NCBI GenBank assembly: GCA_018304465.1
Contig: JAGVWC010000009.1
Location: 96,001 to 160,000 of the forward strand
Length of the DNA: 64,000 nucleotides
Source: Candidatus Iainarchaeum sp.
GTDB lineage: Archaea; Iainarchaeota; Iainarchaeia; Iainarchaeales; JAGVWC01
Direction: 5' to 3'
Every line of letters begins with the position of its first letter. Positions within the stretch are counted from its first letter, which is position 1. The notes beneath the pieces were generated by a model. The model made no database searches, was not told the DNA's origin, and saw only the letters and a list, made by a program, of their open reading frames with translations. The position numbers and the translations under genes are program-made. Of the stretch, positions 1-64,000 are shown piece after piece.

Positions 1-1045
1 CGAAGTCAAGATGATTACGGGAGACCATCCTTTGACCGCGCTTGCGGTCGGAAAAGAACTGGGATTATGCCAGCGACCGGAAGACGTGATCACGGGAAGC
101 GAATTGGATTGCCTTTCGGGAAAATTATTGGAAGACGCTATTTTGAATAAACGGATTTTTGCGCGCGTAAACCCCGAACACAAGATGGTGATTGTCCAGG
201 TATTGCAAAAAAAAGGGTTTGTTGTGGGCATGACGGGCGACGGAATCAATGACGGACCCGCGTTAAAGCAAGCCGATGTCGGGTTTGCCATGGGCATCAC
301 CGGAACCGACGTGGCCAAGGAATCCGCCCAGATCGTTTTGGCCGACGACAATTTCGCGACGATTGTCACGGGAATCGAGGAAGGACGCCGGATTTATTCG
401 AATATTCGCGGGTTCATGAAATATTTGTTCGCGGCAAACCTCGGCGAAATCCTCATTATTTCGTTGGCGATTCTGCTTGATTTTCGGTTTCTTCCCTTGG
501 TGGCCATCCAGATTCTTTGGTTAAACCTTGCAACCGACGGGCTTCCGGCTTTGGCGTTGGGCGCCGAAAAAGGCGATCAGGACGTCATGGACAAAAAACC
601 GCGTCGCCCCACCGAAGGATTGTTGCATGGATTGGAATCGTTTATTCTGGTGGCTGGAGTCATCAGCGCGATCATGGTGCTGGGCGTGTTTTCGTGGGGA
701 ATCAACGAAGGGTTGTCCTTGGAAAAAGCGCGTACCTTGGCGTTTAACATGCTGGTGTTGTTCGAACTCGTGCTGGTGTTTAATTGCCGGAGCGAAGAAA
801 AAACAATGCTTGAAAAGCCTTTTTGGACGAATCGAAAACTGATGGTGGCCGTGGTGGCATCGGGTTTGCTGCAGGTAATGATCACCCAGATTGATTGGTT
901 CCACCCGATTTTTGAGACAACGGATTTGGCGGTTGCGGAATGGATCGGACTTGGACTATTGTCTTTTTCGGCGATCGTGGTGCCCTATTTGGCCCGCGGA
1001 TTAAACGGTTGGATATCCAAATTCAGACCGGAACGGAGCGGATAA
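1..1045 (+). CDS. P-type IIA (Ca2+-type) cation-transporting ATPase, C-terminal part (5' end outside window)
   Basis: MITGD, FARVNPEHK, MTGDGINDGPALKQADVG hinge, DDNFATIV and QILWLNLATDGLPALALG (TM6) motifs; several C-terminal TM helices. Confidence 0.95.
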   Translation, partial: EVKMITGDHPLTALAVGKELGLCQRPEDVITGSELDCLSGKLLEDAILNKRIFARVNPEHKMVIVQVLQKKGFVVGMTGDGINDGPALKQADVGFAMGITGTDVAKESAQIVLADDNFATIVTGIEEGRRIYSNIRGFMKYLFAANLGEILIISLAILLDFRFLPLVAIQILWLNLATDGLPALALGAEKGDQDVMDKKPRRPTEGLLHGLESFILVAGVISAIMVLGVFSWGINEGLSLEKARTLAFNMLVLFELVLVFNCRSEEKTMLEKPFWTNRKLMVAVVASGLLQVMITQIDWFHPIFETTDLAVAEWIGLGLLSFSAIVVPYLARGLNGWISKFRPERSG

Positions 1046-1047
1046 GA

Positions 1048-1458
1048 ATGCAGGAATTGGAGGGAACGGTTGTTTCCGGAGCGGAGCGCGCCCAAGAATT
1101 GATTTCAAAACCAGGGTATCGGGTGCAGCTTCGCAGAATGCTCGGCATTGATATTTTTCCGGGAACATTGAATCTGGAAGTCGACGAAGAGGAACGCGAA
1201 TCGTTTTTGGCGCAGATTCGCGGGTTTGAAATCACGGGGTTTAGCGAAGAGGAAAACGAATTCGGAATGTTGTTTGTGTATCCCGTGTTTTTCGAAAACG
1301 GTCAAAAAGGCGGAGTCATTGTTCCGGAAAAAGCCGAACACGGTTCGGAAATCATCGAAATCGTTGCCGCGGATAATTTGCGAAAAAAATTCGGTTTAAG
1401 CGACGGAAGTTCGTTTCGGATTTTTGCGGGCGACTACGTGTATCCCGAAAAAACCTAG
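1048..1458 (+). CDS. ribK: CTP-dependent riboflavin kinase family protein (DUF120), standalone
   Basis: GTVVSG, FPGTLNL, IVPEKAEH..IIEIVA..NLRKKFGLSDG match the archaeal RibK pattern; ATG at 1048 lies just after the ATPase stop. Confidence 0.8.
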   Translation: MQELEGTVVSGAERAQELISKPGYRVQLRRMLGIDIFPGTLNLEVDEEERESFLAQIRGFEITGFSEEENEFGMLFVYPVFFENGQKGGVIVPEKAEHGSEIIEIVAADNLRKKFGLSDGSSFRIFAGDYVYPEKT

Positions 1459-1518
1459 CGGTTCGTTGATCGCCGGTGAATCGCTTTTTTTTAAACGTCT
1501 TGGGTCTTTTCTTCGAAG

Positions 1519-2976
1519 ATGACAAAAAAGGAAGCGCCAATGGATTCCAAAGGCGTTTTAGGCTGGCATTTTTGTCCGGTGCAAGACCCGGATATCGCCA
1601 AAGTAGTGGTTTCAAGCGACTTGTTTTCGATCGTTGAATTGCGGAATGAAAAACGCGTGTACGTGATCGCTTTTCCGACGCTTTCAAAAGACGAAGAACA
1701 ATTGGTTTTGGAAGTGTTGGTTTCTTTTCAGACGCAATCGGATACGAGTCGTTTTGACGCCGAGGATTTTCGGGTTTTTTTCGATTCGTTCTGCGAAGAA
1801 CGATTCCTAGACTTGGAGTCCGCGCAATCAGAGTACTTGTTTCGGTTGCTGTATTGTTTGGCATTTTTAGCCGGACCGCTCCAGTTTTTGTTGGAAAACA
1901 AAAACCTTGAAGAAATCGCGGTGTGCGGCGTTGAAAGGTCCACTCCGGTTCGGGTTTTTGACCGTGATTTCGGATGGCTCGAAACCAACCTGGTTATTTT
2001 TTCACCAGAGCTGTTTCGGAATCTGGTGAACCGGATTGTCCGAAAAACCGGGCGAAGGCTTTCGCTTAAAACCCCGCGCATCAACGCGGTGCTCGAAGAC
2101 GGTTCGCGAATTCATGCGGCCATGGAACCGGTTTCTTTTTCGGGCCCGACCTTGACGATTCGAAAGTTTCGCGAACGCCCTTTTTCCCCGTTGGAATTGA
2201 TCCGCTTTGGAACCCTCAGTTCGGAAATGGCCGCGTTTCTTTGGATGGCGTTTTTGACGGATTGTTCGGTTTTGTTGTGCGGAAACACGGGTAGTGGAAA
2301 AACAAGTTCGTTAAACGCGTTTTTTTGTTTTGTTCCGGAAAAAGAACGCGTGATTTCGGTGGAAGAAACCCCGGAATTGAAGTTGTCGCATCCGCATTGG
2401 ATTCGTTTGACTACCAGCGAAGAAGCCGGTATTTCGATGCGGTCCCTTATTTTGGATTCGCTTCGCATGCGGCCGGACCGCATTGTAGTGGGAGAAATCC
2501 GGAGCAAAGGGGAAGTCAAGGCGTTTTTGGACACGTTGCTTGCGGGACAAGGAAAAGGATCCATGGCCACGTTTCACGCGCAATCCGGCAAGGAAGCGTT
2601 GGTTCGAATGAGATCGTACGGAGTGCTCGAAATGGATTTGGCGTCGATCGATTTGATCGTGGTGCAGCGGCGGTTTTCCCGGGTAGACCCGGCAACGCTG
2701 CGGCAAACGGAAGAACGCAGAATCGTCGAGATCAGCGAAGTGGATTGGAACGGAAGCGGCGTGGAATTACGCAAATTATTCGAATTCGATTTTGGGTTGC
2801 GGCAGTTCAAGCGGGTGAATCAAAGCATTCGGTTGGCGGCCAAGATGGTTCACACCTTTGGAGTAAATCCGTTGGGGTTAGAGCAGCTGTTGGCCAAACG
2901 CAGGTTAGATCTCGAAGAACGAGTGATTAAGGAAACCGATTGGGGGGTCAAAGAAAAATGGATTCGGGAATCCTAA
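1519..2976 (+). CDS. TadA/CpaF/VirB11-family type IV pilus assembly ATPase
   Basis: Walker A GNTGSGKT, Asp box VEETPEL, LRMRPDRIVVGEIR (Walker B), TFHA His box, LTIRKF; start codon uncertain. Confidence 0.93.
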   Translation: MTKKEAPMDSKGVLGWHFCPVQDPDIAKVVVSSDLFSIVELRNEKRVYVIAFPTLSKDEEQLVLEVLVSFQTQSDTSRFDAEDFRVFFDSFCEERFLDLESAQSEYLFRLLYCLAFLAGPLQFLLENKNLEEIAVCGVERSTPVRVFDRDFGWLETNLVIFSPELFRNLVNRIVRKTGRRLSLKTPRINAVLEDGSRIHAAMEPVSFSGPTLTIRKFRERPFSPLELIRFGTLSSEMAAFLWMAFLTDCSVLLCGNTGSGKTSSLNAFFCFVPEKERVISVEETPELKLSHPHWIRLTTSEEAGISMRSLILDSLRMRPDRIVVGEIRSKGEVKAFLDTLLAGQGKGSMATFHAQSGKEALVRMRSYGVLEMDLASIDLIVVQRRFSRVDPATLRQTEERRIVEISEVDWNGSGVELRKLFEFDFGLRQFKRVNQSIRLAAKMVHTFGVNPLGLEQLLAKRRLDLEERVIKETDWGVKEKWIRES

Positions 2977-3788
2977 GCCAACAGTGGGCGGAATTTGAAA
3001 AATCCCTTTCAAAACGGCTGGAGTTATCAGGAAAAAAAGAAACCGCGATTTTTTTCGTGAAAAAAAAGTTTGTGGAACGGTTGTGGGTGCTGGGGGCCGT
3101 TTGGATTTTGTACGCGGTTTTTTTTTTGGATCTCGTGGCAGGATTTGGGGTCGGAGCGATCGTTTTTTTGGGTTGGTTTTTTGCGGGAATCAACGCGCCT
3201 TTTTCGGATTTGACGCGAAAAACCGAACAGTTTGAAAAAGAGTTGCCGTTGGCGTTGATGGCGTTAAGCGTGGAACTCAATATTGGAATTCCGTTTGAAC
3301 GCGGTTTGGCTGACATCGCGCGGTCCGGATATGGCCGGACAAGCGCCGAGTTCAAGACGGTTTTTGACGAAGTGGCCAAAAAAGGAAGCAGCGTGTCGGA
3401 GTCGCTGCAGCATTTGTCGGATCGGCTCGAGTCGCGGCAAGTCCGGCGCGTGGTCCTGGCCTTGATCAACGCGTATGAACAAGGGTCTCGCAAGGAAGCG
3501 GGATTGGCCGTGCGACGAATCGGGTTGGAACTGTTGTCGGAACAGCGGATAAAAGCGCGGGAATTCGGATCCAAGCTCGCGGTTTTTTCCCTGGTGTTCA
3601 TCACGGTTTCGGCGATCGCGCCGGCGTTGTTCCAGAGTTTCGTGATTGTCGGAGGGTTGTTTTTGGATTTTGATTTTTCGCCGCTACAGGTGTTGCTCGC
3701 GATCACGGTCGGGTTTCCGGCGCTGGATCTGGGCGTATTGGGATTGATTCGAAATCAAACACCGGTTTTTTTGCGGGATTGGAAATAA
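2958..3788 (+). CDS. TadB/TadC-like (T2SS-F domain) pilus platform membrane protein
   Basis: ELPLAL..LSVELNIG..GYG..SAEF..G.S..ESL pattern, TM helices at both ends, overlaps the ATPase stop. Confidence 0.85.
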   Translation: MDSGILSQQWAEFEKSLSKRLELSGKKETAIFFVKKKFVERLWVLGAVWILYAVFFLDLVAGFGVGAIVFLGWFFAGINAPFSDLTRKTEQFEKELPLALMALSVELNIGIPFERGLADIARSGYGRTSAEFKTVFDEVAKKGSSVSESLQHLSDRLESRQVRRVVLALINAYEQGSRKEAGLAVRRIGLELLSEQRIKAREFGSKLAVFSLVFITVSAIAPALFQSFVIVGGLFLDFDFSPLQVLLAITVGFPALDLGVLGLIRNQTPVFLRDWK

Positions 3789-3797
3789 AGGAGGGAA

Positions 3798-4700
3798 GTG
3801 ACGGTGGATAGCCGGATCGTGACGCGGAAATTGGAAACGCTTTTGGTCGCGTGCGAATCGCCTCAAACCGCGGGGGTTTTTTTGGACCGGTCTATTCGAG
3901 AAGGCGCCGCAGCCGCGGCGGCGGGAGTCGTCGCGCTGTGGGTCCTGCAAACCCCTATGTTCTACATAACTTGCGCGGGCGCGGGGCTTTTTTTCCTCCC
4001 CGCTTTTTTTCGGTTCTTGTTTCTTTTGGTTGAATCCGATCGGCGTCGAAAACAACGAGAAGAAATGGTGCCGGATTTGTTGTTGCAGGCCAGTGTGTTT
4101 CCGCCGGGCACTCCCATCATGAAATTGATTTCGTATTGTGCGCGCTCGGATTTTGGGTTTCTTGGAGCCGAGTTTTTCCGGGCGGTCACCGAAATCGAGC
4201 GCGGTGCTTCGGTGGAATCAGCGTTAGGCGCGGTTTCCAGGCGTTGCAAAAGCCCCAGCGTGGATCGCGCGGTTCATTTGATCGTGCTTGGGTATTCCAC
4301 CGGATGCGACTTGTCGGAGACGTTTCGCCAGACCGCGGAAGACCTCTTGGAGACCCAAAGCATTCTTCGCGAGCGAAGTGCGTTGTTGTGGGTGGAAAAA
4401 TACACGATCTTGGTTGCGGGCGGCGTTGTGGTGCCGGTCGTATTGGGTTTGCTTTCCGGGTTGTCCGCGGACCTGGATGTCTCGGCGTTTAGTACCCTTG
4501 AAATCGGAGCCAGTAGCGTGGATCGAAAAAGCCTTTCCGAAATGGCGGGAATTGGAACCTGGATTTATTTGATTGAATACGGGGTTTTGGCGAGTTTTTT
4601 TGTGGCCATTCAGGAAGGCCGCTGGAAACGAGGCGTGTTGTACGCCGCGGTCCTGGTTCCGTTGGGTTTGGCGGGTTTTTGGCTGGCCGCGGGATGGTAA
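3798..4700 (+). CDS. TadC-like (T2SS-F domain) pilus platform membrane protein
   Basis: VPDLLLQAS..DFGFLGAEF..EIERGASVESAL; multiple TM helices; GTG start preceded by GGAGGG. Confidence 0.85.
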   Translation: MTVDSRIVTRKLETLLVACESPQTAGVFLDRSIREGAAAAAAGVVALWVLQTPMFYITCAGAGLFFLPAFFRFLFLLVESDRRRKQREEMVPDLLLQASVFPPGTPIMKLISYCARSDFGFLGAEFFRAVTEIERGASVESALGAVSRRCKSPSVDRAVHLIVLGYSTGCDLSETFRQTAEDLLETQSILRERSALLWVEKYTILVAGGVVVPVVLGLLSGLSADLDVSAFSTLEIGASSVDRKSLSEMAGIGTWIYLIEYGVLASFFVAIQEGRWKRGVLYAAVLVPLGLAGFWLAAGW

Positions 4701-4724
4701 GGATACAGCGGAAAAAAGGCGTGG

Positions 4725-4733
4725 TTTTATAAA
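4725..4733 (+). promoter_or_regulatory. Archaeal TATA box for the PAC2 gene
   Basis: TTTTATAAA about 27 nt upstream of the ATG at 4760. Confidence 0.55.
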
Positions 4734-4759
4734 GAATTAAATCGTTTTTTAGTTGGTGC

Positions 4760-5512
4760 ATGAAAATGGAACATTCGTCGATTGAATTTGTGGAATGGAA
4801 CAAGAAAAACCTCGCGGGATACACCTTGATAGAAGGGTTTCCGGGTCTTGGGCTTGTTGGAACGATTGCCGCCAAGTATGTGGTTGAAAAAGGCGGTTTT
4901 GAGGAATTAGGAGTCATTGAATCCGACGGGTTTTCCTCCATTATCCGGGTGCATGACGGCATGCCGGTGTTTCCTTCGCGTATTTACGTGAACGACAAAC
5001 AAAAACTCGTCGTGTTGATTTCGGAACAAATTATTCCCAAACAATTAACCCCGAAATTGGCCAAGAAAACGGTGCAATGGATCAAATCCAAGGGAATCAA
5101 ACGCGCCATTTCGCTTGCGGGCATCAATACCGGTGATCCAAAAGACCAGAATATTTATGGAATCGCGGACAACATTCAGTCCAAGCAAATGCTGGAAAAA
5201 AACGGGGTGCTCATGATCAAGGAAGGAATCACGACCGGTGTTACGGCGTTGATCCTGTTGGAGCTTCAAAAAGAAACTGCGATTGAAGCCATGTCGCTCA
5301 TGGGACCGGTGTCGATTGGCGCGGATTACAAAGCCGCGGCGAAACTCCTTGAAAAACTCAATACCGTGCTTGGATTAAACATCGATGTCAAACCGTTGTT
5401 GGCGGAAGCCAAAAAAACCGAAAGAGAAATCTTGGATCATTTGCAGAAAGTCAAGGAAACCGGCGAAACCATTCAGGAACTCGAAGACAAGACCACGACA
5501 ATGTATGCGTAA
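4760..5512 (+). CDS. PAC2-family proteasome assembly chaperone (PbaA/PbaB-like)
   Basis: LIEGFPGLGLVGTIAA N-terminal motif, GITTGVTALIL, DYKAAAKLL..IDVKPLL..A; C-terminal MYA resembles an HbYX motif. Confidence 0.9.
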   Translation: MKMEHSSIEFVEWNKKNLAGYTLIEGFPGLGLVGTIAAKYVVEKGGFEELGVIESDGFSSIIRVHDGMPVFPSRIYVNDKQKLVVLISEQIIPKQLTPKLAKKTVQWIKSKGIKRAISLAGINTGDPKDQNIYGIADNIQSKQMLEKNGVLMIKEGITTGVTALILLELQKETAIEAMSLMGPVSIGADYKAAAKLLEKLNTVLGLNIDVKPLLAEAKKTEREILDHLQKVKETGETIQELEDKTTTMYA

Positions 5513-5521
5513 GGCGAAAAA

Positions 5522-6247
5522 ATGGCAAACGCAAGAAGACCCAGTCGACGACGCGGTTCTCCGCAGCATTCCGCGGGAAGCATCGAGGATTATCCGACAG
5601 GAGAAGATCGAAGGGCCAAGCGCACACCGTGGGCCATGGAACCGGAACCCGGCGAATTGACGCCGGCGCAACGGCAGTCGTACGAGAAAATCATAAAGGA
5701 CCGCACGGTTCTCCGGGAGCGAATCAACGATGAATTACGCGAACGCCAGGCCAAGGCGTTTCGTCTGGCCACATGGAGTTCGCCGCTTCGAACCTACGCG
5801 TATCCGGATAACCCGTTTTCCTGGAAAAAATTCAATATTTTCGGGGAAAAATTTGAACGCGTGTGGGGTCCGGCGCGGGCGACCGTTTTTTTGGTATCGC
5901 TTCCGTTTCGTTTGGCGTGGTTTCCGATTTCGTTGGGTTCAAGGTTTGCCGCGCGGGCGATTGCCAAGTATCAGATCACTTCCTCGCATGTAAAGGAACG
6001 GGCGATTGAAGTGGCCAACAGTGAAAAAGTCAGCATGCGAAGAGCAAAGGAAATGGTCAGAGCCAAAGACGCGAAAAGTCGGGAAGACCGAAAATCCACC
6101 GCGTTCCAGGCGGCCATGAAAGCCGATACCTGGACGGAGCAAGGAATCAAGTACGGCGACGCGGTCGAGCAACTGAAAAGGGACAAGTTGCGGAAAATCA
6201 AAACGTTGCGGAACAAAGCCCTTGGCCGAGACAAAAAAACGGCCTGA
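5522..6247 (+). CDS. Hypothetical basic protein
   Basis: 241-aa ORF 9 nt after PAC2; Arg/Lys-rich with one central hydrophobic segment; no family recognised. Confidence 0.65.
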   Translation: MANARRPSRRRGSPQHSAGSIEDYPTGEDRRAKRTPWAMEPEPGELTPAQRQSYEKIIKDRTVLRERINDELRERQAKAFRLATWSSPLRTYAYPDNPFSWKKFNIFGEKFERVWGPARATVFLVSLPFRLAWFPISLGSRFAARAIAKYQITSSHVKERAIEVANSEKVSMRRAKEMVRAKDAKSREDRKSTAFQAAMKADTWTEQGIKYGDAVEQLKRDKLRKIKTLRNKALGRDKKTA

Positions 6248-6252
6248 TTTTT

Positions 6253-9200
6253 TTATTCGAATTCTTTGAATCGAATCGCGATGATGGTTCCGATGAGCGC
6301 GAGCACGAACAATAACAATACCACGGGGTTCGTGGGAAGCGACGGAAGATTGAATCCAAGTCCGTCGTTTCCGCCGACGTTCAGATTCAAAACGTTTCCG
6401 CTGGCTTGACTGGTCACGCGTCCGTCCGCACCGGCTTGGGTTGAGATCCCGTTTTTCTTGAAGGCTTCAAGCAACGGCAGTAATTGGGCGTTTTCGGTAT
6501 ACCACAGGCCTTTGTCCGGATCGTACCAGAACGCGCCGTTTTCGCCTTGGGCGCTGGTCAGGGTTTCGGGTCGGCCGTTATAAGATAAAATCGGTCGGCC
6601 ATTCTCCGAGCTGAAATCAAGCGCGTGTTCTTTTCCGTCCGCGGTCGTGATTTTGACGCCGGTCGGGGTTTGTTCGATGGATTTGATGGGTTGGTCCACG
6701 AGGGTTTCTCCCGTGGCTTTGTCAATGACTTTGAAGTACGGTACACAGGCCCCATTTTCGAGTTTGCTGTACAAAACGAATCGTTTGCTGGGCGTGTCGA
6801 AGATTTTGTAGGGACCCATTTTGTCAAGACTGTCGTTGAACAAACCCGCTTTGTATTGCGAGGTTTCGTTGTTTGAGTTTCCGGTGACGTCGAGGTTTAG
6901 CGCGGGTTCTTCACAACCGGTTTCGGGATTCGGCGAACTGGTTTTGGTGGCTTTGAGGCCCGTTACGTCGTTTTGCGTCAGAATCGCTTTTTCGTTTCGC
7001 TTGAGCCAGACAATGAGTTCGTTGGTTTCGGGTTTGTAAACGATGACGCCGTTTCGGAATTGAATGCTTTGCAGGTGACCCACGTCAGGTGTTCCGCCGA
7101 GGGTCGGCGTCATGATGGCAAACGTGTTCGCGAGTATTTCTACTTTGGCCGAACCGCCTTCCGCGATTTTTCGGGGGTTTCCTTCGGCAACGATGCGTCG
7201 CGCGCCGGGTTCGGGGTGAATATTCGGATGCGTGTCCGTGACAATGGCTTCGGTTGGACCGAATACTTCGGTTAAGTGTTCGGAATTAAGCGGAACTCCG
7301 GTTTGGGCCAGAACGCCGCTTTTGATGCAGTCCAATACTTCGCGATTAAGCACGATCAAGTCGCCTTGGGCGTCCATCAGGAAAATGACTTCGTTGGAGT
7401 TCGCAGGCAAACCGATTTTGGTGAGCGTGTTCGGGTATTCATACGCGGGAATCTGCAGGTTTTCCGCGGGTAAACGGGCGATGTCGGGGTTCGTGATTAC
7501 GTCTTTTCCGTTCACGCGGACTTTTCCGTCTTTGAAATTGTTTTCAATCGTGGTGTTGCCGTCCGAAATGAGTTCTTTTCCTTCGGTTCGGTATTTGGAC
7601 ACGTTGGTTTCCGCGTTGCCCTGGGTCCACAGATAAAACAAGTGCATTCCCGTGAATTGACCCGTGTTGCTTCCTTCGCTGACAATCACGGCTTCCACCA
7701 GGTCTTTGGTTTCCGCGTTTTGCACGAGCGATTCAATGCGGTCGCGCATGTCTTCTGTTGCTTCGCTGGCCCAGGTGCCGGAACCGTCGTTGGTGGGGGG
7801 TTGCGGTAGTCGACCATCAGGCGTGTTGTTTTGCGGATACGTCGTGTCGCGGCCTTGCAGGCTGTCGAGCACGCGGTCGGTTCCGTCTTTGAGGATGTTT
7901 GCGACTTTGTCGGTTCCGAGTTCGCCGTTTGCTTCCTTGCCTTTTTCCTTGTCGGGTGCCGGCGAAAAGAAATGAATGAAATATCCTTCCTGGGCATCCA
8001 CGCAGTCCTGTAGTTGCGGCGCGATGAGTACTTGCTGTACGATGCTGCCCAAAAAACCGGCCCAGGTAAAGAGCATGTAACCGATGTTTTCCCCGAACGC
8101 AAGGGCTCCGCCAATCGATGCGTCACCGGGTAAAAGGCTTCCGATAATTGGAATGTTCGCGTTTAGGGCTTTGACTTTTTCTTCGCAGGTTTCTTTTTTG
8201 CGGATCGCTTCTTCGAGATTGATACCGCCTTCTTCGATGTCACCGGTTTGTCCTTTTAGGTTGGTGTGACGCGTGAAAGCGATCAGGGTTTGTCCGACGT
8301 CTTTTTGGTCGGCGGGCGTGTCTTCAAGAATGAATGTTTGCAACCGGTCTGGAGCCGTGAAATACGGCGCGAAGGTTTTGAGGTTTTTCGTGGACAAGGT
8401 GATGCCGCAGTTGGGACAATCCGAGGGACCGGAAACATACGTGACGAGGTTTCCGGTTTCGCTGCGCATTTCGTTGTTGGTCAAAGACTGGAACAAGTCG
8501 TTGGCGGGATTGTAGCTTTCGGAGAGTTTGTTTAGGACCATTTTCCAGGGAAGTTTGTTCAAAAACAAAACGAAGATGTCGCCTTGGTCGCTTCCTTCGT
8601 TGGCGAAGAATTCGACGAACGCGTCGTTGTAGATCTGGGTCGAGCCCAACGTGATTTCCAGTGTTTTCCACGTATCGGGCAGTTGATAAAGCGACAAGTC
8701 TTCGCTTCCGAATCCGCGTTTGAATCCCCAGAACGCGAACGGGTACGCGGTCCATTTGGCGCCGCCTTTGGGGGAAAGATACGCTTTGATGATCTGGTCT
8801 TCGTATGCCATGGATTGATCCAAAAGACTCGCGTAGTGTTTTCGAAATTGCCAGTTGTGTTCACGCGCCCATTGGAGCATGGTGTCCGAGTTTCGCGACC
8901 AGGCGCCCGTTCTCCAGGAAACACGGGGCCCTAACAGAATGTCGGACATTTCTTGGGCGGATATTTCGCGGACTTTTTCGTAGCCGCCGCCGAACAATTG
9001 CACGTCTCCCGCGGTTTTCTTTATGATATATTTGACGTTTTGCGGCTGGAAGGGAACCATGGTTCCGTCATCGAGTTTGGCGAAAGCGCCCGCGTGCAGT
9101 CCGTGACTGGCAGCGCCTTCAATGTCCGCCCGTCCGACTTGCGCAAGCATGTTTCCTTTCGGAGTAGGCGAATACAGCACGAGTTTGTCGCCGACGTGTT

Positions 9201-10860
9201 CAAGCGTGGTTTTGTAATCCTTCACGTCGCCGGCATCAAAATGGAAGTTACCGCTTTTGTTGAGTTTTTGGAAAATGATATCCGCGAAATCCGAGTCGAC
9301 GGCGGGCTGTACGTATTCTCCGAGCGTGTCTTCGCGTTTGACCGCGTACTTGGCCCAGTTCAAGGATTTGTGGTTTAATACCCATTCCGGAATATCAAGT
9401 CCCGTGACGTCATCGATTTCGTGGTAAATCTGACCCATTTTTCCCGCGGCGCGGATTCGCGCCTGGAGAAACGCGGGGTCAGCGGCTTTGAGTCCTTTGG
9501 TGGCCGCGGCGAGTTCTTGCTGGGCCAATTTGGATTCAAGATCGTACGATTTCGCGATTTTTCGCATATAGGCAATGTAATCATAGACTTTTCCTTTTTG
9601 TTCTTTGGTCGTGTATTTGGGAATCAGTTCCTTTTCGATGACCGGGTTCCATCCGGCGTTGAATCCGCCGCCTTGGATGACGAATTTTTTTTCAGAGATG
9701 ATATTGTCAAACGGCAAGGCTTCTTGCTGGATTCTGCGGTACTGGCGGTTGAGAATGTATCGCGAGTACAGTCCACCAGGTCGCGCGTACAGGCTTTTGA
9801 TGCGTTGCGCCAACGCGGTTTCCCCGATTTTAAAGAATGGTTGGCGGCTTCCGACGTAACCGAAGGCTTTTTTGGCCTGGTTGATCAGAGTGGGTCCGAA
9901 GCTTCCGATGAGCATGTCGGTGGAAATGTAGGCGTTGAATAATTTGTCAAACATGGAATAGGTATTGATGTAACACGCGGCGTTCGTGCAGTTCGAGTTC
10001 ATCGTGGCTTTGAAGGTTCCGGCGAGGATGCTGTTCGGAATCGGATTGCTTTCTTTTCGCTGGGCGATTTTGGCTTCGAGCACGTTGTTGTCTTTGGAGG
10101 CTTCGATGAGTTCGTTTCGCACGTACGCGGCTTCGCCGTCGCTTAATCCCGTGGGTTTGTAGTCTTCGTTGTCGGGTTTGGCAAAACTCCACAAATCGTT
10201 AAAAACGTTTTTGACGTTGGCGACCACACCGGCGCCGCTGTTTCGATAGGAAAGGCTTTGGCCCACGAGTCCGCAGCTGGTGTTGACGTCTTCGCATTTT
10301 CCGACGCGCAGCGTGTCGGTTAATTCGAGTCCGAACGCGAACGCGCCTTTGTTGAATTTGTTCAGACGGTGAACGATTTCCTCGGGATTGATTTTTTGTC
10401 CAGGAACGGTTTGTTTGATGGCGAGTTGTCCTTCCAAGTCCGGCAAAATCAAAGTATTTTGATCGATACTGTCCCGGTCCTTGTTCGGAGGCGTTCCAGA
10501 AGACATTTCTTTTCCGACGAATCCTTTACGCAAGGTTTCGTCCCAAAACCGGTTTCGCTCGCGCGGATCCAGCACGGTACTTGAGCAGGCGAATCCGTCG
10601 CGATTGGGGATTCCGTTTCCCGTCAAGTCGCGGGTATCGATGCGCTCCGTTGAATCGGGATCCGGGTTTACGGGAGAAGCGTTTGGATCGGTTTGGGCCC
10701 AGACCGAAATCGAAAACACGGTGTTTAGGAGCAAAATGATCAGGAACAAAGAATAAAGTTGTTTTTGCGCGCTCACGAAATCCACCGAATGACCGCCCAA
10801 CCGACGGCTACGTAATGAAGTATTTATTAAATTTAATAGTTTCGGAGTAGAAAAAGCCAT
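6253..10860 (-). CDS. Large secreted, C-terminally membrane-anchored surface protein (about 1510-1535 aa)
   Basis: Signal-peptide-like LFLIILLLNTVFSISVWA/Q; paired cysteines; C-terminal LPSLPTNP + TM + RFK; true start may be the GTG at 10785 because an AT-rich TATA-like tract lies at 10820-10838. Confidence 0.85.
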   Translation of the reverse strand: MAFSTPKLLNLINTSLRSRRLGGHSVDFVSAQKQLYSLFLIILLLNTVFSISVWAQTDPNASPVNPDPDSTERIDTRDLTGNGIPNRDGFACSSTVLDPRERNRFWDETLRKGFVGKEMSSGTPPNKDRDSIDQNTLILPDLEGQLAIKQTVPGQKINPEEIVHRLNKFNKGAFAFGLELTDTLRVGKCEDVNTSCGLVGQSLSYRNSGAGVVANVKNVFNDLWSFAKPDNEDYKPTGLSDGEAAYVRNELIEASKDNNVLEAKIAQRKESNPIPNSILAGTFKATMNSNCTNAACYINTYSMFDKLFNAYISTDMLIGSFGPTLINQAKKAFGYVGSRQPFFKIGETALAQRIKSLYARPGGLYSRYILNRQYRRIQQEALPFDNIISEKKFVIQGGGFNAGWNPVIEKELIPKYTTKEQKGKVYDYIAYMRKIAKSYDLESKLAQQELAAATKGLKAADPAFLQARIRAAGKMGQIYHEIDDVTGLDIPEWVLNHKSLNWAKYAVKREDTLGEYVQPAVDSDFADIIFQKLNKSGNFHFDAGDVKDYKTTLEHVGDKLVLYSPTPKGNMLAQVGRADIEGAASHGLHAGAFAKLDDGTMVPFQPQNVKYIIKKTAGDVQLFGGGYEKVREISAQEMSDILLGPRVSWRTGAWSRNSDTMLQWAREHNWQFRKHYASLLDQSMAYEDQIIKAYLSPKGGAKWTAYPFAFWGFKRGFGSEDLSLYQLPDTWKTLEITLGSTQIYNDAFVEFFANEGSDQGDIFVLFLNKLPWKMVLNKLSESYNPANDLFQSLTNNEMRSETGNLVTYVSGPSDCPNCGITLSTKNLKTFAPYFTAPDRLQTFILEDTPADQKDVGQTLIAFTRHTNLKGQTGDIEEGGINLEEAIRKKETCEEKVKALNANIPIIGSLLPGDASIGGALAFGENIGYMLFTWAGFLGSIVQQVLIAPQLQDCVDAQEGYFIHFFSPAPDKEKGKEANGELGTDKVANILKDGTDRVLDSLQGRDTTYPQNNTPDGRLPQPPTNDGSGTWASEATEDMRDRIESLVQNAETKDLVEAVIVSEGSNTGQFTGMHLFYLWTQGNAETNVSKYRTEGKELISDGNTTIENNFKDGKVRVNGKDVITNPDIARLPAENLQIPAYEYPNTLTKIGLPANSNEVIFLMDAQGDLIVLNREVLDCIKSGVLAQTGVPLNSEHLTEVFGPTEAIVTDTHPNIHPEPGARRIVAEGNPRKIAEGGSAKVEILANTFAIMTPTLGGTPDVGHLQSIQFRNGVIVYKPETNELIVWLKRNEKAILTQNDVTGLKATKTSSPNPETGCEEPALNLDVTGNSNNETSQYKAGLFNDSLDKMGPYKIFDTPSKRFVLYSKLENGACVPYFKVIDKATGETLVDQPIKSIEQTPTGVKITTADGKEHALDFSSENGRPILSYNGRPETLTSAQGENGAFWYDPDKGLWYTENAQLLPLLEAFKKNGISTQAGADGRVTSQASGNVLNLNVGGNDGLGFNLPSLPTNPVVLLLFVLALIGTIIAIRFKEFE

Positions 10861-10863
10861 CGT

Positions 10864-11397
10864 TTAGGCGAAATAGATCAAATAAATCGTTCCGGCCACT
10901 ACGTCGATTCCGATCGCGGGAAGCAAAAACAGTACCGCGACAATGCCGACGAAAACGCTTCCGAATACTCCGCCGGCAAACGAAACGATTTTGTTCGGAG
11001 TGCGTTTTTGAACGCTTTCGGAAATTGCCGTGCCGAGGAAAATAAACGGGAGCACCAAGGCGGACAACATGGCGGAAACGATTCCGACGCGGAGTACGGC
11101 CACGATAAACCGCAGTAATTCGTCGATAAACGACGGTCCGAGAGTTTCGGGAACCGCGCCTTGATTAAAATCCGCGCGTCCCAAAAAGAACGGAACGAAA
11201 TACACAAGCATTATTAATACGAAAAATAATATATACGTCGAAAAGACGGTGGCTTTGAGCCAGGAATGATCCTTGCTAAACGAGGCATGAATTTTTTTTC
11301 CGATGAATGCAAGAATGAATACGGGGATTCCTAAAAGAATGGTTTGCCGAACAAGATCCACGAAAGAAAAAACAATATTTTCCAGCAAGCCTGCCAT
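10864..11397 (-). CDS. Hypothetical integral membrane protein (about 4 TM)
   Basis: 177 aa with four hydrophobic stretches; directly upstream of the 1535-aa gene. Confidence 0.8.
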   Translation of the reverse strand: MAGLLENIVFSFVDLVRQTILLGIPVFILAFIGKKIHASFSKDHSWLKATVFSTYILFFVLIMLVYFVPFFLGRADFNQGAVPETLGPSFIDELLRFIVAVLRVGIVSAMLSALVLPFIFLGTAISESVQKRTPNKIVSFAGGVFGSVFVGIVAVLFLLPAIGIDVVAGTIYLIYFA

Positions 11398-11418
11398 GAA
11401 AGGATGAAGGGAAAAGAA

Positions 11419-11428
11419 CTATAAAAAG
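11419..11428 (-). promoter_or_regulatory. TATA box in the 41-bp divergent intergenic region
   Basis: CTTTTTATAG on the minus strand, 23-30 nt upstream of ATG 11397. Confidence 0.5.
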
Positions 11429-11438
11429 GTTGTGTTGA

Positions 11439-12323
11439 ATGGATTGGATTGGTCTTGGAATTTATTCGTACGCGCTGATTGGCGCGATGCCGTCGGGCTA
11501 CTTGACTTTAAAAATTCTTTTTGCCCGCGAGCTTGCCCAGCGTGACGTGATCAAGCGTCTGCAGTGGTCCGCGGTCACCGGAATCGGTTTTACTTTTACG
11601 TGCGGCGTGGTGGCGTACGGAGTGTCGTTTTTCTCGCCGTCCATTCCATTGGTTTCGGCGTTCGTGTACGCGACCTCGCTTGGGTTTTTGGGGCTAACAA
11701 TCGCCGCGGCGATCGCGAACGGGGTTTCGCATCGATCGGAATTCGCGTCAAAAGTTTCGTCCTTGAATCCGATCACGCCCAGTCCGCTTCCGTCGACCAA
11801 TCCCATGCCGGCTTCGTCGCCTTTAAGAAACGTTTCCGAACCGGAACCGATTCCGCTTCCATCCCGGGATGATTCGTTGTCGTTTGAATCCAACCGAAGC
11901 AGGCCGAAAAAAGAGTCTTCGATGCTGGATTCGTCCACTTCGATTCCGACCATGAAAAAAAGTCTTTTTTCCGAAAAAAAACCCGTGTTGCAATCACAGG
12001 AAAAATCCCTTGAAGACGAGTTTGCCAAGCTGACTCAAAAAGTGGAATTGGCGCTCACCGATACCGAAATTGCGCAAAAAAACCAGGCGGTTTCAAAACC
12101 CGTTGCTTCGGAACCCATCCGACCCCCGGTTCAAAAACAGGCGGCTTTCGGCGATTCATGGCAACCCGTAAAACCCAGTTTTGGTTCCACTGCAAAACCT
12201 TCGACGGACATGGATCGATCGCAAAAAGAATTGGATGAACAGGAAGCGGAATTGGAAAAATTAAAACAGGAACTTTCCCGCCGATTCAAATCCGAGGACG
12301 ATAAAAAAGGAGAATCCGCATAG
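11439..12323 (+). CDS. Membrane protein with 3 N-terminal TM helices, a Pro/Ser-rich disordered linker and a C-terminal coiled coil
   Basis: Hydrophobic first 95 aa; PITPSPLPSTNPMP linker; QKELDEQEAELEKLKQEL heptads. Confidence 0.8.
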   Translation: MDWIGLGIYSYALIGAMPSGYLTLKILFARELAQRDVIKRLQWSAVTGIGFTFTCGVVAYGVSFFSPSIPLVSAFVYATSLGFLGLTIAAAIANGVSHRSEFASKVSSLNPITPSPLPSTNPMPASSPLRNVSEPEPIPLPSRDDSLSFESNRSRPKKESSMLDSSTSIPTMKKSLFSEKKPVLQSQEKSLEDEFAKLTQKVELALTDTEIAQKNQAVSKPVASEPIRPPVQKQAAFGDSWQPVKPSFGSTAKPSTDMDRSQKELDEQEAELEKLKQELSRRFKSEDDKKGESA

Positions 12324-12331
12324 GAGTCAAG

Positions 12332-13054
12332 ATGGCCAACCAAACGCCACGACGATTGCGGCGGTTCGATCGTCAACATCAAAAAGAAGGGCTTGCGGGG
12401 GCACCGACTGATTTTTCTTCGGAAAAAACCGTTTCCGACGAATCCGCCCGACCACCGGGAACACGCGAATCGGAATTACGGTATTGGGACACGCGGGATT
12501 CGAAACTGGACGAATTGAGCCAAAGTCTTTTTGAGCAGCTTGAAAAAGACGCAAGCGAAGAAGGAACTTCCGTGCATGCGCACGCTCATTCGTCGCACGG
12601 AACCGAAAACCAGTTTCCTGCCGCAACGCCGCCCAAGACCGCCGAGAACCCGCCTCAAAAAGAATCGTTTTTGGAAGCGCGGCGCAAACGGCGCGAACAA
12701 GAACCCGTTTCTTCGCCGCCGGTATTGCCCCAAAACACGCCTCCGTCCCAGGGTATTCCCCCCATGGAACCCGTTTCTAAAAACCCGAAAGCCAAAATCG
12801 AAGCGCCGGCGCAAGTAACGCCGCCGGTCAGCGGAATGGATGTGAAGGATTTGTTCGGAAACGAGTCCACGGGCCCCGAAAAAAACGCGGCTGTCGAAGA
12901 CGAGTTGAAGAAACTGGAAAAAGAACTGGGTGCGTCCGAAAGCGGTTCGGAAACGCCTGCCGGGGATTTGGATTTACCCGATTTTTCGGATTTGTCACTT
13001 GAATCCGATTTGGAAAAAGCGAAAAAAGAATCCAAGAAAAAAAAACTGCCTTAA
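12332..13054 (+). CDS. Hypothetical, largely disordered Pro/Glu-rich protein
   Basis: 240 aa; GGAG RBS before ATG; low-complexity composition. Confidence 0.7.
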   Translation: MANQTPRRLRRFDRQHQKEGLAGAPTDFSSEKTVSDESARPPGTRESELRYWDTRDSKLDELSQSLFEQLEKDASEEGTSVHAHAHSSHGTENQFPAATPPKTAENPPQKESFLEARRKRREQEPVSSPPVLPQNTPPSQGIPPMEPVSKNPKAKIEAPAQVTPPVSGMDVKDLFGNESTGPEKNAAVEDELKKLEKELGASESGSETPAGDLDLPDFSDLSLESDLEKAKKESKKKKLP

Positions 13055-13881
13055 GGCGTCGCGTGTTTTTCGAATATCTTGTTGGTTTGCGCGCAAGCGC
13101 TCGCGGGAAAATCCGGCACGTCGGCTTCGCAGCAGCGAAGCGGTCCGAACACGTCGTTTGGGGATCCGGCTTGGTCCGGAAAGCTGGCGCTGGGCCACAC
13201 GATCAGATCCGCCTGGACGTTGCGGTATTTCAGGTCGCTTCCGGCTTGCGAAACGAGTAATTGGGAGCGGCCGCTGGTTTTGGATTTGTTCGAGATCGCG
13301 AACAACAAATTGTCCACGTCCGAAATGCTTTGCGGCCGGCAGAAAAAAAACGTGTGCCCCTGGTTTTCCACGATGACGTATCTTGGATCGGAGGCGTATC
13401 GGGGATCGGGATCATGCGTCACCGTGTACGTGCTTTTGTAGAATAAAAAAAACGGAAAGCTGTCCAGCGTGCTCGAACCGGTGGATGCGAGTTGTTCGGG
13501 CGGAATGTAAAAGTAAAACAGGTAGTCGTAGGCGGGCGCAAGCGGGATCATGGCGTTTTGAATGTTGTCGCGAAGCGCGTATGCGGTGCGGGAAAACGAT
13601 TCGTCGTCAAAATAATCTTCCTTGAGTCCGGCAAGCAAAAAATCGTTTTCTTTGGGGTTCGGATTGGTCATGTCGCGCGGAATCGTCGTGTAGAGAATGG
13701 TTTTGAGGGCGCTTGACGTGAATTCCTGGAGTTCTTTTTTTTGGACGTTTCGTTCGAGGTTTTCGCCGTAGAGAACCGAAAACGAGAACAAAAACGCGGA
13801 CAGCGTCGTTGCGATTATGAGAAAGTACATGGCGTCCGTGATCGCGGCTTGTCCTCGCTGTGAAAGCGGAATCAGCGCCAA
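13051..13881 (-). CDS. Pilin-like protein with class III signal peptide
   Basis: SQRG/QAAITDAMYFLIIATTLSAFLF; last gene of the pilus operon. Confidence 0.8.
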   Translation of the reverse strand: MALIPLSQRGQAAITDAMYFLIIATTLSAFLFSFSVLYGENLERNVQKKELQEFTSSALKTILYTTIPRDMTNPNPKENDFLLAGLKEDYFDDESFSRTAYALRDNIQNAMIPLAPAYDYLFYFYIPPEQLASTGSSTLDSFPFFLFYKSTYTVTHDPDPRYASDPRYVIVENQGHTFFFCRPQSISDVDNLLFAISNKSKTSGRSQLLVSQAGSDLKYRNVQADLIVWPSASFPDQAGSPNDVFGPLRCCEADVPDFPASACAQTNKIFEKHATP

Positions 13882-14381
13882 ACCGTCACCACCAGCATTC
13901 CGGTTTTGACGTCGCCGTCAAGGTTGACGGCCACGGGATACATGACGTTTTCGGGTTGTTGCGCCGCGAGATTGGTGAAAAACAAGGACTGGTCCGAGTT
14001 TTCGCAGAGAAATGGTTGTCCCTCAAATTCGATCATTTCCGCGACGTCTTCCGGTTCGCTGTCTTCGAATAGTTTGATGCGTTTGTAGCCGGAAGAATAA
14101 TCGCCCATGTTGTAAATCGCGGCGCGGAACTTGAAACTCGTGATGTTTAATGTTCTGCAGGCGGTTTCGAATTGGTCGTAATCATTGATGAGGCTGTCGC
14201 CTTTGAGGGTGGAACCGATTTTTAATTTGAGGAGTTTTTGATCGAATTTTTCCTGTCTTAAGTCGAATTGATTAAAGGTAAATCCCAGCGAAGCGAAAAA
14301 AACGAGTAACGCGAACGTGAGCGGGATCAAGGACGGCAAGTCGTCTCCGATGGACCCGAGGTACCCTTTTTTGTTCAGCAA
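13872..14381 (-). CDS. Pilin-like protein (class III-like signal)
   Basis: TTG start overlapping the upstream stop gives MLNKKG/YLGSIGDDLPSLIPLTFALLVFF; C-terminal LVVTVWR beta strand as seen in archaeal minor pilins. Confidence 0.7.
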   Translation of the reverse strand: MLNKKGYLGSIGDDLPSLIPLTFALLVFFASLGFTFNQFDLRQEKFDQKLLKLKIGSTLKGDSLINDYDQFETACRTLNITSFKFRAAIYNMGDYSSGYKRIKLFEDSEPEDVAEMIEFEGQPFLCENSDQSLFFTNLAAQQPENVMYPVAVNLDGDVKTGMLVVTVWR

Positions 14382-15046
14382 TTGTAAACGCCTCCGAGTC
14401 GCGTGCTTTTGATGCGGGCCACGGCGTAACCGTAATTGGTTTCGCATTGGTGGACGCGGGAACTACATGGAATCACGTACAAGTAGGTTTCGCCGTTATA
14501 GACTTCTTTGACGAGTTTGACCGCGTTTTCGGGCGGGGTCGGAGCCGCGACCGGGTTTAAGGTGACGAAAATGTTTCCAAGCGCGTCCGGCACGGGGATT
14601 TTTAACGCGGTGAGCGGATCTGTTGTTCCGGATCTGGCATCCCATTCGAATATCTGAATGTGCGCGTTCGTGACGATGCGTTGCGCGGATAGCACTTGGT
14701 TGTCTTTTTTGGTTCGGATTGAAAAAATCAGGGCGTTTGCGGGATCCGTTGAAAGGTCGGCCAGCACGTTTTCCTGGCTGTTGATCTGAAACAGGTAATA
14801 CAATTTGTTGCCTCCTTCGCTTCTTCCAAGCGTGTTGATGTACGGCGGCAATGTCAAGGTGACTTCGTGGCAGATGCTTGACGAATTAATGACGCCAAAG
14901 GCGTCTTCGGTGATCTGGGACAAGACGGTGTCGGCTTGTTGTTTTTCAAGGGATTGCGCGAGATAAAAAGCGAAGTAACTTCCGATGGCAAACAAGGCCG
15001 TGACCAAAATGAGCATGTTGAGTTTGGATAAAATGTAGTCGAGCAT
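14375..15046 (-). CDS. Pilin-like / pilus-associated protein with N-terminal TM
   Basis: ATG at 15046 (2 nt after the previous stop) gives MLDYILSKLNMLILVTALFAIGSYF..; the longer ORF-track start overlaps the upstream gene. Confidence 0.75.
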   Translation of the reverse strand: MLDYILSKLNMLILVTALFAIGSYFAFYLAQSLEKQQADTVLSQITEDAFGVINSSSICHEVTLTLPPYINTLGRSEGGNKLYYLFQINSQENVLADLSTDPANALIFSIRTKKDNQVLSAQRIVTNAHIQIFEWDARSGTTDPLTALKIPVPDALGNIFVTLNPVAAPTPPENAVKLVKEVYNGETYLYVIPCSSRVHQCETNYGYAVARIKSTRLGGVYNC

Positions 15047-15048
15047 GG

Positions 15049-15576
15049 TTATCGCTCCCGTACATACGCGCAGATATTGGGGAACGCGGAGTTGTTTCCG
15101 CTTTTGTTGACCAGCGTGTACGCGCCGCGCGGAATCGAATCCTTGAAATTGACGAGTTTGTATCCGTCGCGGTCCTGGCATGGAGACGACGTCAAAAATT
15201 GCGTGAGAACGGACGCGGATTCTAGGCAGATGAGTTCGCGCCAGTCCACGGCGTCGTATTCGAATAGAAGGCATTCGCGTTTGGTTCCGCCGCAGTAATA
15301 ATTGCACAGGGGTTCCGAGTTCAATACGCGTAGTTTGATGGATTCTTTTTTCTGGTCAAAACAGCCAGGTGGAAAAAAATTGAGTTGGGTGTCGGTTCCT
15401 TTGACGACTTCCTGAACCTTGCTTTTGAGTTCGCTTCCGCTGCGCTTGATTTCGGCTTTGCATTGTTCTTCCATCAGAACGTTCATGGCCGTGAACGCGA
15501 TCACGATGACGAATCCCATGATGATGACTGAAATGAGCACTTCAAATGGCGCGCTTTCTTGTCCGCGGTTTTTCAT
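15049..15576 (-). CDS. Cys-rich pilin-like protein with class III signal peptide
   Basis: MKNRG/QESAPFEVLISVIIMGFVIVIAF; GGAGG RBS upstream; 8 Cys. Confidence 0.85.
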   Translation of the reverse strand: MKNRGQESAPFEVLISVIIMGFVIVIAFTAMNVLMEEQCKAEIKRSGSELKSKVQEVVKGTDTQLNFFPPGCFDQKKESIKLRVLNSEPLCNYYCGGTKRECLLFEYDAVDWRELICLESASVLTQFLTSSPCQDRDGYKLVNFKDSIPRGAYTLVNKSGNNSAFPNICAYVRER

Positions 15577-15603
15577 TGGATTCCCTCCCACGGGAAGTTT
15601 TTT

Positions 15604-15777
15604 TCATTGGTTTGCGGCTTTGGTGTCTTTGATGAGTTGTTGGCTTTGTTTGAACATGGGTTTGACCACGGCAATCAGCAGTAATGCGGCGATAATGAGC
15701 ACGATAAGCATGTAGAGCGATCCCCATTCGCTTTGACAGCGTTTTTCGGACAGCAATCGTTTCAAACCGGTTTCCAT
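15604..15777 (-). CDS. 57-aa micro-pilin-like protein (absent from the ORF track)
   Basis: Translated by hand: METGLKRLLSEKRC/QSEWGSLYMLIVLIIAALLLIAVVKPMFKQSQQLIKDTKAANQ; AT-rich TATA-like tract at about 15800-15813. Confidence 0.75.
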   Translation of the reverse strand: METGLKRLLSEKRCQSEWGSLYMLIVLIIAALLLIAVVKPMFKQSQQLIKDTKAANQ

Positions 15778-15865
15778 GACTAATTAGAAGGCGTTTTGCC
15801 TATTTAATTATTACCAACGGCCTTTTGGAAAAAGACCGGCGAAAACGAAAGTATTCGCTTGGAAG

Positions 15866-15896
15866 CGGAAAAAAGAAAAAAGAAAGAAAAAAAGAC
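15866..15896 (-). terminator. Oligo-T archaeal terminator after the 179-aa pilin
   Basis: Minus strand reads GTCTTTTTTTCTTTCTTTTTTCTTTTTTCC immediately after the stop. Confidence 0.65.
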
Positions 15897-15898
15897 TT

Positions 15899-16438
15899 TT
15901 AGCGTGCGATGCGAAGCGAAATAATGCATACTTCGGCGTCAGCGACCGCGCTGGAAAAGTCGCACATGTCCATTTGGAGTTTGTCGCGCATATTCAGGGT
16001 ATCGAGCGTCGCGCCGAGTTCGGTTTCTCCGTAATCGCAGATCACGTCGATGCGGGCTTGCGCGGGAGAAGATCCTTTGTATCGCAGGGCTTTTCCGTCA
16101 GTAATGAATTCAAATCCGCGGTTATTCGTGGCAAAGTCGCCTAATGTAAGGCACAAGTCGTCGGCTTGGGGTCCGCCTTTGGCGGCTGCGGCGATTCCTT
16201 TGACGTTTAACGTGGTGTCAAAGTTGAATAGTGAGGTTCGACTGGATTTGATGTTGGACGGAGCGGTATAGGCGCCTTTGAGGGTTTCGGCGGCGGCCGT
16301 GGTCGGATCTTGTCCGACATTGAAAAACTTGGCCAAATCGAGTACTCCGAATAATACGCTTAGAATGGCAATGGCGACCACAGCGGCGATCAGTAGTTGG
16401 AAAACGCTGGAGCCTTGTCCTGTTTGGTTCAAAATCAT
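15899..16438 (-). CDS. Pilin-like protein, candidate major pilin
   Basis: MILNQTG/QGSSVFQLLIAAVVAIAILSVLF; own TATA box, GGTGA RBS and terminator; 4 Cys. Confidence 0.85.
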   Translation of the reverse strand: MILNQTGQGSSVFQLLIAAVVAIAILSVLFGVLDLAKFFNVGQDPTTAAAETLKGAYTAPSNIKSSRTSLFNFDTTLNVKGIAAAAKGGPQADDLCLTLGDFATNNRGFEFITDGKALRYKGSSPAQARIDVICDYGETELGATLDTLNMRDKLQMDMCDFSSAVADAEVCIISLRIAR

Positions 16439-16484
16439 GATTGGTTCACCGTCCGATTAATGCTGTATTAAGAATTCGGTTCCG

Positions 16485-16494
16485 ATATATAAAA
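16485..16494 (-). promoter_or_regulatory. TATA box upstream of the candidate major pilin
   Basis: TTTTATATAT on the minus strand about 50 nt above the ATG; GGTGA SD at 16446-16450. Confidence 0.6.
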
Positions 16495-16518
16495 CTGATG
16501 GGAAAGAAGGAAACCGTT

Positions 16519-16959
16519 CTAATTCGGTTTTAATCCGAATCCGATGCGGCAACACGTGTTACAACCGTTTAAGCATTGGGATGCGGGAGAACACAAGTAA
16601 TACACGTTCAGTTGGGTGTTTTGTTTGATGAGGACGACGCCAGGTTGGATCGAACTGATGGATTCGGTTTCGCGGGATTCCAGTTCGATGCATTCGGGTT
16701 CGAGGCCGCGCCGGCGGGCCAGTCCAACGGAAGAAAATTGTTCTCCCGCGCGAAACAGCAATTCGGGTTCGGTAATGACTTCGTTGGTTGGGGTCTGGAA
16801 CGCGCGGTCGAGAGTTTTTTCGAAGCGTTCTTTGCTTAACAGGAATTTTTCGTTTTCAAAGTATTGGATCAGACCGATGATGATCACCAAAATCGCGAGT
16901 CCCATGACGGCGGCGATCAAGATGTTGAAGGGTTCGAAGAATTGGCCTTTTGGATTCAT
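16519..16959 (-). CDS. Pilin-like protein with class III signal peptide
   Basis: MNPKG/QFFEPFNILIAAVMGLAILVIII; ATGA overlap with the platform stop; C-terminal CxxxxxCxxxCxxCC. Confidence 0.85.
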   Translation of the reverse strand: MNPKGQFFEPFNILIAAVMGLAILVIIIGLIQYFENEKFLLSKERFEKTLDRAFQTPTNEVITEPELLFRAGEQFSSVGLARRRGLEPECIELESRETESISSIQPGVVLIKQNTQLNVYYLCSPASQCLNGCNTCCRIGFGLKPN

Positions 16960-19325
16960 GAGCCCAGCGCTCCCACAACAGAGTTCGAGATAAGCACGCT
17001 GACGATAAAACAAAGAATCGCGATCGGAAGGGATTGCGCAAGATTGATCTTGAACAACACGTCGTTGTCTTCCTCGATCTTGGTGTTGTAGTAAGTCATG
17101 ATGATGACGAGTTCGATTACGTAAATGGCGACGATGAGAACGAATTGGACCGGCGTGACCATGGTTTGGAATACTTCCGGGTTTTGTCCCAGCAGCCCGG
17201 TTCCGACGTTGGATAAGTCGGGCAATCCCGGCACCGAAACAGAACTTGACGTCGTGACCGAAGAACTTCCTTGACTTGAAACGATTTGCGATAACGTAAC
17301 CATGACGACTTTTTGTAGCGACGTCGTGATTCCCAATACGATCGGAGCGATGAAAATCACCATGGTGTGCATCATGGACGTGACTTCGCGAACCAGGGCG
17401 GACAGCATGCGCGTGACTTTTTCCTGGTTGGTGAGTTGCATGGAAAGCGACATCAGGGTGCGCGCGGATACATTGACGCCAAGATTCACGGAATCCACGA
17501 GGAGTTTCATCGAGCTTTTGATGATGGCTGATGGAATGTTGCGCAGCGCGCCGAAGGTTTTGTCGAACACGGCGGCCTCAAGCGGCATTCCAAGCAGTGA
17601 AATGTTTTCCACTATTTTTCCGTAAATGCGTTCTGCCACGATGGTTTTGGGCAAAAATTCACGGGTGTGCTGCAGGGCTTCTTCGACGGGTTTGTTTTCG
17701 CCCATGCGTGACGCGAGAATGTAAAGACTGTCGCGGAATTCGGTTTCCATTTGCATGGTTTCAAGCTGCACTTTTCGTTTTCCCTGGTTCGAAAAAAACA
17801 AGTAAAAATACGCGAGCAATCCAAACGTCAATAGTCCTCCGAAAACGAGTTTGTACGGCGTGATGTCGTGAGTTCCCTGGGCAAAGTAGCGTTGTCGCTC
17901 CAAGGCAATGCGGTCCCTGCGCTGGACGGGATCCGTGATTTCGGTAGATAATTCTTTGTCGAGCAATCCGTCGGGTTCGAAATAATTCGTGGGTTTGTTG
18001 TCTTCCAACAGCACTTTTTCGGAGTTCGGATCGGGTGGAATCAGGTACGTGGATTGTCCGAGTTCGTCTTTTCCGTAGGGGACTCCGAATTGGGATAATC
18101 CCAAGGTGATTCCGCCGCACACCAAAAGGATCACGAGCAATCCGAGTCGAAGATCGACCATCATGTTTCCGATTTGCGCCTTGTTTTTGGGCGGAAGACC
18201 CGGATGGTTGTCCGGAACAACGGGCGGTTCGTAGGTGGGGGGACGGGTCAAGACGACGTTTCGCGCGAAAATGAACGCGCCAAGCGGAATCAAGATATTG
18301 TAGACCAGGATCAGGATTTCGGGGCGCGCCAAGGGCGCGCCGGAAAAAACGCTTCCGATGGGAAGAATGATAATCAGGATCAACGGCAAAAGCACGCCGA
18401 GATAAAACAGCATGATGGAGGGCTGTGAGAGCTGGCGTGCGTAATTTTCCATTTTGTTCTTGATGGAATCAAGCATTTCCGTGACGGTCCGATCGAGTAA
18501 CAGGTAGCGTTTGGATTCGGATTCTTCGAGCACGGACGCGCGGATCATCATGAGCGATCGTTTGAATTCGTCCGAGAATTTTCCCCAGCGGTACGCCATG
18601 GCGTCGAGTCCTTCGGAAAGCGTGTTGTAAAAACCCAGTTGGACTTCCCAGATCATTTTTCGCAGATCGTCCGCGATTTTTCCGCGGCCGTGTTCGGCGG
18701 CGAATTCGATCGCACGCTCGAGATTGGGAACGAGTTTCATGGACATCGTCATGTAACCCACGATTTCGGGTACGTACGTGAGCGCGCGGATTTGTTCTTC
18801 GCGTGCTTTTTCAAGCGGATAGCGTTGCACGTAATTGATCAAAAACAAGGCGATCAGCAACAAGGGCATGAAAATGTACACCAACGCCATTTCCATGCTT
18901 TTCGTAAAACCAATCACGAGCTGGAGCACCGAAATCGTGCCGCAGACCTGGATTCCTTCATCGTCGAATTTGGAGCAGTCGGGAATCAGCGGCACCGCAG
19001 CCAGGAGCAACCCGATCAATAGCGCGATTCCCACCCCGGCAAACATCGTGAACGAAACCGCGGATCCGAATTCGGATGCTTTCAGATCCCATCCCAAAAA
19101 ATCGATGGCTTCACGGTGTTCTTCGGAGTACCGGGCTTTCATGTCCGGTCGGATGAATTGTGTGGTCCATTTGCAGAATTTGACAAAGGCGGGCACCGTG
19201 GATTTGACGAGTTTTGTTTCGCCTTTTTCGAAATCGCGGTCTTCGGTGCGGATGCTTTTGTAGATTTCTCCCGGCGACGCATTGGGTTCGTAAAACGGCC
19301 GTTTATTGGCGTCAGACGGCGGCAT
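16956..19325 (-). CDS. Large ArlJ/TadC-like pilus platform protein with two T2SS-F-type domains
   Basis: PEIVGYMTMSMKLVPNLERAIEFAA and FRDSLYILASRMGENKPVEEAL repeats; about 8 TM helices; follows the ATPase. Confidence 0.88.
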   Translation of the reverse strand: MPPSDANKRPFYEPNASPGEIYKSIRTEDRDFEKGETKLVKSTVPAFVKFCKWTTQFIRPDMKARYSEEHREAIDFLGWDLKASEFGSAVSFTMFAGVGIALLIGLLLAAVPLIPDCSKFDDEGIQVCGTISVLQLVIGFTKSMEMALVYIFMPLLLIALFLINYVQRYPLEKAREEQIRALTYVPEIVGYMTMSMKLVPNLERAIEFAAEHGRGKIADDLRKMIWEVQLGFYNTLSEGLDAMAYRWGKFSDEFKRSLMMIRASVLEESESKRYLLLDRTVTEMLDSIKNKMENYARQLSQPSIMLFYLGVLLPLILIIILPIGSVFSGAPLARPEILILVYNILIPLGAFIFARNVVLTRPPTYEPPVVPDNHPGLPPKNKAQIGNMMVDLRLGLLVILLVCGGITLGLSQFGVPYGKDELGQSTYLIPPDPNSEKVLLEDNKPTNYFEPDGLLDKELSTEITDPVQRRDRIALERQRYFAQGTHDITPYKLVFGGLLTFGLLAYFYLFFSNQGKRKVQLETMQMETEFRDSLYILASRMGENKPVEEALQHTREFLPKTIVAERIYGKIVENISLLGMPLEAAVFDKTFGALRNIPSAIIKSSMKLLVDSVNLGVNVSARTLMSLSMQLTNQEKVTRMLSALVREVTSMMHTMVIFIAPIVLGITTSLQKVVMVTLSQIVSSQGSSSVTTSSSVSVPGLPDLSNVGTGLLGQNPEVFQTMVTPVQFVLIVAIYVIELVIIMTYYNTKIEEDNDVLFKINLAQSLPIAILCFIVSVLISNSVVGALGS

Positions 19326-22300
19326 GGCTTACCCGTTCTTGGCTGGTTTTTTTCTTTTCAAGCAGGCGTTTTAAGAGTTTGTTTTGCACCCATTCTTTCC
19401 AGTCCACCAGCAACTGGTCGTAATCGACTTTTTTTCCGGCGGACAACTGGTCTTCGCGCAGAATCATGTATTTGTTGTTGGTTTGACAGTAGTTTTCGGC
19501 TTCGATGAGTTCGGGTATCTCGTACTTGTTTTTCAGGTCCACCAAAAATGCTTTGCTCGCGGCGTTGGTTTTGATCGCTTTCCAGATTTCCTCGATCGTC
19601 ATTCCCGAAGTGGATTGAATGCGCTCGAACAGGTCCGAGTCCTTGAGATTGTCTTCGAGCAAATCAATGCGGTCGTCTTTGGCATGGTATCTCATGATAT
19701 CCAGTAGTCCGCCTTCTTTGTCCGGGTCCGTGGTCCAGTGTTTTTTGACTTCCGTGACTTGGACGAGGCGACGATGGCGTTTTAAGGATCCGCGAAAACG
19801 AATCGGTCGGCAGACCACGACCAGATCGGTTGCTTTGAAAGACGTGGTGGGAACCGCAAGATCGTTGACGACGCGGTCCCAAACCGAGTACGCGGAATCG
19901 CCGTGAATGGTTCCAAGTACGATGTTTCCCGCGGCGCCAACCCGCATGGCTTCGTACAATACTTTGGCTTCGGTGGAACGCACTTCTCCGAGCACCAGTG
20001 CCGAGTCGCCTAATCGCAGCGCGGTTCGAAGGGATTCTTCGGGCCCGACTTCGGATTCGGTTTTTGAAACCGAGATCGGCGAGCGGGTTTTGAGCCGTTG
20101 AATATTGAAGCCCACGTTTTTCATGTATTCCGCAGGAATTTCGAGCGTGTTATGGGCGATAATGTTTTCACAAATAAAATTTTCGCATCCCGGGACCGAG
20201 AAATCGTACACGAATCGTTCGTTGGTTTCAAGCTTTTGAATTGCGGTTACTTCGTCCCACAAAATCTCGGATTCGACGAGTGTATTCAAACGATCAATCA
20301 AAACAGTCTGGGTTTTGGCGGTTGAAAGCATTTGCGATAGTTTTCGGCGCCCAATATTGTTTCCGCGGGTAATGTAATCACTATAACTGAACTTGTCGAT
20401 GAGGCGGGCCAAGGTTTTTTTGATCGGGATTCCAAGCGGAATCGTATCGGTGGCGTCTTGAGTGGGGCGATGGGTACAAAGGAGTTCCAAACGCGTTGTT
20501 TTTTCAATCTGGAGAAAACCGATTTTTTCTTTGAAACGATCGAAGTTTTGCCGGCCCCCGATATATAAACGGTACGTTTTGTCCCTTTCCTTTTGGGGAC
20601 CGACTCTTGCGGTAATTCCAAAATGCAACAATAGGGTCTGAAGCTGATCGATCATTTGCTTTGAGCAAAGACTGATTCCGAGTTCTTTTTGCGAAGCGTT
20701 GCCGTCTCCGCTGAAAAGTCCTTTGAGAAAATGACCTTTTTGGCGTTGGTCTAAATTAAACGCCCAATTTGGAATTTGCTTGGTATATGCATTCCCTTTC
20801 AGATGCAATATGTTTTTGAAAAACCAGACAAGGTTCGTGTTCGAGATGACGGTCGAGAACTGGTCGTGATGAATTCGCGGAACAAGCCCGAGTTTATCGC
20901 AGATGTCTTTAAGCAGTTTTTTGCTGGGGGCATCCCCGACCGAAACAATGATTGCGAAGCGAGAATCGTAGCATCCGTCCGCAAGCCATAATCCCGCTAG
21001 TTCGATCCAATCGTTGGACAATGGGATCGTTAGCGGAAGCGGGCGGGATTTTTGATCGATTTTGAATTTAAGATTGGTAGTGTCCAGCGAAACTTTGTTT
21101 CGAAGTTGTTCATAGATCTTGACGGGCAGTATTCCCTTGCGTTTCCATACGGAAGAAGAATTTTTTTTGTAACCGTTTTCTCTGGCGGCTTGCTTGACCA
21201 ATTTCCAGTTTTGTGCAATCCACGGTTTGATTTCGCTTCCGAGGAGAAAGCCCTTTTTGGAAGCAACCAAAGTATCCAGCACGGGGAACGCGCAAATCAA
21301 TGAAGGATCGTTCGGCAGAGTGCTTGGAACGGCGATTCGTTTTCCGACAGTTAGATCGGATGTCTTGATGGGAACAATTTGCGCGTTTTGGTCTAACGCG
21401 AAAAGAGAATGATCGCAAGTAACTTTGAGTGTTCGGCCGCTTTTTGTCCGAACCTCAAGAATGTCTTTGGTGACAGCATGCCGGGAAAATTGGGATACCC
21501 GTGCAAGAACAATTTTTCCGGATTTATCCATCGAATACACATGAATGTCTTCCGGATTGGAATCGAGCAGGTCGCGCCCATGAATATCGATTGACCCGAA
21601 TTTTGAAATCTGTTCGTCGATGAGAGCTCCAACGGTTGTGAATTCAAATGATTCCTTTCGTTTCACTTGAATTTTTGAATCACCGGTGACGCTGTCTTCC
21701 TGTAGAATAATCCGCGTGTTCTGAAGAATTTCCAGCATCAGGGCCTGGAGCAGCGATGTTTTTCCCGCGCCGCGCGAACCCGTAACAAGCGTGGTGGCTT
21801 GCTGGTCGATGAAAAACGAGAGTAGTCCCGCCGAAAGCGGCGTCATGAAATGATTGTCAATGAACTGGGGCAGTGTCCAAGGCGTGACTTTGTGGAGTCG
21901 AAACGCGAACGCGATTCCGTCGGGAGAAAGCGGGGGCCCGATGACGGCGACACGGGCGTCGGAATCATCGAGATCGAAATCAAGCACGGGGTGGGCTTCG
22001 TCGAACGGACGGCCGCTCATGGCGCGGAGTTTGGAAACCATGGAATTGGCTTCGTCCGCGGTGTACACGATGTTGGTCTGGCATTGTCCGTAGTCGGAGT
22101 GCACCACGTAAATTGGTTTCATTCCGATGGGCGCGTCGACGTAAATATCGGTGAGGCGTTTGTCCTGCAATACCAGTTCGAGGATTCCGTATCCGACAGT
22201 ATAACGCGCCACGACTTCGGCGAGTTCGCGGGCTTCGTCGTTTGAAAGCGGGATTTTCATGGATTGCGCGATGTCATGAATCGTGCTTTCGTAGATGCGC

Positions 22301-23172
22301 GTGAAGTATTTGCGGCTTTTGGCAACCATGGAAAGCGATGTTTTCCCGGGTTTGTAACTGGCAACGATTTCCTTGGTTTTCGAGAGAATGAAGTATTTTT
22401 CGGGGGGCAAAGAGTATTCCGGCGGGTTCACGAAATACAATGCTTCGGTTTTGTTCGGGTGTTTGAAGATCTGGACGTTGGCGAGGCCGATGTTGTATTC
22501 GTCCAAGAGTTCGAGTTCTTCGTCGTCGCCAAACAAGAGGCGGCTTCCGATAAAAGACGGTTTGATTTCGGCTTCGAACATCGAACGGTAGATTTCGCGG
22601 CTTTCGGGGACTTTTTGGAGTTTTTGCAAAAAGTCTTTGGCGCGTCCGATGAGTTCGGTGGATTCGAAGCGTTTCTTGATTTCGGTCAGTGTCGCGAGGT
22701 AAACCGCGTTGCATTCGCGAACCTTGTCTCCAAGACCGCTTAATTTTTCCTGTTCGGTTCGGATTTCATGCAGACACGTTAAGTATGCCATTACAGGGTC
22801 GTACGCGAGCAAATCGTGCGTGACGCGCACGATCGCGTCGTGGCGCGTGGCGAAGAATTTTTCGCATTCGAGGTCCGGCGTTCCGAGGTGCGCGTAGCTC
22901 CACATCGCGTCGTTTTCGAATTTCCGGATCAAGGAAGAGACTTCGGTGAGCATTTTGGTTTCGTGTTCGTCGTAGACGCGTTCGTATACTTCGGCGAATA
23001 CGATCAGGTCCGCGTCAACTTCCTGGAGCACGGATAACACGTGGAACATGCACGCGCGGTCTTCGGCGAGGCTTGCGCCGTACACGCAGTTCCGGCAGTC
23101 GAAAACGAGGTGGCGTTTTCCGCCCATATCCTTGACGACATAATCGCCGACTTCAAATTGCCCGATTTTCAT
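19312..23172 (-). CDS. Type II/IV secretion (pilus assembly) ATPase containing an intein; 771-aa extein
   Basis: Walker A GSRGAGKT, QED|TLEI Asp box split by the intein, LRLGDSALVLGEVR, GTIHG; N-terminal DCRNC. Confidence 0.93.
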   Translation of the reverse strand: MKIGQFEVGDYVVKDMGGKRHLVFDCRNCVYGASLAEDRACMFHVLSVLQEVDADLIVFAEVYERVYDEHETKMLTEVSSLIRKFENDAMWSYAHLGTPDLECEKFFATRHDAIVRVTHDLLAYDPVMAYLTCLHEIRTEQEKLSGLGDKVRECNAVYLATLTEIKKRFESTELIGRAKDFLQKLQKVPESREIYRSMFEAEIKPSFIGSRLLFGDDEELELLDEYNIGLANVQIFKHPNKTEALYFVNPPEYSLPPEKYFILSKTKEIVASYKPGKTSLSMVAKSRKYFTRIYESTIHDIAQSMKIPLSNDEARELAEVVARYTVGYGILELVLQDKRLTDIYVDAPIGMKPIYVVHSDYGQCQTNIVYTADEANSMVSKLRAMSGRPFDEAHPVLDFDLDDSDARVAVIGPPLSPDGIAFAFRLHKVTPWTLPQFIDNHFMTPLSAGLLSFFIDQQATTLVTGSRGAGKTSLLQALMLEILQNTRIILQEDSVTGDSKIQVKRKESFEFTTVGALIDEQISKFGSIDIHGRDLLDSNPEDIHVYSMDKSGKIVLARVSQFSRHAVTKDILEVRTKSGRTLKVTCDHSLFALDQNAQIVPIKTSDLTVGKRIAVPSTLPNDPSLICAFPVLDTLVASKKGFLLGSEIKPWIAQNWKLVKQAARENGYKKNSSSVWKRKGILPVKIYEQLRNKVSLDTTNLKFKIDQKSRPLPLTIPLSNDWIELAGLWLADGCYDSRFAIIVSVGDAPSKKLLKDICDKLGLVPRIHHDQFSTVISNTNLVWFFKNILHLKGNAYTKQIPNWAFNLDQRQKGHFLKGLFSGDGNASQKELGISLCSKQMIDQLQTLLLHFGITARVGPQKERDKTYRLYIGGRQNFDRFKEKIGFLQIEKTTRLELLCTHRPTQDATDTIPLGIPIKKTLARLIDKFSYSDYITRGNNIGRRKLSQMLSTAKTQTVLIDRLNTLVESEILWDEVTAIQKLETNERFVYDFSVPGCENFICENIIAHNTLEIPAEYMKNVGFNIQRLKTRSPISVSKTESEVGPEESLRTALRLGDSALVLGEVRSTEAKVLYEAMRVGAAGNIVLGTIHGDSAYSVWDRVVNDLAVPTTSFKATDLVVVCRPIRFRGSLKRHRRLVQVTEVKKHWTTDPDKEGGLLDIMRYHAKDDRIDLLEDNLKDSDLFERIQSTSGMTIEEIWKAIKTNAASKAFLVDLKNKYEIPELIEAENYCQTNNKYMILREDQLSAGKKVDYDQLLVDWKEWVQNKLLKRLLEKKKTSQERVSHAAV
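20149..21693 (-). mobile_element. Intein (515 aa) with LAGLIDADG homing endonuclease
   Basis: Starts SVTGDSKI (block A), VTCDHSLF (block B), LAGLWLADG and FLKGLFSGDG (LAGLIDADG), VYDFSVPGCENF (block F), ends IIAHN followed by Thr; visibly more AT-rich than the flanks. Confidence 0.95.
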
Positions 23173-23303
23173 CGAATTCGGTCCCCTGTTGTTCTCTCTA
23201 TATACAAGGACTTGTGATTAATAAGGTTTGTTGACCGGAGAGCCCGCACATTCCCGACCAGCGGGTTTTTATTTTGGCGATTCGTTTTCGTTGTGGGTTT
23301 TGA

Positions 23304-24224
23304 ATGGAATTCGGACGGATTTTAAAATCCGGTTTGGTGGAGTGGTTAAAAGAACCGCGACTGGTTCGCTTGTTCGTGATTATTTTCGCGGTGTATTTTG
23401 TTTCGAGCCTGTTGACCACCGCTTTCATGGCCGCGTCTTTTGGATTGGATTTGTCCTGGCAAATGATCAAGTCCGAATGGGAAGTGATTCCAAATGACGA
23501 GAACTGGGCGGAAGATTTGACAGGCGATGCTTTTGTTAGCCGCGCGGTTTTGTTCGGATTGGCGGGATTGTTAATCGGAATCGCGGTATTGATCGTGGCC
23601 ACGATGATTTCGGCGTTCGCGGTGCACGAATCCATGATTTGGAAACGGATCCGCACAGGGACGATTTCGATCGGAAAATCATTGAAGTTTGTCGTTTTCA
23701 ATTTTTACGCGTGCATCGTGATTTTGCTGTTGTTGATGGACCCAATCTGGCTTGTGGTGCCGGTGATCAGCATGATCCTGATCGCGGTTGGACTTTTGTT
23801 CGGAGGCTTGGCCTTGGTTTTGTTGGTGCTGGGTTTTCTTGGGTTGCTGGCATACGCCGGAATCGTTATTTACCATATTTATCGTCTTTCGTTTGCGGAC
23901 ATCGCGTGGCTTTCCTCCGAGATGCCGATGCAGGACGCGTTGGAAGAATCCTGGCAGGCGACCAAAGGTCGTTTTTGGGAAATTTTCATCGGGGCTTTTG
24001 GTGCCAACATCGTGTCGGCGTTGCTTGCCGGAGTCGTGGTTTCGATTCTGGCGTTGGCGCCGATGATGATCGGGGACGCCTCGCAAAGTCCCGCGGTAAT
24101 AGCGATTTGCATGGGCGTACTGAATTTGTTGCGCGCCGTAATGACTTCGTTTTTGTTCATGGCGTCGTTTGCCATTATCGCCGAGATTTACGTTCAGGTT
24201 CTTCGCGACCCCAAGAAGCATTAA
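23304..24224 (+). CDS. Polytopic membrane protein (GPDPase-membrane-domain-like family)
   Basis: 6-7 TM helices; DALEESWQATKGRFWEIF motif typical of this membrane family. Confidence 0.65.
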   Translation: MEFGRILKSGLVEWLKEPRLVRLFVIIFAVYFVSSLLTTAFMAASFGLDLSWQMIKSEWEVIPNDENWAEDLTGDAFVSRAVLFGLAGLLIGIAVLIVATMISAFAVHESMIWKRIRTGTISIGKSLKFVVFNFYACIVILLLLMDPIWLVVPVISMILIAVGLLFGGLALVLLVLGFLGLLAYAGIVIYHIYRLSFADIAWLSSEMPMQDALEESWQATKGRFWEIFIGAFGANIVSALLAGVVVSILALAPMMIGDASQSPAVIAICMGVLNLLRAVMTSFLFMASFAIIAEIYVQVLRDPKKH

Positions 24225-24248
24225 AAAAACTCTCTTGGTTTTTCTATC

Positions 24249-24779
24249 ATGCAAAAACAGAATCCGCATGATTACGAATCCGCCAAAAAAGCCGTGGTGA
24301 GCGCGGGAAAATTTTTTCTGTTCCTGCTGGTTTCTTTTTCGGTTCTGTTCGTTTTGTCGATTTTGATTCCCGTGGCGGATTTCGAGCGGCTGCTCGCCGC
24401 ATTGGTCCAGAATGCGTTGTCGTTTTTTCGGATCGAAGCGTTCGCGGGGTTCGAGGAAGACGCGTTTGTTCAGGTGGTGTCGGGACCCAAAATCGTTTTC
24501 AATTTTTTGTGCACGGGCATCACCGAAACGATTATTTTGCTGAGCGCGATTTTTGCAACGTTTGAAATCGAATGGAAAAAAAGGCTCGTCGGAGCCGCGG
24601 CCGGAATCGTCGCGGTGTTCGCGTTCAATCTCGTCCGGATTTTCGTCACGGTGTGGTCGATCTTGACGCAGCCACTCGAAGTGGTGGTGTTGTCGCATGA
24701 AGTATTGTTCCGGATTTTTTTATTCGTGGTCATCGCGGGACTGTATTGGGCGTGGCTTCGATGGAGTCGAAAAAAATAA
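24249..24779 (+). CDS. Exosortase/archaeosortase family protein
   Basis: Multi-TM, with Cys/Arg/His triad motifs FLCTG, FNLVRIF and SHEVLF; followed by a gene with a C-terminal sorting signal. Confidence 0.88.
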   Translation: MQKQNPHDYESAKKAVVSAGKFFLFLLVSFSVLFVLSILIPVADFERLLAALVQNALSFFRIEAFAGFEEDAFVQVVSGPKIVFNFLCTGITETIILLSAIFATFEIEWKKRLVGAAAGIVAVFAFNLVRIFVTVWSILTQPLEVVVLSHEVLFRIFLFVVIAGLYWAWLRWSRKK

Positions 24780-24821
24780 TCAAAGCAAAGTTTATATTGT
24801 CGGAAATGGCACTATTAAGTT

Positions 24822-27068
24822 ATGCGGTTTTGGTCTGGAATCGGTCTTGGCAGCGGGGTGTTGCTGGCTTTTTTTTTGGTGTTTCAAACCGTTGCGGCGG
24901 GAAACATTGATTTTGCGGCTAACGAATTGGCGAGTCTTTCGTGGGCGTGTAAAAGTCCCGGCATCAGTTGCGGTCCAGCGGGTTCGTATAATTGCAGCGG
25001 CGGAATAACGAATGATGTCACGTCGTGCAACGATACCGCGAACCAGATTTGCAAAGCGTATAACGACGGTACATGGTTTGCAACCGGCGCGTATTGGGGA
25101 ACCGGCACCACGCGAACCATGTTTGGTCATCCGGGCCTGGATAATTGCTATCGAAGAACCTATCGTTTGACCCTGAGTGGTTGGGTTCCGAATGAGTGGG
25201 TGCCCTACCCCAAAAGCGATAATGGAACTTACATCGGAGTGGAAGTGGGTTGTTGGCCGCCGCTTGACTCGGTCCAGCCGTTTCTTCCCGCGATGACGTG
25301 CGGAAGCTGCTTGGTGAGTTTTAGCTGCGCGCAATGCAACAATGAATGCACGGCGGGCGCGACACGCTGCAGCGGTTCCTCGGCGCAAGTCTGCAGTGCG
25401 AATTCGAATGGTTGTTTGTCCTGGCAAAACGTCGCCAATTGCGGTGCCGCAAGTTGCGGAGCGGGGGGAACCAGGTATTGTAATGCCGCGGGCGATGTCG
25501 TGCAAGACCAGACGTGTTCGGGCGGATGTAACAACGGAAGTTGTGTCGGCGACTGGACCAACAGCCAACTTGTTTCCAACTGCAGTCCCGGAACCACCTA
25601 CAGCGCATGGAGCGCGCCTTACTGCAAACCCGGAGATTTGACCAAAACGTACCATACCCGCGATGTCCTCACCAAGGGCTGCCGCGGGGCACCTGGAACC
25701 TGTTTTACGGACAACAGCGAAGAAGAAGCCGTTGCGAATAATTGTAGCGCGAGTCAAGTGTGTTATAGCGGCGCGTGTGTAGATGTGGTGTGTAATGCTT
25801 CCGTTGCCCCGACGCCGATTCTTCGAAACAATTCTTCCACGTATACCGGCGCCTACCAGGGATTCGTAGCCAAGCCAGGCACGGGTCCGGCCACGCTTAA
25901 CTGCGGAAACAATTCTTACGCTTCGATCGGTTGCACGGATCCGGTTGGAACCAACGGAACCTGTACCGCGGATTGCGCGTATCCGACTGCGGGAACTTTC
26001 ACGACGAGTTCGTTTTTGCTTTCTTCCAACGGATATTCGGCAACGTGTGCCGCCCAAAACGTGTGCGTCTATAATACCTGCGCGGATATGCCGGGTCGCT
26101 GTGGAAACGTTCCGCTTGGATGCGGACAATTCGACCCCGCCTGCAACAACTGCACCGCAGGAACCGAAGCATGCGTCAACACCGACTGCCGCGTCATCAG
26201 CTGCAACGTTTCATCGCAATCGCCGATCACTCCCCAAAGCACGTCCACGATTTCGATTGGATACACTGGATTTGCGTCAAAACCCGCAGGTTCAATTCCC
26301 TGCGGAACCATTCCGCAAAGCAGCGCGACGTTGAATTGCACCAATCCGAATGCGAATGGCGACGGAACCTGCACCGCGACCTGCGGACCGTTTTTCACGG
26401 TTGGCAACTATTCCACTCAGTCGTTTGGTCTTTCCAATGGCGAAAGCAATGCCGCGTGCGCTTCAAGCGTGGTGGAAGTCGGTGGAGTTTCGGGCACGGT
26501 TTCGATTTTTATCCGGACACTCAATGGAAAAGGCGAGGATGTTTCGCAGTTCGCAAAAAAAGATACGATCAACGTGGTGATTGACGTGGTTAACAATACT
26601 TCGAATCCGATTGGCGGACCCGGAAACGATTTGTCGGTTTCGTTTTTGACCAAAGAAGAGAATCTGAAAAAAAGAATCAACGTGGGGTTTTCGGCGGGCG
26701 CCAATTCCGCGATCAACATCGATTCGGGTTCGGAGGACGTTGATCTGAAACCGTTGGATTTGTCGGACGGTATTTTTTTGTTGCGGGTGGCGATTCCAAC
26801 CGAAGGCGCGAATTTCAGCCGCGAATACGTCGCCGAAATTCCGTTTGAAACCCGTCGTTTCGAAGAATCGACCGGTGAAAAACTTTTTCTTCAAGCCACT
26901 CCGTTTTCGAGCCAAAAATATATTTCCGTGCTGGATATCCAGGCCAGCGCGGTTCCCGAAACCAACGTAATCGGAGCCGCGCTCGTGGGGTTGTTGGCAT
27001 TGGCGTTTGTTTTTGGCAGTCGGCAAAAAAAGCGCGTTTTTTTGGTTTTAAGGCCAAAAGGGCAATAG
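24822..27068 (+). CDS. Cys-rich secreted surface protein with VPET + TM + basic C-terminal sorting signal
   Basis: N-terminal signal peptide; dozens of Cys; internal duplication (GFVAKP..TLNC..NGTCTADC / GFASKP..TLNC..DGTCTATC); ends AVPETNVIGAALVGLLALAFVFGSRQKKR. Confidence 0.88.
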   Translation: MRFWSGIGLGSGVLLAFFLVFQTVAAGNIDFAANELASLSWACKSPGISCGPAGSYNCSGGITNDVTSCNDTANQICKAYNDGTWFATGAYWGTGTTRTMFGHPGLDNCYRRTYRLTLSGWVPNEWVPYPKSDNGTYIGVEVGCWPPLDSVQPFLPAMTCGSCLVSFSCAQCNNECTAGATRCSGSSAQVCSANSNGCLSWQNVANCGAASCGAGGTRYCNAAGDVVQDQTCSGGCNNGSCVGDWTNSQLVSNCSPGTTYSAWSAPYCKPGDLTKTYHTRDVLTKGCRGAPGTCFTDNSEEEAVANNCSASQVCYSGACVDVVCNASVAPTPILRNNSSTYTGAYQGFVAKPGTGPATLNCGNNSYASIGCTDPVGTNGTCTADCAYPTAGTFTTSSFLLSSNGYSATCAAQNVCVYNTCADMPGRCGNVPLGCGQFDPACNNCTAGTEACVNTDCRVISCNVSSQSPITPQSTSTISIGYTGFASKPAGSIPCGTIPQSSATLNCTNPNANGDGTCTATCGPFFTVGNYSTQSFGLSNGESNAACASSVVEVGGVSGTVSIFIRTLNGKGEDVSQFAKKDTINVVIDVVNNTSNPIGGPGNDLSVSFLTKEENLKKRINVGFSAGANSAINIDSGSEDVDLKPLDLSDGIFLLRVAIPTEGANFSREYVAEIPFETRRFEESTGEKLFLQATPFSSQKYISVLDIQASAVPETNVIGAALVGLLALAFVFGSRQKKRVFLVLRPKGQ

Positions 27069-27070
27069 AA

Positions 27071-27079
27071 TTTATATAA
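27071..27079 (+). promoter_or_regulatory. TATA box upstream of giant protein 1
   Basis: TTTATATAA about 40 nt upstream of ATG 27119. Confidence 0.55.
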
Positions 27080-27118
27080 TAGAATCCCCTAATGGTGTGG
27101 GTTAACGGCCGGGATAAT

Positions 27119-30100
27119 ATGGCGATTCTGCAGACATTATCGGAATGGTATGCCAAGGCAGAAGACAAGTTTTTTTCGACCTTGGATTGGCTGGATTCCA
27201 AAGGAGTCCCAGTGTACGCGTACAGCAACGCGTTGGAATCCAGGGGAATTCCTTCTTTTCCCGTCACGGTTTGCCTGATTGTATTGCTGTTGTTTGGTTT
27301 GGCGTGGCTTTTGTTCTTGCCCGCGGCCAGCGGAACCACCTTGGATTTGGGTTTAACCGACCAGGGAGAAAACGCGTTGTCGGGCGTATCCGTCAAGGTT
27401 CTGGATGAAAGCGGCAAAAATATTTTCGAAGGAACCAAAAACAACGGGGATTCGATTGCGCTTTCGGGAGTCGTGGGAAAAGAATTGTCGGTGCTTGCGT
27501 CCAAAGACGGTTTTGATCCCGCATCCACGAAAATACGCGTGCGAAGCGAAAACGAAAGCGTTTCATTGATGCTGCAAAAACAATTCATTCCCGTGGTCGC
27601 CCAAGTGCGATTCGTGGATTCGATTACGGGGGTTCCGATTACGAACGCCGCGGTTTCTTTTTCCTGGCAGAATCTGAACCAGACCGCAACCACGGACGCC
27701 AACGGTTTTGTCACGTTAACGGGTTTTCCCGGAAACGAGGATATTTTGGTGGCGGTCACGTCGGATAATTACGAGTCCAAGCAAAGCACGATTCGGCTGT
27801 TGGACGGACAAAAACAAAGCATTCCCTTGGTTCCAAAGCAAAGCGCGCAATTCGGAAACGCGAAAATCATCGTTAAAGTATTTGAAAAACAAACGCAGTT
27901 GTCCCTCGATGACGCGCACGTCGTGCTGTTGAATCCACAATCGAACGCGAGTTATTCCGAAGGATCCACGCAAGACGGACAATTCATCGCGGATCTGCCC
28001 AAAGGCACCGTGTTCGTCGCGCGGGTTTCAAAAGGCGGGTATGTCAAATTCGTTTCCGCCCAGCAAACCGTTCGCGACGAGGAAATGCAATTGAACGTGG
28101 AGCTGGTCAAAGGCGGAACCAAAGTTCGGGTCACGGTCCAGTCCAAAGAAAGCAGTTTGCCGCTGGCGGGCACCTTGGTGTCATTGTACAAAACCGACGG
28201 TTCACGGGTCGAAGAACAATCCGCGCCGTTTAGCGGAACCGTGGATTTTTCGGGATTGCAACCGGATGAAAATTATTTCGTCGGCGGTTATTTGACGGGG
28301 TTCGTTCCGGCGCTCGAGTTTTTTTCGCCGTTTGAAACCAACGAATTGACGTTGGAATTGGAAACCGAAAGCACTTCGAACATGGCCAAATTCAACGTGT
28401 TCGTCACGGGTTCGGACGGTCTTGCGGGAAACAACGCGGGCGTATCTTTTTTCGAAGTGATCAACGGGTATACGATTCCCACGGGTTTGCCAACAGTAGT
28501 CACGGAGTACGACGGATACGTGTCCATCAAGGCGCCGGTTGGAAAAAACATTCTTGGCCGCGCGTCAAGAGGACTTGAAACCGGGGACGCGAACAAGATC
28601 GTCGCCTTGGGAGAAAACAATGTTGCGATTCGCATGAAACTCACGGACACCGCCAAGCGACTGCGCGTACTCGGGTTTGACGGAAACCCCGTAGTCCAGG
28701 CATTCTTGCACGTCGAATCCCCGTCCAAAGAAGTGTTGTTTGACGGAAACATCGGGGACGACGGCAGTATTTTGTTTGACGCCAAAAAAAGCGATTCCAT
28801 TAACGTCACGGTTTCCTTGCCGGACGGAAACGTGTTTTCAAGCCAGGAAATAGTCAAAGGAAAAAGCGAAGTCATCGTGCGGTTAAAACCCAACAACACG
28901 GACGCGCTGGCTCCGCCCATCAAATTTTTGGGACTCGAACAATCGGATGGCACCGTGGTGCAAAGCCTCACGCCGGGAACCGAATATTGGGCGAAGTTCC
29001 AGATCGACTGGGTGGAAGGACAATACCGCGGCGGCGTGCATGTGCGCATCGGAAACGACAACGAACCGTTCGCCGAATCCGACGATGTCGGAATCATGGG
29101 TTTTGACGCCGGCGGGTTTTCGTCGTTCGCGTATTCGCGTTCGTATTCCCCGCTTCCGTCCCCCGGAAACGAATCCCTCGATCTTCGCAACAAAGGCGAA
29201 GCCGGCCAGTACAACAAATGGGCGGAGATTTATTTTGACAATCCGAAAGGAACCCAGATTATCCGCGTGAAAGTCAAAGCGAAAGAAACCATTTCCAAGC
29301 AAACCGTTTTTCTGCATTACCGCGCGTGGTCTTTGGTCGGAACCGCGTATCACCGGTCTCCGGAAGACCCGGAATTAAAGAACGAACAATTCTCGAATTC
29401 GAAAACCGCGTTGTACGCGCAGACGAACGCGGAAACCCTGTCCGTGTTTTCGACACAGCCCGACTGCCAGGGAAAAGCCTGCGCCACGTTCACGATCGTT
29501 TCAAGCGACGGGGAAACGGTTCAAAAATCCGATTTCACGTACGCGGCGCGTGGACGCGTCTACGCGATCGAAGCCACGATTCGAAGCCAGCAAGCCATGG
29601 GCGCGCTGATCAAAGCGACGACCCCCAAACAAAAACCAAAATTGTTTTTTACGGGAAGCGAAGTCGAGAGTTTCACGCAGTTCATTGACACGAATTCCAC
29701 GCAAACCGCGATGGAAATCAACGATTTAAGCGTGCTTGAAAACGTCGAGCGAAAAGCCCGCATTTATTTCAAACCAGTCCAGGACGGCCCCGCGACGATT
29801 CACATGGAGTTTTTGGGCGAGGACGTCATCGTCAAAGAGGATTTCTTTTTCAATGTCGGCGAGGACAAAACCTTGTTCGTGGCGGTGGAACCCGGAATCG
29901 TTAATCTGGGTTCTTCATTCAAAGTCATCGTAACGGACGACAAGAACAAAGGAGTCGAAAACGCCACGGTGCACATCCGCGATAATCTTAACGCGATCGC
30001 GTCAAGCATTGTCGGCAGTTCGTCGTTTGGAATGGGTCGCGGCGGAGAATACGGTTTTGGAACCACGATGGGCGCGGGAGAATTCACCGCTGAGGTATCC

Positions 30101-33100
30101 GCGCCGGGTTACGAGCCGAAAACGGTTTCGTTTAGCATCAGCGCCAATGACGCGCTCAGATTGCCGGAAGAAATTATTTTGAAGATTCCGATGGGACAGC
30201 CCACCGCCAATATGGCCGTTGATTTGGAGAATATTTCCGCGGGAGTCATCCGCGATATTTCAACCGAAGTCCAGCAAAACGGTAGCTGGCCGTACGAGTT
30301 GTCCTTAAACGCGGGAACGGTTTCGAGTTTGCGCCAAGGACAAAAAGGAAAACTGGATGTCACGGGAACGTTTGCCGGGGACAGCAATCGCGTGGTGCAA
30401 GGCGAAGCCGACGTAATCGTGAAAGGATACGTCACGGGCAAATATCCGGCGATCGCGTCCACGCACGTGATTGTGTCGTATAACCAGCCGTTGGATCCGC
30501 ATTGTCTGGTGTTCGAACCCAAGGAATTGACCGTGTATTTGGCCGCCAACGCGCCGTATCCCGGCGTGGATGGTCTCTTAAGCCCGAACAAGTTTTACTC
30601 GGATTACTCGAAATACAGCGCGTCGTACGCGCCGTATTATTCGAATACCCAGGACCAGTCGAATTACAATTCCCAGTTAAACCAAGGCCAATACGGCGCG
30701 TTGTATGACCAGTACAACACCAATGGCCAGATCAATTCGCAGATGGATCCGCGGTATTCACAGTACAACGATCCGGGATATACTCAAAACGGATCGCAGT
30801 TGTACGGCGGATCGTATTCCCAGCCCAGTAATTATTACGCGCCGTATTCGAACGTGTACGAGGATTACGATAACCAGCAAAAAGAACTGGAAATTCAGGT
30901 CAAAAACAATTGCGGCGTGGCACTGAACCTGACCGGCAAAGTTGTGGCCAAGCAAGGCGGAAACACGGACCCGTTTATTCAGGTAACGGCGCCGCCGCTG
31001 GTGTTGCAACCCAATGAATCCACGACCACGACGATTTCTGTTAGAAACCTGCGCGATCGTATCGTCAGCCGTCAGGAAACCCGAAACTTCGACATAACGT
31101 ATGCTTCGAACGCGAACCTCGCGACGCTTCCCTTGCATGTCGTGCTGTGGGATTCGCGATACGCCTTGGCGATGCGCGACAACATCGTCATGTATTTGTC
31201 CCAAGGCGCCAAAGGCGAGCCCGTGATTTCGGCCGAACCGATTTTCGTTCGCAACGTGGGGCTTCAGGACATTGAAAACTTTAATATTTTCCTTTCCGGC
31301 GACACGTATCAAAATGGCGTGGACGTGCGGATCACACCCAGCGGAGACGTTCCGATCCTAGGACGAAACCAGGTGATTTTTCCCCCCAAGATGCTGGTCG
31401 CGGAACTGCGCGGCGGAACCGACAAAGGCCGCTTGATCCGCGCGCAAATCATCGCCACGGGAATGATTAACGGAAAAGAAATGGAACTTCGGCGCGCCAA
31501 TGTGTGGATCAATGTCAGTGCGTACGAATGCCTGCGGATTTCGCCGGCGGAATCCCTTGATTTCGTCAGTCAGGAATCGCGCATCGGAACCATTGACAAG
31601 AAAATCAAGGTGCGAAACACCTGCGAAGAAGCCGTGCGCGTCGCCGACATCCAACCCAACAAATTGGGCGCCAACGAGGTTTCGATTGTTCCGATCGCAA
31701 GCGATATTCTCGCTCCTGACGCCGAAGCGGAGTTTTTGGTGCGCGTCGTCAAACGCCAGGATTACAAGAGCCAGAACCTGAATTTTTCGGTTGTTGGTCT
31801 CACCACGGTGTCGCGAAAATTCATCGGGTCCAATCGTCTTCATGCGCTCGTGGAACTCGGTCAAACCGCGGTGTCCACGGGGGTCTCGACCGAAGCCTAC
31901 ACGATCAACGTGTGCAAGGAAGACGGAACGATTTCCGCGGAAACCCGTCAAGTCAAATTCCCCAAAGTCGCGTCTACCGCCAATTGTGACAAGGCATATT
32001 GTGACGCGGAACTTGCTGCCGAATACTTGTTGAAAAAACTGGATACCAAAATCGCCCAGGCGCGCAGCGCGATCGGATACGGAAACGGTGAAGTCATGAA
32101 TTTTTCGGATAACTGCATCGTGACCGCACAAAACCCCGTGTGTTCGTTCGGACAACTGGACCCAAAGATTCCGGAAACGTTTGACTTGTACCTGCAAAAT
32201 GACCGCTTGTCCACGGACCTGTTGCAAAAAACGATTTCGGAAAAAGGAAGCGGAGAAATCAAGAATTATCAGGTGAATTATTGCGCCGGAAGCCGCTGTG
32301 ACGCCCAGGCGATCGCCGCCACGGGCTACCCCAATTTGTTGATGGTAAGCGACAATATTCAGGGCTGCGGTCACTTTCGGGTTTCCATTGACGGCGCCGC
32401 GTTTGTGAACCAGAACCAGATTCGAACGGATGGATTCACGTTGGCCATTAACGTGTCGAATTACGCGGTGACCCCGGAGTGCGTGAACAAGATCCAAAAC
32501 GTGCATAATTTCCTGCCGATCGACAAAACCCTGACCGCAAACAACGCGTACGGAACAATGATGGGAATGGCGGAAGCCGAAACCAAATTGCTGCCGCTTG
32601 CGGAATCGTTTGCCAAGGAGTTTTACGGAACAAGCGACGGACGTTTTTCGGAAAACAGCCAGGGAAACAAAGTACACATTGAAACCGGCGAAGTTCCCGG
32701 CGGAATTGTTAAAATCGGTTTGGACCCGCAGGGAACCGCAACCGATCCCAAAACGATTACCGCGACGATTAACCGCAGCATCGAAGGCGTGGATTTGACT
32801 CAAAACAACCAAAACGCGTTGTTCAAGGAAGCCGCGAACGCGTTTTCGGCTCTCAAAAGCCGCCAGATTCCGCTTGGAAAAGGATGTATTTCCCCCAACG
32901 AGGATTATTTCGTGTTGGGTTCCGCGGCCAAACTCGGGGACTTGACCGTTACCGGTCCTGACAAAATCGATGTGTTGCCGCAGTACGAAGCCTGCATTGA
33001 TCTGATCGTGAATTCCGAAATCCGAGAACAAGTGCGCTTGGAAACGAACGCCGAAGAATTGCTGCAATCAAGCAATGCGTTTGCGGAAATACTGTTAAAG

Positions 33101-33805
33101 AAAAAAACCGATCAGTCCTTGATAAAACCCAGCGACGACATCGTATTGGATGAGAATCCTGCGAGCAAAAAATACACGCAAGCGTTCCAATTGTGCGTCA
33201 AAGGAAGCGAATACTTCCAGTTTTCGGAATCCGCGTCCAAGATCAAGGTTTTGGCGCAATCCACCTTGGATACCGTGCGCAGAAGCAAGGAAAAAGAAAT
33301 CGGCTTTCAGGCCTGCGGAATTCATCCGTATGATTTGGTGAACAAGCTGAACACGCTGGAACCCGGAAAAGAATATTACGCGACCGTGGGCTGGAAAGGC
33401 GATCCCAATGCCGTGACCTTGTCCGCCGTGATCAACGGAATGGCCGAAAAGAAATTGTTATCCAAAGAAAACACGTTGACCGGTTCCGGCGTGGATGTCG
33501 CCAAGCAGGTTCCGGTTCAGGATGAAATCAAAAAACAAAACCTCGCGTCGATTCTCGGTTACTGGCCGGGCGGCGGCACCAAGGTGGCTAGCGCGTATCT
33601 TCCGACGTGTGTAGCCGTTTCCGCGGTCTGCAATGGTTTTAGAACCCTGGGACTCGGCGGATGGCTATGGGGCCCCATGTTTGACTGCGGATTACCCGCG
33701 TTGTGGGCGATTTCCCCGCAAATCGGTTTGGAAGGCGCGCGCAACATGATTGAAAACGCGTTTGGTTCCTGCTGGGTCCAAGCACCACGCCAACGGACCC
33801 GTTAA
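27119..33805 (+). CDS. Giant surface protein 1, N-terminal part (Cna-B/carboxypeptidase-regulatory-like Ig repeats)
   Basis: Start placed at 27119 by exact register with the paralogs (Y11, E15-D16); one N-terminal TM; repeated 'V.D..G.P...A.V......TD..G' beta-sandwich motifs; continues after a -1 shift. Confidence 0.88.
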   Translation: MAILQTLSEWYAKAEDKFFSTLDWLDSKGVPVYAYSNALESRGIPSFPVTVCLIVLLLFGLAWLLFLPAASGTTLDLGLTDQGENALSGVSVKVLDESGKNIFEGTKNNGDSIALSGVVGKELSVLASKDGFDPASTKIRVRSENESVSLMLQKQFIPVVAQVRFVDSITGVPITNAAVSFSWQNLNQTATTDANGFVTLTGFPGNEDILVAVTSDNYESKQSTIRLLDGQKQSIPLVPKQSAQFGNAKIIVKVFEKQTQLSLDDAHVVLLNPQSNASYSEGSTQDGQFIADLPKGTVFVARVSKGGYVKFVSAQQTVRDEEMQLNVELVKGGTKVRVTVQSKESSLPLAGTLVSLYKTDGSRVEEQSAPFSGTVDFSGLQPDENYFVGGYLTGFVPALEFFSPFETNELTLELETESTSNMAKFNVFVTGSDGLAGNNAGVSFFEVINGYTIPTGLPTVVTEYDGYVSIKAPVGKNILGRASRGLETGDANKIVALGENNVAIRMKLTDTAKRLRVLGFDGNPVVQAFLHVESPSKEVLFDGNIGDDGSILFDAKKSDSINVTVSLPDGNVFSSQEIVKGKSEVIVRLKPNNTDALAPPIKFLGLEQSDGTVVQSLTPGTEYWAKFQIDWVEGQYRGGVHVRIGNDNEPFAESDDVGIMGFDAGGFSSFAYSRSYSPLPSPGNESLDLRNKGEAGQYNKWAEIYFDNPKGTQIIRVKVKAKETISKQTVFLHYRAWSLVGTAYHRSPEDPELKNEQFSNSKTALYAQTNAETLSVFSTQPDCQGKACATFTIVSSDGETVQKSDFTYAARGRVYAIEATIRSQQAMGALIKATTPKQKPKLFFTGSEVESFTQFIDTNSTQTAMEINDLSVLENVERKARIYFKPVQDGPATIHMEFLGEDVIVKEDFFFNVGEDKTLFVAVEPGIVNLGSSFKVIVTDDKNKGVENATVHIRDNLNAIASSIVGSSSFGMGRGGEYGFGTTMGAGEFTAEVSAPGYEPKTVSFSISANDALRLPEEIILKIPMGQPTANMAVDLENISAGVIRDISTEVQQNGSWPYELSLNAGTVSSLRQGQKGKLDVTGTFAGDSNRVVQGEADVIVKGYVTGKYPAIASTHVIVSYNQPLDPHCLVFEPKELTVYLAANAPYPGVDGLLSPNKFYSDYSKYSASYAPYYSNTQDQSNYNSQLNQGQYGALYDQYNTNGQINSQMDPRYSQYNDPGYTQNGSQLYGGSYSQPSNYYAPYSNVYEDYDNQQKELEIQVKNNCGVALNLTGKVVAKQGGNTDPFIQVTAPPLVLQPNESTTTTISVRNLRDRIVSRQETRNFDITYASNANLATLPLHVVLWDSRYALAMRDNIVMYLSQGAKGEPVISAEPIFVRNVGLQDIENFNIFLSGDTYQNGVDVRITPSGDVPILGRNQVIFPPKMLVAELRGGTDKGRLIRAQIIATGMINGKEMELRRANVWINVSAYECLRISPAESLDFVSQESRIGTIDKKIKVRNTCEEAVRVADIQPNKLGANEVSIVPIASDILAPDAEAEFLVRVVKRQDYKSQNLNFSVVGLTTVSRKFIGSNRLHALVELGQTAVSTGVSTEAYTINVCKEDGTISAETRQVKFPKVASTANCDKAYCDAELAAEYLLKKLDTKIAQARSAIGYGNGEVMNFSDNCIVTAQNPVCSFGQLDPKIPETFDLYLQNDRLSTDLLQKTISEKGSGEIKNYQVNYCAGSRCDAQAIAATGYPNLLMVSDNIQGCGHFRVSIDGAAFVNQNQIRTDGFTLAINVSNYAVTPECVNKIQNVHNFLPIDKTLTANNAYGTMMGMAEAETKLLPLAESFAKEFYGTSDGRFSENSQGNKVHIETGEVPGGIVKIGLDPQGTATDPKTITATINRSIEGVDLTQNNQNALFKEAANAFSALKSRQIPLGKGCISPNEDYFVLGSAAKLGDLTVTGPDKIDVLPQYEACIDLIVNSEIREQVRLETNAEELLQSSNAFAEILLKKKTDQSLIKPSDDIVLDENPASKKYTQAFQLCVKGSEYFQFSESASKIKVLAQSTLDTVRRSKEKEIGFQACGIHPYDLVNKLNTLEPGKEYYATVGWKGDPNAVTLSAVINGMAEKKLLSKENTLTGSGVDVAKQVPVQDEIKKQNLASILGYWPGGGTKVASAYLPTCVAVSAVCNGFRTLGLGGWLWGPMFDCGLPALWAISPQIGLEGARNMIENAFGSCWVQAPRQRTR

Positions 33806-35148
33806 AAGCCCAGGCGCAAGAAGACATCGTGAATGGCGCCGTGGTTTCGGTCGGAGCAAAAACCTTATTGGGCGCCAGTTCCGAATTGTATTACGGAAAT
33901 TATCGTTCGCCACTGCCGATTAACAGCGCGGCCCGCCAAATCTCCAATGACATCATTGACCAGGTCGTCACGGAAAAACTCGCCCCGATCGGAACCCCGA
34001 TCAAGGATTCTTCCGGCGCCGTAATCGGAGCCGTCAAAGCCAGTGATCACGCGGAATTCCGAAACATCTTAAAAGACAAACTCGAACCCGCGATCAAGGA
34101 CGCGTTGGAAGAAAAAGGCGTCAAGAACCGCGTTCCGATTCCGGGCGCCGACAAAGTGCGAATCGCGTTAAACGATGAAAAACTCATCAACGAAGCCACG
34201 AGCACGGCGATCACGAAAGCCTCCGCGGATCTGGAAAAACCGCTGTCCGATTGGACGGTGTCGCATTCGAGCGTCTTCCAGGATCCCGTCAAGCTCGCCA
34301 AGCAAAGAGAACTCGTTTCAAGCGTCGTGGATTTATTCGGACAGGATCTTCCGCAAACCGGAAACGTCGTGGACCGGACCACGCTTGAACAAGTGTGGAA
34401 CCAGCGCATGCTCGACGACTTGAAGTCTTACGGTTTGAAAGAAACCGACTTGGTTGGAACCAAATCGGTACAGCGACTGGTCGAGGAAAAAGTCCGCGCC
34501 GGCGTGATCACGGAAGGAATGCCAGTCGGGAAAAAAGTCGCGATTCAGCCGGTGTACAAATTGTTGGATCCGAAGAAAACCTACGCGAGTGTCATCGGAG
34601 AAATTTATTCTAACGCGGAATTAGCCAAAAAACTGGATACGGGCTTTAAGGACCGTGCCGGAAAATTCGCCAAGGGATTGCTCGAAGGAAAAACCGGCGA
34701 AATCGGCGGGTTCACCCGATTCAGAAAATTCCTCGGTTCGATGGCGCGGGGTCTTGCGTGCGGTTTCATTTCGAACGCCGCGGGTCTTTGGATGTACAAA
34801 CAAGGATTGGCGGAAAACCTGAATCTGCCCGATGATAAGATCTCGGTTAAGGGACCGGCGAAAGTCAGTCCGACCGGTGGGTTGGTCGTGGACGGAACCG
34901 GAAACATCAACACGGACGCGGAGCTCTTGCGCGGACACACCTACAAAATCGTGTCGAAAAAAACCGACGACAAAACGCGTTCGATTGAAATCACGAAAGT
35001 CGCGAATATTTCGGAGCTGTCAAAGGTCCCCAAAGACGCCTGGCTTAACACGGATTGCACCGGAAAATTCGGGCAAAAAGACTTAAGCGAAGTCCTCAAC
35101 GCAAAGGCGCTTGTGGGCGTAAACCTCTCGTCCACGAGAGCGTCATAA
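33754..35148 (+). CDS. Giant surface protein 1, C-terminal part (probable frameshifted continuation; fused about 2676 aa)
   Basis: Frame is open from 33754 and overlaps the upstream ORF; one extra T at TTT GGT T^CC gives AFGFLLGPSTTPTDPLKAQAQEDIVNG; no clear RBS for the GTG at 33829. Confidence 0.7.
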   Translation, partial: KRVWFLLGPSTTPTDPLKAQAQEDIVNGAVVSVGAKTLLGASSELYYGNYRSPLPINSAARQISNDIIDQVVTEKLAPIGTPIKDSSGAVIGAVKASDHAEFRNILKDKLEPAIKDALEEKGVKNRVPIPGADKVRIALNDEKLINEATSTAITKASADLEKPLSDWTVSHSSVFQDPVKLAKQRELVSSVVDLFGQDLPQTGNVVDRTTLEQVWNQRMLDDLKSYGLKETDLVGTKSVQRLVEEKVRAGVITEGMPVGKKVAIQPVYKLLDPKKTYASVIGEIYSNAELAKKLDTGFKDRAGKFAKGLLEGKTGEIGGFTRFRKFLGSMARGLACGFISNAAGLWMYKQGLAENLNLPDDKISVKGPAKVSPTGGLVVDGTGNINTDAELLRGHTYKIVSKKTDDKTRSIEITKVANISELSKVPKDAWLNTDCTGKFGQKDLSEVLNAKALVGVNLSSTRAS

Positions 35149-35158
35149 AAAAGAGGCA

Positions 35159-38100
35159 ATGGTTCAGGTCACTTGGGTGAACGCGATTGGAAAAATACTT
35201 ACGATTCCTTTTTTTGTATTAATCATTAGCGGCTTTTTGTTTTTTCTGGTTTCGCAAACCAATCTGCTTTCAAACCAAAATCCAATAATTGACCAAAATG
35301 AGCAAGTCTGTGGAAACCGTGTTTGTGAATCCAACGAAAACAGTTTTACTTGTTTGTTGGATTGTTTTGCATGTAACGAAAACGGAACCTGTGAAACCGA
35401 GATTGAAGAAAACGATTACTCATGCGAAAAAGATTGTCCGATCAGGGTGTGCAATAATGACGGAAAATGCGATCCGAAAGAAAGCCCAACCGATTGTCCA
35501 ATCGACTGCGAACCAAAAACCGGCCCGTGCATCAAAGACGGATTCTGCAACAAAATCATTGGCGAAACAGTGGAAATGTGCCCGGAAGATTGCACGGTCT
35601 TGCCCCCGGCATGCGGAGACGCAAAATGCAACGGTTCCGAAACCTGCTTTGGTTGCCAAACCGATTGCGGTTCCTGTCCCTTCAATCCAACATGCGGAAA
35701 CAACATTCCTGAAGGAACCGAAGTGTGTGACGGAACCGCATTAAACGGTCAATCCTGTCAAACCAAAGGATTCGCAAGCGGAATTCTAACCTGCTTTTCC
35801 TCTTGCGATGATTTTAACACCGTCAACTGCGCGACACCGCTTCCACCTTGCGATGAAAACTGGAGCTGTGGACAATGGTCTACTTGCTCGAGCAGAGTAC
35901 AAAACCGAACCTGTACTGACACCAACGGATGCAGCACCACCATTGAACAACCCGCCTTAACCCAAACCTGCAATAACGCGGTATGCGGAAACAACTTTCG
36001 CGAAGAAGCGGAAATCTGTGACGGAACCGATTTGAATGGGCAAACCTGTCAAAGTCAAGGATTCGCCAATGGCAACGTGGCTTGCGCAACCAACTGCCAG
36101 TCATTCAACATGACAAACTGCGTCGGCGCTTCAAACGTCGAATGCGGAAATGGACTCATTGAAACCAACGAAGCTTGCGACGATTCCGACACCTCGTCCG
36201 GAGACGGTTGCAGTTCGAGTTGTCAAGTCGAATCCGGATACTGGTGCACCCGTCAACCGAGTATTTGTCAAGCCGGCGCCTGGGCCGCGCCCATCGGAAT
36301 TCCAACCCCCGGATTCGGAATCGAAGAAACCTACCGAATCTACGACGACCCAACCCACCGGAATCCGGGCGTACACTACACTCAAAACGAAGAAGGGGGA
36401 TACTACACGCATTACATCGATGCGACGCGTTTGACAGCAACGGATGTGGACAACCCGTTTGGATCCGTTTCAAAGCCCCGCAAAACTATTCCAAGAAACC
36501 TGTCGGCTGGAAGCGTCGTCGAGATCCATACCAGTACGCTTGCGAACTATCAAAGCAGGATCGTCGTGTCCGGTGAAGGAACGCCGCTGCAACCGATTTT
36601 TATTCGAGGACCCGATTCTTTGCACAAACCGGTTTTGAACAACACGGTGGAAGTCGGATTTATCGATCGAAACGGAAGGTACATCATCATTGAAAACCTG
36701 GACGCCCCTCACATTTCGATTCGGTCAAGAGGCGTAGACGATTACAAGGCCGATCACATCGCTGTTCGGCATTCCGAGATTCATCATGGCTCGGGAACAA
36801 GTGCAAATGCCTATTCTTCCGACATCGTGATTTTCAATAACCATATTCACGATGGGGGCGATTGGACTGCGGATTATGAAAGCAACGTGTCCGGTGTTTC
36901 GGCGGGTTCAAACACCCTGCGAGTCTGGATTTTGGATAATGACATTCATCATTTCGGAAGCGATTCCATGATCATCAGCGGTGCGGGGGTGTTGTACGAA
37001 AACGCCGCTCGTTTCATTTACATTGGACGGAACAATTTGCATCACAACGGCGAGAACGCGGTTGATGTCAAACGTGCGCGTGATGTCATCATTTCCCAGA
37101 ACACGATCCATGATTTTCGCGAACCATACGCGGTCGGCGGAAGCGCGGCGAGCCGCCCGGGAATTGTTATTCACGATCGTCCGGAAAACGTTTGGATTTT
37201 GTTCAATCGTTTTTACAATATTGGAAACGCGGTGACCGCAGCAACCGAACGGGGAACGTTGGCCATGATTGGAAACGTGGTGCAAGAAGGGGGCGATAAC
37301 CGACCCATTGTCCAGCTGAGCGCCGGCGATAGTGACCTGGGTTACAAGAGCAAGATCATTTTTGCGCACAATACGTTGTTCAATGTGGCCAACGGGCTGT
37401 CCTTAGGAGGAAACGACACGATTTCCGTTGGCGGAAACATCATTGACGGCATCAGTCAAAATTCTAGCAGCCAGCACATCCGATTCTCGGGGCCCGTGGA
37501 CAGTCCGTGGAACCTGAATTACTCTTTGTTCGGCGGCCCCGGCACGAAAGCCAAGATCGGCTGGGGAACCTCGGTTTCTCGCGATGTTGTAACACTTGGA
37601 CAGGATTATTCCGGACAATGCGCCGGCTGTCTGGAAACCAGCCCCCAATTCGTCAATGCTCCGTTTTCCAGTGTTTGGGTGGATACGTTTTTCAAAGCAA
37701 CGTATTCGAATGCGGAAATGACCGAAATCAATCGCACCGGTGTCCCGGATTCCGCCCGCATCCGAACCACACTGCGAGTGCCAGGGCAGGATTTTTCCGC
37801 GGTGGGAATTCGAATCGGAGATCATGTGAAAATGAACAGCGGAACGGGCGTGGTTACCTCTTTACTTTCAACCGACAATCCCAACCTCAAGATTGGTGCA
37901 ATCAATGGTGACACCCTTACGCTGAACCGAGACATTACCCTTTCGCCTTCCTCGGACGTATCGTTTTCGGTTTCGTATTATCCAACCACCCGAACCGACG
38001 TGTATCTTGCGGACGTATCCGGTTTTGCTGTGGGGGACAAGGTAGAATTTGGAAACGACAACGTCGCACGCACCGTCTCTGCCATCACAGCGGACAGCAA

Positions 38101-38359
38101 GGGATCAAAAATCGTTTTTTTCCCTCCCACTCCAGACCCCATTTATCCCTATCGTTTTTTATCCAACTGGAAGCAAAACACCCGTGTGGTGGAAGATTTC
38201 CGAGTGAAGTCCGCTTCGCTTGCCGAAAACGCAAGCATCGAAGGCAACTACTACGCGTTATTCGAGTCACTGTACGGGATTGACATCCGAAAAGATTTCG
38301 ATGGAAAAATCCGTCCGCGGGGAAGCCAGTGGGACATCGGGGCATTCGAACGTTCGTAA
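35159..38359 (+). CDS. Membrane-anchored surface protein: Cys-rich repeats + right-handed beta-helix + choice-of-anchor-Q-like C-terminus
   Basis: N-terminal TM; CGN..C..E.C repeats including CGNGLIETNEACDD..GDGCSSSC (Myxococcus cysteine-rich repeat type); NHIHD/NDIHH/NNLHHN/NTIHD PbH1-like repeats; DFDGKIRP..WDIGAFE. Confidence 0.85.
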   Translation: MVQVTWVNAIGKILTIPFFVLIISGFLFFLVSQTNLLSNQNPIIDQNEQVCGNRVCESNENSFTCLLDCFACNENGTCETEIEENDYSCEKDCPIRVCNNDGKCDPKESPTDCPIDCEPKTGPCIKDGFCNKIIGETVEMCPEDCTVLPPACGDAKCNGSETCFGCQTDCGSCPFNPTCGNNIPEGTEVCDGTALNGQSCQTKGFASGILTCFSSCDDFNTVNCATPLPPCDENWSCGQWSTCSSRVQNRTCTDTNGCSTTIEQPALTQTCNNAVCGNNFREEAEICDGTDLNGQTCQSQGFANGNVACATNCQSFNMTNCVGASNVECGNGLIETNEACDDSDTSSGDGCSSSCQVESGYWCTRQPSICQAGAWAAPIGIPTPGFGIEETYRIYDDPTHRNPGVHYTQNEEGGYYTHYIDATRLTATDVDNPFGSVSKPRKTIPRNLSAGSVVEIHTSTLANYQSRIVVSGEGTPLQPIFIRGPDSLHKPVLNNTVEVGFIDRNGRYIIIENLDAPHISIRSRGVDDYKADHIAVRHSEIHHGSGTSANAYSSDIVIFNNHIHDGGDWTADYESNVSGVSAGSNTLRVWILDNDIHHFGSDSMIISGAGVLYENAARFIYIGRNNLHHNGENAVDVKRARDVIISQNTIHDFREPYAVGGSAASRPGIVIHDRPENVWILFNRFYNIGNAVTAATERGTLAMIGNVVQEGGDNRPIVQLSAGDSDLGYKSKIIFAHNTLFNVANGLSLGGNDTISVGGNIIDGISQNSSSQHIRFSGPVDSPWNLNYSLFGGPGTKAKIGWGTSVSRDVVTLGQDYSGQCAGCLETSPQFVNAPFSSVWVDTFFKATYSNAEMTEINRTGVPDSARIRTTLRVPGQDFSAVGIRIGDHVKMNSGTGVVTSLLSTDNPNLKIGAINGDTLTLNRDITLSPSSDVSFSVSYYPTTRTDVYLADVSGFAVGDKVEFGNDNVARTVSAITADSKGSKIVFFPPTPDPIYPYRFLSNWKQNTRVVEDFRVKSASLAENASIEGNYYALFESLYGIDIRKDFDGKIRPRGSQWDIGAFERS

Positions 38360-38449
38360 CTTTTTCGGTCTTTTTTTCGGCAAAAAGATTTGGCGACAAT
38401 CAACCGCGGAAATTAAATACTTCTTTCTTGTTTTATCTTTCGAAAGCGT

Positions 38450-39952
38450 ATGAATCAGCGGGCGTTCAATTTATTCACGGCGTTGGTTTCGTTTGTCCTC
38501 ATCATGCTGGCCGTGCTCATGGTCAACACCATGACGCGAACCGAAGAACGCGCCATCGCGACGGTCGCGGATCTGCAACAGCAATCCGAAATGCAGACGA
38601 TTGCGGACCTGCGCCGCGGAGACGCGTTTCAGTACGTGGTGTTTCGGATCCGGCATTTGATGGAAGAATATTTTTTCCGCACTGACGTGTATATTCCCGT
38701 GCAAAAAGGGAGAACCTGGGACCAGATGGTCTATGACGATTTCGCGTGCGCGCGCATGGGCGTGAATTGCGGAAGCGATCCGGGAGACGCGGATCGGGTA
38801 CAGTTGGCGAACTGGATTTCGGACGCGATCACGGGAATGCTTTATGAAGGCGAGTCGCGCGGACCGTATCTGGTTTCGTTGGAAGGATACGGCGCGGAAG
38901 GATTGATCGCAAAACCCAATTTCGAACGGGCCTTGACCGAAGCATTGCGATACGAGGATGCGACCGGAACGGATCCGCATCCGGTGTTCGAGCTCGTGGA
39001 CTGCGCGTATGACGAAACGGATCCGAATTGGCGTCGCGATTGTCCCGGCGGAACGTTTTACATCAATTTGCGTTTTGACAAAATCGACAACGCGACGTAC
39101 GAAGCCTTGCCGCGCATCGTGGTGACGGATTACAACGTGACGGGCGCGGTACTCAAAACCAGCGTGTTGCCGCGTTCGAATCTGCGCGTGTTCGTTCCCT
39201 TGCGCGTATTCCAGACATTGGCGCGATCCAAGGAAATCGCGGACAAAACCTTGTTCACGCCGCACATGGAAACCACGTTGTCGAACATGCATATCGGCGT
39301 GTGCGATGTGAGCAGTTGTGCGATCGAACGCAGGTTGAGTTCTCCGCAGCCGTCGATTCCGATTCCGGCTGGAACTGGCTGCGCGGGAACCACGGATACC
39401 GCGACGTATCATTTTGCCAAACCCGGCGCGCAGCCGCTGCCGTTGCCCACGGTTCCGGCGTCGATCATCAATTTTGATCCGAACTCTCCTGCGGATATGG
39501 TGGAAAAACTCGCGGATTACGCGCGCCGATGGATTTGCGAAACCGCGCGGGTACCACTGGCCGCCGAACTTGTTTCGGATCCCGCGGAAAGAGATTTGAA
39601 ATTGTTGACGAATCCCGCCGACAACTGTGTGTTCGTGAACACGACGCTTCGCCCAAACGCCGAGTCGCGTCCGATTATGATGCGCTGGGGCGGTGTGAAA
39701 CAATTCCCCGCAAACCAGGCGTTTTGCACGATGTTTGGCACCGCAGGCAGTTCCGCGTACCAGACGTACGCGAGTTTGTCGTTTTTGGAACAAAACGAAA
39801 ATTACAAAGTGCGGAAAAACTCGAGCGGAACCTACAACGTGCGGATTTATCCGTCGTGGCCGACCAAACCGAAACCGAACTTCGGAACGTGTTATGACGA
39901 CTGCGATCCGGATGATTTGACGATCTGCGGAAGCGTTTCGTGCAATCCTTAA
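38450..39952 (+). CDS. Large pilin-like/adhesin protein with class III-like signal
   Basis: MNQRA/FNLFTALVSFVLIMLAVLMV followed by an extended helix and a Cys-rich globular part; AT-rich upstream region. Confidence 0.75.
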   Translation: MNQRAFNLFTALVSFVLIMLAVLMVNTMTRTEERAIATVADLQQQSEMQTIADLRRGDAFQYVVFRIRHLMEEYFFRTDVYIPVQKGRTWDQMVYDDFACARMGVNCGSDPGDADRVQLANWISDAITGMLYEGESRGPYLVSLEGYGAEGLIAKPNFERALTEALRYEDATGTDPHPVFELVDCAYDETDPNWRRDCPGGTFYINLRFDKIDNATYEALPRIVVTDYNVTGAVLKTSVLPRSNLRVFVPLRVFQTLARSKEIADKTLFTPHMETTLSNMHIGVCDVSSCAIERRLSSPQPSIPIPAGTGCAGTTDTATYHFAKPGAQPLPLPTVPASIINFDPNSPADMVEKLADYARRWICETARVPLAAELVSDPAERDLKLLTNPADNCVFVNTTLRPNAESRPIMMRWGGVKQFPANQAFCTMFGTAGSSAYQTYASLSFLEQNENYKVRKNSSGTYNVRIYPSWPTKPKPNFGTCYDDCDPDDLTICGSVSCNP

Positions 39953-40059
39953 GCAAACCATTAAAAACGTTAAAACCCATGAAATTGCAGTTTTCCCGAG
40001 AATGGGCGGGAAAAAGATTAAAATACACCATTAATCTACTATAATGAGAAAGTGAGTCC

Positions 40060-43000
40060 ATGGGCCTTGGGGATTCGGTTAAAAGTTTTTACCTGTCATT
40101 GGAAGACAAATACTATTCGGGCCTTGATTGGCTGGACTCCAAAGGAGTTCCCGTGTACGGCGTGGTCGACGCGATCGAGTCGGCCAATATTCCAAGTTTT
40201 CCGATTTTCGCTTTGCTCGTGCTCGTGATTTTAGCCGGAATTGGATTCGTATTGATCGGCGGTTTTTCGCCGGCGGAATCAAACGTTTCTTTGTCGATTG
40301 TCGATGAAGAAAGCAACCCCGTGGCCGCGGCAACGGTGGCAGCCAAGATTCGTGATTCCACTGCGGATCCCAACTCGTTGATTTCGAATGTTGAAGGCGT
40401 AGTTACGTTTAAGGTTCCGTTCGGAACCATCGTGGATGTTACCGTCACCAAGGATGGTTTTGCCGAAGCCAAAGAATCGGTTTCTCCGAATACCGCGGAA
40501 TTTTCGAAGACCATCGTGTTGTCCGAATCCCAATCGACGGACACGCGCGTGATCCGGATCGTGAACGCCGCGGATAACTCGGTGTACACGGCTCCCATTT
40601 CTTTGCGTTTTTCGTGCATCGGAAATTCGTCGTTTTCAAAAGAAGTGACGTCGCAAAACGGTCAGGTGACGGTGGATGGAATTCCAAAGAACTGCGGGTT
40701 GCTCGTGGCCGCGGTAAGCACTTCCGGTTTGTCGGTTGGAAGCGGTCAGATTGATTTGGCGGCGCCGTCGCCGGTCATTACGGTTTCGGAAGAACAATTG
40801 ATTACGGGAACCGTCAAAGTCGTGGTTGCCGGCGAAACCCAAAAAGCGCTTTCCAATATCAATGTGCGCTTGTTAAAACAAAACGGACAGTCCTTGGGTT
40901 CGCAGTCTACGGGAGAAACGGGGATTGTTTCGTTTGAAAAGGTTCCGATCGGAAAATATTTCGTGCGCGCAACGGATCTGGGTTCTCCCGCGCGTTTTGC
41001 CGAGTTTGATTCTTCCGTCAAAGGAACCATCAAAGACGTTTTGGAAAACCAGTCCACCGAATTCGCGGTGACGATGGAAGAAAAAGTCCTTGGAAAAATC
41101 AAGTTGTTGGTGCGCGATTCGGAGTCTTTGCAGCCGGTTTCGAATGTATCCGTCACGTTGTACAAGGACAAAACCGAATTGGATGTCAAAAGCACGGGTA
41201 GCGACGGCAAAGTCGAATTTTCCGTGGGAGACACGGCGCCGGTATACGGATTGAAACTGGATCATCAGAGTTATTTGATTGCAACAAAAGCGTCTGTGGG
41301 CGCGTCCGATTCCGTGCAAGAAGTGTTGCTTGAAAAACTCACGAGCGAAAACGGGAACAGCACTGAAGTATCCGTGGTCGATCAGACGAACCAACCGGTT
41401 GAAAACGTCAAGGTCGTGTTGAAGAAACTGGACGGAACGATCGCAAGCGAAGTACTCGTCACGGGTAGCACCGGAAAAGCGCGTTTTTCGCGTCTTGTTC
41501 CCGACACGTATTATGCGTTTGTTTCAAAAGAAGGAATCGGAGAAAACAATTCCGACAGTGTGGCGGTCACGGACCGGCAGTTATCCAAGATTTTGGTAGC
41601 GCTTGAAATCGGTTCGGGTGACTTTGAAGTCACGGTGCTCGACGCGGGGTTACAGCCGTTAAGCGGCGCGACCGTCAAAGCGATTGATCTTTATTCGCAA
41701 GCAGTGCTGGCCACGCAGTCTTCGCAGTCGGATGGAAAAGCGAAGTTTTCGATTCGAACCGACAAACGCGTGTTTTTTGAAGTGACCGCGCCTGGATTTG
41801 CGTCGTTTTACACGGTCTCGTTGTCGCCGCAAAACGGAGCCACGCGTTTTGTGGTCAGCCAACTGGTCGCCGACATCGCCAAATTGGAAGTCCGCTGGCT
41901 TGGGCTTGCGGTTGGGGAAGAACAAGTGGCGGAAGACAGTTCCACGCCGCCGTTAAAAGCGGGTGAAAAATACACCGCACGATTGTTGCTATTGATTCCA
42001 AAAGACACGCAACTGGACGAAGCCGGCGTGCATGTGCGCACCGGCAAAAGCGACGTTGAAGCCGTCAATGTGTTGGAAAGCGATTATTTGTTTATTTCAA
42101 GAATCAATTCCGCGGCGACAGGCATGATTCGTGGAACCACGTTTTCGCCTCCCACGGGTTATGCGGAGGATTCGACGCATTTGACCACCGGAGATTCGAA
42201 ATGGGCGAACATGGTGTTTTCGCGTCCGAAAGGCGGCGCGTACCAAATCGAAGCCGAAATCGTGGTGCGCGACAATACGCCGCTTGGAACCACTTTGGAA
42301 ATCAATTATCGCGGTTGGGGAAAAACCGGTTCGTACGTGCGGTTCCCGACGGATCGGGTGTTGGGCGAAAACGAATCCGCGCAGGGAAAACAAGCCTTGT
42401 ACGCGGTGACGAACACCAAGCTTTACAGCGTGGGGCCTTCGAGTTTGTGCAGCGGAAGCTTTTGCACGGTCATTTCGATTCAGGATTTGTCCCAGGACCT
42501 GCAGACCGGTGTCTTTGATTCGTTTCCGGCAAAGCCTTTGACGGATTACAAATTGTTTTTTACCATTATCAACAATGGTTCCGCGGCGTTTGGAAACGCG
42601 CAAGTCGAGGTTTCGACCCAGACCGGCGGATTGGTGTTTGACGAGTACCAGATCACGGATTCGGCGGGTCAACGCGCCAGCGGAAACGCAAGCGGCGCGG
42701 GTTCGTTTAGTGTTCCGGTGAACGATTTCACGCAAAGCTCGACGATTTTCGGAAACGTGGTTTTTTCCACGGCCAGCGAAGGCATCACGCGGTTGTTGAT
42801 CACGGTCAAGAGTTCATCGTCCGGCGTGTTCCAAAAAGCGATCGATCTTGAAGTCGAACCCTTGCGCGACATGAACATCGACGTGTTGCCCAAGAACATC
42901 GTTTCGTTCCTAAACAATGATTTGCTGGTGCGGGCAACCGACCGGAATTCCGAATCCGGCATTCCGAATGTTTCGATCGAAATTTTCCAAAACGACTTTC

Positions 43001-46000
43001 GGATCGCGTCCGGTGTCACGGACGGAAGCGGCGTGTTTCGAAAAACCTTGCAGGCGCCGTCGCCGGGAAGCGTTTTCGTGCTGAAAGCCAAAAAACCGGG
43101 GTACAAAACCGTGGAACAGCAATTGAAGGTGTCGCCTTCGATTTTGGACGTGGTTCCAAGTTCAATCGAGGAAACCCTGACGACCGTGGGATTGTTTAGC
43201 CTTCAAAAAGAATTGATTATCACGAATCGCACGGCGTTGGATTTGACGATTCGCGAAATTCGTTTCAACAACGATTTTAACCGCCTGGTGCGCGGACGCT
43301 TAAGCCAGAATTACGCGGGCCAAAAACTTTCCCAGGGCATCGATTCGAACGTGTTCGTGATCATTGAATTGACGGACGACGGAAAACGCTTGTTGCAACG
43401 CCAAGACGTGCATGGAACCTTGACGATTTACGTGTCGGATGCCGAGAACACGGCGACGTGGGCCAATGAAATTCCCGTGACGGTTCACATCGGGTTTGGC
43501 GGCGAAGTCCTCGAACCCAAATGTTTGATTATTTCTCCCGATAAAACCGAAGTGTTTTCGTTTGGAAACGCGGTGACCACGCAGGTATTGGTCGCGAACA
43601 AGTGCCGCGCGGACGCGAGTTTCGTTCCGTTGCAAAACCTTGAAGCCAAAGTCTCGTGGAAAGGAACCGGAAACGAAATCGGGTTGTTCGGTCTTGCGTC
43701 GACCGGCGAAACATCGGCAAGCGAAGAAAGCGCTTCTTTTGCGGGACTTTCCCCAAGCAACGGCGCATACTTGTCCGGAGTCGCGCGTTTTGATGCCGGC
43801 GCCACGCTGTCCAAGATTTATCGTACCACGTTGGAAGCCTTGAATCCGAATACTGAAAACGCGTTTGATTTGACGTTTGCGCCAAAACCCGGAATCGCGG
43901 GCGGTTCTGGCATTGCCGTGATCACGTTTCGAGCGCATCATCCCGCGAACAACGGCGAAGAACTCTTGTCGGGTTCGATCGAAGTACCAGTCAATGTCAA
44001 TGATTTGTTGCGTTGCATCGAAATCGACCGCACCCAGCGTTTAACGGTGCAGTCCACGCCGCCGGGAATCGGCTACGGAATTTACGATCAATTCGGATAC
44101 GGCGGTTCCACGAACCAAGGATTCGGCCGGTTCGATTACCAAGGCGCTCAGAATTATTACGGCGGTTACAACAACGGAACCTTGGGAACCGGTGTGTACG
44201 GCGGCTATGGCCCCGGAAACGTAACGGTTCCGCCGGTCGGAGGCGCCAGCAACGCAAACCCGACGTTGGTGGATTATCCCGAACGCGTGCAGGCATTCAA
44301 TTATCCGTACGCGGGTTACTCCGAACCGTTTTACGATACCTTGTCCCCGTACCAGGGAACCTCGTTTGGAATGCCGTTCAATTACAGCAACGCGTGGAGA
44401 GGACAAACGAACTTTTTCACGGTGCGAAACAATTGTTCGATTCCGGTGCAAATCCAGTTGAGTCCGGATCCGGAATTGTTGGTGGACAACGCCAAGTTTT
44501 CGTTGTCGCCCGGAAACGATCAGCGCGTGGAGATCCAGAGTTCGAACTATTACGGCTCTTACCGGATTAATGTGGCCGGAAAAGCCGAAACCGGAACCGA
44601 TTTGCCGAGAAAAATCGCGTCGTTAAACGTGGACGTGATGCCCGCGGATGATCCGAGCCGTTACCGCGATTGCATCAAGCTTTCCACGACGCGATTCATG
44701 TTCAATGATTTGGTGCAACGACCCGTGACCGCCAAAGTATTCAATTCGTGTTTTGGCCAAGGCGTGCGATTGGATTATGATTCCGTGACGTTTAGCAACC
44801 AAGCGTACGGAGAAATCCAGGCGCAATCCGAAGGCGTGAATGGTTTGATTCAAGGCGTGCAAGTCATTGATTTGAGCACGCGACGCATGAGCGGCAACCA
44901 GGCGCAGCAAGTGCTTGAATTCGAGATTTACAAGAATCTTTCGTATCGCACCCAACCGGGTTTTCCATATCAGCAAGCCCCGCAAGACGATTTGTACGGT
45001 TTGCGCATCATGGCAACCCAAGCCTATAATCGCGTGCAGTCACCGGGAAGCCTCGTGGTCCGGTACATGACGCCGGAAGGAATGACGCAACAAAAAGCGT
45101 TTCGCGTGACACTCGAAGACCAATGGAACCTCCTCAACATGCTTCCGATGTTTTCGCTTGGAAACCCCTATATTCATCCCCAGCAATGCCTGGTTGAAAA
45201 AGCATTGGATTTCGGCAGTTGTTTGACGGATTCAGATTTTGCGGGAAAAAACACGTATTCATATAGTGCGCGCCGCGTTTTGAATGTCGGCGGTTCCCAA
45301 GGCGGCACGGGAACAGGCTATGGCGGCGTCGGTTCGATGTATCCGTATTCGCCGTACGCAAACCCCGCCATGGTCGGAAACCCGTCGTATGGATACAATC
45401 CATATGGCACAAGCCCGATCGGTGGCTATTCGGGCGCTCAAGACCCGTATTTGGGGAACACGTTCCAGCCCAGCAACGCTCCCAATGCGCTGGTTCAACC
45501 GTATCCGTACTATAATCCGTCGCCAACGGTCTCCGGTTATCCGAATGGTCAATTCGGCGGACAAGCGAACATGTGCGGAAGCGTTGATTCTTTGATCTTA
45601 AGCGGAAAAGAACAGGGATCCGTCATAACCAAGGATGGTTTGCGCGTCACCGTGGCGGTTGCAACCGAAGGCGGCGTCGGAGGCGCGAACGCCGTGCGCG
45701 TCACCGTGGACAGGTCCAATGTCAAGGCGGGTCGCATTGAAGTCAATGAAACCCTACGCGCCCAGGTACGGCGACAAACCCCGCTTGGAACGTATGATAT
45801 TTCTCTTCCGTTACGCGTATGCGTGGAATTTAAGCAAGGCGGAACTGGAACCGGTACGCCGACTCCTGGCGGTGGCGCGATTTTGGGTCCTGATGGAATC
45901 GTTCCGGGTTCAACGCCACCCGTGGCATGCGACGAGGCAAGCCAGCAAACCGGTCCGGGTGCGTTTGACAAGGCGCGTTTTTACATGCTAAAACTCGATT

Positions 46001-47874
46001 GGAAATACGATTCGATTGCGGCCGAACAATGCAATTATGTCAGCGGCCAGAAATCGGACAAACAAAACAACTTTTGCGACGGCGTACAGCATTTGGCGGC
46101 CTTGACCAAGAAAGTCAAAGCGATTCGCGAAACCGTGTCGGCGAACGAAGCCAAATTCAATTCTGAGGAAACCATGAAAAAAGTATACGGAATCACGGAG
46201 GACACAAAGCTTTCCGAGTACAAGATTTCCAGTCGATTGCCGCAATGGATGATCGAACACGTGATCATCAATCAGGACGTCGTGTTTAATGCCGGCAAGT
46301 TCCAATGGGTATCCGACAAAACCAAAACGAAACCCATGGCGTACATGGTCAGCAAGAAATCGGACGAGTTGCTGGTGAAAGGCGCGGTCAGTTCCGAGAT
46401 GTTTACGCGCGTGAAAGCATTGAACGAAGTCACGAACAAGACGCCGAATCCCGAGACCTTTGGCGTGATTGTGTCCAAAATGAGCGAAGCCTTGACGGGT
46501 TTGGCCGCGCTTCCCGCGGATTCCGACAAAATCGTTTTGTTGTTTGAAAAAAAACCCGAATTGGATGGACTATTGCCAAAATTGGGAGCGGATTTGGTTT
46601 CGATCAAGGACACGCAGTTCTATGCCTTGACCCTAAACGAATACGGGTTGTTCCACCAGCAATTGGCCGCGGTTTTGGACCTGGATAAAAAACAATCCGC
46701 GGACATCCAGATCGGAGACACCACGGTGAACGTGACGAACGCGGCAATGCAATCGATGCTGGCCAACATCAAGGTGTTGTCCGCGGTGGAAGAAGGCGAA
46801 GGATCCGAATACACGTATTTCGCGTACAAGAACGGAAAATTGCGAAAAGAGCTCGAAGGATCCAAGATCGACCTTGAAAAGTTTTTCGAAACCTTCGTAT
46901 TGGCGCAGACATTGCTGATCAAGGATAATTATTCCCAGCAATTAAAGGATAATTTCCAGTCCGCTTACCAAGGCGCGTTCGGATCCGAGAAAGACACGGA
47001 TTATTTGAACGTGAAAAACTGGGAGTTTGAATCCCCGCAATTAAGCCAAAGCGGCGTGTACATGACCATGATCGAATACAACTGGGCGGACAGCCAAAAG
47101 CCCCTCAAGATCGGAATCACCAAGGATACGAGCGCGGTTCCCCAAGACGTGGCGGACGCCGTGGCCAACAATCCGTTGTTTTCCATGCCATTTGACGTTT
47201 TGACAGTTCCGGGAACGGATTTCGGAACGGGAACCAGCGAACAATTCTTGATCGCGGCGCAAACCCGCTCGAACGTGACGGGCCAAACCATGGTCGCAAG
47301 CCAAGTCAAGAAACTCGGGGACGCAAAACTGCACTCGGGCGTTTTGTTTGAATTAAACCAGAACAACCTCGTGTTCGCGCCTTCGGTAGCGTACGCGTTT
47401 TCACAGACCCAAGCCGGCGAAACCGGTTTGCTTTACGAAGTCAAGATGGGCGGCAATTCGGCTCCGGCGATTCGTTGGAGTTCAGGTGAAGGCGGATTGG
47501 GAACGCCGAAAAGCATTTGCGGCATCACGGGCGACAATCAGTATTATCTGGTGAAAGGACAATCGACCGCCGGAACATTGTTTTTGCCAGCGGAAGCGAC
47601 TCCGGCCAGCGTGCGATTGATTTGTACGCAAAACACGGCTTCGCTTTCCGGAAAAAAATTCGAGTTCAAGAACGGCATCGTGGCCCCTAGCGCATTAACC
47701 GGTGTTTCGACGACCAAGGATTCGAAAGCCAATAACGCGATGGATTTGGGGTTGTCCAGCGCTTCCGCGGTTTCTTTGTACGACATGGTCCAGGGAATCC
47801 GGTCGGGTTACGTGTGCATTTCTTCTTCTGGCGGATCCATGACCATGCATTGGAACGCAAAGCAGATCAAGTAA
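40060..47874 (+). CDS. Giant surface protein 2 (2604 aa, intact)
   Basis: EDKYYSGLDWLDSKGVPVY..IPSFP + TM; Ig-like repeats; GVHVRTG, KWANM and YRGWG motifs shared with the paralogs; two Tyr/Gly/Pro-rich inserts. Confidence 0.92.
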   Translation: MGLGDSVKSFYLSLEDKYYSGLDWLDSKGVPVYGVVDAIESANIPSFPIFALLVLVILAGIGFVLIGGFSPAESNVSLSIVDEESNPVAAATVAAKIRDSTADPNSLISNVEGVVTFKVPFGTIVDVTVTKDGFAEAKESVSPNTAEFSKTIVLSESQSTDTRVIRIVNAADNSVYTAPISLRFSCIGNSSFSKEVTSQNGQVTVDGIPKNCGLLVAAVSTSGLSVGSGQIDLAAPSPVITVSEEQLITGTVKVVVAGETQKALSNINVRLLKQNGQSLGSQSTGETGIVSFEKVPIGKYFVRATDLGSPARFAEFDSSVKGTIKDVLENQSTEFAVTMEEKVLGKIKLLVRDSESLQPVSNVSVTLYKDKTELDVKSTGSDGKVEFSVGDTAPVYGLKLDHQSYLIATKASVGASDSVQEVLLEKLTSENGNSTEVSVVDQTNQPVENVKVVLKKLDGTIASEVLVTGSTGKARFSRLVPDTYYAFVSKEGIGENNSDSVAVTDRQLSKILVALEIGSGDFEVTVLDAGLQPLSGATVKAIDLYSQAVLATQSSQSDGKAKFSIRTDKRVFFEVTAPGFASFYTVSLSPQNGATRFVVSQLVADIAKLEVRWLGLAVGEEQVAEDSSTPPLKAGEKYTARLLLLIPKDTQLDEAGVHVRTGKSDVEAVNVLESDYLFISRINSAATGMIRGTTFSPPTGYAEDSTHLTTGDSKWANMVFSRPKGGAYQIEAEIVVRDNTPLGTTLEINYRGWGKTGSYVRFPTDRVLGENESAQGKQALYAVTNTKLYSVGPSSLCSGSFCTVISIQDLSQDLQTGVFDSFPAKPLTDYKLFFTIINNGSAAFGNAQVEVSTQTGGLVFDEYQITDSAGQRASGNASGAGSFSVPVNDFTQSSTIFGNVVFSTASEGITRLLITVKSSSSGVFQKAIDLEVEPLRDMNIDVLPKNIVSFLNNDLLVRATDRNSESGIPNVSIEIFQNDFRIASGVTDGSGVFRKTLQAPSPGSVFVLKAKKPGYKTVEQQLKVSPSILDVVPSSIEETLTTVGLFSLQKELIITNRTALDLTIREIRFNNDFNRLVRGRLSQNYAGQKLSQGIDSNVFVIIELTDDGKRLLQRQDVHGTLTIYVSDAENTATWANEIPVTVHIGFGGEVLEPKCLIISPDKTEVFSFGNAVTTQVLVANKCRADASFVPLQNLEAKVSWKGTGNEIGLFGLASTGETSASEESASFAGLSPSNGAYLSGVARFDAGATLSKIYRTTLEALNPNTENAFDLTFAPKPGIAGGSGIAVITFRAHHPANNGEELLSGSIEVPVNVNDLLRCIEIDRTQRLTVQSTPPGIGYGIYDQFGYGGSTNQGFGRFDYQGAQNYYGGYNNGTLGTGVYGGYGPGNVTVPPVGGASNANPTLVDYPERVQAFNYPYAGYSEPFYDTLSPYQGTSFGMPFNYSNAWRGQTNFFTVRNNCSIPVQIQLSPDPELLVDNAKFSLSPGNDQRVEIQSSNYYGSYRINVAGKAETGTDLPRKIASLNVDVMPADDPSRYRDCIKLSTTRFMFNDLVQRPVTAKVFNSCFGQGVRLDYDSVTFSNQAYGEIQAQSEGVNGLIQGVQVIDLSTRRMSGNQAQQVLEFEIYKNLSYRTQPGFPYQQAPQDDLYGLRIMATQAYNRVQSPGSLVVRYMTPEGMTQQKAFRVTLEDQWNLLNMLPMFSLGNPYIHPQQCLVEKALDFGSCLTDSDFAGKNTYSYSARRVLNVGGSQGGTGTGYGGVGSMYPYSPYANPAMVGNPSYGYNPYGTSPIGGYSGAQDPYLGNTFQPSNAPNALVQPYPYYNPSPTVSGYPNGQFGGQANMCGSVDSLILSGKEQGSVITKDGLRVTVAVATEGGVGGANAVRVTVDRSNVKAGRIEVNETLRAQVRRQTPLGTYDISLPLRVCVEFKQGGTGTGTPTPGGGAILGPDGIVPGSTPPVACDEASQQTGPGAFDKARFYMLKLDWKYDSIAAEQCNYVSGQKSDKQNNFCDGVQHLAALTKKVKAIRETVSANEAKFNSEETMKKVYGITEDTKLSEYKISSRLPQWMIEHVIINQDVVFNAGKFQWVSDKTKTKPMAYMVSKKSDELLVKGAVSSEMFTRVKALNEVTNKTPNPETFGVIVSKMSEALTGLAALPADSDKIVLLFEKKPELDGLLPKLGADLVSIKDTQFYALTLNEYGLFHQQLAAVLDLDKKQSADIQIGDTTVNVTNAAMQSMLANIKVLSAVEEGEGSEYTYFAYKNGKLRKELEGSKIDLEKFFETFVLAQTLLIKDNYSQQLKDNFQSAYQGAFGSEKDTDYLNVKNWEFESPQLSQSGVYMTMIEYNWADSQKPLKIGITKDTSAVPQDVADAVANNPLFSMPFDVLTVPGTDFGTGTSEQFLIAAQTRSNVTGQTMVASQVKKLGDAKLHSGVLFELNQNNLVFAPSVAYAFSQTQAGETGLLYEVKMGGNSAPAIRWSSGEGGLGTPKSICGITGDNQYYLVKGQSTAGTLFLPAEATPASVRLICTQNTASLSGKKFEFKNGIVAPSALTGVSTTKDSKANNAMDLGLSSASAVSLYDMVQGIRSGYVCISSSGGSMTMHWNAKQIK

Positions 47875-47941
47875 GCCAACAGGCTTTTATAGTTCTTTTT
47901 GCCTTTATTTCCACACATACGCGTGTCCAAAAGGGTTTTTC

Positions 47942-48547
47942 ATGGTTGAACGATCGGATTTGATGGTTTCTTTTTTGGTGGCATTCGCGTTCTGGATGGT
48001 GGCCCGCGTGGTTGCCGTTATCGGACATTGGGAATACTCCTTGTTTTCGATTTCCACTCCGACCATGATCGGATTGGTGTTGATGGGAATCGTTGCGGTT
48101 TTTTTCTCGTCGCTTTTGTTTGGCCGCACGGTGTTCTTGACGTTTTTTTTGCTTGGAGTCATGACCAGTCCTGTGATTGGTTATTCCTCGGTGTTTCTTA
48201 ATATCGCAGTCGGCGTCGCCTTGTCATTGGCAGGAGTCGTGGGCGTGTTGCTGGGGCAAAAGATTTCCGCGGATTTGCAGGAAGACGACCCATTGAAATT
48301 CAAGGACAAAGGGTTGATTCTTTTGGTGGTTGCAAGCGTAGTGTTGTGTGTTGGCGTCGGATTTTTTTCCGAACACATTAATTCGTTTAATGAAAAATCC
48401 CTTTCCGTGGCACGCGATGTGCGAGACGGAAAAATCGATTGGGTCAGCGCGGTCGCGCGTTTGGCGGGAACGGATTATAACTCAGCCATGACCCCGGATC
48501 CGAATGGGGCGGCTTTTGATCCAAACCAACTTCCGGGGCGTTCCTGA
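47942..48547 (+). CDS. Hypothetical integral membrane protein (about 5 TM)
   Basis: 201 aa, hydrophobic; TATA-like TTTTATAG at about 47886. Confidence 0.75.
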   Translation: MVERSDLMVSFLVAFAFWMVARVVAVIGHWEYSLFSISTPTMIGLVLMGIVAVFFSSLLFGRTVFLTFFLLGVMTSPVIGYSSVFLNIAVGVALSLAGVVGVLLGQKISADLQEDDPLKFKDKGLILLVVASVVLCVGVGFFSEHINSFNEKSLSVARDVRDGKIDWVSAVARLAGTDYNSAMTPDPNGAAFDPNQLPGRS

Positions 48548-48614
48548 GCCGAATTTTGAGCATATATTAATAAATACAAAAATCATAATTTCGTAGCGTT
48601 AGCGAGGGGACCGA

Positions 48615-51600
48615 ATGGGTATTGTGGATGGGATTCGCGGAGTCTACTTCTCGCTGGAAGATCGATATTATTCTTTTCTGGATGCATTGGAGTCCAAAGG
48701 AATTCCGGTGTACAAAGTCGTGGATCCAATTGATTCCGTGGTTCCGTCGTTTCCGTTATTTGTATTGATTGTTCTTTTGTTGCTGGGGGGATTGCTCTGG
48801 TTTTTGGTGTTGCCAAATCTTTCGTTTGGAAACGCGCAGTTAAACGTCAAGGTGCTGGATTTTTCGGATAGTCCGATTTCCGGGGCCTCGGTCACCGTGA
48901 TTCGAAACGGAACCCAGACCATTGGCGTATCCGACGCACTGGGAAAAACCGCGTTTGATTTTCCCAAAGGAAGCGAAATCGCCGTCTCGGTGTCGCGTGA
49001 AGGATTCGATAATTTTGAGGTGCCCGCTTTTGTTTTGTCCGAAAGCCGCGAAGTCACCGCGCGATTAAGCACGGCGGGAAGCGCTTCCGGCGAAGCCGTG
49101 ATTCGAACGATTCGCCTGTTAAGCCAGTCCGGCCAGCCCTTGGTCGGCGAAGACATTACCGTTTCTTTTTCGTGTTCCAATTCCGCGGCAAATCCACCGG
49201 CAGAAGTCACGGTGACGACCGGAGAAGTCAAAGTCACGGAACCCGGTAATTGCGGCGGTTTGGTGGCCCAAATTAGGTCCCGAAATTTCAAGGAAGTCGC
49301 GTCTTTTCCCGTGTCGCAACTGGTCAACACCGCGTATTTGATTTCGAATTCGGCGGCGTTGGAAGAAGACCGCGGAACCATTGAAGTGTTGGTGACGGAA
49401 AACAATCAAGCCGTTTCCGATGGCTTGTCGATCGTATTGTATCCTTTTGAAAGCGATATTTCCGTGGACAGTGCGCCCGTGCAAAACGGAAAAGCCGTGT
49501 TTTCGAACGTGGCCTTCGGAAAGTACGTGGTGAAAAACCGCGGAACCAGTGATTTTGCTCCGACGTCGGCCACACTGACCTTGTCTTCCAAGCGTCAAAC
49601 GGTTTCATTGGCATTGCAAAAAAACGTGGCCGGAAAAATTGTTGTCAAAGTGATTGATGCGGATACGCGAAAACCCGTTCCGAATTCGACGGTTTCCTTG
49701 CGCATCGGAAACGACGAAGTCGAGAAAAAAACCACGAGCGACGATGGAAATGGTTCGCTTGAGTTTTTCGTTCCGCGGGACACGACCTACAATGTGGGTG
49801 TGAGTCATCCGGATTATTGTTTCGAAACCAGATCGGACCTGGGAATCAACAAGAGTTATTCGATTGAATTGGAGCCGTTCACGGCGTCCTGCGGCGGAAC
49901 CATTGTCGTAAAAGTCGTGGACCAGGAAGGCATTCCGGTACAAAACGCGTTGGTGTCATTGGCCAGCGAACAACAGTTTTTTCTTGGAGCGGGACAAGAA
50001 ATATCGGATTTGAACGGCGTCGCCCGTTTTGCGGGAATCAAAGCGGGAACCTACACCGCGTTTGCGTTTAAGGGAACCAGTTCCGGCTGGAGCGATCCCA
50101 AGTTTTTCAACCGGAAAAAAGGCGAAACCGAACAAGTGGATTTGATTGCGACACTGCAGATTCCAAACGGAATCGTTCGAATCCAGGTCGTTGACAAGGA
50201 AAACCGCCCGGTTCCGTTCGCGACGATTACGTTTGTGGACGCGTTTGACAATCAGATCGTAGGCGGAGGCGCAAAGCCGGCGGATTCCAACGGCGTGCTT
50301 TCATGGGAAACGCGCGCGGACAAAACCGTGTACGCCATTGTCGAAAAAGAAGGGTTCGCGTCCGTTGCATCCCAATGGATCGAAGTAAAGCCGTCCACGA
50401 TCCAGGAAGAACAGGTTCAGTTGTTGCCCCCCATCACGCAGTTCGAAGTCGAGCTTGTGGGATTGTTTTCGGGAAATCTTTCCACGCCTCCCGCGGGAAG
50501 CCCGACCGCGAGTCTTGCGGCCGGACAGGAATACGTCGCGCGTTTTAGAATCAAGATTCCGTCGGATCGGTCGTTTTCTTCCGATCACCCGTTTAACCAG
50601 GTCGGAATCCATGTGCGAACGGGAACCGAAGGCATCATGGAAAAAGATTTCATTTTCTTAAAAGAAACCAACGCGCCTTCGGCTTCCGTTGTGCGTTCCA
50701 CGTCGTTTACCGGAAAATACGTTTCGGATCTTGCCGCGGTCACGAGTTCGGACGCCAAGTGGGCGAACATGACATGGACCCGACCGCGCGCCGACGTCAT
50801 CATGGCACAAATCGTGGTCAAAGTCAAGGAAAACGCGGCGCTTGGAAAAAAGCTCGATATTTTCTATCGTGCCTGGGGGGGCCAAAACGGCGATGTCGTG
50901 CGTGATCCCGCGGACCAGACGGGCGGCGGACAAGAATTGTATTCGGACGCCAAAGACGCGAGTTTTACGGTCGGCGTCGGCACGTTGTGCGACGAACGGT
51001 TTTGTTTTGACGCAAGCATTTACGATCAGCGCGACGCGTTGCGCATGCCCGTGACGGATTCGTTCGCGGCGCGAAACCTAGAAAATTACACGTTAAGCTT
51101 CGCGATCGGAAACACGTCTAAAATGGATACGGATACGTACCGCAACGCGGAACTGCGGCTCGAAGCGATCGAGGAAAATTTGTTGTTTAAACAGTACACG
51201 ATTTTTGACGCGGCGTCCGAGGGAAGCAAACCGATTACGGGCACCGCGAATGCCGCGGCGTTGCCGCGAATTACGATTGGAGATCTTTCACCCGGCCGGC
51301 GGATTTCCGGAGACATCGCGTTTATGCCCAAAATCCCGGGAACACACACGATTGATTTTAGGATCGTGGACACGGATTTGGGCCAGATCGTGTTTTCCAA
51401 ACAATTGTCGATTATTTCGATTGCGGACAACGATTTTGTCATCGTGGTTTCGCCGGAAAAGCTTTCGCCGGGAATCGAAAACCCGGTGATCATTACCGTG
51501 ACGGACAAAGTCACGGGTTTGCCGGTCAAAGACGCGTTTGTCCGGTTACGGGACAAATTCAAGAACATTTTGTCGACCAGCCAGACGAATTCGCTTGGAA

Positions 51601-52637
51601 TTGTCGAAACACGGTTGCCCGCGCAGGCCCCGGGAGAAATCCTGGATATTGAAGTCGAACGCGTCGAATACAATACATTGATCAAGAAAGTCACGGTGGA
51701 CGGAGAAATTCTCACGCTTTCCCCCGAACGACTGGGTTTTTCGGTTAATCCGAAGAGCAAACCAACGGACGCCAAAGAATTCAAGATTTCAAATGTCGCG
51801 CCGTTTGAGCTTGCGATCGAAAGCGTTTCGCTTTCGGGAAAATTTTCGGGTTTGCTTGATTTGGATTCCACCAATAACGCGTTGCATTCCTGGGCTGGCG
51901 CCAAAATCAAAGCCAATGATTTCGTTTCGATTTCGGTTCCCGTAAAAACATCCACACAGGCAACCGATCTGGAAGCCTTGACGGATTTAAGCGGTGTTTT
52001 GACGGTGCGGGTATCCAGCCAGGGTCATGCGTGGGATTTCGAGATTCCGGTTCAGATTACCGTTGGTCTTGGCGGCGAAGTGGATGATCCCGCGTGTTTG
52101 ACGTTAAGCCAAACCGAATGGGTGTCAAGTTCCCAGGGAAAACCCATTGTCCTGGAATTTTCGATTCAAAACAATTGTTCGATCGCGGGAAAACCCGTGG
52201 ACATTTCAAATGTCGAAACGCGCATCGCTTGGATCGGAAACCAAACCGGCGAGTTCGAATTATCCACGGATGTCAGCAATTCGATTTTGCGATCGGGTTA
52301 TTTCTTGACGATTTTGCCCAAACTGGAAGCCGGAAAAAGCGTGGTCGCGCGATTGACGTTTACGCCTAATGCCCAGGTCATTGGATCCACGAAAGCAACA
52401 GTGGAATTCCAGGCCACGAACCCGACGGATTCGGCACCCCAGACTTTGTCCGCCCAGCTTTCCGCGGATTTGGATGTCGTGAATTTGTTGTCGTGTGTTT
52501 CGTACGACAAGGAATATATCGAAATGCAGGCGGAAGAAACATTTAATCCCAAGGTTTCGGCCGTGGGCTTTGGCGTGTCCCAAAGCATTAATCCGATCAC
52601 GGGTCGGGTCACGGCGGGAGACGATAATTCCGATTGA
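48615..52637 (+). CDS. Giant surface protein 3, N-terminal part
   Basis: EDRYYSFLDALESKGIPVY..VPSFP + TM; GAGGG RBS; collinear with giant 2 (GIHVRTG, KWANM, YRAWG, GLGGEVDDPACL). Confidence 0.9.
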   Translation: MGIVDGIRGVYFSLEDRYYSFLDALESKGIPVYKVVDPIDSVVPSFPLFVLIVLLLLGGLLWFLVLPNLSFGNAQLNVKVLDFSDSPISGASVTVIRNGTQTIGVSDALGKTAFDFPKGSEIAVSVSREGFDNFEVPAFVLSESREVTARLSTAGSASGEAVIRTIRLLSQSGQPLVGEDITVSFSCSNSAANPPAEVTVTTGEVKVTEPGNCGGLVAQIRSRNFKEVASFPVSQLVNTAYLISNSAALEEDRGTIEVLVTENNQAVSDGLSIVLYPFESDISVDSAPVQNGKAVFSNVAFGKYVVKNRGTSDFAPTSATLTLSSKRQTVSLALQKNVAGKIVVKVIDADTRKPVPNSTVSLRIGNDEVEKKTTSDDGNGSLEFFVPRDTTYNVGVSHPDYCFETRSDLGINKSYSIELEPFTASCGGTIVVKVVDQEGIPVQNALVSLASEQQFFLGAGQEISDLNGVARFAGIKAGTYTAFAFKGTSSGWSDPKFFNRKKGETEQVDLIATLQIPNGIVRIQVVDKENRPVPFATITFVDAFDNQIVGGGAKPADSNGVLSWETRADKTVYAIVEKEGFASVASQWIEVKPSTIQEEQVQLLPPITQFEVELVGLFSGNLSTPPAGSPTASLAAGQEYVARFRIKIPSDRSFSSDHPFNQVGIHVRTGTEGIMEKDFIFLKETNAPSASVVRSTSFTGKYVSDLAAVTSSDAKWANMTWTRPRADVIMAQIVVKVKENAALGKKLDIFYRAWGGQNGDVVRDPADQTGGGQELYSDAKDASFTVGVGTLCDERFCFDASIYDQRDALRMPVTDSFAARNLENYTLSFAIGNTSKMDTDTYRNAELRLEAIEENLLFKQYTIFDAASEGSKPITGTANAAALPRITIGDLSPGRRISGDIAFMPKIPGTHTIDFRIVDTDLGQIVFSKQLSIISIADNDFVIVVSPEKLSPGIENPVIITVTDKVTGLPVKDAFVRLRDKFKNILSTSQTNSLGIVETRLPAQAPGEILDIEVERVEYNTLIKKVTVDGEILTLSPERLGFSVNPKSKPTDAKEFKISNVAPFELAIESVSLSGKFSGLLDLDSTNNALHSWAGAKIKANDFVSISVPVKTSTQATDLEALTDLSGVLTVRVSSQGHAWDFEIPVQITVGLGGEVDDPACLTLSQTEWVSSSQGKPIVLEFSIQNNCSIAGKPVDISNVETRIAWIGNQTGEFELSTDVSNSILRSGYFLTILPKLEAGKSVVARLTFTPNAQVIGSTKATVEFQATNPTDSAPQTLSAQLSADLDVVNLLSCVSYDKEYIEMQAEETFNPKVSAVGFGVSQSINPITGRVTAGDDNSD

Positions 52638-55600
52638 CGATTAAAACCGCGGATTGCGGCGGTGCCACGTCGTTTTCGCTTGAATCGGAACTCAAGTTGT
52701 CGCCAACCGAGTTTTCGCTTTCGGATAACGGCGCTCAGCAAATCGTGATTACGGCCGATGACCGCGTTCCGGGTCAGTACGGCGTCAAAGTGCTGGTCAA
52801 AGGCGCGGGAGCGGTCACGACCAAGCAAATCAAAACGATTCCGGTCGTATTGGCCCCCGCGCGCGATGAATGCGTGTTGTTGACCAAATTTGAATACAAC
52901 GTGTTCCGAAACGAAGATGTTCCGGGATCCGGAATCGATACCGCGAAAGTCATTAATCAGTGTTATGACAAACCCGTGCAAGTCATGATTGATCGGCATT
53001 CGTTAGACGATGCCATGGCGGAAGGACAACGATGGGCGGCAATGGGGCTTGCCATGGGAATGATGGGCCAAATGAACCAGAATGGCGGGTTGTTTAGCGG
53101 TTTGTTTGGCGGGTCCAGCAATGATTCGAACGCATCTCCGGGGTCCGGCAGCAATTCGAACACGCCTCCGGCTTGGAAAGAGTTCAAGGACGCGGGAACC
53201 GTATTGGTCGCGAACGGAACCGGCGGATTTGTTTCGGCCAATGCCTATAAAGACAACGCGGGAAATGAGTTCGTGTTTGAAAACGGCATGTATTATCCAG
53301 TACGGCAACGATCCGACGGAAGATATGAAAAGGTTCCAAACGGAGCCCCCGTTGCCTCAAACGGATCCGTGGGTTCGACGGCCACCGGTCCGAACGCAAG
53401 CGTCATTGCGCAAAAAGAATCCGAAATCGCGCAGTTGAACAGTCAGATTTCATCCGAACAAGCGAGCGCGACGAGTCTGGGTTGCCCCAATGGAAAGCCC
53501 GAGTGCCAAACCAGTATCGATCGCATTCATAGTCTGAACGTTCGGATCAGTTCTTTGGAGTCCGAAATCAGTGGATTGCAAACCACACCGCTCACGGGAC
53601 GGTTTTCATTGACGGGTTATCAGTTCTTGCCGTTTGCAGGCCAGGGTTTCTTCGGTTCCGGTTCAACGAATTCGGACGCGGAAAACGAATGTAGTTTTGT
53701 GGATTCGGATGGAACGCTTTCCAAGAGCCGGCAAGACGCGGACAGCGAAATTTCGTCTTTGCAAACGTTACCGATGTTCGCGAGTCTTTTGGGCGGCGGA
53801 AACATGGGCAATGCGTTTTCGCAGGCCATGATGATGTATGCCATGGGAACCGCGCAAGCCTACAATGCCCAAACCGATGTTTGCATCTGGACCGTGCAAC
53901 GCGACGTTCAATTGGGTTCCGGTGGACTAGGCGGTGTACTGGATAATTTGGCGAGTTTTTTCACCGGAAACCAGGCCAAAGGCGTTTACAAATTATTGGA
54001 TTCCACGGGAATTGACGACCGGGTGTTTTCCGGCGTCAGTGTGGAAGAATACCGAAAACCCATTGTGTCGCCGCGCAAAGACAATCAGGAATTAAGCACG
54101 GAAACGCGGTTCATCAAGGTTTCAAACGACGACGGTTTGGTCCAGGCAGACGCCTTGAATCCGTTGTTTGCCATGCTGGCGATTAACGGCGTTCGCCACG
54201 TGTATTTGCCTGAACAAATCTACGAAAGCCAAAAGCCCAGCGTGTTAAAGGAAGGCCCCAGTCAAAAGCTTTCATCGAAGTTTCATATTCAATTGAATTC
54301 GTATAAGCCCGAACCGGATTCCGTGATTTCTCCAGAGATCGGCAACTGCCAGATCGGACAAAAAATCGGTAGCACGGGTCCGAACGCGGTTCCACGCCTC
54401 AAATTCGCGTGGGGTTGGAACGAAATCAATTTCGATTCGTGCGATTCGGATAATCCGGAGTATATTTATTGTGACGCCACGCAGTTTTCGATCGCGTTAT
54501 TGAAAAAAATGGAAGTGTTACGCGAATTCACGACCGTGAACGCCTTGACGTTCGAGTGTCCATCCGCAGTCAGCTCCGTGACCCCGACCGAACAGGCGTT
54601 GTCCAAAACGGGTCTTGACATCGGCGTGACCAAACTTGAAATCGTGCGAAACCAATTGGATGCAAACATGGTGGCCACGGTTGAAAATTCGAACAATGTA
54701 TCGGGTTCCGCGGAATTGACCACGATTATTACGAATACCGCCAATGGAAAAGTCGAAAAAACCTGTATCGAAACGGTTTCGTTTCTATCGAAAACCACGT
54801 CCGGTTGTCTGGTGCAAAATCTGGCCCCGGGCGAATACCGCGTCAAAGCGCTGTTGGGCGCCGTGTCATGCACGGGCTGCCAAAACGCCGTGAGCTTTAA
54901 CGATTCTTTGGAAGACACGTTTACCACGGGCTTTGAAGGACTTGCGTGCGCCGCCAACTGGACCAATACGAGTCATTTGGAAGAAATCATCGCGGCTACC
55001 GAAGGCGCGTCCAAATCATTGGTGTATCCGGCGGGCTTTGACAAGGAAAAAATCGTCAAACTTGCCAGTTTTAGGGCGCACTTGATGAAAGACGGGTATT
55101 CAACCGGTTTTCGAAAAGATTTCCATTCGTATGCTTTGACGCAATCCTTGTTCCAGACGCCTGAGTTTTATTCGCAACCCGATGGGTTAGGCGAATATTT
55201 CTCGGATCCCGCCAAAATGCAGTTTGAATACTTCGGCAGTCCGAATGGAACGCTTTCAGAACCCGGCATTTACCAAGTGGACCTCGACGTGAATTTTTCG
55301 GATCAGCACATGGCATGGTTCGAGAACTCGACCCCCGTCGCCACGATTTTGGTGACCATGGAAAAAACCGGGGACGCAAAGCCCGCGAGCCCGTTTTATT
55401 ATTATCCATTGGACGGCGCATTGGGATTGCAAAACGGCCGCGTGGGATACGGAACCAACTTCGAGTTGGAAACCCCGGACAAACCCATCGTGATTGCGGC
55501 AACGGTTGACCGCGCGTTGTTGTCGCAATCGATTCCGGGAAGCATTCCGGCGGCAACCGTCAAAGCATATAAAATCACGGACTTTGCGACGTTGAATGTT

Positions 55601-56266
55601 TCAAACCGTGGATTGTTGTTTTCCATTGATTCGCAAACCGATGAATGGAAACTCGCGCCAAGCCTCGCGACCCCGGTGATCATGAAAGTATCCGCGACCA
55701 GTACCGCGGACGCGTTTGGATTTTATTCTTTGGAAGTGGATTCTCAACCGCAAACGAATCTTCCGTTCTTGTCGCGCTGGAGCGGAATCTCGCCGTCTTG
55801 CAAGGACTTTGCCGGAGACGGTTTGGATAAGTATTCGGAAACCCCGGATATTTCGGGGGTCAATGCCCATTGTTCGGCGTTGGGTCCCAACAGCGCGGTG
55901 TCATACGGATTCGAATGGTGTAACCGCAAGTTGCCGGGAACGGTTTCGTTGCAATCCGTGTTTTTTACGCCCACTGAAAGCAGCGCGGTATTGCGTTTGA
56001 CGGGTCAAAACGAATCCGTTTCGTTTATCGGTTTACAGGGAAGCGGTCAAAACGTGGAATTGGCCGGAGTCCCCGGAATGGCATTCAATAGTCATTCGAA
56101 CGCGATTTCTTCGGTTCAGGATGTATTAGACCTGGTAGCGGAAGGCCAAGTGTGTGTCACGGGATCGGAAAACGCGGTTCGAACCGAGTTTTTCTGGAAC
56201 CCCAAAGTGGTGTTGGATGGCTTAGCGCAGGTACGCGACGCGACCACGCAGGCATGCATCCAATAA
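52628..56266 (+). CDS. Giant surface protein 3, C-terminal part (frameshifted continuation; fused about 2550 aa)
   Basis: One extra T at GAT AAT T^CC gives DDNFRLTIKTADC, which aligns with TNFFTVRNNC of giant 2; shares TGP.A...L...W..C..CD, L.KD.YS and G.VC....W.N.K motifs with the giant 2 C-terminus. Confidence 0.85.
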   Translation, partial: FRLTIKTADCGGATSFSLESELKLSPTEFSLSDNGAQQIVITADDRVPGQYGVKVLVKGAGAVTTKQIKTIPVVLAPARDECVLLTKFEYNVFRNEDVPGSGIDTAKVINQCYDKPVQVMIDRHSLDDAMAEGQRWAAMGLAMGMMGQMNQNGGLFSGLFGGSSNDSNASPGSGSNSNTPPAWKEFKDAGTVLVANGTGGFVSANAYKDNAGNEFVFENGMYYPVRQRSDGRYEKVPNGAPVASNGSVGSTATGPNASVIAQKESEIAQLNSQISSEQASATSLGCPNGKPECQTSIDRIHSLNVRISSLESEISGLQTTPLTGRFSLTGYQFLPFAGQGFFGSGSTNSDAENECSFVDSDGTLSKSRQDADSEISSLQTLPMFASLLGGGNMGNAFSQAMMMYAMGTAQAYNAQTDVCIWTVQRDVQLGSGGLGGVLDNLASFFTGNQAKGVYKLLDSTGIDDRVFSGVSVEEYRKPIVSPRKDNQELSTETRFIKVSNDDGLVQADALNPLFAMLAINGVRHVYLPEQIYESQKPSVLKEGPSQKLSSKFHIQLNSYKPEPDSVISPEIGNCQIGQKIGSTGPNAVPRLKFAWGWNEINFDSCDSDNPEYIYCDATQFSIALLKKMEVLREFTTVNALTFECPSAVSSVTPTEQALSKTGLDIGVTKLEIVRNQLDANMVATVENSNNVSGSAELTTIITNTANGKVEKTCIETVSFLSKTTSGCLVQNLAPGEYRVKALLGAVSCTGCQNAVSFNDSLEDTFTTGFEGLACAANWTNTSHLEEIIAATEGASKSLVYPAGFDKEKIVKLASFRAHLMKDGYSTGFRKDFHSYALTQSLFQTPEFYSQPDGLGEYFSDPAKMQFEYFGSPNGTLSEPGIYQVDLDVNFSDQHMAWFENSTPVATILVTMEKTGDAKPASPFYYYPLDGALGLQNGRVGYGTNFELETPDKPIVIAATVDRALLSQSIPGSIPAATVKAYKITDFATLNVSNRGLLFSIDSQTDEWKLAPSLATPVIMKVSATSTADAFGFYSLEVDSQPQTNLPFLSRWSGISPSCKDFAGDGLDKYSETPDISGVNAHCSALGPNSAVSYGFEWCNRKLPGTVSLQSVFFTPTESSAVLRLTGQNESVSFIGLQGSGQNVELAGVPGMAFNSHSNAISSVQDVLDLVAEGQVCVTGSENAVRTEFFWNPKVVLDGLAQVRDATTQACIQ

Positions 56267-56313
56267 GGCTTCTTTTTGAAAGCGGTAAAGATTTATTAAT
56301 TTGAAACACCCTA

Positions 56314-56733
56314 ATGGTGCCTATGATCACGGGTTTTGACATTATGGCCGTTTTTGCGGACTTTAACCTGATCCTAAAACTATTTGTTTTGATCATGATT
56401 ATTTCGTTTGTCAAAAGCCATTTGGGCGGAGGCCCTTTGGCGACCATGGTCATGGTGTTCATTGCTTTTTTCGTTATTTTCGACGCGTGGAAGATTTTTG
56501 GCGGAATTTATCTTTTGTACGCCATTATCACGTTAGGGTTTTCCGGGTTATTGATTGATTTTTTCTTTGTTACGCCGCCGTTGGCCAATCAGCGGGAAAA
56601 TCCCGAATCGGATGCGGGAGAAGGCATCAACAGTCAGGATGTCAAGGAACGGATTAACCGTTTGCATATGGCCGGGGGTCGCGCAGGCCATCATGGCGGT
56701 CGCCCGCCGGGTCCGCCGCCCATGATGGGATAA
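56314..56733 (+). CDS. Small membrane protein (3 TM) with Gly/Pro-rich tail
   Basis: KSHLGGGPLAT..IAFFVIF motif; ends PPGPPPMMG; ATTTATTAA TATA-like at 56291. Confidence 0.8.
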   Translation: MVPMITGFDIMAVFADFNLILKLFVLIMIISFVKSHLGGGPLATMVMVFIAFFVIFDAWKIFGGIYLLYAIITLGFSGLLIDFFFVTPPLANQRENPESDAGEGINSQDVKERINRLHMAGGRAGHHGGRPPGPPPMMG

Positions 56734-56745
56734 TGGGTTGAGAAA

Positions 56746-57066
56746 ATGAATCAAAAAGGAAACCTTGTACTGTTTGGACTGCTGGGACTGGTACTCGTCG
56801 GCGTGGTGTCTTTCCTTATTATCATGTTTGTTCCGCAAGCCGCGATTCTGATGCGCATCGTCCTGGTTTTTGCGATTTTCATGACGGTGCGCGGCGCGAT
56901 CGGAGACGGTACTCCAACGTTGTTGATTTCCGCGATTTTGATTTATTTTTTGGCATTCAAGTATTTTGAATTGGCGGCCGCGGGCTATGTGGTGTATTTC
57001 ATGGTCGCGTATACGGGTACGACGTTGTTTAGTTTTGGATTGCGTTTTTTCTTCGGAAAGCATTGA
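56746..57066 (+). CDS. Small membrane protein, paralog; MNQKG/ class III-like N-terminus
   Basis: RGAIGDGTPTLLISAILIYFLAF motif; about 4 hydrophobic segments. Confidence 0.8.
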   Translation: MNQKGNLVLFGLLGLVLVGVVSFLIIMFVPQAAILMRIVLVFAIFMTVRGAIGDGTPTLLISAILIYFLAFKYFELAAAGYVVYFMVAYTGTTLFSFGLRFFFGKH

Positions 57067-57076
57067 GGGATGAAAC

Positions 57077-57322
57077 ATGGTGTCAAGCGTTTGGTTGGAT
57101 TCGTTGTTTGGAAACCTGGAGATCGCCTTGATTTTGTTTTTTTTCGTATGGCTTTTTTCGTGGGCCAAAGGAAGTCTTGGAAGCGAAAAACTCGCGGTTT
57201 TTTTCGCGATCCTGATCATTTACTTGACGGTGTTCCAGTATCGGGAATTGATTTGGATTGCCGTGGCGTTGTTTTTGTTGTCGACGTTTGGAAAAGAGTT
57301 GTTTTCGAAATTGTCAAAGTGA
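57077..57322 (+). CDS. Small membrane protein, paralog
   Basis: KGSLGSEKLAVFFAILIIYLTVF motif; GAGGG RBS. Confidence 0.78.
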   Translation: MVSSVWLDSLFGNLEIALILFFFVWLFSWAKGSLGSEKLAVFFAILIIYLTVFQYRELIWIAVALFLLSTFGKELFSKLSK

Positions 57323-57334
57323 AACACAGAGGGA

Positions 57335-57649
57335 TTGTCGTTGGAAACCATGAATTTGTTGATCGCGGTGGTGCTCATGCTCCTCGGAGCCACGTACAGC
57401 GAGTTTTGGATCGTAATCGGAATCGCGGCCATCATGGTGTTAACAGAGCGGAATCTTTCGACGTTTGTCATGATGACGTTGGCGATTGTCTTAATTTACG
57501 GGTTTAAAGGCGTGCTATCCGACTACATTCCCCATATCCTGCTCGGAATGATTATTTTGGCGTTGGTGTTCAACAAGCCCGCGCAGCAACCCCAGGGAAT
57601 GGATATGGGCGGATTGGAAGGATTATACGGTCCGCCGCCCATGGGGTAA
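57335..57649 (+). CDS. Small membrane protein with Gly/Pro-rich tail
   Basis: About 4 short hydrophobic segments; ends GPPPMG; GAGGG before the TTG start. Confidence 0.75.
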   Translation: MSLETMNLLIAVVLMLLGATYSEFWIVIGIAAIMVLTERNLSTFVMMTLAIVLIYGFKGVLSDYIPHILLGMIILALVFNKPAQQPQGMDMGGLEGLYGPPPMG

Positions 57650-57661
57650 CGAGGCGGTTTT

Positions 57662-58237
57662 GTGGATATCGATATTTTCGGGATTGTCATCGCGTTTTGC
57701 CTGATTTTGTTGGGGGCCGTGTCCGAGCGCTGGTGGTTTGTTTTTCTTTCGGCGCTCGTGTTTTTCGCGTTGTTTCCGACCATTACCACGTTTTGGATCC
57801 TGGTAGGCGCCATTATCCTCAGTTACATTTGGGCGAATTCGTTTGACGAGTTGTCGTCCCAGGGATTTTTGCTGATCATTGTTTTGATCGGAAGCGCGGT
57901 CATCGCGATTTCGCTGGGTGAAGTGTTCATTGGATTGTTGTTGTCCTTGGCGTTGGTGTTCTTGTTTTTGTTAACGCCAAGCGTGAAATTAAGCAAGAAA
58001 GTGTCGCGAAAAGCGCGTGAAGAATTCGACGATATTCACGCGGGTTTGAAAAAAACCAAGGGACAGCATCCGGATTTGTTCGGAACCGTGGAAAATCTTT
58101 CCAAGGACACCGGAGCGATTGCGGGAGAAGCGTGGGTCACGAATCCGAATCAAAAACTGGTTTCAAACGATTTGGTGACCCGGATTTCTCAGGGATCGAA
58201 AAACCTGTTGGACGGATTGGGAAAACTGTTCAAATAG
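57662..58237 (+). CDS. Membrane protein with soluble C-terminal helical tail
   Basis: Hydrophobic first 105 aa; N-terminus LILLGAVSERWWFV resembles LMLLGATYSEFWIV of the preceding gene. Confidence 0.75.
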   Translation: MDIDIFGIVIAFCLILLGAVSERWWFVFLSALVFFALFPTITTFWILVGAIILSYIWANSFDELSSQGFLLIIVLIGSAVIAISLGEVFIGLLLSLALVFLFLLTPSVKLSKKVSRKAREEFDDIHAGLKKTKGQHPDLFGTVENLSKDTGAIAGEAWVTNPNQKLVSNDLVTRISQGSKNLLDGLGKLFK

Positions 58238-58768
58238 TTATTTTCGTTCTTGTAGTTCGGTAACGATTTGGCGGTTGGTGTCCAGCAATTTGTCCATGAT
58301 GGTTTTGTAGGCGGCCATTTGGGTTTTCATGTCGTTGATTTCGTTTTCGAATCCGGCGATCCGGTTTTCGACGCGCGTGATGGAATCGCTTAATTGCAAG
58401 GCCGGCAATTCCGATATTTTGGCGAGTTTGGCGTCAAGGGATCGGAATTCTTCCAAAAGATTTTGAATCTGTTCGCTTTGTTCTTCGAGTACCACGTGCG
58501 TGGTCGCGTGCAAGGCTTCATCGTGGCTGGATTGGGGGGTTTGCGGCAATCCGGGTTCTTCGTCGTCTTCGGTTTCAAAATCGTCCGTTTCATCCGAAGA
58601 ATTGGTTGAAACGGAGGGAGTAGACGCGGTTTGTCCGCCTTGGAGGTATTCGTTTACTTCGTCTTTGCTTAAACCGATGTCTTGTAACGTGGATTCGATG
58701 ACGTGGTCGCTGATGCCAGACGATCGCATGCGCTGGATTGTTTCCATGACGACTTGTTTGTCCACCAT
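58238..58768 (-). CDS. Hypothetical protein: small N-terminal helical domain, acidic linker, coiled coil
   Basis: SGISDHVIESTLQDIGLSKDEV; heptad-rich C-terminal half; GGGTGA RBS. Confidence 0.8.
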   Translation of the reverse strand: MVDKQVVMETIQRMRSSGISDHVIESTLQDIGLSKDEVNEYLQGGQTASTPSVSTNSSDETDDFETEDDEEPGLPQTPQSSHDEALHATTHVVLEEQSEQIQNLLEEFRSLDAKLAKISELPALQLSDSITRVENRIAGFENEINDMKTQMAAYKTIMDKLLDTNRQIVTELQERK

Positions 58769-58900
58769 CGGGATTCACCCAGAATTCGTTAATAATAGGT
58801 TTTTGGGGTTTAAATTGGTTTACCTTCCAAAAAACGTGTTTTGAAAGGTCGGTAGTTTTTTTAACTTGAAAAACCTTATTTTCTCAAAAAAGGTGCGATT

Positions 58901-60412
58901 TTGAAGACGCCGGGCGGTCCGTGGGAAACGGTGTTTGCGGCCCAACAACCCGATGTGGATATTCGGGTGGAATTCAATGAAGAATCCCTGTTGCTGGTCA
59001 GCGTAACCGAAAAAAAGGACGGGAAAAACACAGGAGTCGTGTTGGATTTATTTCGGGCGTTTGTTTCCGAGACCAATCCCCAGACCTTGATTGAAAAGCT
59101 TCCGTTTCCCTGCATCGAATTCGGATTGCATACGGATGGATCCACGACGTACTGGATCGTGCTCGTGGACAGCGGAACGGTTTTTTCCGAACCGGATGAA
59201 GGAAAAATTTCGCGCTTGTTTTCCGAACAGAAAAAAAAACTGGAATCGATCGAAGAACAATTAAAACCCAGCGTGTTGGCGTTGGACCACAAATTCGAGT
59301 GGCTTAGTCACGCGCCGATGGATGTGCGAAGCGCGTTTTTCGGATCGCTTTTGGTGCCTCCGATGATTGTTTCGCGAACAAAAACGGGTCCCGCGCAACA
59401 GGCCCCGGTTGCGGTTTCGGGAACGATCATGCGTTTTGGGGAAATGAAAGTCGGCAAGACAAAAGACGGCGCCTTGGTACGCGAACCATTGGTGTTGCTG
59501 AAAAAAACGATTATCGTTGGCGGGACTCCAAAAGACCGTTCACGCGTACTGCGCGTCTTGATCGAAAGCGTGTTGTTATCCGGATCGGCGGCTGTGATCG
59601 TTGACTCGCAGAATTCGTTTTCGGGTTTGCGCGAACCCAATCCGAATGCCGCGGAAGTCGCGGAAAGCGGTTTTGAATTGACTCCGATCGGTTTTCCAAC
59701 CGAAGAATTCGAGGTTCCGAACAAGTTATGGGTGAATTTTTCGAACTTGGACATCGAATCGATGCTGGAATTGTATCGCGTCGGAAAAACTCCCGCGGCC
59801 AAAGTAATCAAAATGGTGTTTGATTTAGGCGTTGCCGCAAACTGGCGACAGCTGGTTGACACGATCAAGATTCAGTCCCCGGCCGCGGACGTGACGCGTT
59901 TTCATTTGAACAAGGCGATGCGTCTTGCCGCGCTAATCGATAACAGTTATCCGGGTTCTTTTAACGGTCCGAATAATATGTCGAATATCGCGCGTTCGCT
60001 TGAAACCGGTTTGGGCCGAGCGGCGATCGTTCATACGGACAAGATGGATAATCGATTGCGGTTGCTTGTTTTGCACGGGCTTGTGCGCGAATTACGGCAT
60101 TTTTTCGAACAATCGCCGAATCGTCAACCCTTGTCGTGCATGCTTTTTTTGCCGCAGGCCTCCGAGTTTTTTCCGTTTCGCGAAACCGCGCGAATTTCAA
60201 GGGTAATCGAGGAAGACCTCAACGCGATGGTGAACTTCGGCGTAGGCGTCACCGTGGTCGCGGAAAAAGGAATGGATTTGCACGAAACGATTCCGCGACA
60301 GATGGATTCGGAGTTTTCGATTGTTTCGGGAAAAGACGTGGGGCTTCGGATCGAAAAAAGAAAACCGTATCGCGTGATCATCCGAAATCCGCTGAGCCGA
60401 TTGTCCGAATAA
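58901..60412 (+). CDS. HerA/FtsK-like (DUF87/DUF853-type) protein with degenerate Walker motifs
   Basis: VGKTKDG..V...L..TIIVGGTPKDRS..VLIE..L..G..AVIVDSQNSFSGL follows the HerA N-terminal pattern; Walker B position reads LFLPQASEF; FGVGV..V. Confidence 0.65.
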   Translation: MKTPGGPWETVFAAQQPDVDIRVEFNEESLLLVSVTEKKDGKNTGVVLDLFRAFVSETNPQTLIEKLPFPCIEFGLHTDGSTTYWIVLVDSGTVFSEPDEGKISRLFSEQKKKLESIEEQLKPSVLALDHKFEWLSHAPMDVRSAFFGSLLVPPMIVSRTKTGPAQQAPVAVSGTIMRFGEMKVGKTKDGALVREPLVLLKKTIIVGGTPKDRSRVLRVLIESVLLSGSAAVIVDSQNSFSGLREPNPNAAEVAESGFELTPIGFPTEEFEVPNKLWVNFSNLDIESMLELYRVGKTPAAKVIKMVFDLGVAANWRQLVDTIKIQSPAADVTRFHLNKAMRLAALIDNSYPGSFNGPNNMSNIARSLETGLGRAAIVHTDKMDNRLRLLVLHGLVRELRHFFEQSPNRQPLSCMLFLPQASEFFPFRETARISRVIEEDLNAMVNFGVGVTVVAEKGMDLHETIPRQMDSEFSIVSGKDVGLRIEKRKPYRVIIRNPLSRLSE

Positions 60413-60415
60413 GAT

Positions 60416-60928
60416 TTATTTCCGTTTTTTCATTTTTTGTTCGAATAATTCGTCGAATTGTTTTAAGGTAATAAAATCCATGGGATTGATCGTGTCAATC
60501 ACGTATTTCATTTCTTTGAGCGCTTCGATTTTGGCGTAATGTTCTTTGACGTCGGATAATTCGTTTTGGAGTTCGAGCATTTTTTGGGCTTGGGTTTCGA
60601 CTTTTGCGGACAAATCTTTGAGCAGAACCGCGGTTTCGACGGAAACGCCGGAATTTTGTCCGCCGCCAATGCCGTTCGATTCGATTTCGCGGATGCGCTT
60701 GGATAAAACAATCAGGTTTCGGCCCAGGATTTTTTCATTGCGCACGAGGTACTGCATTTTTTGGCTTAAAATCAATACGCTGGAATTTAAGGCGCGGATG
60801 TCGGCTTGAAGTTGAGAAAAAACCGTGGCGGTTTGGGTTTGGGACGGCATTGAAGCGGGTCGACTGGTTTGGCCCGCAGACGCCGGTTGGCTGGGGGGCG
60901 CGGTTTGGACTCGTCGTTCGTGCACCAT
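60416..60928 (-). CDS. Hypothetical coiled-coil protein, divergent from polB
   Basis: Heptad-rich; C-terminal MKYVIDTINPMDFITLKQF. Confidence 0.75.
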   Translation of the reverse strand: MVHERRVQTAPPSQPASAGQTSRPASMPSQTQTATVFSQLQADIRALNSSVLILSQKMQYLVRNEKILGRNLIVLSKRIREIESNGIGGGQNSGVSVETAVLLKDLSAKVETQAQKMLELQNELSDVKEHYAKIEALKEMKYVIDTINPMDFITLKQFDELFEQKMKKRK

Positions 60929-61014
60929 AGGCAAAAAAACCCTTCGTTGTGCAAGAATAAACGCAGTCCATACTTAAAAAGATTTGTTTGCATATTCGAA
61001 TCGGACGGGGTTTA

Positions 61015-63429
61015 ATGGCCAAAACGGATGGTTTTCTGGTCGATGTCGATTACGAGTCCAATTCGTTGGGGGACTCGGTCATATCAGGTTTTTTCCGCAC
61101 ACCCGACGGGCTTGAACAGTTTTTCTTTCCGGAGTTCAAACCGTATTTGTTTGCGGCCTCTTTGAATTCGAATGCGTTGGAAGCGATTCGGGAAAAAAAG
61201 TTTGGACCGGATGGTTTTTCGGTTTTAAAAATCGAGGAAACCAAAAAATCCGGAAAAACCCTGATGAAGCTTTTTTTTAAAAGTACCAAAGAACTTGTGA
61301 TCGCCCGCGACGAATTACGCAACATGGGCATATCCATTTTTGAATTTGACATCCCGTTTGGAAAACGGTTTTTGGTGGATCATCCTATTGAACCCTATTG
61401 CGAATTCGACATCGAGTTCATCGAGGAAGCGGGAAAAAAAAACATGGTGAGTTTCAAACCCAAAAAAGAACAGCATGTGTTTGCCCCGAAAATGGCAGCC
61501 ATCGATATCGAAACGTATTCTCCGGGCCGGTTTCCAACGCCGCAAAAAGACGCGATTCTCATGATTTGCACGGCGTTACGCGATAAGAGCATCGTGTATA
61601 CTACACATCAAAAGGGAAGCGGACTGCCCGGCACGAAAGTGTTTGCAACAGAAAAAGAAATGCTTTCGGGGTTTTTTTCGGATTTGCGGGAAATGGATCT
61701 TGATGTGCTGATTACGTATAACGGGGATTCGTTTGACATGCCGTATTTGACGGAGCGCGCCAAATTGTTCGGACTCAAAGCGGATTTCGGGTTCGATGGT
61801 TCGGAGATTCAATTGAAGCGCAAAGGACTTGAAAACGCGGCGAAGCTCAAAGGCGTGCAGCACGTGGACGCGTATCAGACGATTTCGCTGTTGAGCCGAT
61901 TTGGCGCCGTGAGTCTGGTGAAAAAAGACCTGGAGTCCGTGGTCGCCGAATTGTTCGGTTACGCCAAGAAAAAAGTCCCGCCGGCCAAGATCAACGAAAT
62001 TTGGGATTCGGGAAACGGGTTCGAAGAACTGGTCATGTATAACCGCGAAGACGCGGAGTACACGCTGCGAATCATTTTGGAGTATTATCCGATGCTGCTT
62101 GAGTTGTCCAAAATTGTTCGGTTTTCCTTGTTTGACGTGTGCCGAAGCTCGGCGTCGCAGATCGTGGAAGGATTACTCTTGATCAAAAGTCAGGAAGAAT
62201 CCGCGTTTGTTCCAAACAAGCCGGATGAAAGCGAAGTGCATCAGCGCTTGTTGCAGTCCGTGATCGGCGGATACGTCAAGGAACCCGTGCCGGGGCTGCA
62301 TGAAAACATCGCAGTGCTGGACTTCCGGTCGCTGTATCCGAGCATCATCGTGAGTCATAATATTTCGCCGGATACCTACAAGGGAATCGCCCCCAAGGGA
62401 ACGAAAGGAAAAAATATTTCTCCGGAAGGGGATTGGTTTGCGGAGGACCGCGAGGGTTTTTTTGTCAGCATCGTGTCGAGTCTGTTGACGTTGCGAAGCA
62501 AGTACAAAAAAGAATACCAAAAAATCGATAAAAAAGATCCGAAAGCCCGTTTGATGTTTGGCCGGCAATGGGCGTTGAAAATTATTTTGAATTCGTTTTA
62601 CGGAACCATGGGATTCGCGTCGTTTCGCTGGTATTCGCGGGAATGCGCGCGAGCCGTCACCGCGTTTGCAAGACATTATATTCAAGATGTAAACGCCGAA
62701 GCCGAAAAAGACGGATTTCAGGCGCTTTACACGGATACAGATTCGGCGTTTCTGAAGATTCCCCGCGACAAGACTCATGAAAATGTCAGGGAATTCGTCA
62801 AAAAAGTCAACGCCAAACTGCCGGAGTCCATGGAACTTGAACTTGAGAATTTTTACCGTCGCGGAATTTTTGTGACGAAAAAAGACCCCAAAGGCGGCGC
62901 GGCCAAAAAGCGGTATGCATTGATCGATTACAACAACAATCTCAAGATCGTGGGTTTCGAATACGTACGGCGTGACTGGTCGACGATTGCCAAGCGCACG
63001 CAAAAAGACGTGATCGAGGCGCTGTTAAAGGAAGGAGATCCCCAAAAAAGCGTAGCGATCGTGCGCGAGGCGATTCGACGTTTAAAAGAAGGAAAAGTAC
63101 CGAAAAAAGAACTGGTGGTCTTGACGCAGATCAAGCGAAAACTCAACAAGTATGATTCGATCGGTCCGCATGTGGCGGCGGCAACGAAAGCGGTGGCGCG
63201 CGGTCGGGAAATCGAGGTTGGAAGCGTGATCGGTTTTGTGATCACGAAAGGAAACGGAAAAAGCATCTCGGAGAAAGCGGAACTGGAAGAGTATGTCAAG
63301 GAAGGAAATTACGACGCGGATTATTACATCAGCCACCAGGTCGTTCCGGCGGTCATCCGAATTTTGAACGAACTGGGATATTCCGAACAGGATTTGCTTG
63401 AAGGCGGAAAACAAAGCAAGTTGTTTTAG
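61015..63429 (+). CDS. polB: Family B DNA polymerase (archaeal PolB3-type) with 3'-5' exonuclease
   Basis: DIET, YNGDSFD, YNREDA (Exo I-III); DFRSLYPS, KIILNSFYG, YTDTDS; FEFDIPF uracil-pocket-like motif; C-terminal PIP-like QSKLF; no intein. Confidence 0.97.
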   Translation: MAKTDGFLVDVDYESNSLGDSVISGFFRTPDGLEQFFFPEFKPYLFAASLNSNALEAIREKKFGPDGFSVLKIEETKKSGKTLMKLFFKSTKELVIARDELRNMGISIFEFDIPFGKRFLVDHPIEPYCEFDIEFIEEAGKKNMVSFKPKKEQHVFAPKMAAIDIETYSPGRFPTPQKDAILMICTALRDKSIVYTTHQKGSGLPGTKVFATEKEMLSGFFSDLREMDLDVLITYNGDSFDMPYLTERAKLFGLKADFGFDGSEIQLKRKGLENAAKLKGVQHVDAYQTISLLSRFGAVSLVKKDLESVVAELFGYAKKKVPPAKINEIWDSGNGFEELVMYNREDAEYTLRIILEYYPMLLELSKIVRFSLFDVCRSSASQIVEGLLLIKSQEESAFVPNKPDESEVHQRLLQSVIGGYVKEPVPGLHENIAVLDFRSLYPSIIVSHNISPDTYKGIAPKGTKGKNISPEGDWFAEDREGFFVSIVSSLLTLRSKYKKEYQKIDKKDPKARLMFGRQWALKIILNSFYGTMGFASFRWYSRECARAVTAFARHYIQDVNAEAEKDGFQALYTDTDSAFLKIPRDKTHENVREFVKKVNAKLPESMELELENFYRRGIFVTKKDPKGGAAKKRYALIDYNNNLKIVGFEYVRRDWSTIAKRTQKDVIEALLKEGDPQKSVAIVREAIRRLKEGKVPKKELVVLTQIKRKLNKYDSIGPHVAAATKAVARGREIEVGSVIGFVITKGNGKSISEKAELEEYVKEGNYDADYYISHQVVPAVIRILNELGYSEQDLLEGGKQSKLF

Positions 63430-63537
63430 GTGTATTGAAACAAAAAAAAAGAGCGTTCTTCTACATAACTTGTTTTCGATTTTGCCTTTTTTCCCCTCGC
63501 ACCGTGTTTTTAATTATTTTTATGGAAAAGTAATGGT

Positions 63538-64000
63538 ATGGATTATTCTGTTCGCAAGAATTACGAGTTGGCCGGCAAGATTCACAAAGCCGCGATGAAA
63601 AAAGCCGAAAAAAACGTGCAACCGGAAAAAAAGCTGCTTAATATCGCCGAAGAACTGGAACAGTTTTTGCTTGAACAGGTCGCTGAAACCAAAAAAGAAG
63701 GCGGGCTTGCGTTCCCCGTGAATTTGTCGGTGAATCACGAGGCCGCGCACGCGACGCCGGGGATTTCCGACGAAACCGTTTTGCTGCAAACGGATCTGCT
63801 TAAAGTCGACATCGGAGTGCACATCGATGGATTCATTGCGGATGGCGCGAAATCGTTTAATTTTTCGAATGACCATGCCAAGCAAATCGAAGCCAACGAA
63901 GCGGCGTTGGAAGCCGCGTTGTCGATGGTAAAACCCGGTGCGGAAATCAAAAAGGTCGGCGAAGTCGTGGAGCCGTTATTGGAAAAAGCGGGTTTCAAAG
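63538..64000 (+). CDS. map: Type II methionine aminopeptidase (3' end outside window)
   Basis: Translated by hand: MDYSVRKNYELAGKIH..LAFPVNLSVNHEAAHATP..DLLKVDIGVHIDGFIADGA. Confidence 0.95.
   Translation, partial: MDYSVRKNYELAGKIHKAAMKKAEKNVQPEKKLLNIAEELEQFLLEQVAETKKEGGLAFPVNLSVNHEAAHATPGISDETVLLQTDLLKVDIGVHIDGFIADGAKSFNFSNDHAKQIEANEAALEAALSMVKPGAEIKKVGEVVEPLLEKAGFK

Follow-up and report, generated by a model that had tools for sequence, protein, structure and literature searches.

A conserved leader of about 45 residues at the start of three neighboring giant genes of the DPANN archaeon Candidatus Iainarchaeum sp. is a family signature of predicted stalk-and-head surface proteins of 2,400–3,400 aa in the Diapherotrites/Iainarchaeota. 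These genes (giants A, B and C) lie in the window, the 64,000-nucleotide stretch of DNA that was analyzed, together with genes for a type IV pilus-like machine (Table 1). The three leaders share the residues Y11, E15-D16, Y19, L22-D23, P31-V-Y33 and P45-S46, and each is followed by one membrane helix and then by Ig-like repeats. Tentatively, the leader is proposed to be retained on the protein as a docking tag for a conserved partner, with the pilus-like machine as the candidate.

Giant Genes and Their Neighborhood

The earlier note on this DNA described three giants of 2550–2680 aa with Ig-like repeats. Only giant B is a single ORF in the window, as giants A and C are each split into two frames by a −1 change. 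Logan contigs of other runs contain an additional 34 nt at 33771 and an additional 46 nt at 52631. Since both lengths are 3n+1, these independent assemblies restore the reading frame, indicating that the genes of giants A and C are intact. Programmed frameshifting and pseudogenes were consequently rejected in favor of assembly deletions. Orthologs of giant A elsewhere are uninterrupted (2,481–2,980 aa).

The Ig-like repeats were confirmed using Pfam, with PF13620 (CarboxypepD_reg) matching all three giants at 78.7–93.4 bits (cut-off 32.3) and bMG3 and SpaA exceeding their Pfam cut-offs in giant B. The internal motifs reported as common to the giants are largely so. KWA[EN] (residues 700, 714 and 715 in A, B and C), YR[AG]W (734, 750 and 751) and [YF]CD[AG] (A1627, B2005 and residue 612 of the second ORF of C) are found in all three, whereas GVHVR[IT]G is found at A639 and B656 and is present in giant C as the variant GIHVRTG at 664. 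The giants possess a single N-terminal membrane helix and no C-terminal helix, and they contain tandem prealbumin/Ig-like domains, the criterion for fibrillar-adhesin-like surface proteins. Similar to bacterial fibrillar adhesins, they combine an anchor, a stalk of CarboxypepD_reg and Ig-like repeats, and a distal cysteine-bearing region. In contrast to these adhesins, which have a sortase, LPXTG or outer-membrane anchor, the giants are anchored by an N-terminal membrane helix that carries a conserved, presumably cytoplasmic module. The giant genes occupy ~24 kb of the window and ~28 kb of another contig, which is several percent of the 1.25-Mb genome.

The ortholog of the neighboring ATPase is single-copy in 121 of 132 genomes, and a Foldseek search with a model of its N-terminal region (pLDDT 71) returned nothing at E ≤ 0.001. 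The run of pilin-like genes is syntenic in G084 and G151 and partly in G179, while 18 loci have a homolog of the archaeosortase-family protein in the stretch retrieved upstream of the ATPase. Based on its C-terminal features, the 1,535-aa protein is a probable archaeosortase substrate. The 748-aa protein had no homolog in the other loci examined. In nine other loci a homolog of the 500-aa prepilin comes after the A-type giant, and in L031 it comes before. A 306-aa membrane protein is encoded at 23304–24224, and the platform protein has loops at about residues 165–300 and 515–645. Two PF01478 matches (56 and 48 bits), corresponding to A24 prepilin peptidases, are located on contig C6, and none is present in the giant locus.

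Table 1. Features of the giant locus in the window
Feature	Position	Strand	Basis
Giant A leader, residues 1–48, ends IPSFP	27119..27262	+	Alignment; leader HMM 72 bits
Giant A membrane helix, residues 49–67	27263..27319	+	Hydropathy scan
Giant A, two frames in window (27119–33805, 33829–35148); real gene one ORF of ~2,687 aa	27119..35148	+	34 nt missing at 33771; uninterrupted orthologs
Giant B leader, residues 1–48	40060..40203	+	Alignment; AF2 helices 3–27, 32–41
Giant B membrane helix, residues 49–67 (AF2 helix 46–68)	40204..40260	+	Hydropathy scan, AF2
Giant B, intact, 2,604 aa, Ig-like/CarboxypepD_reg repeats	40060..47874	+	ORF, Pfam
Giant C leader, residues 1–47	48615..48755	+	Alignment
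Giant C membrane helix, residues 48–66	48756..48812	+	Hydropathy scan
Giant C, two frames in window (48615–52637, 52634–56266); real gene ~2,565 aa	48615..56266	+	46 nt missing at 52631
Pilus-type (T2SSE/FlaI-like) ATPase, clade-specific N-terminal region of ~300 aa, intein at ~residues 496–1003	19312..23172	-	Domain searches, orthologs
Platform protein, T2SSF domain, ~9 membrane helices	16956..19325	-	Pfam, hydropathy; matches in 20 loci, 33–55% identity
Five small pilin-like genes and one conserved ORF (16519–17013, 15899–16438, 15049–15591, 14375–15307, 13872–14447, 13051–13881)	13051..17013	-	N-termini KGQ, TGQ, RGQ etc., then hydrophobic stretch
1,535-aa secreted protein ending the ATPase operon; C-terminal FNLPSLP motif, membrane helix, basic tail	6253..10860	-	Sequence
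Exosortase/archaeosortase-family membrane protein, head of the giant-gene strand	24249..24779	+	TIGR04178 44.2 bits, cut-off 23
748-aa secreted protein, C-terminal membrane helix and basic tail	24822..27068	+	Sequence
Large type IV prepilin-like protein of 500 aa, encoded between giants A and B; N-terminus [KR][GA]-F[TN]LFTALV	38450..39952	+	Sequence

Conservation and Distribution of the Leader

As had been claimed, aligning the three starts requires no gap between residue 1 and PVY33, and giant C then carries a one-residue deletion just before [IV]PSFP. The residues Y11, E15, D16, L22, D23, P31, V32, Y33, P45 and S46 are invariant in all eight aligned sequences. Among long matches to the leader HMM, E15 and P45 are each present in 85/85, D23 in 84/85, Y33 in 83/85 and Y11 in 82/85. 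Of the genome's 13,892 stop-to-stop frames, a 50-column leader HMM matched six, every one a giant, and it returned no non-giant match even at E ≤ 10; consequently, the similarity of the leaders is not due to chance.

The leader is also more conserved than the stalk, in line with the earlier note. The first 75–84 aligned residues of same-genome paralogs, which include the leader and membrane helix, are 34–54% identical compared with 22–29% over the N-terminal halves; for giants A and B, the values are 47% over the first 75 residues and 23–29% in the ectodomains. The information per column is ~3 bits at leader positions 11–48 and ~1.4–1.5 bits in the ectodomain of 85 proteins, a contrast that is biased because these proteins were chosen by leader score. 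High identity in the leader alongside low identity in the ectodomain would be expected from contact with a conserved partner more than from a purely hydrophobic signal. Giants A and B are ancient paralogs that form separately conserved orthologous groups, which allows for distinct roles but is not evidence of co-assembly. Nothing was found in support of the hetero-oligomeric filament of the three giants that had been suggested.

Word-indexed homology searches recovered little, as a 75-aa leader query had no match among longer proteins and region 1–90 of giant B had only two non-self relatives, and an exhaustive profile search was therefore needed to establish the distribution of the leader. 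The sole result of a single-protein related-locus search was an Ig-domain match, attributable to chance, in a Flavobacteriaceae MAG. The leader profile matched 1,060 protein clusters at E ≤ 1e-3, and the match starts at or before residue 20 in 141 of the 150 leader matches listed. The leader is present in 210 of the 215 genomes assigned to the phylum (Diapherotrites/Iainarchaeota) by their source labels, including all 58 of the high-quality ones, mostly in 5–8 copies that are usually in tandem. Two leader matches carry the NCBI label 'Candidatus Micrarchaeota', which are possibly submitter labels. Three further leader-bearing paralogs (D, E and F) are found on contig C11 of the same genome, where they adjoin a pyruvate-dehydrogenase operon and lipoate genes and not pilus genes. 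Paralog G (2,429 aa), the second-module ORFs D2 and E2, and the 1,535-aa protein begin with a plain hydrophobic anchor and have no leader, indicating that export is possible without it.

Predicted Structure and Topology

The AF2 model of the giant B N-terminus (pLDDT 90.4) has the layout helix, turn, helix, then membrane helix. A near-invariant P-S-F turn, which reads [IVF]-P-S-F in the 85-sequence profile, joins the leader directly to the membrane helix, which is about 20 residues long and is the single hydrophobic segment found by the hydropathy scan in each giant. The residues after the membrane helix vary (PAES, GPSA, PGSG and others), with a P/G/S-rich linker leading into a β-strand and the first Ig-like domain fewer than 10 residues past the membrane. 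A Foldseek search of the PDB with the leader model gave no match, and the ESM Atlas search with the leader returned scores of only 0.79, below the useful range.

The leader is most likely cytoplasmic, as the earlier note had it, because lysine and arginine together average 5.2 in the leader compared with 1.2 over the 27 residues that follow the membrane helix. With a mean net charge of −2.6, the leader is acidic overall, an uncommon feature in a cytoplasmic flank. By eye, the model and profile suggest that the hydrophobic or aromatic positions 3, 7, 10, 11, 14, 18, 22 and 25 share one face of helix 1. This amphipathic, aromatic-rich helix could lie in the plane of the inner membrane surface or bundle with its neighbors, in which case the leader would strengthen the single-helix anchor or cluster the giants into a lattice. 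Such reinforcement or self-association would suit proteins in which a single membrane helix anchors more than 2,500 extracellular residues and of which several paralogs are co-encoded in tandem. However, lipid contact alone poorly explains the invariant acidic residues E15, D16, D23 and D37, and a role of this kind is considered distinctly unlikely.

Comparison with Known Signals and Domains

The leader has no match in Pfam, NCBIfam or the PDB, and its sequence supports the claim that it is not a Sec, Tat or class III signal. Positions 1–48 of the 85-sequence profile lack the RR column that would be expected of a Tat signal. The n-region of ~45 residues is long and acidic and precedes an h-region of ~20–22 residues, which is inconsistent with a class I Sec signal. 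There is also no [KR]-[G/A/S] directly before the helix, in contrast to the pilins and the 500-aa prepilin of the locus, which carry the class III patterns KGQ, RGQ or [KR][GA]F.

These observations bear on the possibility that the leader is a prepilin-type leader of a novel, unusually long kind that is cut at the cytoplasmic P-S-F boundary, such that the adjacent pilus-like machine would feed the giants, via their hydrophobic helix, into a fiber as giant pilins or tip subunits. The arrangement of leader, ~20 hydrophobic residues and β-sandwich resembles that of archaeal pilins, the giant genes of 10 loci have a true large prepilin gene among them, the operon of a pilus-type ATPase is linked, and the genome encodes two A24 prepilin peptidases. 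Nevertheless, the canonical cleavage motif is absent from the giants even though their neighbors possess it, the helix appears to give way to the P/G/S-rich linker before the globular domain, and the peptidase genes are on another contig. PDB profile matches of the leader region to pilins and archaellins are insignificant (E 0.8–6) and fall on the hydrophobic stretch. The prepilin-type reading is the least probable of those considered here. Cleavage by the archaeosortase was considered separately. The exosortase/archaeosortase substrate signature (C-terminal motif, helix and basic tail) is absent from the giants, and action of the enzyme on the leader was rejected since, by reading of its sequence, its Cys and Arg are at the outer face of the membrane while the conserved P-S-F is at the inner face. 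The presence of a probable classical C-terminal substrate, the 1,535-aa protein, whose family bears the FNLPSLP motif, also disfavors such a reaction.

YSIRK, KxYKxGKxW and the ESPR of autotransporters (PMC2805444) are conserved signal-peptide extensions found on giant bacterial adhesins. The models PF13018, PF04650 and TIGR03715, which we take to represent ESPR, YSIRK and KxYKxGKxW, respectively, gave no match to the three leaders at E ≤ 0.1 or among 38 leader sequences at E ≤ 5, and no NCBIfam match to such extensions was obtained with the whole giant proteins at E ≤ 0.01. The extensions resemble the leader in being conserved stretches N-terminal to a hydrophobic core, specific to very large surface proteins, and in being more conserved than the passenger. 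They are basic, 20–25 aa in length and part of cleaved Sec signals, whereas the leader is ~45 aa, acidic and predicted to be folded, with a 20–22-residue anchor. An archaeal counterpart of the extensions would be an extended export-control region that tunes SRP/Sec/YidC targeting, paces translocation or fixes the N-in orientation of the 280-kDa ectodomain with no contact to a pilus machine. Consistent with this reading, the leader directly precedes the sole hydrophobic segment of giant surface proteins, long domain-structured signal sequences are documented on giant autotransporters (PMC2805444), and leader genes are also found away from pilus genes and in genomes in which the two are not linked. 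On the other hand, the leader is missing from further very large exported proteins of this genome, family member G among them, and the acidic, apparently folded leader matches none of the models for the basic extensions. A general aid to export also leaves the near-invariant Tyr, Asp and Pro residues and the restriction to one family unexplained, and export control is considered rather unlikely.

Linkage to the Pilus-Like Machine and Proposed Role

The earlier note suggested that the neighboring ATPase or platform might recognize the leader; genomic linkage of the leader to this ATPase clade was examined in a leader HMM survey and is borne out in part. In 16 of 23 evaluable genomes (15/21 families), a leader ORF is found divergently oriented at most 15 kb upstream of the orthologous ATPase, compared with 0/22 for other T2SSE-family genes (five genomes), where the choice of genomes was not blind, as shared contigs had been seen beforehand, and related genomes are non-independent observations. 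Archaeosortase, A-type giant, prepilin and B-type giant follow one another in this order in more than one family. The difference between 16/23 and 0/22 supports a functional link of the giants to the neighboring pilus-type machine. The linkage is absent in the other 7/23 genomes, including the complete genome G027, in which the two loci are ~440 kb apart, and paralogs D, E and F do not share it. Five genomes (G123, G124, G141, G144 and G058) have no ATPase ortholog and yet contain 6–8 leader matches. These were rejected as proof that leader and ATPase are independent, since 11/132 genomes without the ortholog fits a completeness of 85–95%. The synteny may reflect only the co-regulation of a cell-surface island, and archaeal pilus loci often encode large surface proteins (PMC4858521, sections consulted).

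In the preferred docking-tag reading, the leader would be the cytoplasmic head of a signal-anchor, consisting of two short helices (3–27 and 32–41) in which conserved Tyr, Asp, Glu and Pro residues are abundant. It would stay on the protein at the inner face of the membrane, and through it one single-copy, conserved partner would handle all paralogous giants. The type IV pilus-like machine encoded divergently from giants A and B, which comprises the ATPase with its special N-terminal region, the platform, the small pilins and the large prepilin, would be the best candidate for this partner. We infer the retention of the leader, its binding to a partner and the identity of that partner; the observations themselves cover the sequence module and its occurrence across genomes, the helix predictions, the K/R asymmetry and the gene order. 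To our knowledge, no known pilus ATPase recognizes a leader. Complex prediction with the N-terminal region of the ATPase (300 aa, 23-row alignment) and leader residues 1–48 (38-row alignment) gave a score of 0.00 and a mark of 0.32 ('no answer'), which speaks neither for nor against contact. A further, very unlikely possibility is that a dedicated type IV pilus-like motor specific to the phylum, made up of the ATPase with its novel N-terminal region and the platform, uses the leader as a coupling peptide to assemble, position or mechanically actuate 280-kDa surface 'tentacles', with the giants serving as giant pilin-like or tip subunits or being pulled from inside.

Relation to Known Systems and Significance

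An N-terminal motif of PilN binds PilM, and the cytoplasmic domain of GspL binds the N-domain of GspE. Such docking of bitopic pilus and secretion proteins to parts of the machine in the cytoplasm is a precedent for the docking-tag reading. The giants are similar to PilN and GspL in having a conserved, probably cytoplasmic N-terminal segment before a single membrane helix and in being encoded with a pilus-type ATPase and platform. In contrast to PilN and GspL, the ectodomain consists of ~2,500 aa of adhesin-like repeats and there are 5–8 paralogs. Archaeal type IV pilus loci, as described in the sections consulted of Makarova, Koonin and Albers 2016 (PMC4858521), also contain an ATPase, a platform, pilins and large S-layer-like or adhesin-like proteins. 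Unlike the giants, these large proteins are equipped with an ordinary signal peptide, a class III signal or a C-terminal anchor. The terms 'Diapherotrites' and 'Iainarchaeum' were absent in a term search of PMC4858521, and those sections describe no such leader.

Literature searches returned no description of such a leader, and the only related description found was a sentence on Forterrea (Diapherotrites), which has five tandem giant membrane-anchored proteins with a proposed role in cell-cell interaction. Both cases present tandem, giant, membrane-anchored proteins; the one sentence given to the Forterrea proteins mentions no leader, family definition or link to a pilus-type ATPase.

The conserved gene island, which includes the ATPase, platform, pilins, archaeosortase, prepilin and giants, can be tested as one apparatus, and the leader can be used as a bait peptide for its partner and as a sequence signature for finding the giant family in metagenomes. 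We know of no member of the Diapherotrites/Iainarchaeota whose cell surface has been studied, and the giants are the evident candidates for mediating contact with a host or a surface. A leader that proved to be a docking or sorting signal would represent a new type of archaeal protein-targeting signal beside Sec, Tat, class III and archaeosortase signals. Should the leader instead couple the giants to a motor, they would form a powered attachment organ for host-dependent cells that is unlike any described archaeal surface structure.

The Shared Leader of the Giant Proteins

Giants A, B and C are three paralogous surface proteins whose starts had been reported in the earlier note to align without gaps, and this alignment is borne out through residue 33. 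The residues common to the three leaders, the N-terminal segments of about 45 residues, are Y11, E15-D16, L22-D23, P31-V-Y33 and P45-S46, and a single hydrophobic helix follows directly in each protein. The internal motifs described previously are also present, with the exception that GVHVR[IT]G occurs only in A and B and reads GIHVRTG in C. Giants A and B also contain long mid-protein low-complexity inserts rich in Tyr, Gly, Asn and Gln (A, residues ~1290–1390; B, ~1300–1400 and ~1700–1800), the composition of which is prion-like.

A search of the 13,892 open frames of the genome with a leader-only HMM returned exactly six matches, A, B, C and the paralogs D, E and F on contig C11, and no others even at E ≤ 10. 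A further paralog, G (2,429 aa; L003:8719–16005, equivalent to contig C11 35519–42808), has a plain hydrophobic N-terminal anchor and lacks the leader, indicating that the leader is a separable add-on.

Distribution of the Leader

The existence of the shared leader is confirmed, and its reach goes far beyond what the earlier note could show. When 1.84 billion representative proteins were searched with a profile built from eight leaders, 1,060 clusters matched at E ≤ 1e-3, of which 635 also passed E ≤ 1e-10, and the proteins were up to 3,100 aa long; the match starts at or before residue 20 in 141 of the 150 matches listed. A 133-position model spanning the leader, helix and first domain matched 210 of 215 genomes of the phylum, including all 58 high-quality ones, although four of the 210 have weak matches only (E > 1e-6) that may stem from the Ig-like part. 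Most genomes have 5–8 matches, often in tandem. Source names on the leader proteins offer nothing beyond "carboxypeptidase regulatory-like domain-containing protein", and at NCBI most of the close orthologs of the adjacent ATPase bear the label "Candidatus Diapherotrites archaeon". Literature searches found no description of the leader, and the one statement found on such proteins in the phylum is a sentence in PMC5905446 that mentions five large, membrane-anchored Candidatus Forterrea proteins.

Predicted Structure and Topology

The AlphaFold2 model of the leader, built on a 38-row alignment (pLDDT 90.4), comprises a helix (residues 3–27), a turn, a second helix (32–41), a turn at I-P-S-F and the membrane helix (46–68), with the first β-strand of the ectodomain starting 5–8 residues past the helix. 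E15 and P45 are invariant among 85 long matches, and D23, Y33, Y11, D16, S46, D37, P31 and Y19 are each kept in 80–84 of them. The leader is acidic overall (mean net charge −2.6); Lys plus Arg average 5.2 in the leader versus 1.2 in the 27 residues past the helix, so that the positive-inside rule predicts a cytoplasmic leader. Searches of Pfam, NCBIfam and PDB gave no sequence match over the leader, and a Foldseek search with the model found none.

Apparent Frame Breaks in Giants A and C

A frame change of −1 is present in both A and C as they stand in the window. The second ORF of A runs on collinearly with the C-terminal region of A-type orthologs that have no interruption, and the two ORFs of C match the two halves of intact paralog F. 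Logan contigs from four other sequencing runs align to the stretch with no differences other than those at the breaks. At 33771, contigs from X1, X4 and X5 carry 33 letters between pieces sharing one window base (net 34 nt), and in X2 the identical letters form a loose end. The insert at 52631, present in contigs from X1 and X2, is 45 letters plus one (net 46 nt). With a length of 3n+1, each insert brings the sequence back into frame, and the 33 letters in A, the one insert read by eye, are free of stop codons in its frame. The breaks are thus assembly errors that leave the window sequence short of 34 and 46 nt, and the real A and C genes are intact, encoding ~2,687 and ~2,565 aa. In contrast to the false split of C, the division of paralogs D and E (L002, contig C11 14581–26819) is natural: one gene encodes the N-module, leader included, and the product of the other begins with a hydrophobic N-terminus of its own.

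The Gene Island

Features of the window around the giant genes and the pilus-type ATPase
Feature	Position	Strand	Remark
Pilus-type locus, separate	1519–4700	+	ordinary T2SSE-family ATPase (485 aa), then two membrane-protein genes
Secreted protein, 1,535 aa	6253–10860	-	
Platform protein	16956–19325	-	
Pilus-type ATPase with intein	19312–23172	-	divergent from giant genes
Intein, LAGLIDADG domain	~20164–21687	-	
ATPase N-terminal 300 residues	22273–23172	-	
Five small pilin-like proteins, one conserved ORF		-	same set as ATPase and platform
Exosortase/archaeosortase-family protein, 176 aa (minimal)	24249–24779	+	first of 24.2–56.3 kb gene series
Secreted protein, 748 aa	after archaeosortase, before giant A	+	
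Giant A	27119–35148	+	
1,066-aa protein, cysteine-rich acidic repeat	35159–38359	+	TIGR02232, 47.9 bits
Prepilin-like protein, 500 aa	38450–39952	+	
Giant B	40060–47874	+	
Membrane protein, 201 aa	between giants B and C	+	
Giant C	48615–56266	+	last of series

The order of the island is conserved. The first giant to follow the archaeosortase gene belongs to type A in 13 of 13 loci, and the one that follows the prepilin gene belongs to type B in 9 of 9. In 18 loci the stretch retrieved upstream of the ATPase includes an archaeosortase homolog, which in about nine of them is 65–190 bp upstream of the A-type giant. A prepilin homolog adjoins the A-type giant in 10 other loci (after it in nine, before it in L031) and lies between A and B in the eight where the next giant is seen. 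The 1,066-aa protein was not at its place in the other loci examined. The prepilin family starts in the classical, bacterial-looking type IV manner ([KR][GA]-F[TN]LFTALV), with the usual Glu5 missing. At the C-terminal end of the 1,535-aa family are a conserved FNLPSLP motif, a membrane helix and a basic tail, a combination that looks like an undescribed archaeosortase sorting signal; no C-terminal helix is present in the giants, and the 1,535-aa family is the probable substrate of the archaeosortase.

The ATPase ortholog is single-copy in 121 of 132 genomes at least 85% complete (47–72% identity over the first 495 residues), and the shortfall of 11 is as predicted from that level of incompleteness. 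The operon, comprising the genes for the ATPase, the platform, the pilins and the 1,535-aa protein, shows synteny in genomes G084 and G151, and the fetched stretch of G179 holds the ATPase, platform and two pilin-like genes alone. The intein splits the ATPase after residue 495, and open frames of ~1,274–1,326 aa in nine orthologs (G015, G081, G072, G165, G066, G188, G184, G009, G106) suggest a widespread occurrence of this insertion. The first 300 residues, which are specific to the clade and have a conserved Cys-x2-Cys near residue 26, are modelled by AF2 (pLDDT 71) as β-rich at the start and then a helical bundle, for which no significant PDB fold match was obtained.

Linkage was assessed in five near-complete genomes plus one genome per family for 20 families; two in which the contig ended were left out, leaving 23. 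In 16 of the 23 (15 of 21 families), the 15 kb upstream of the ATPase start contain a leader ORF on the opposite strand; these counts come from related genomes whose choice was not blind, many shared contigs having been seen beforehand. The distance is 0.9–3.9 kb in most of the 16. Linkage is lacking in G005 (only 9.3 kb available), G027, G029, G051, G073, G166 and G208. For none of the 22 other T2SSE-family genes in the five near-complete genomes is there a leader ORF within 15 kb upstream, and for one of them a leader ORF lies 10 kb downstream. No leader genes adjoin the separate T2SSE-family locus of the window.

Possible Role of the Leader

Three observations, namely the conservation of the leader across ancient paralogs, its confinement to a single protein family and its absence from other large proteins exported by the same cell, are explained most economically by a conserved partner that binds it specifically. 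The conserved gene island points to the pilus-like machine as the leading candidate. However, three leader genes on C11 lie beside metabolic genes, linkage is missing in about one third of genomes (7 of 23), and archaeal pilus loci often have large surface proteins among their passengers (PMC4858521). The leader may alternatively be an ESPR-like export-control region, an interfacial or clustering anchor, or a long prepilin-type leader. The reading of the leader as a docking tag is a tentative one, put at a little under even odds. The leader itself is the family-defining, most likely cytoplasmic module of a signal anchor, a phylum-wide and unnamed N-terminal module within a conserved cell-surface island.
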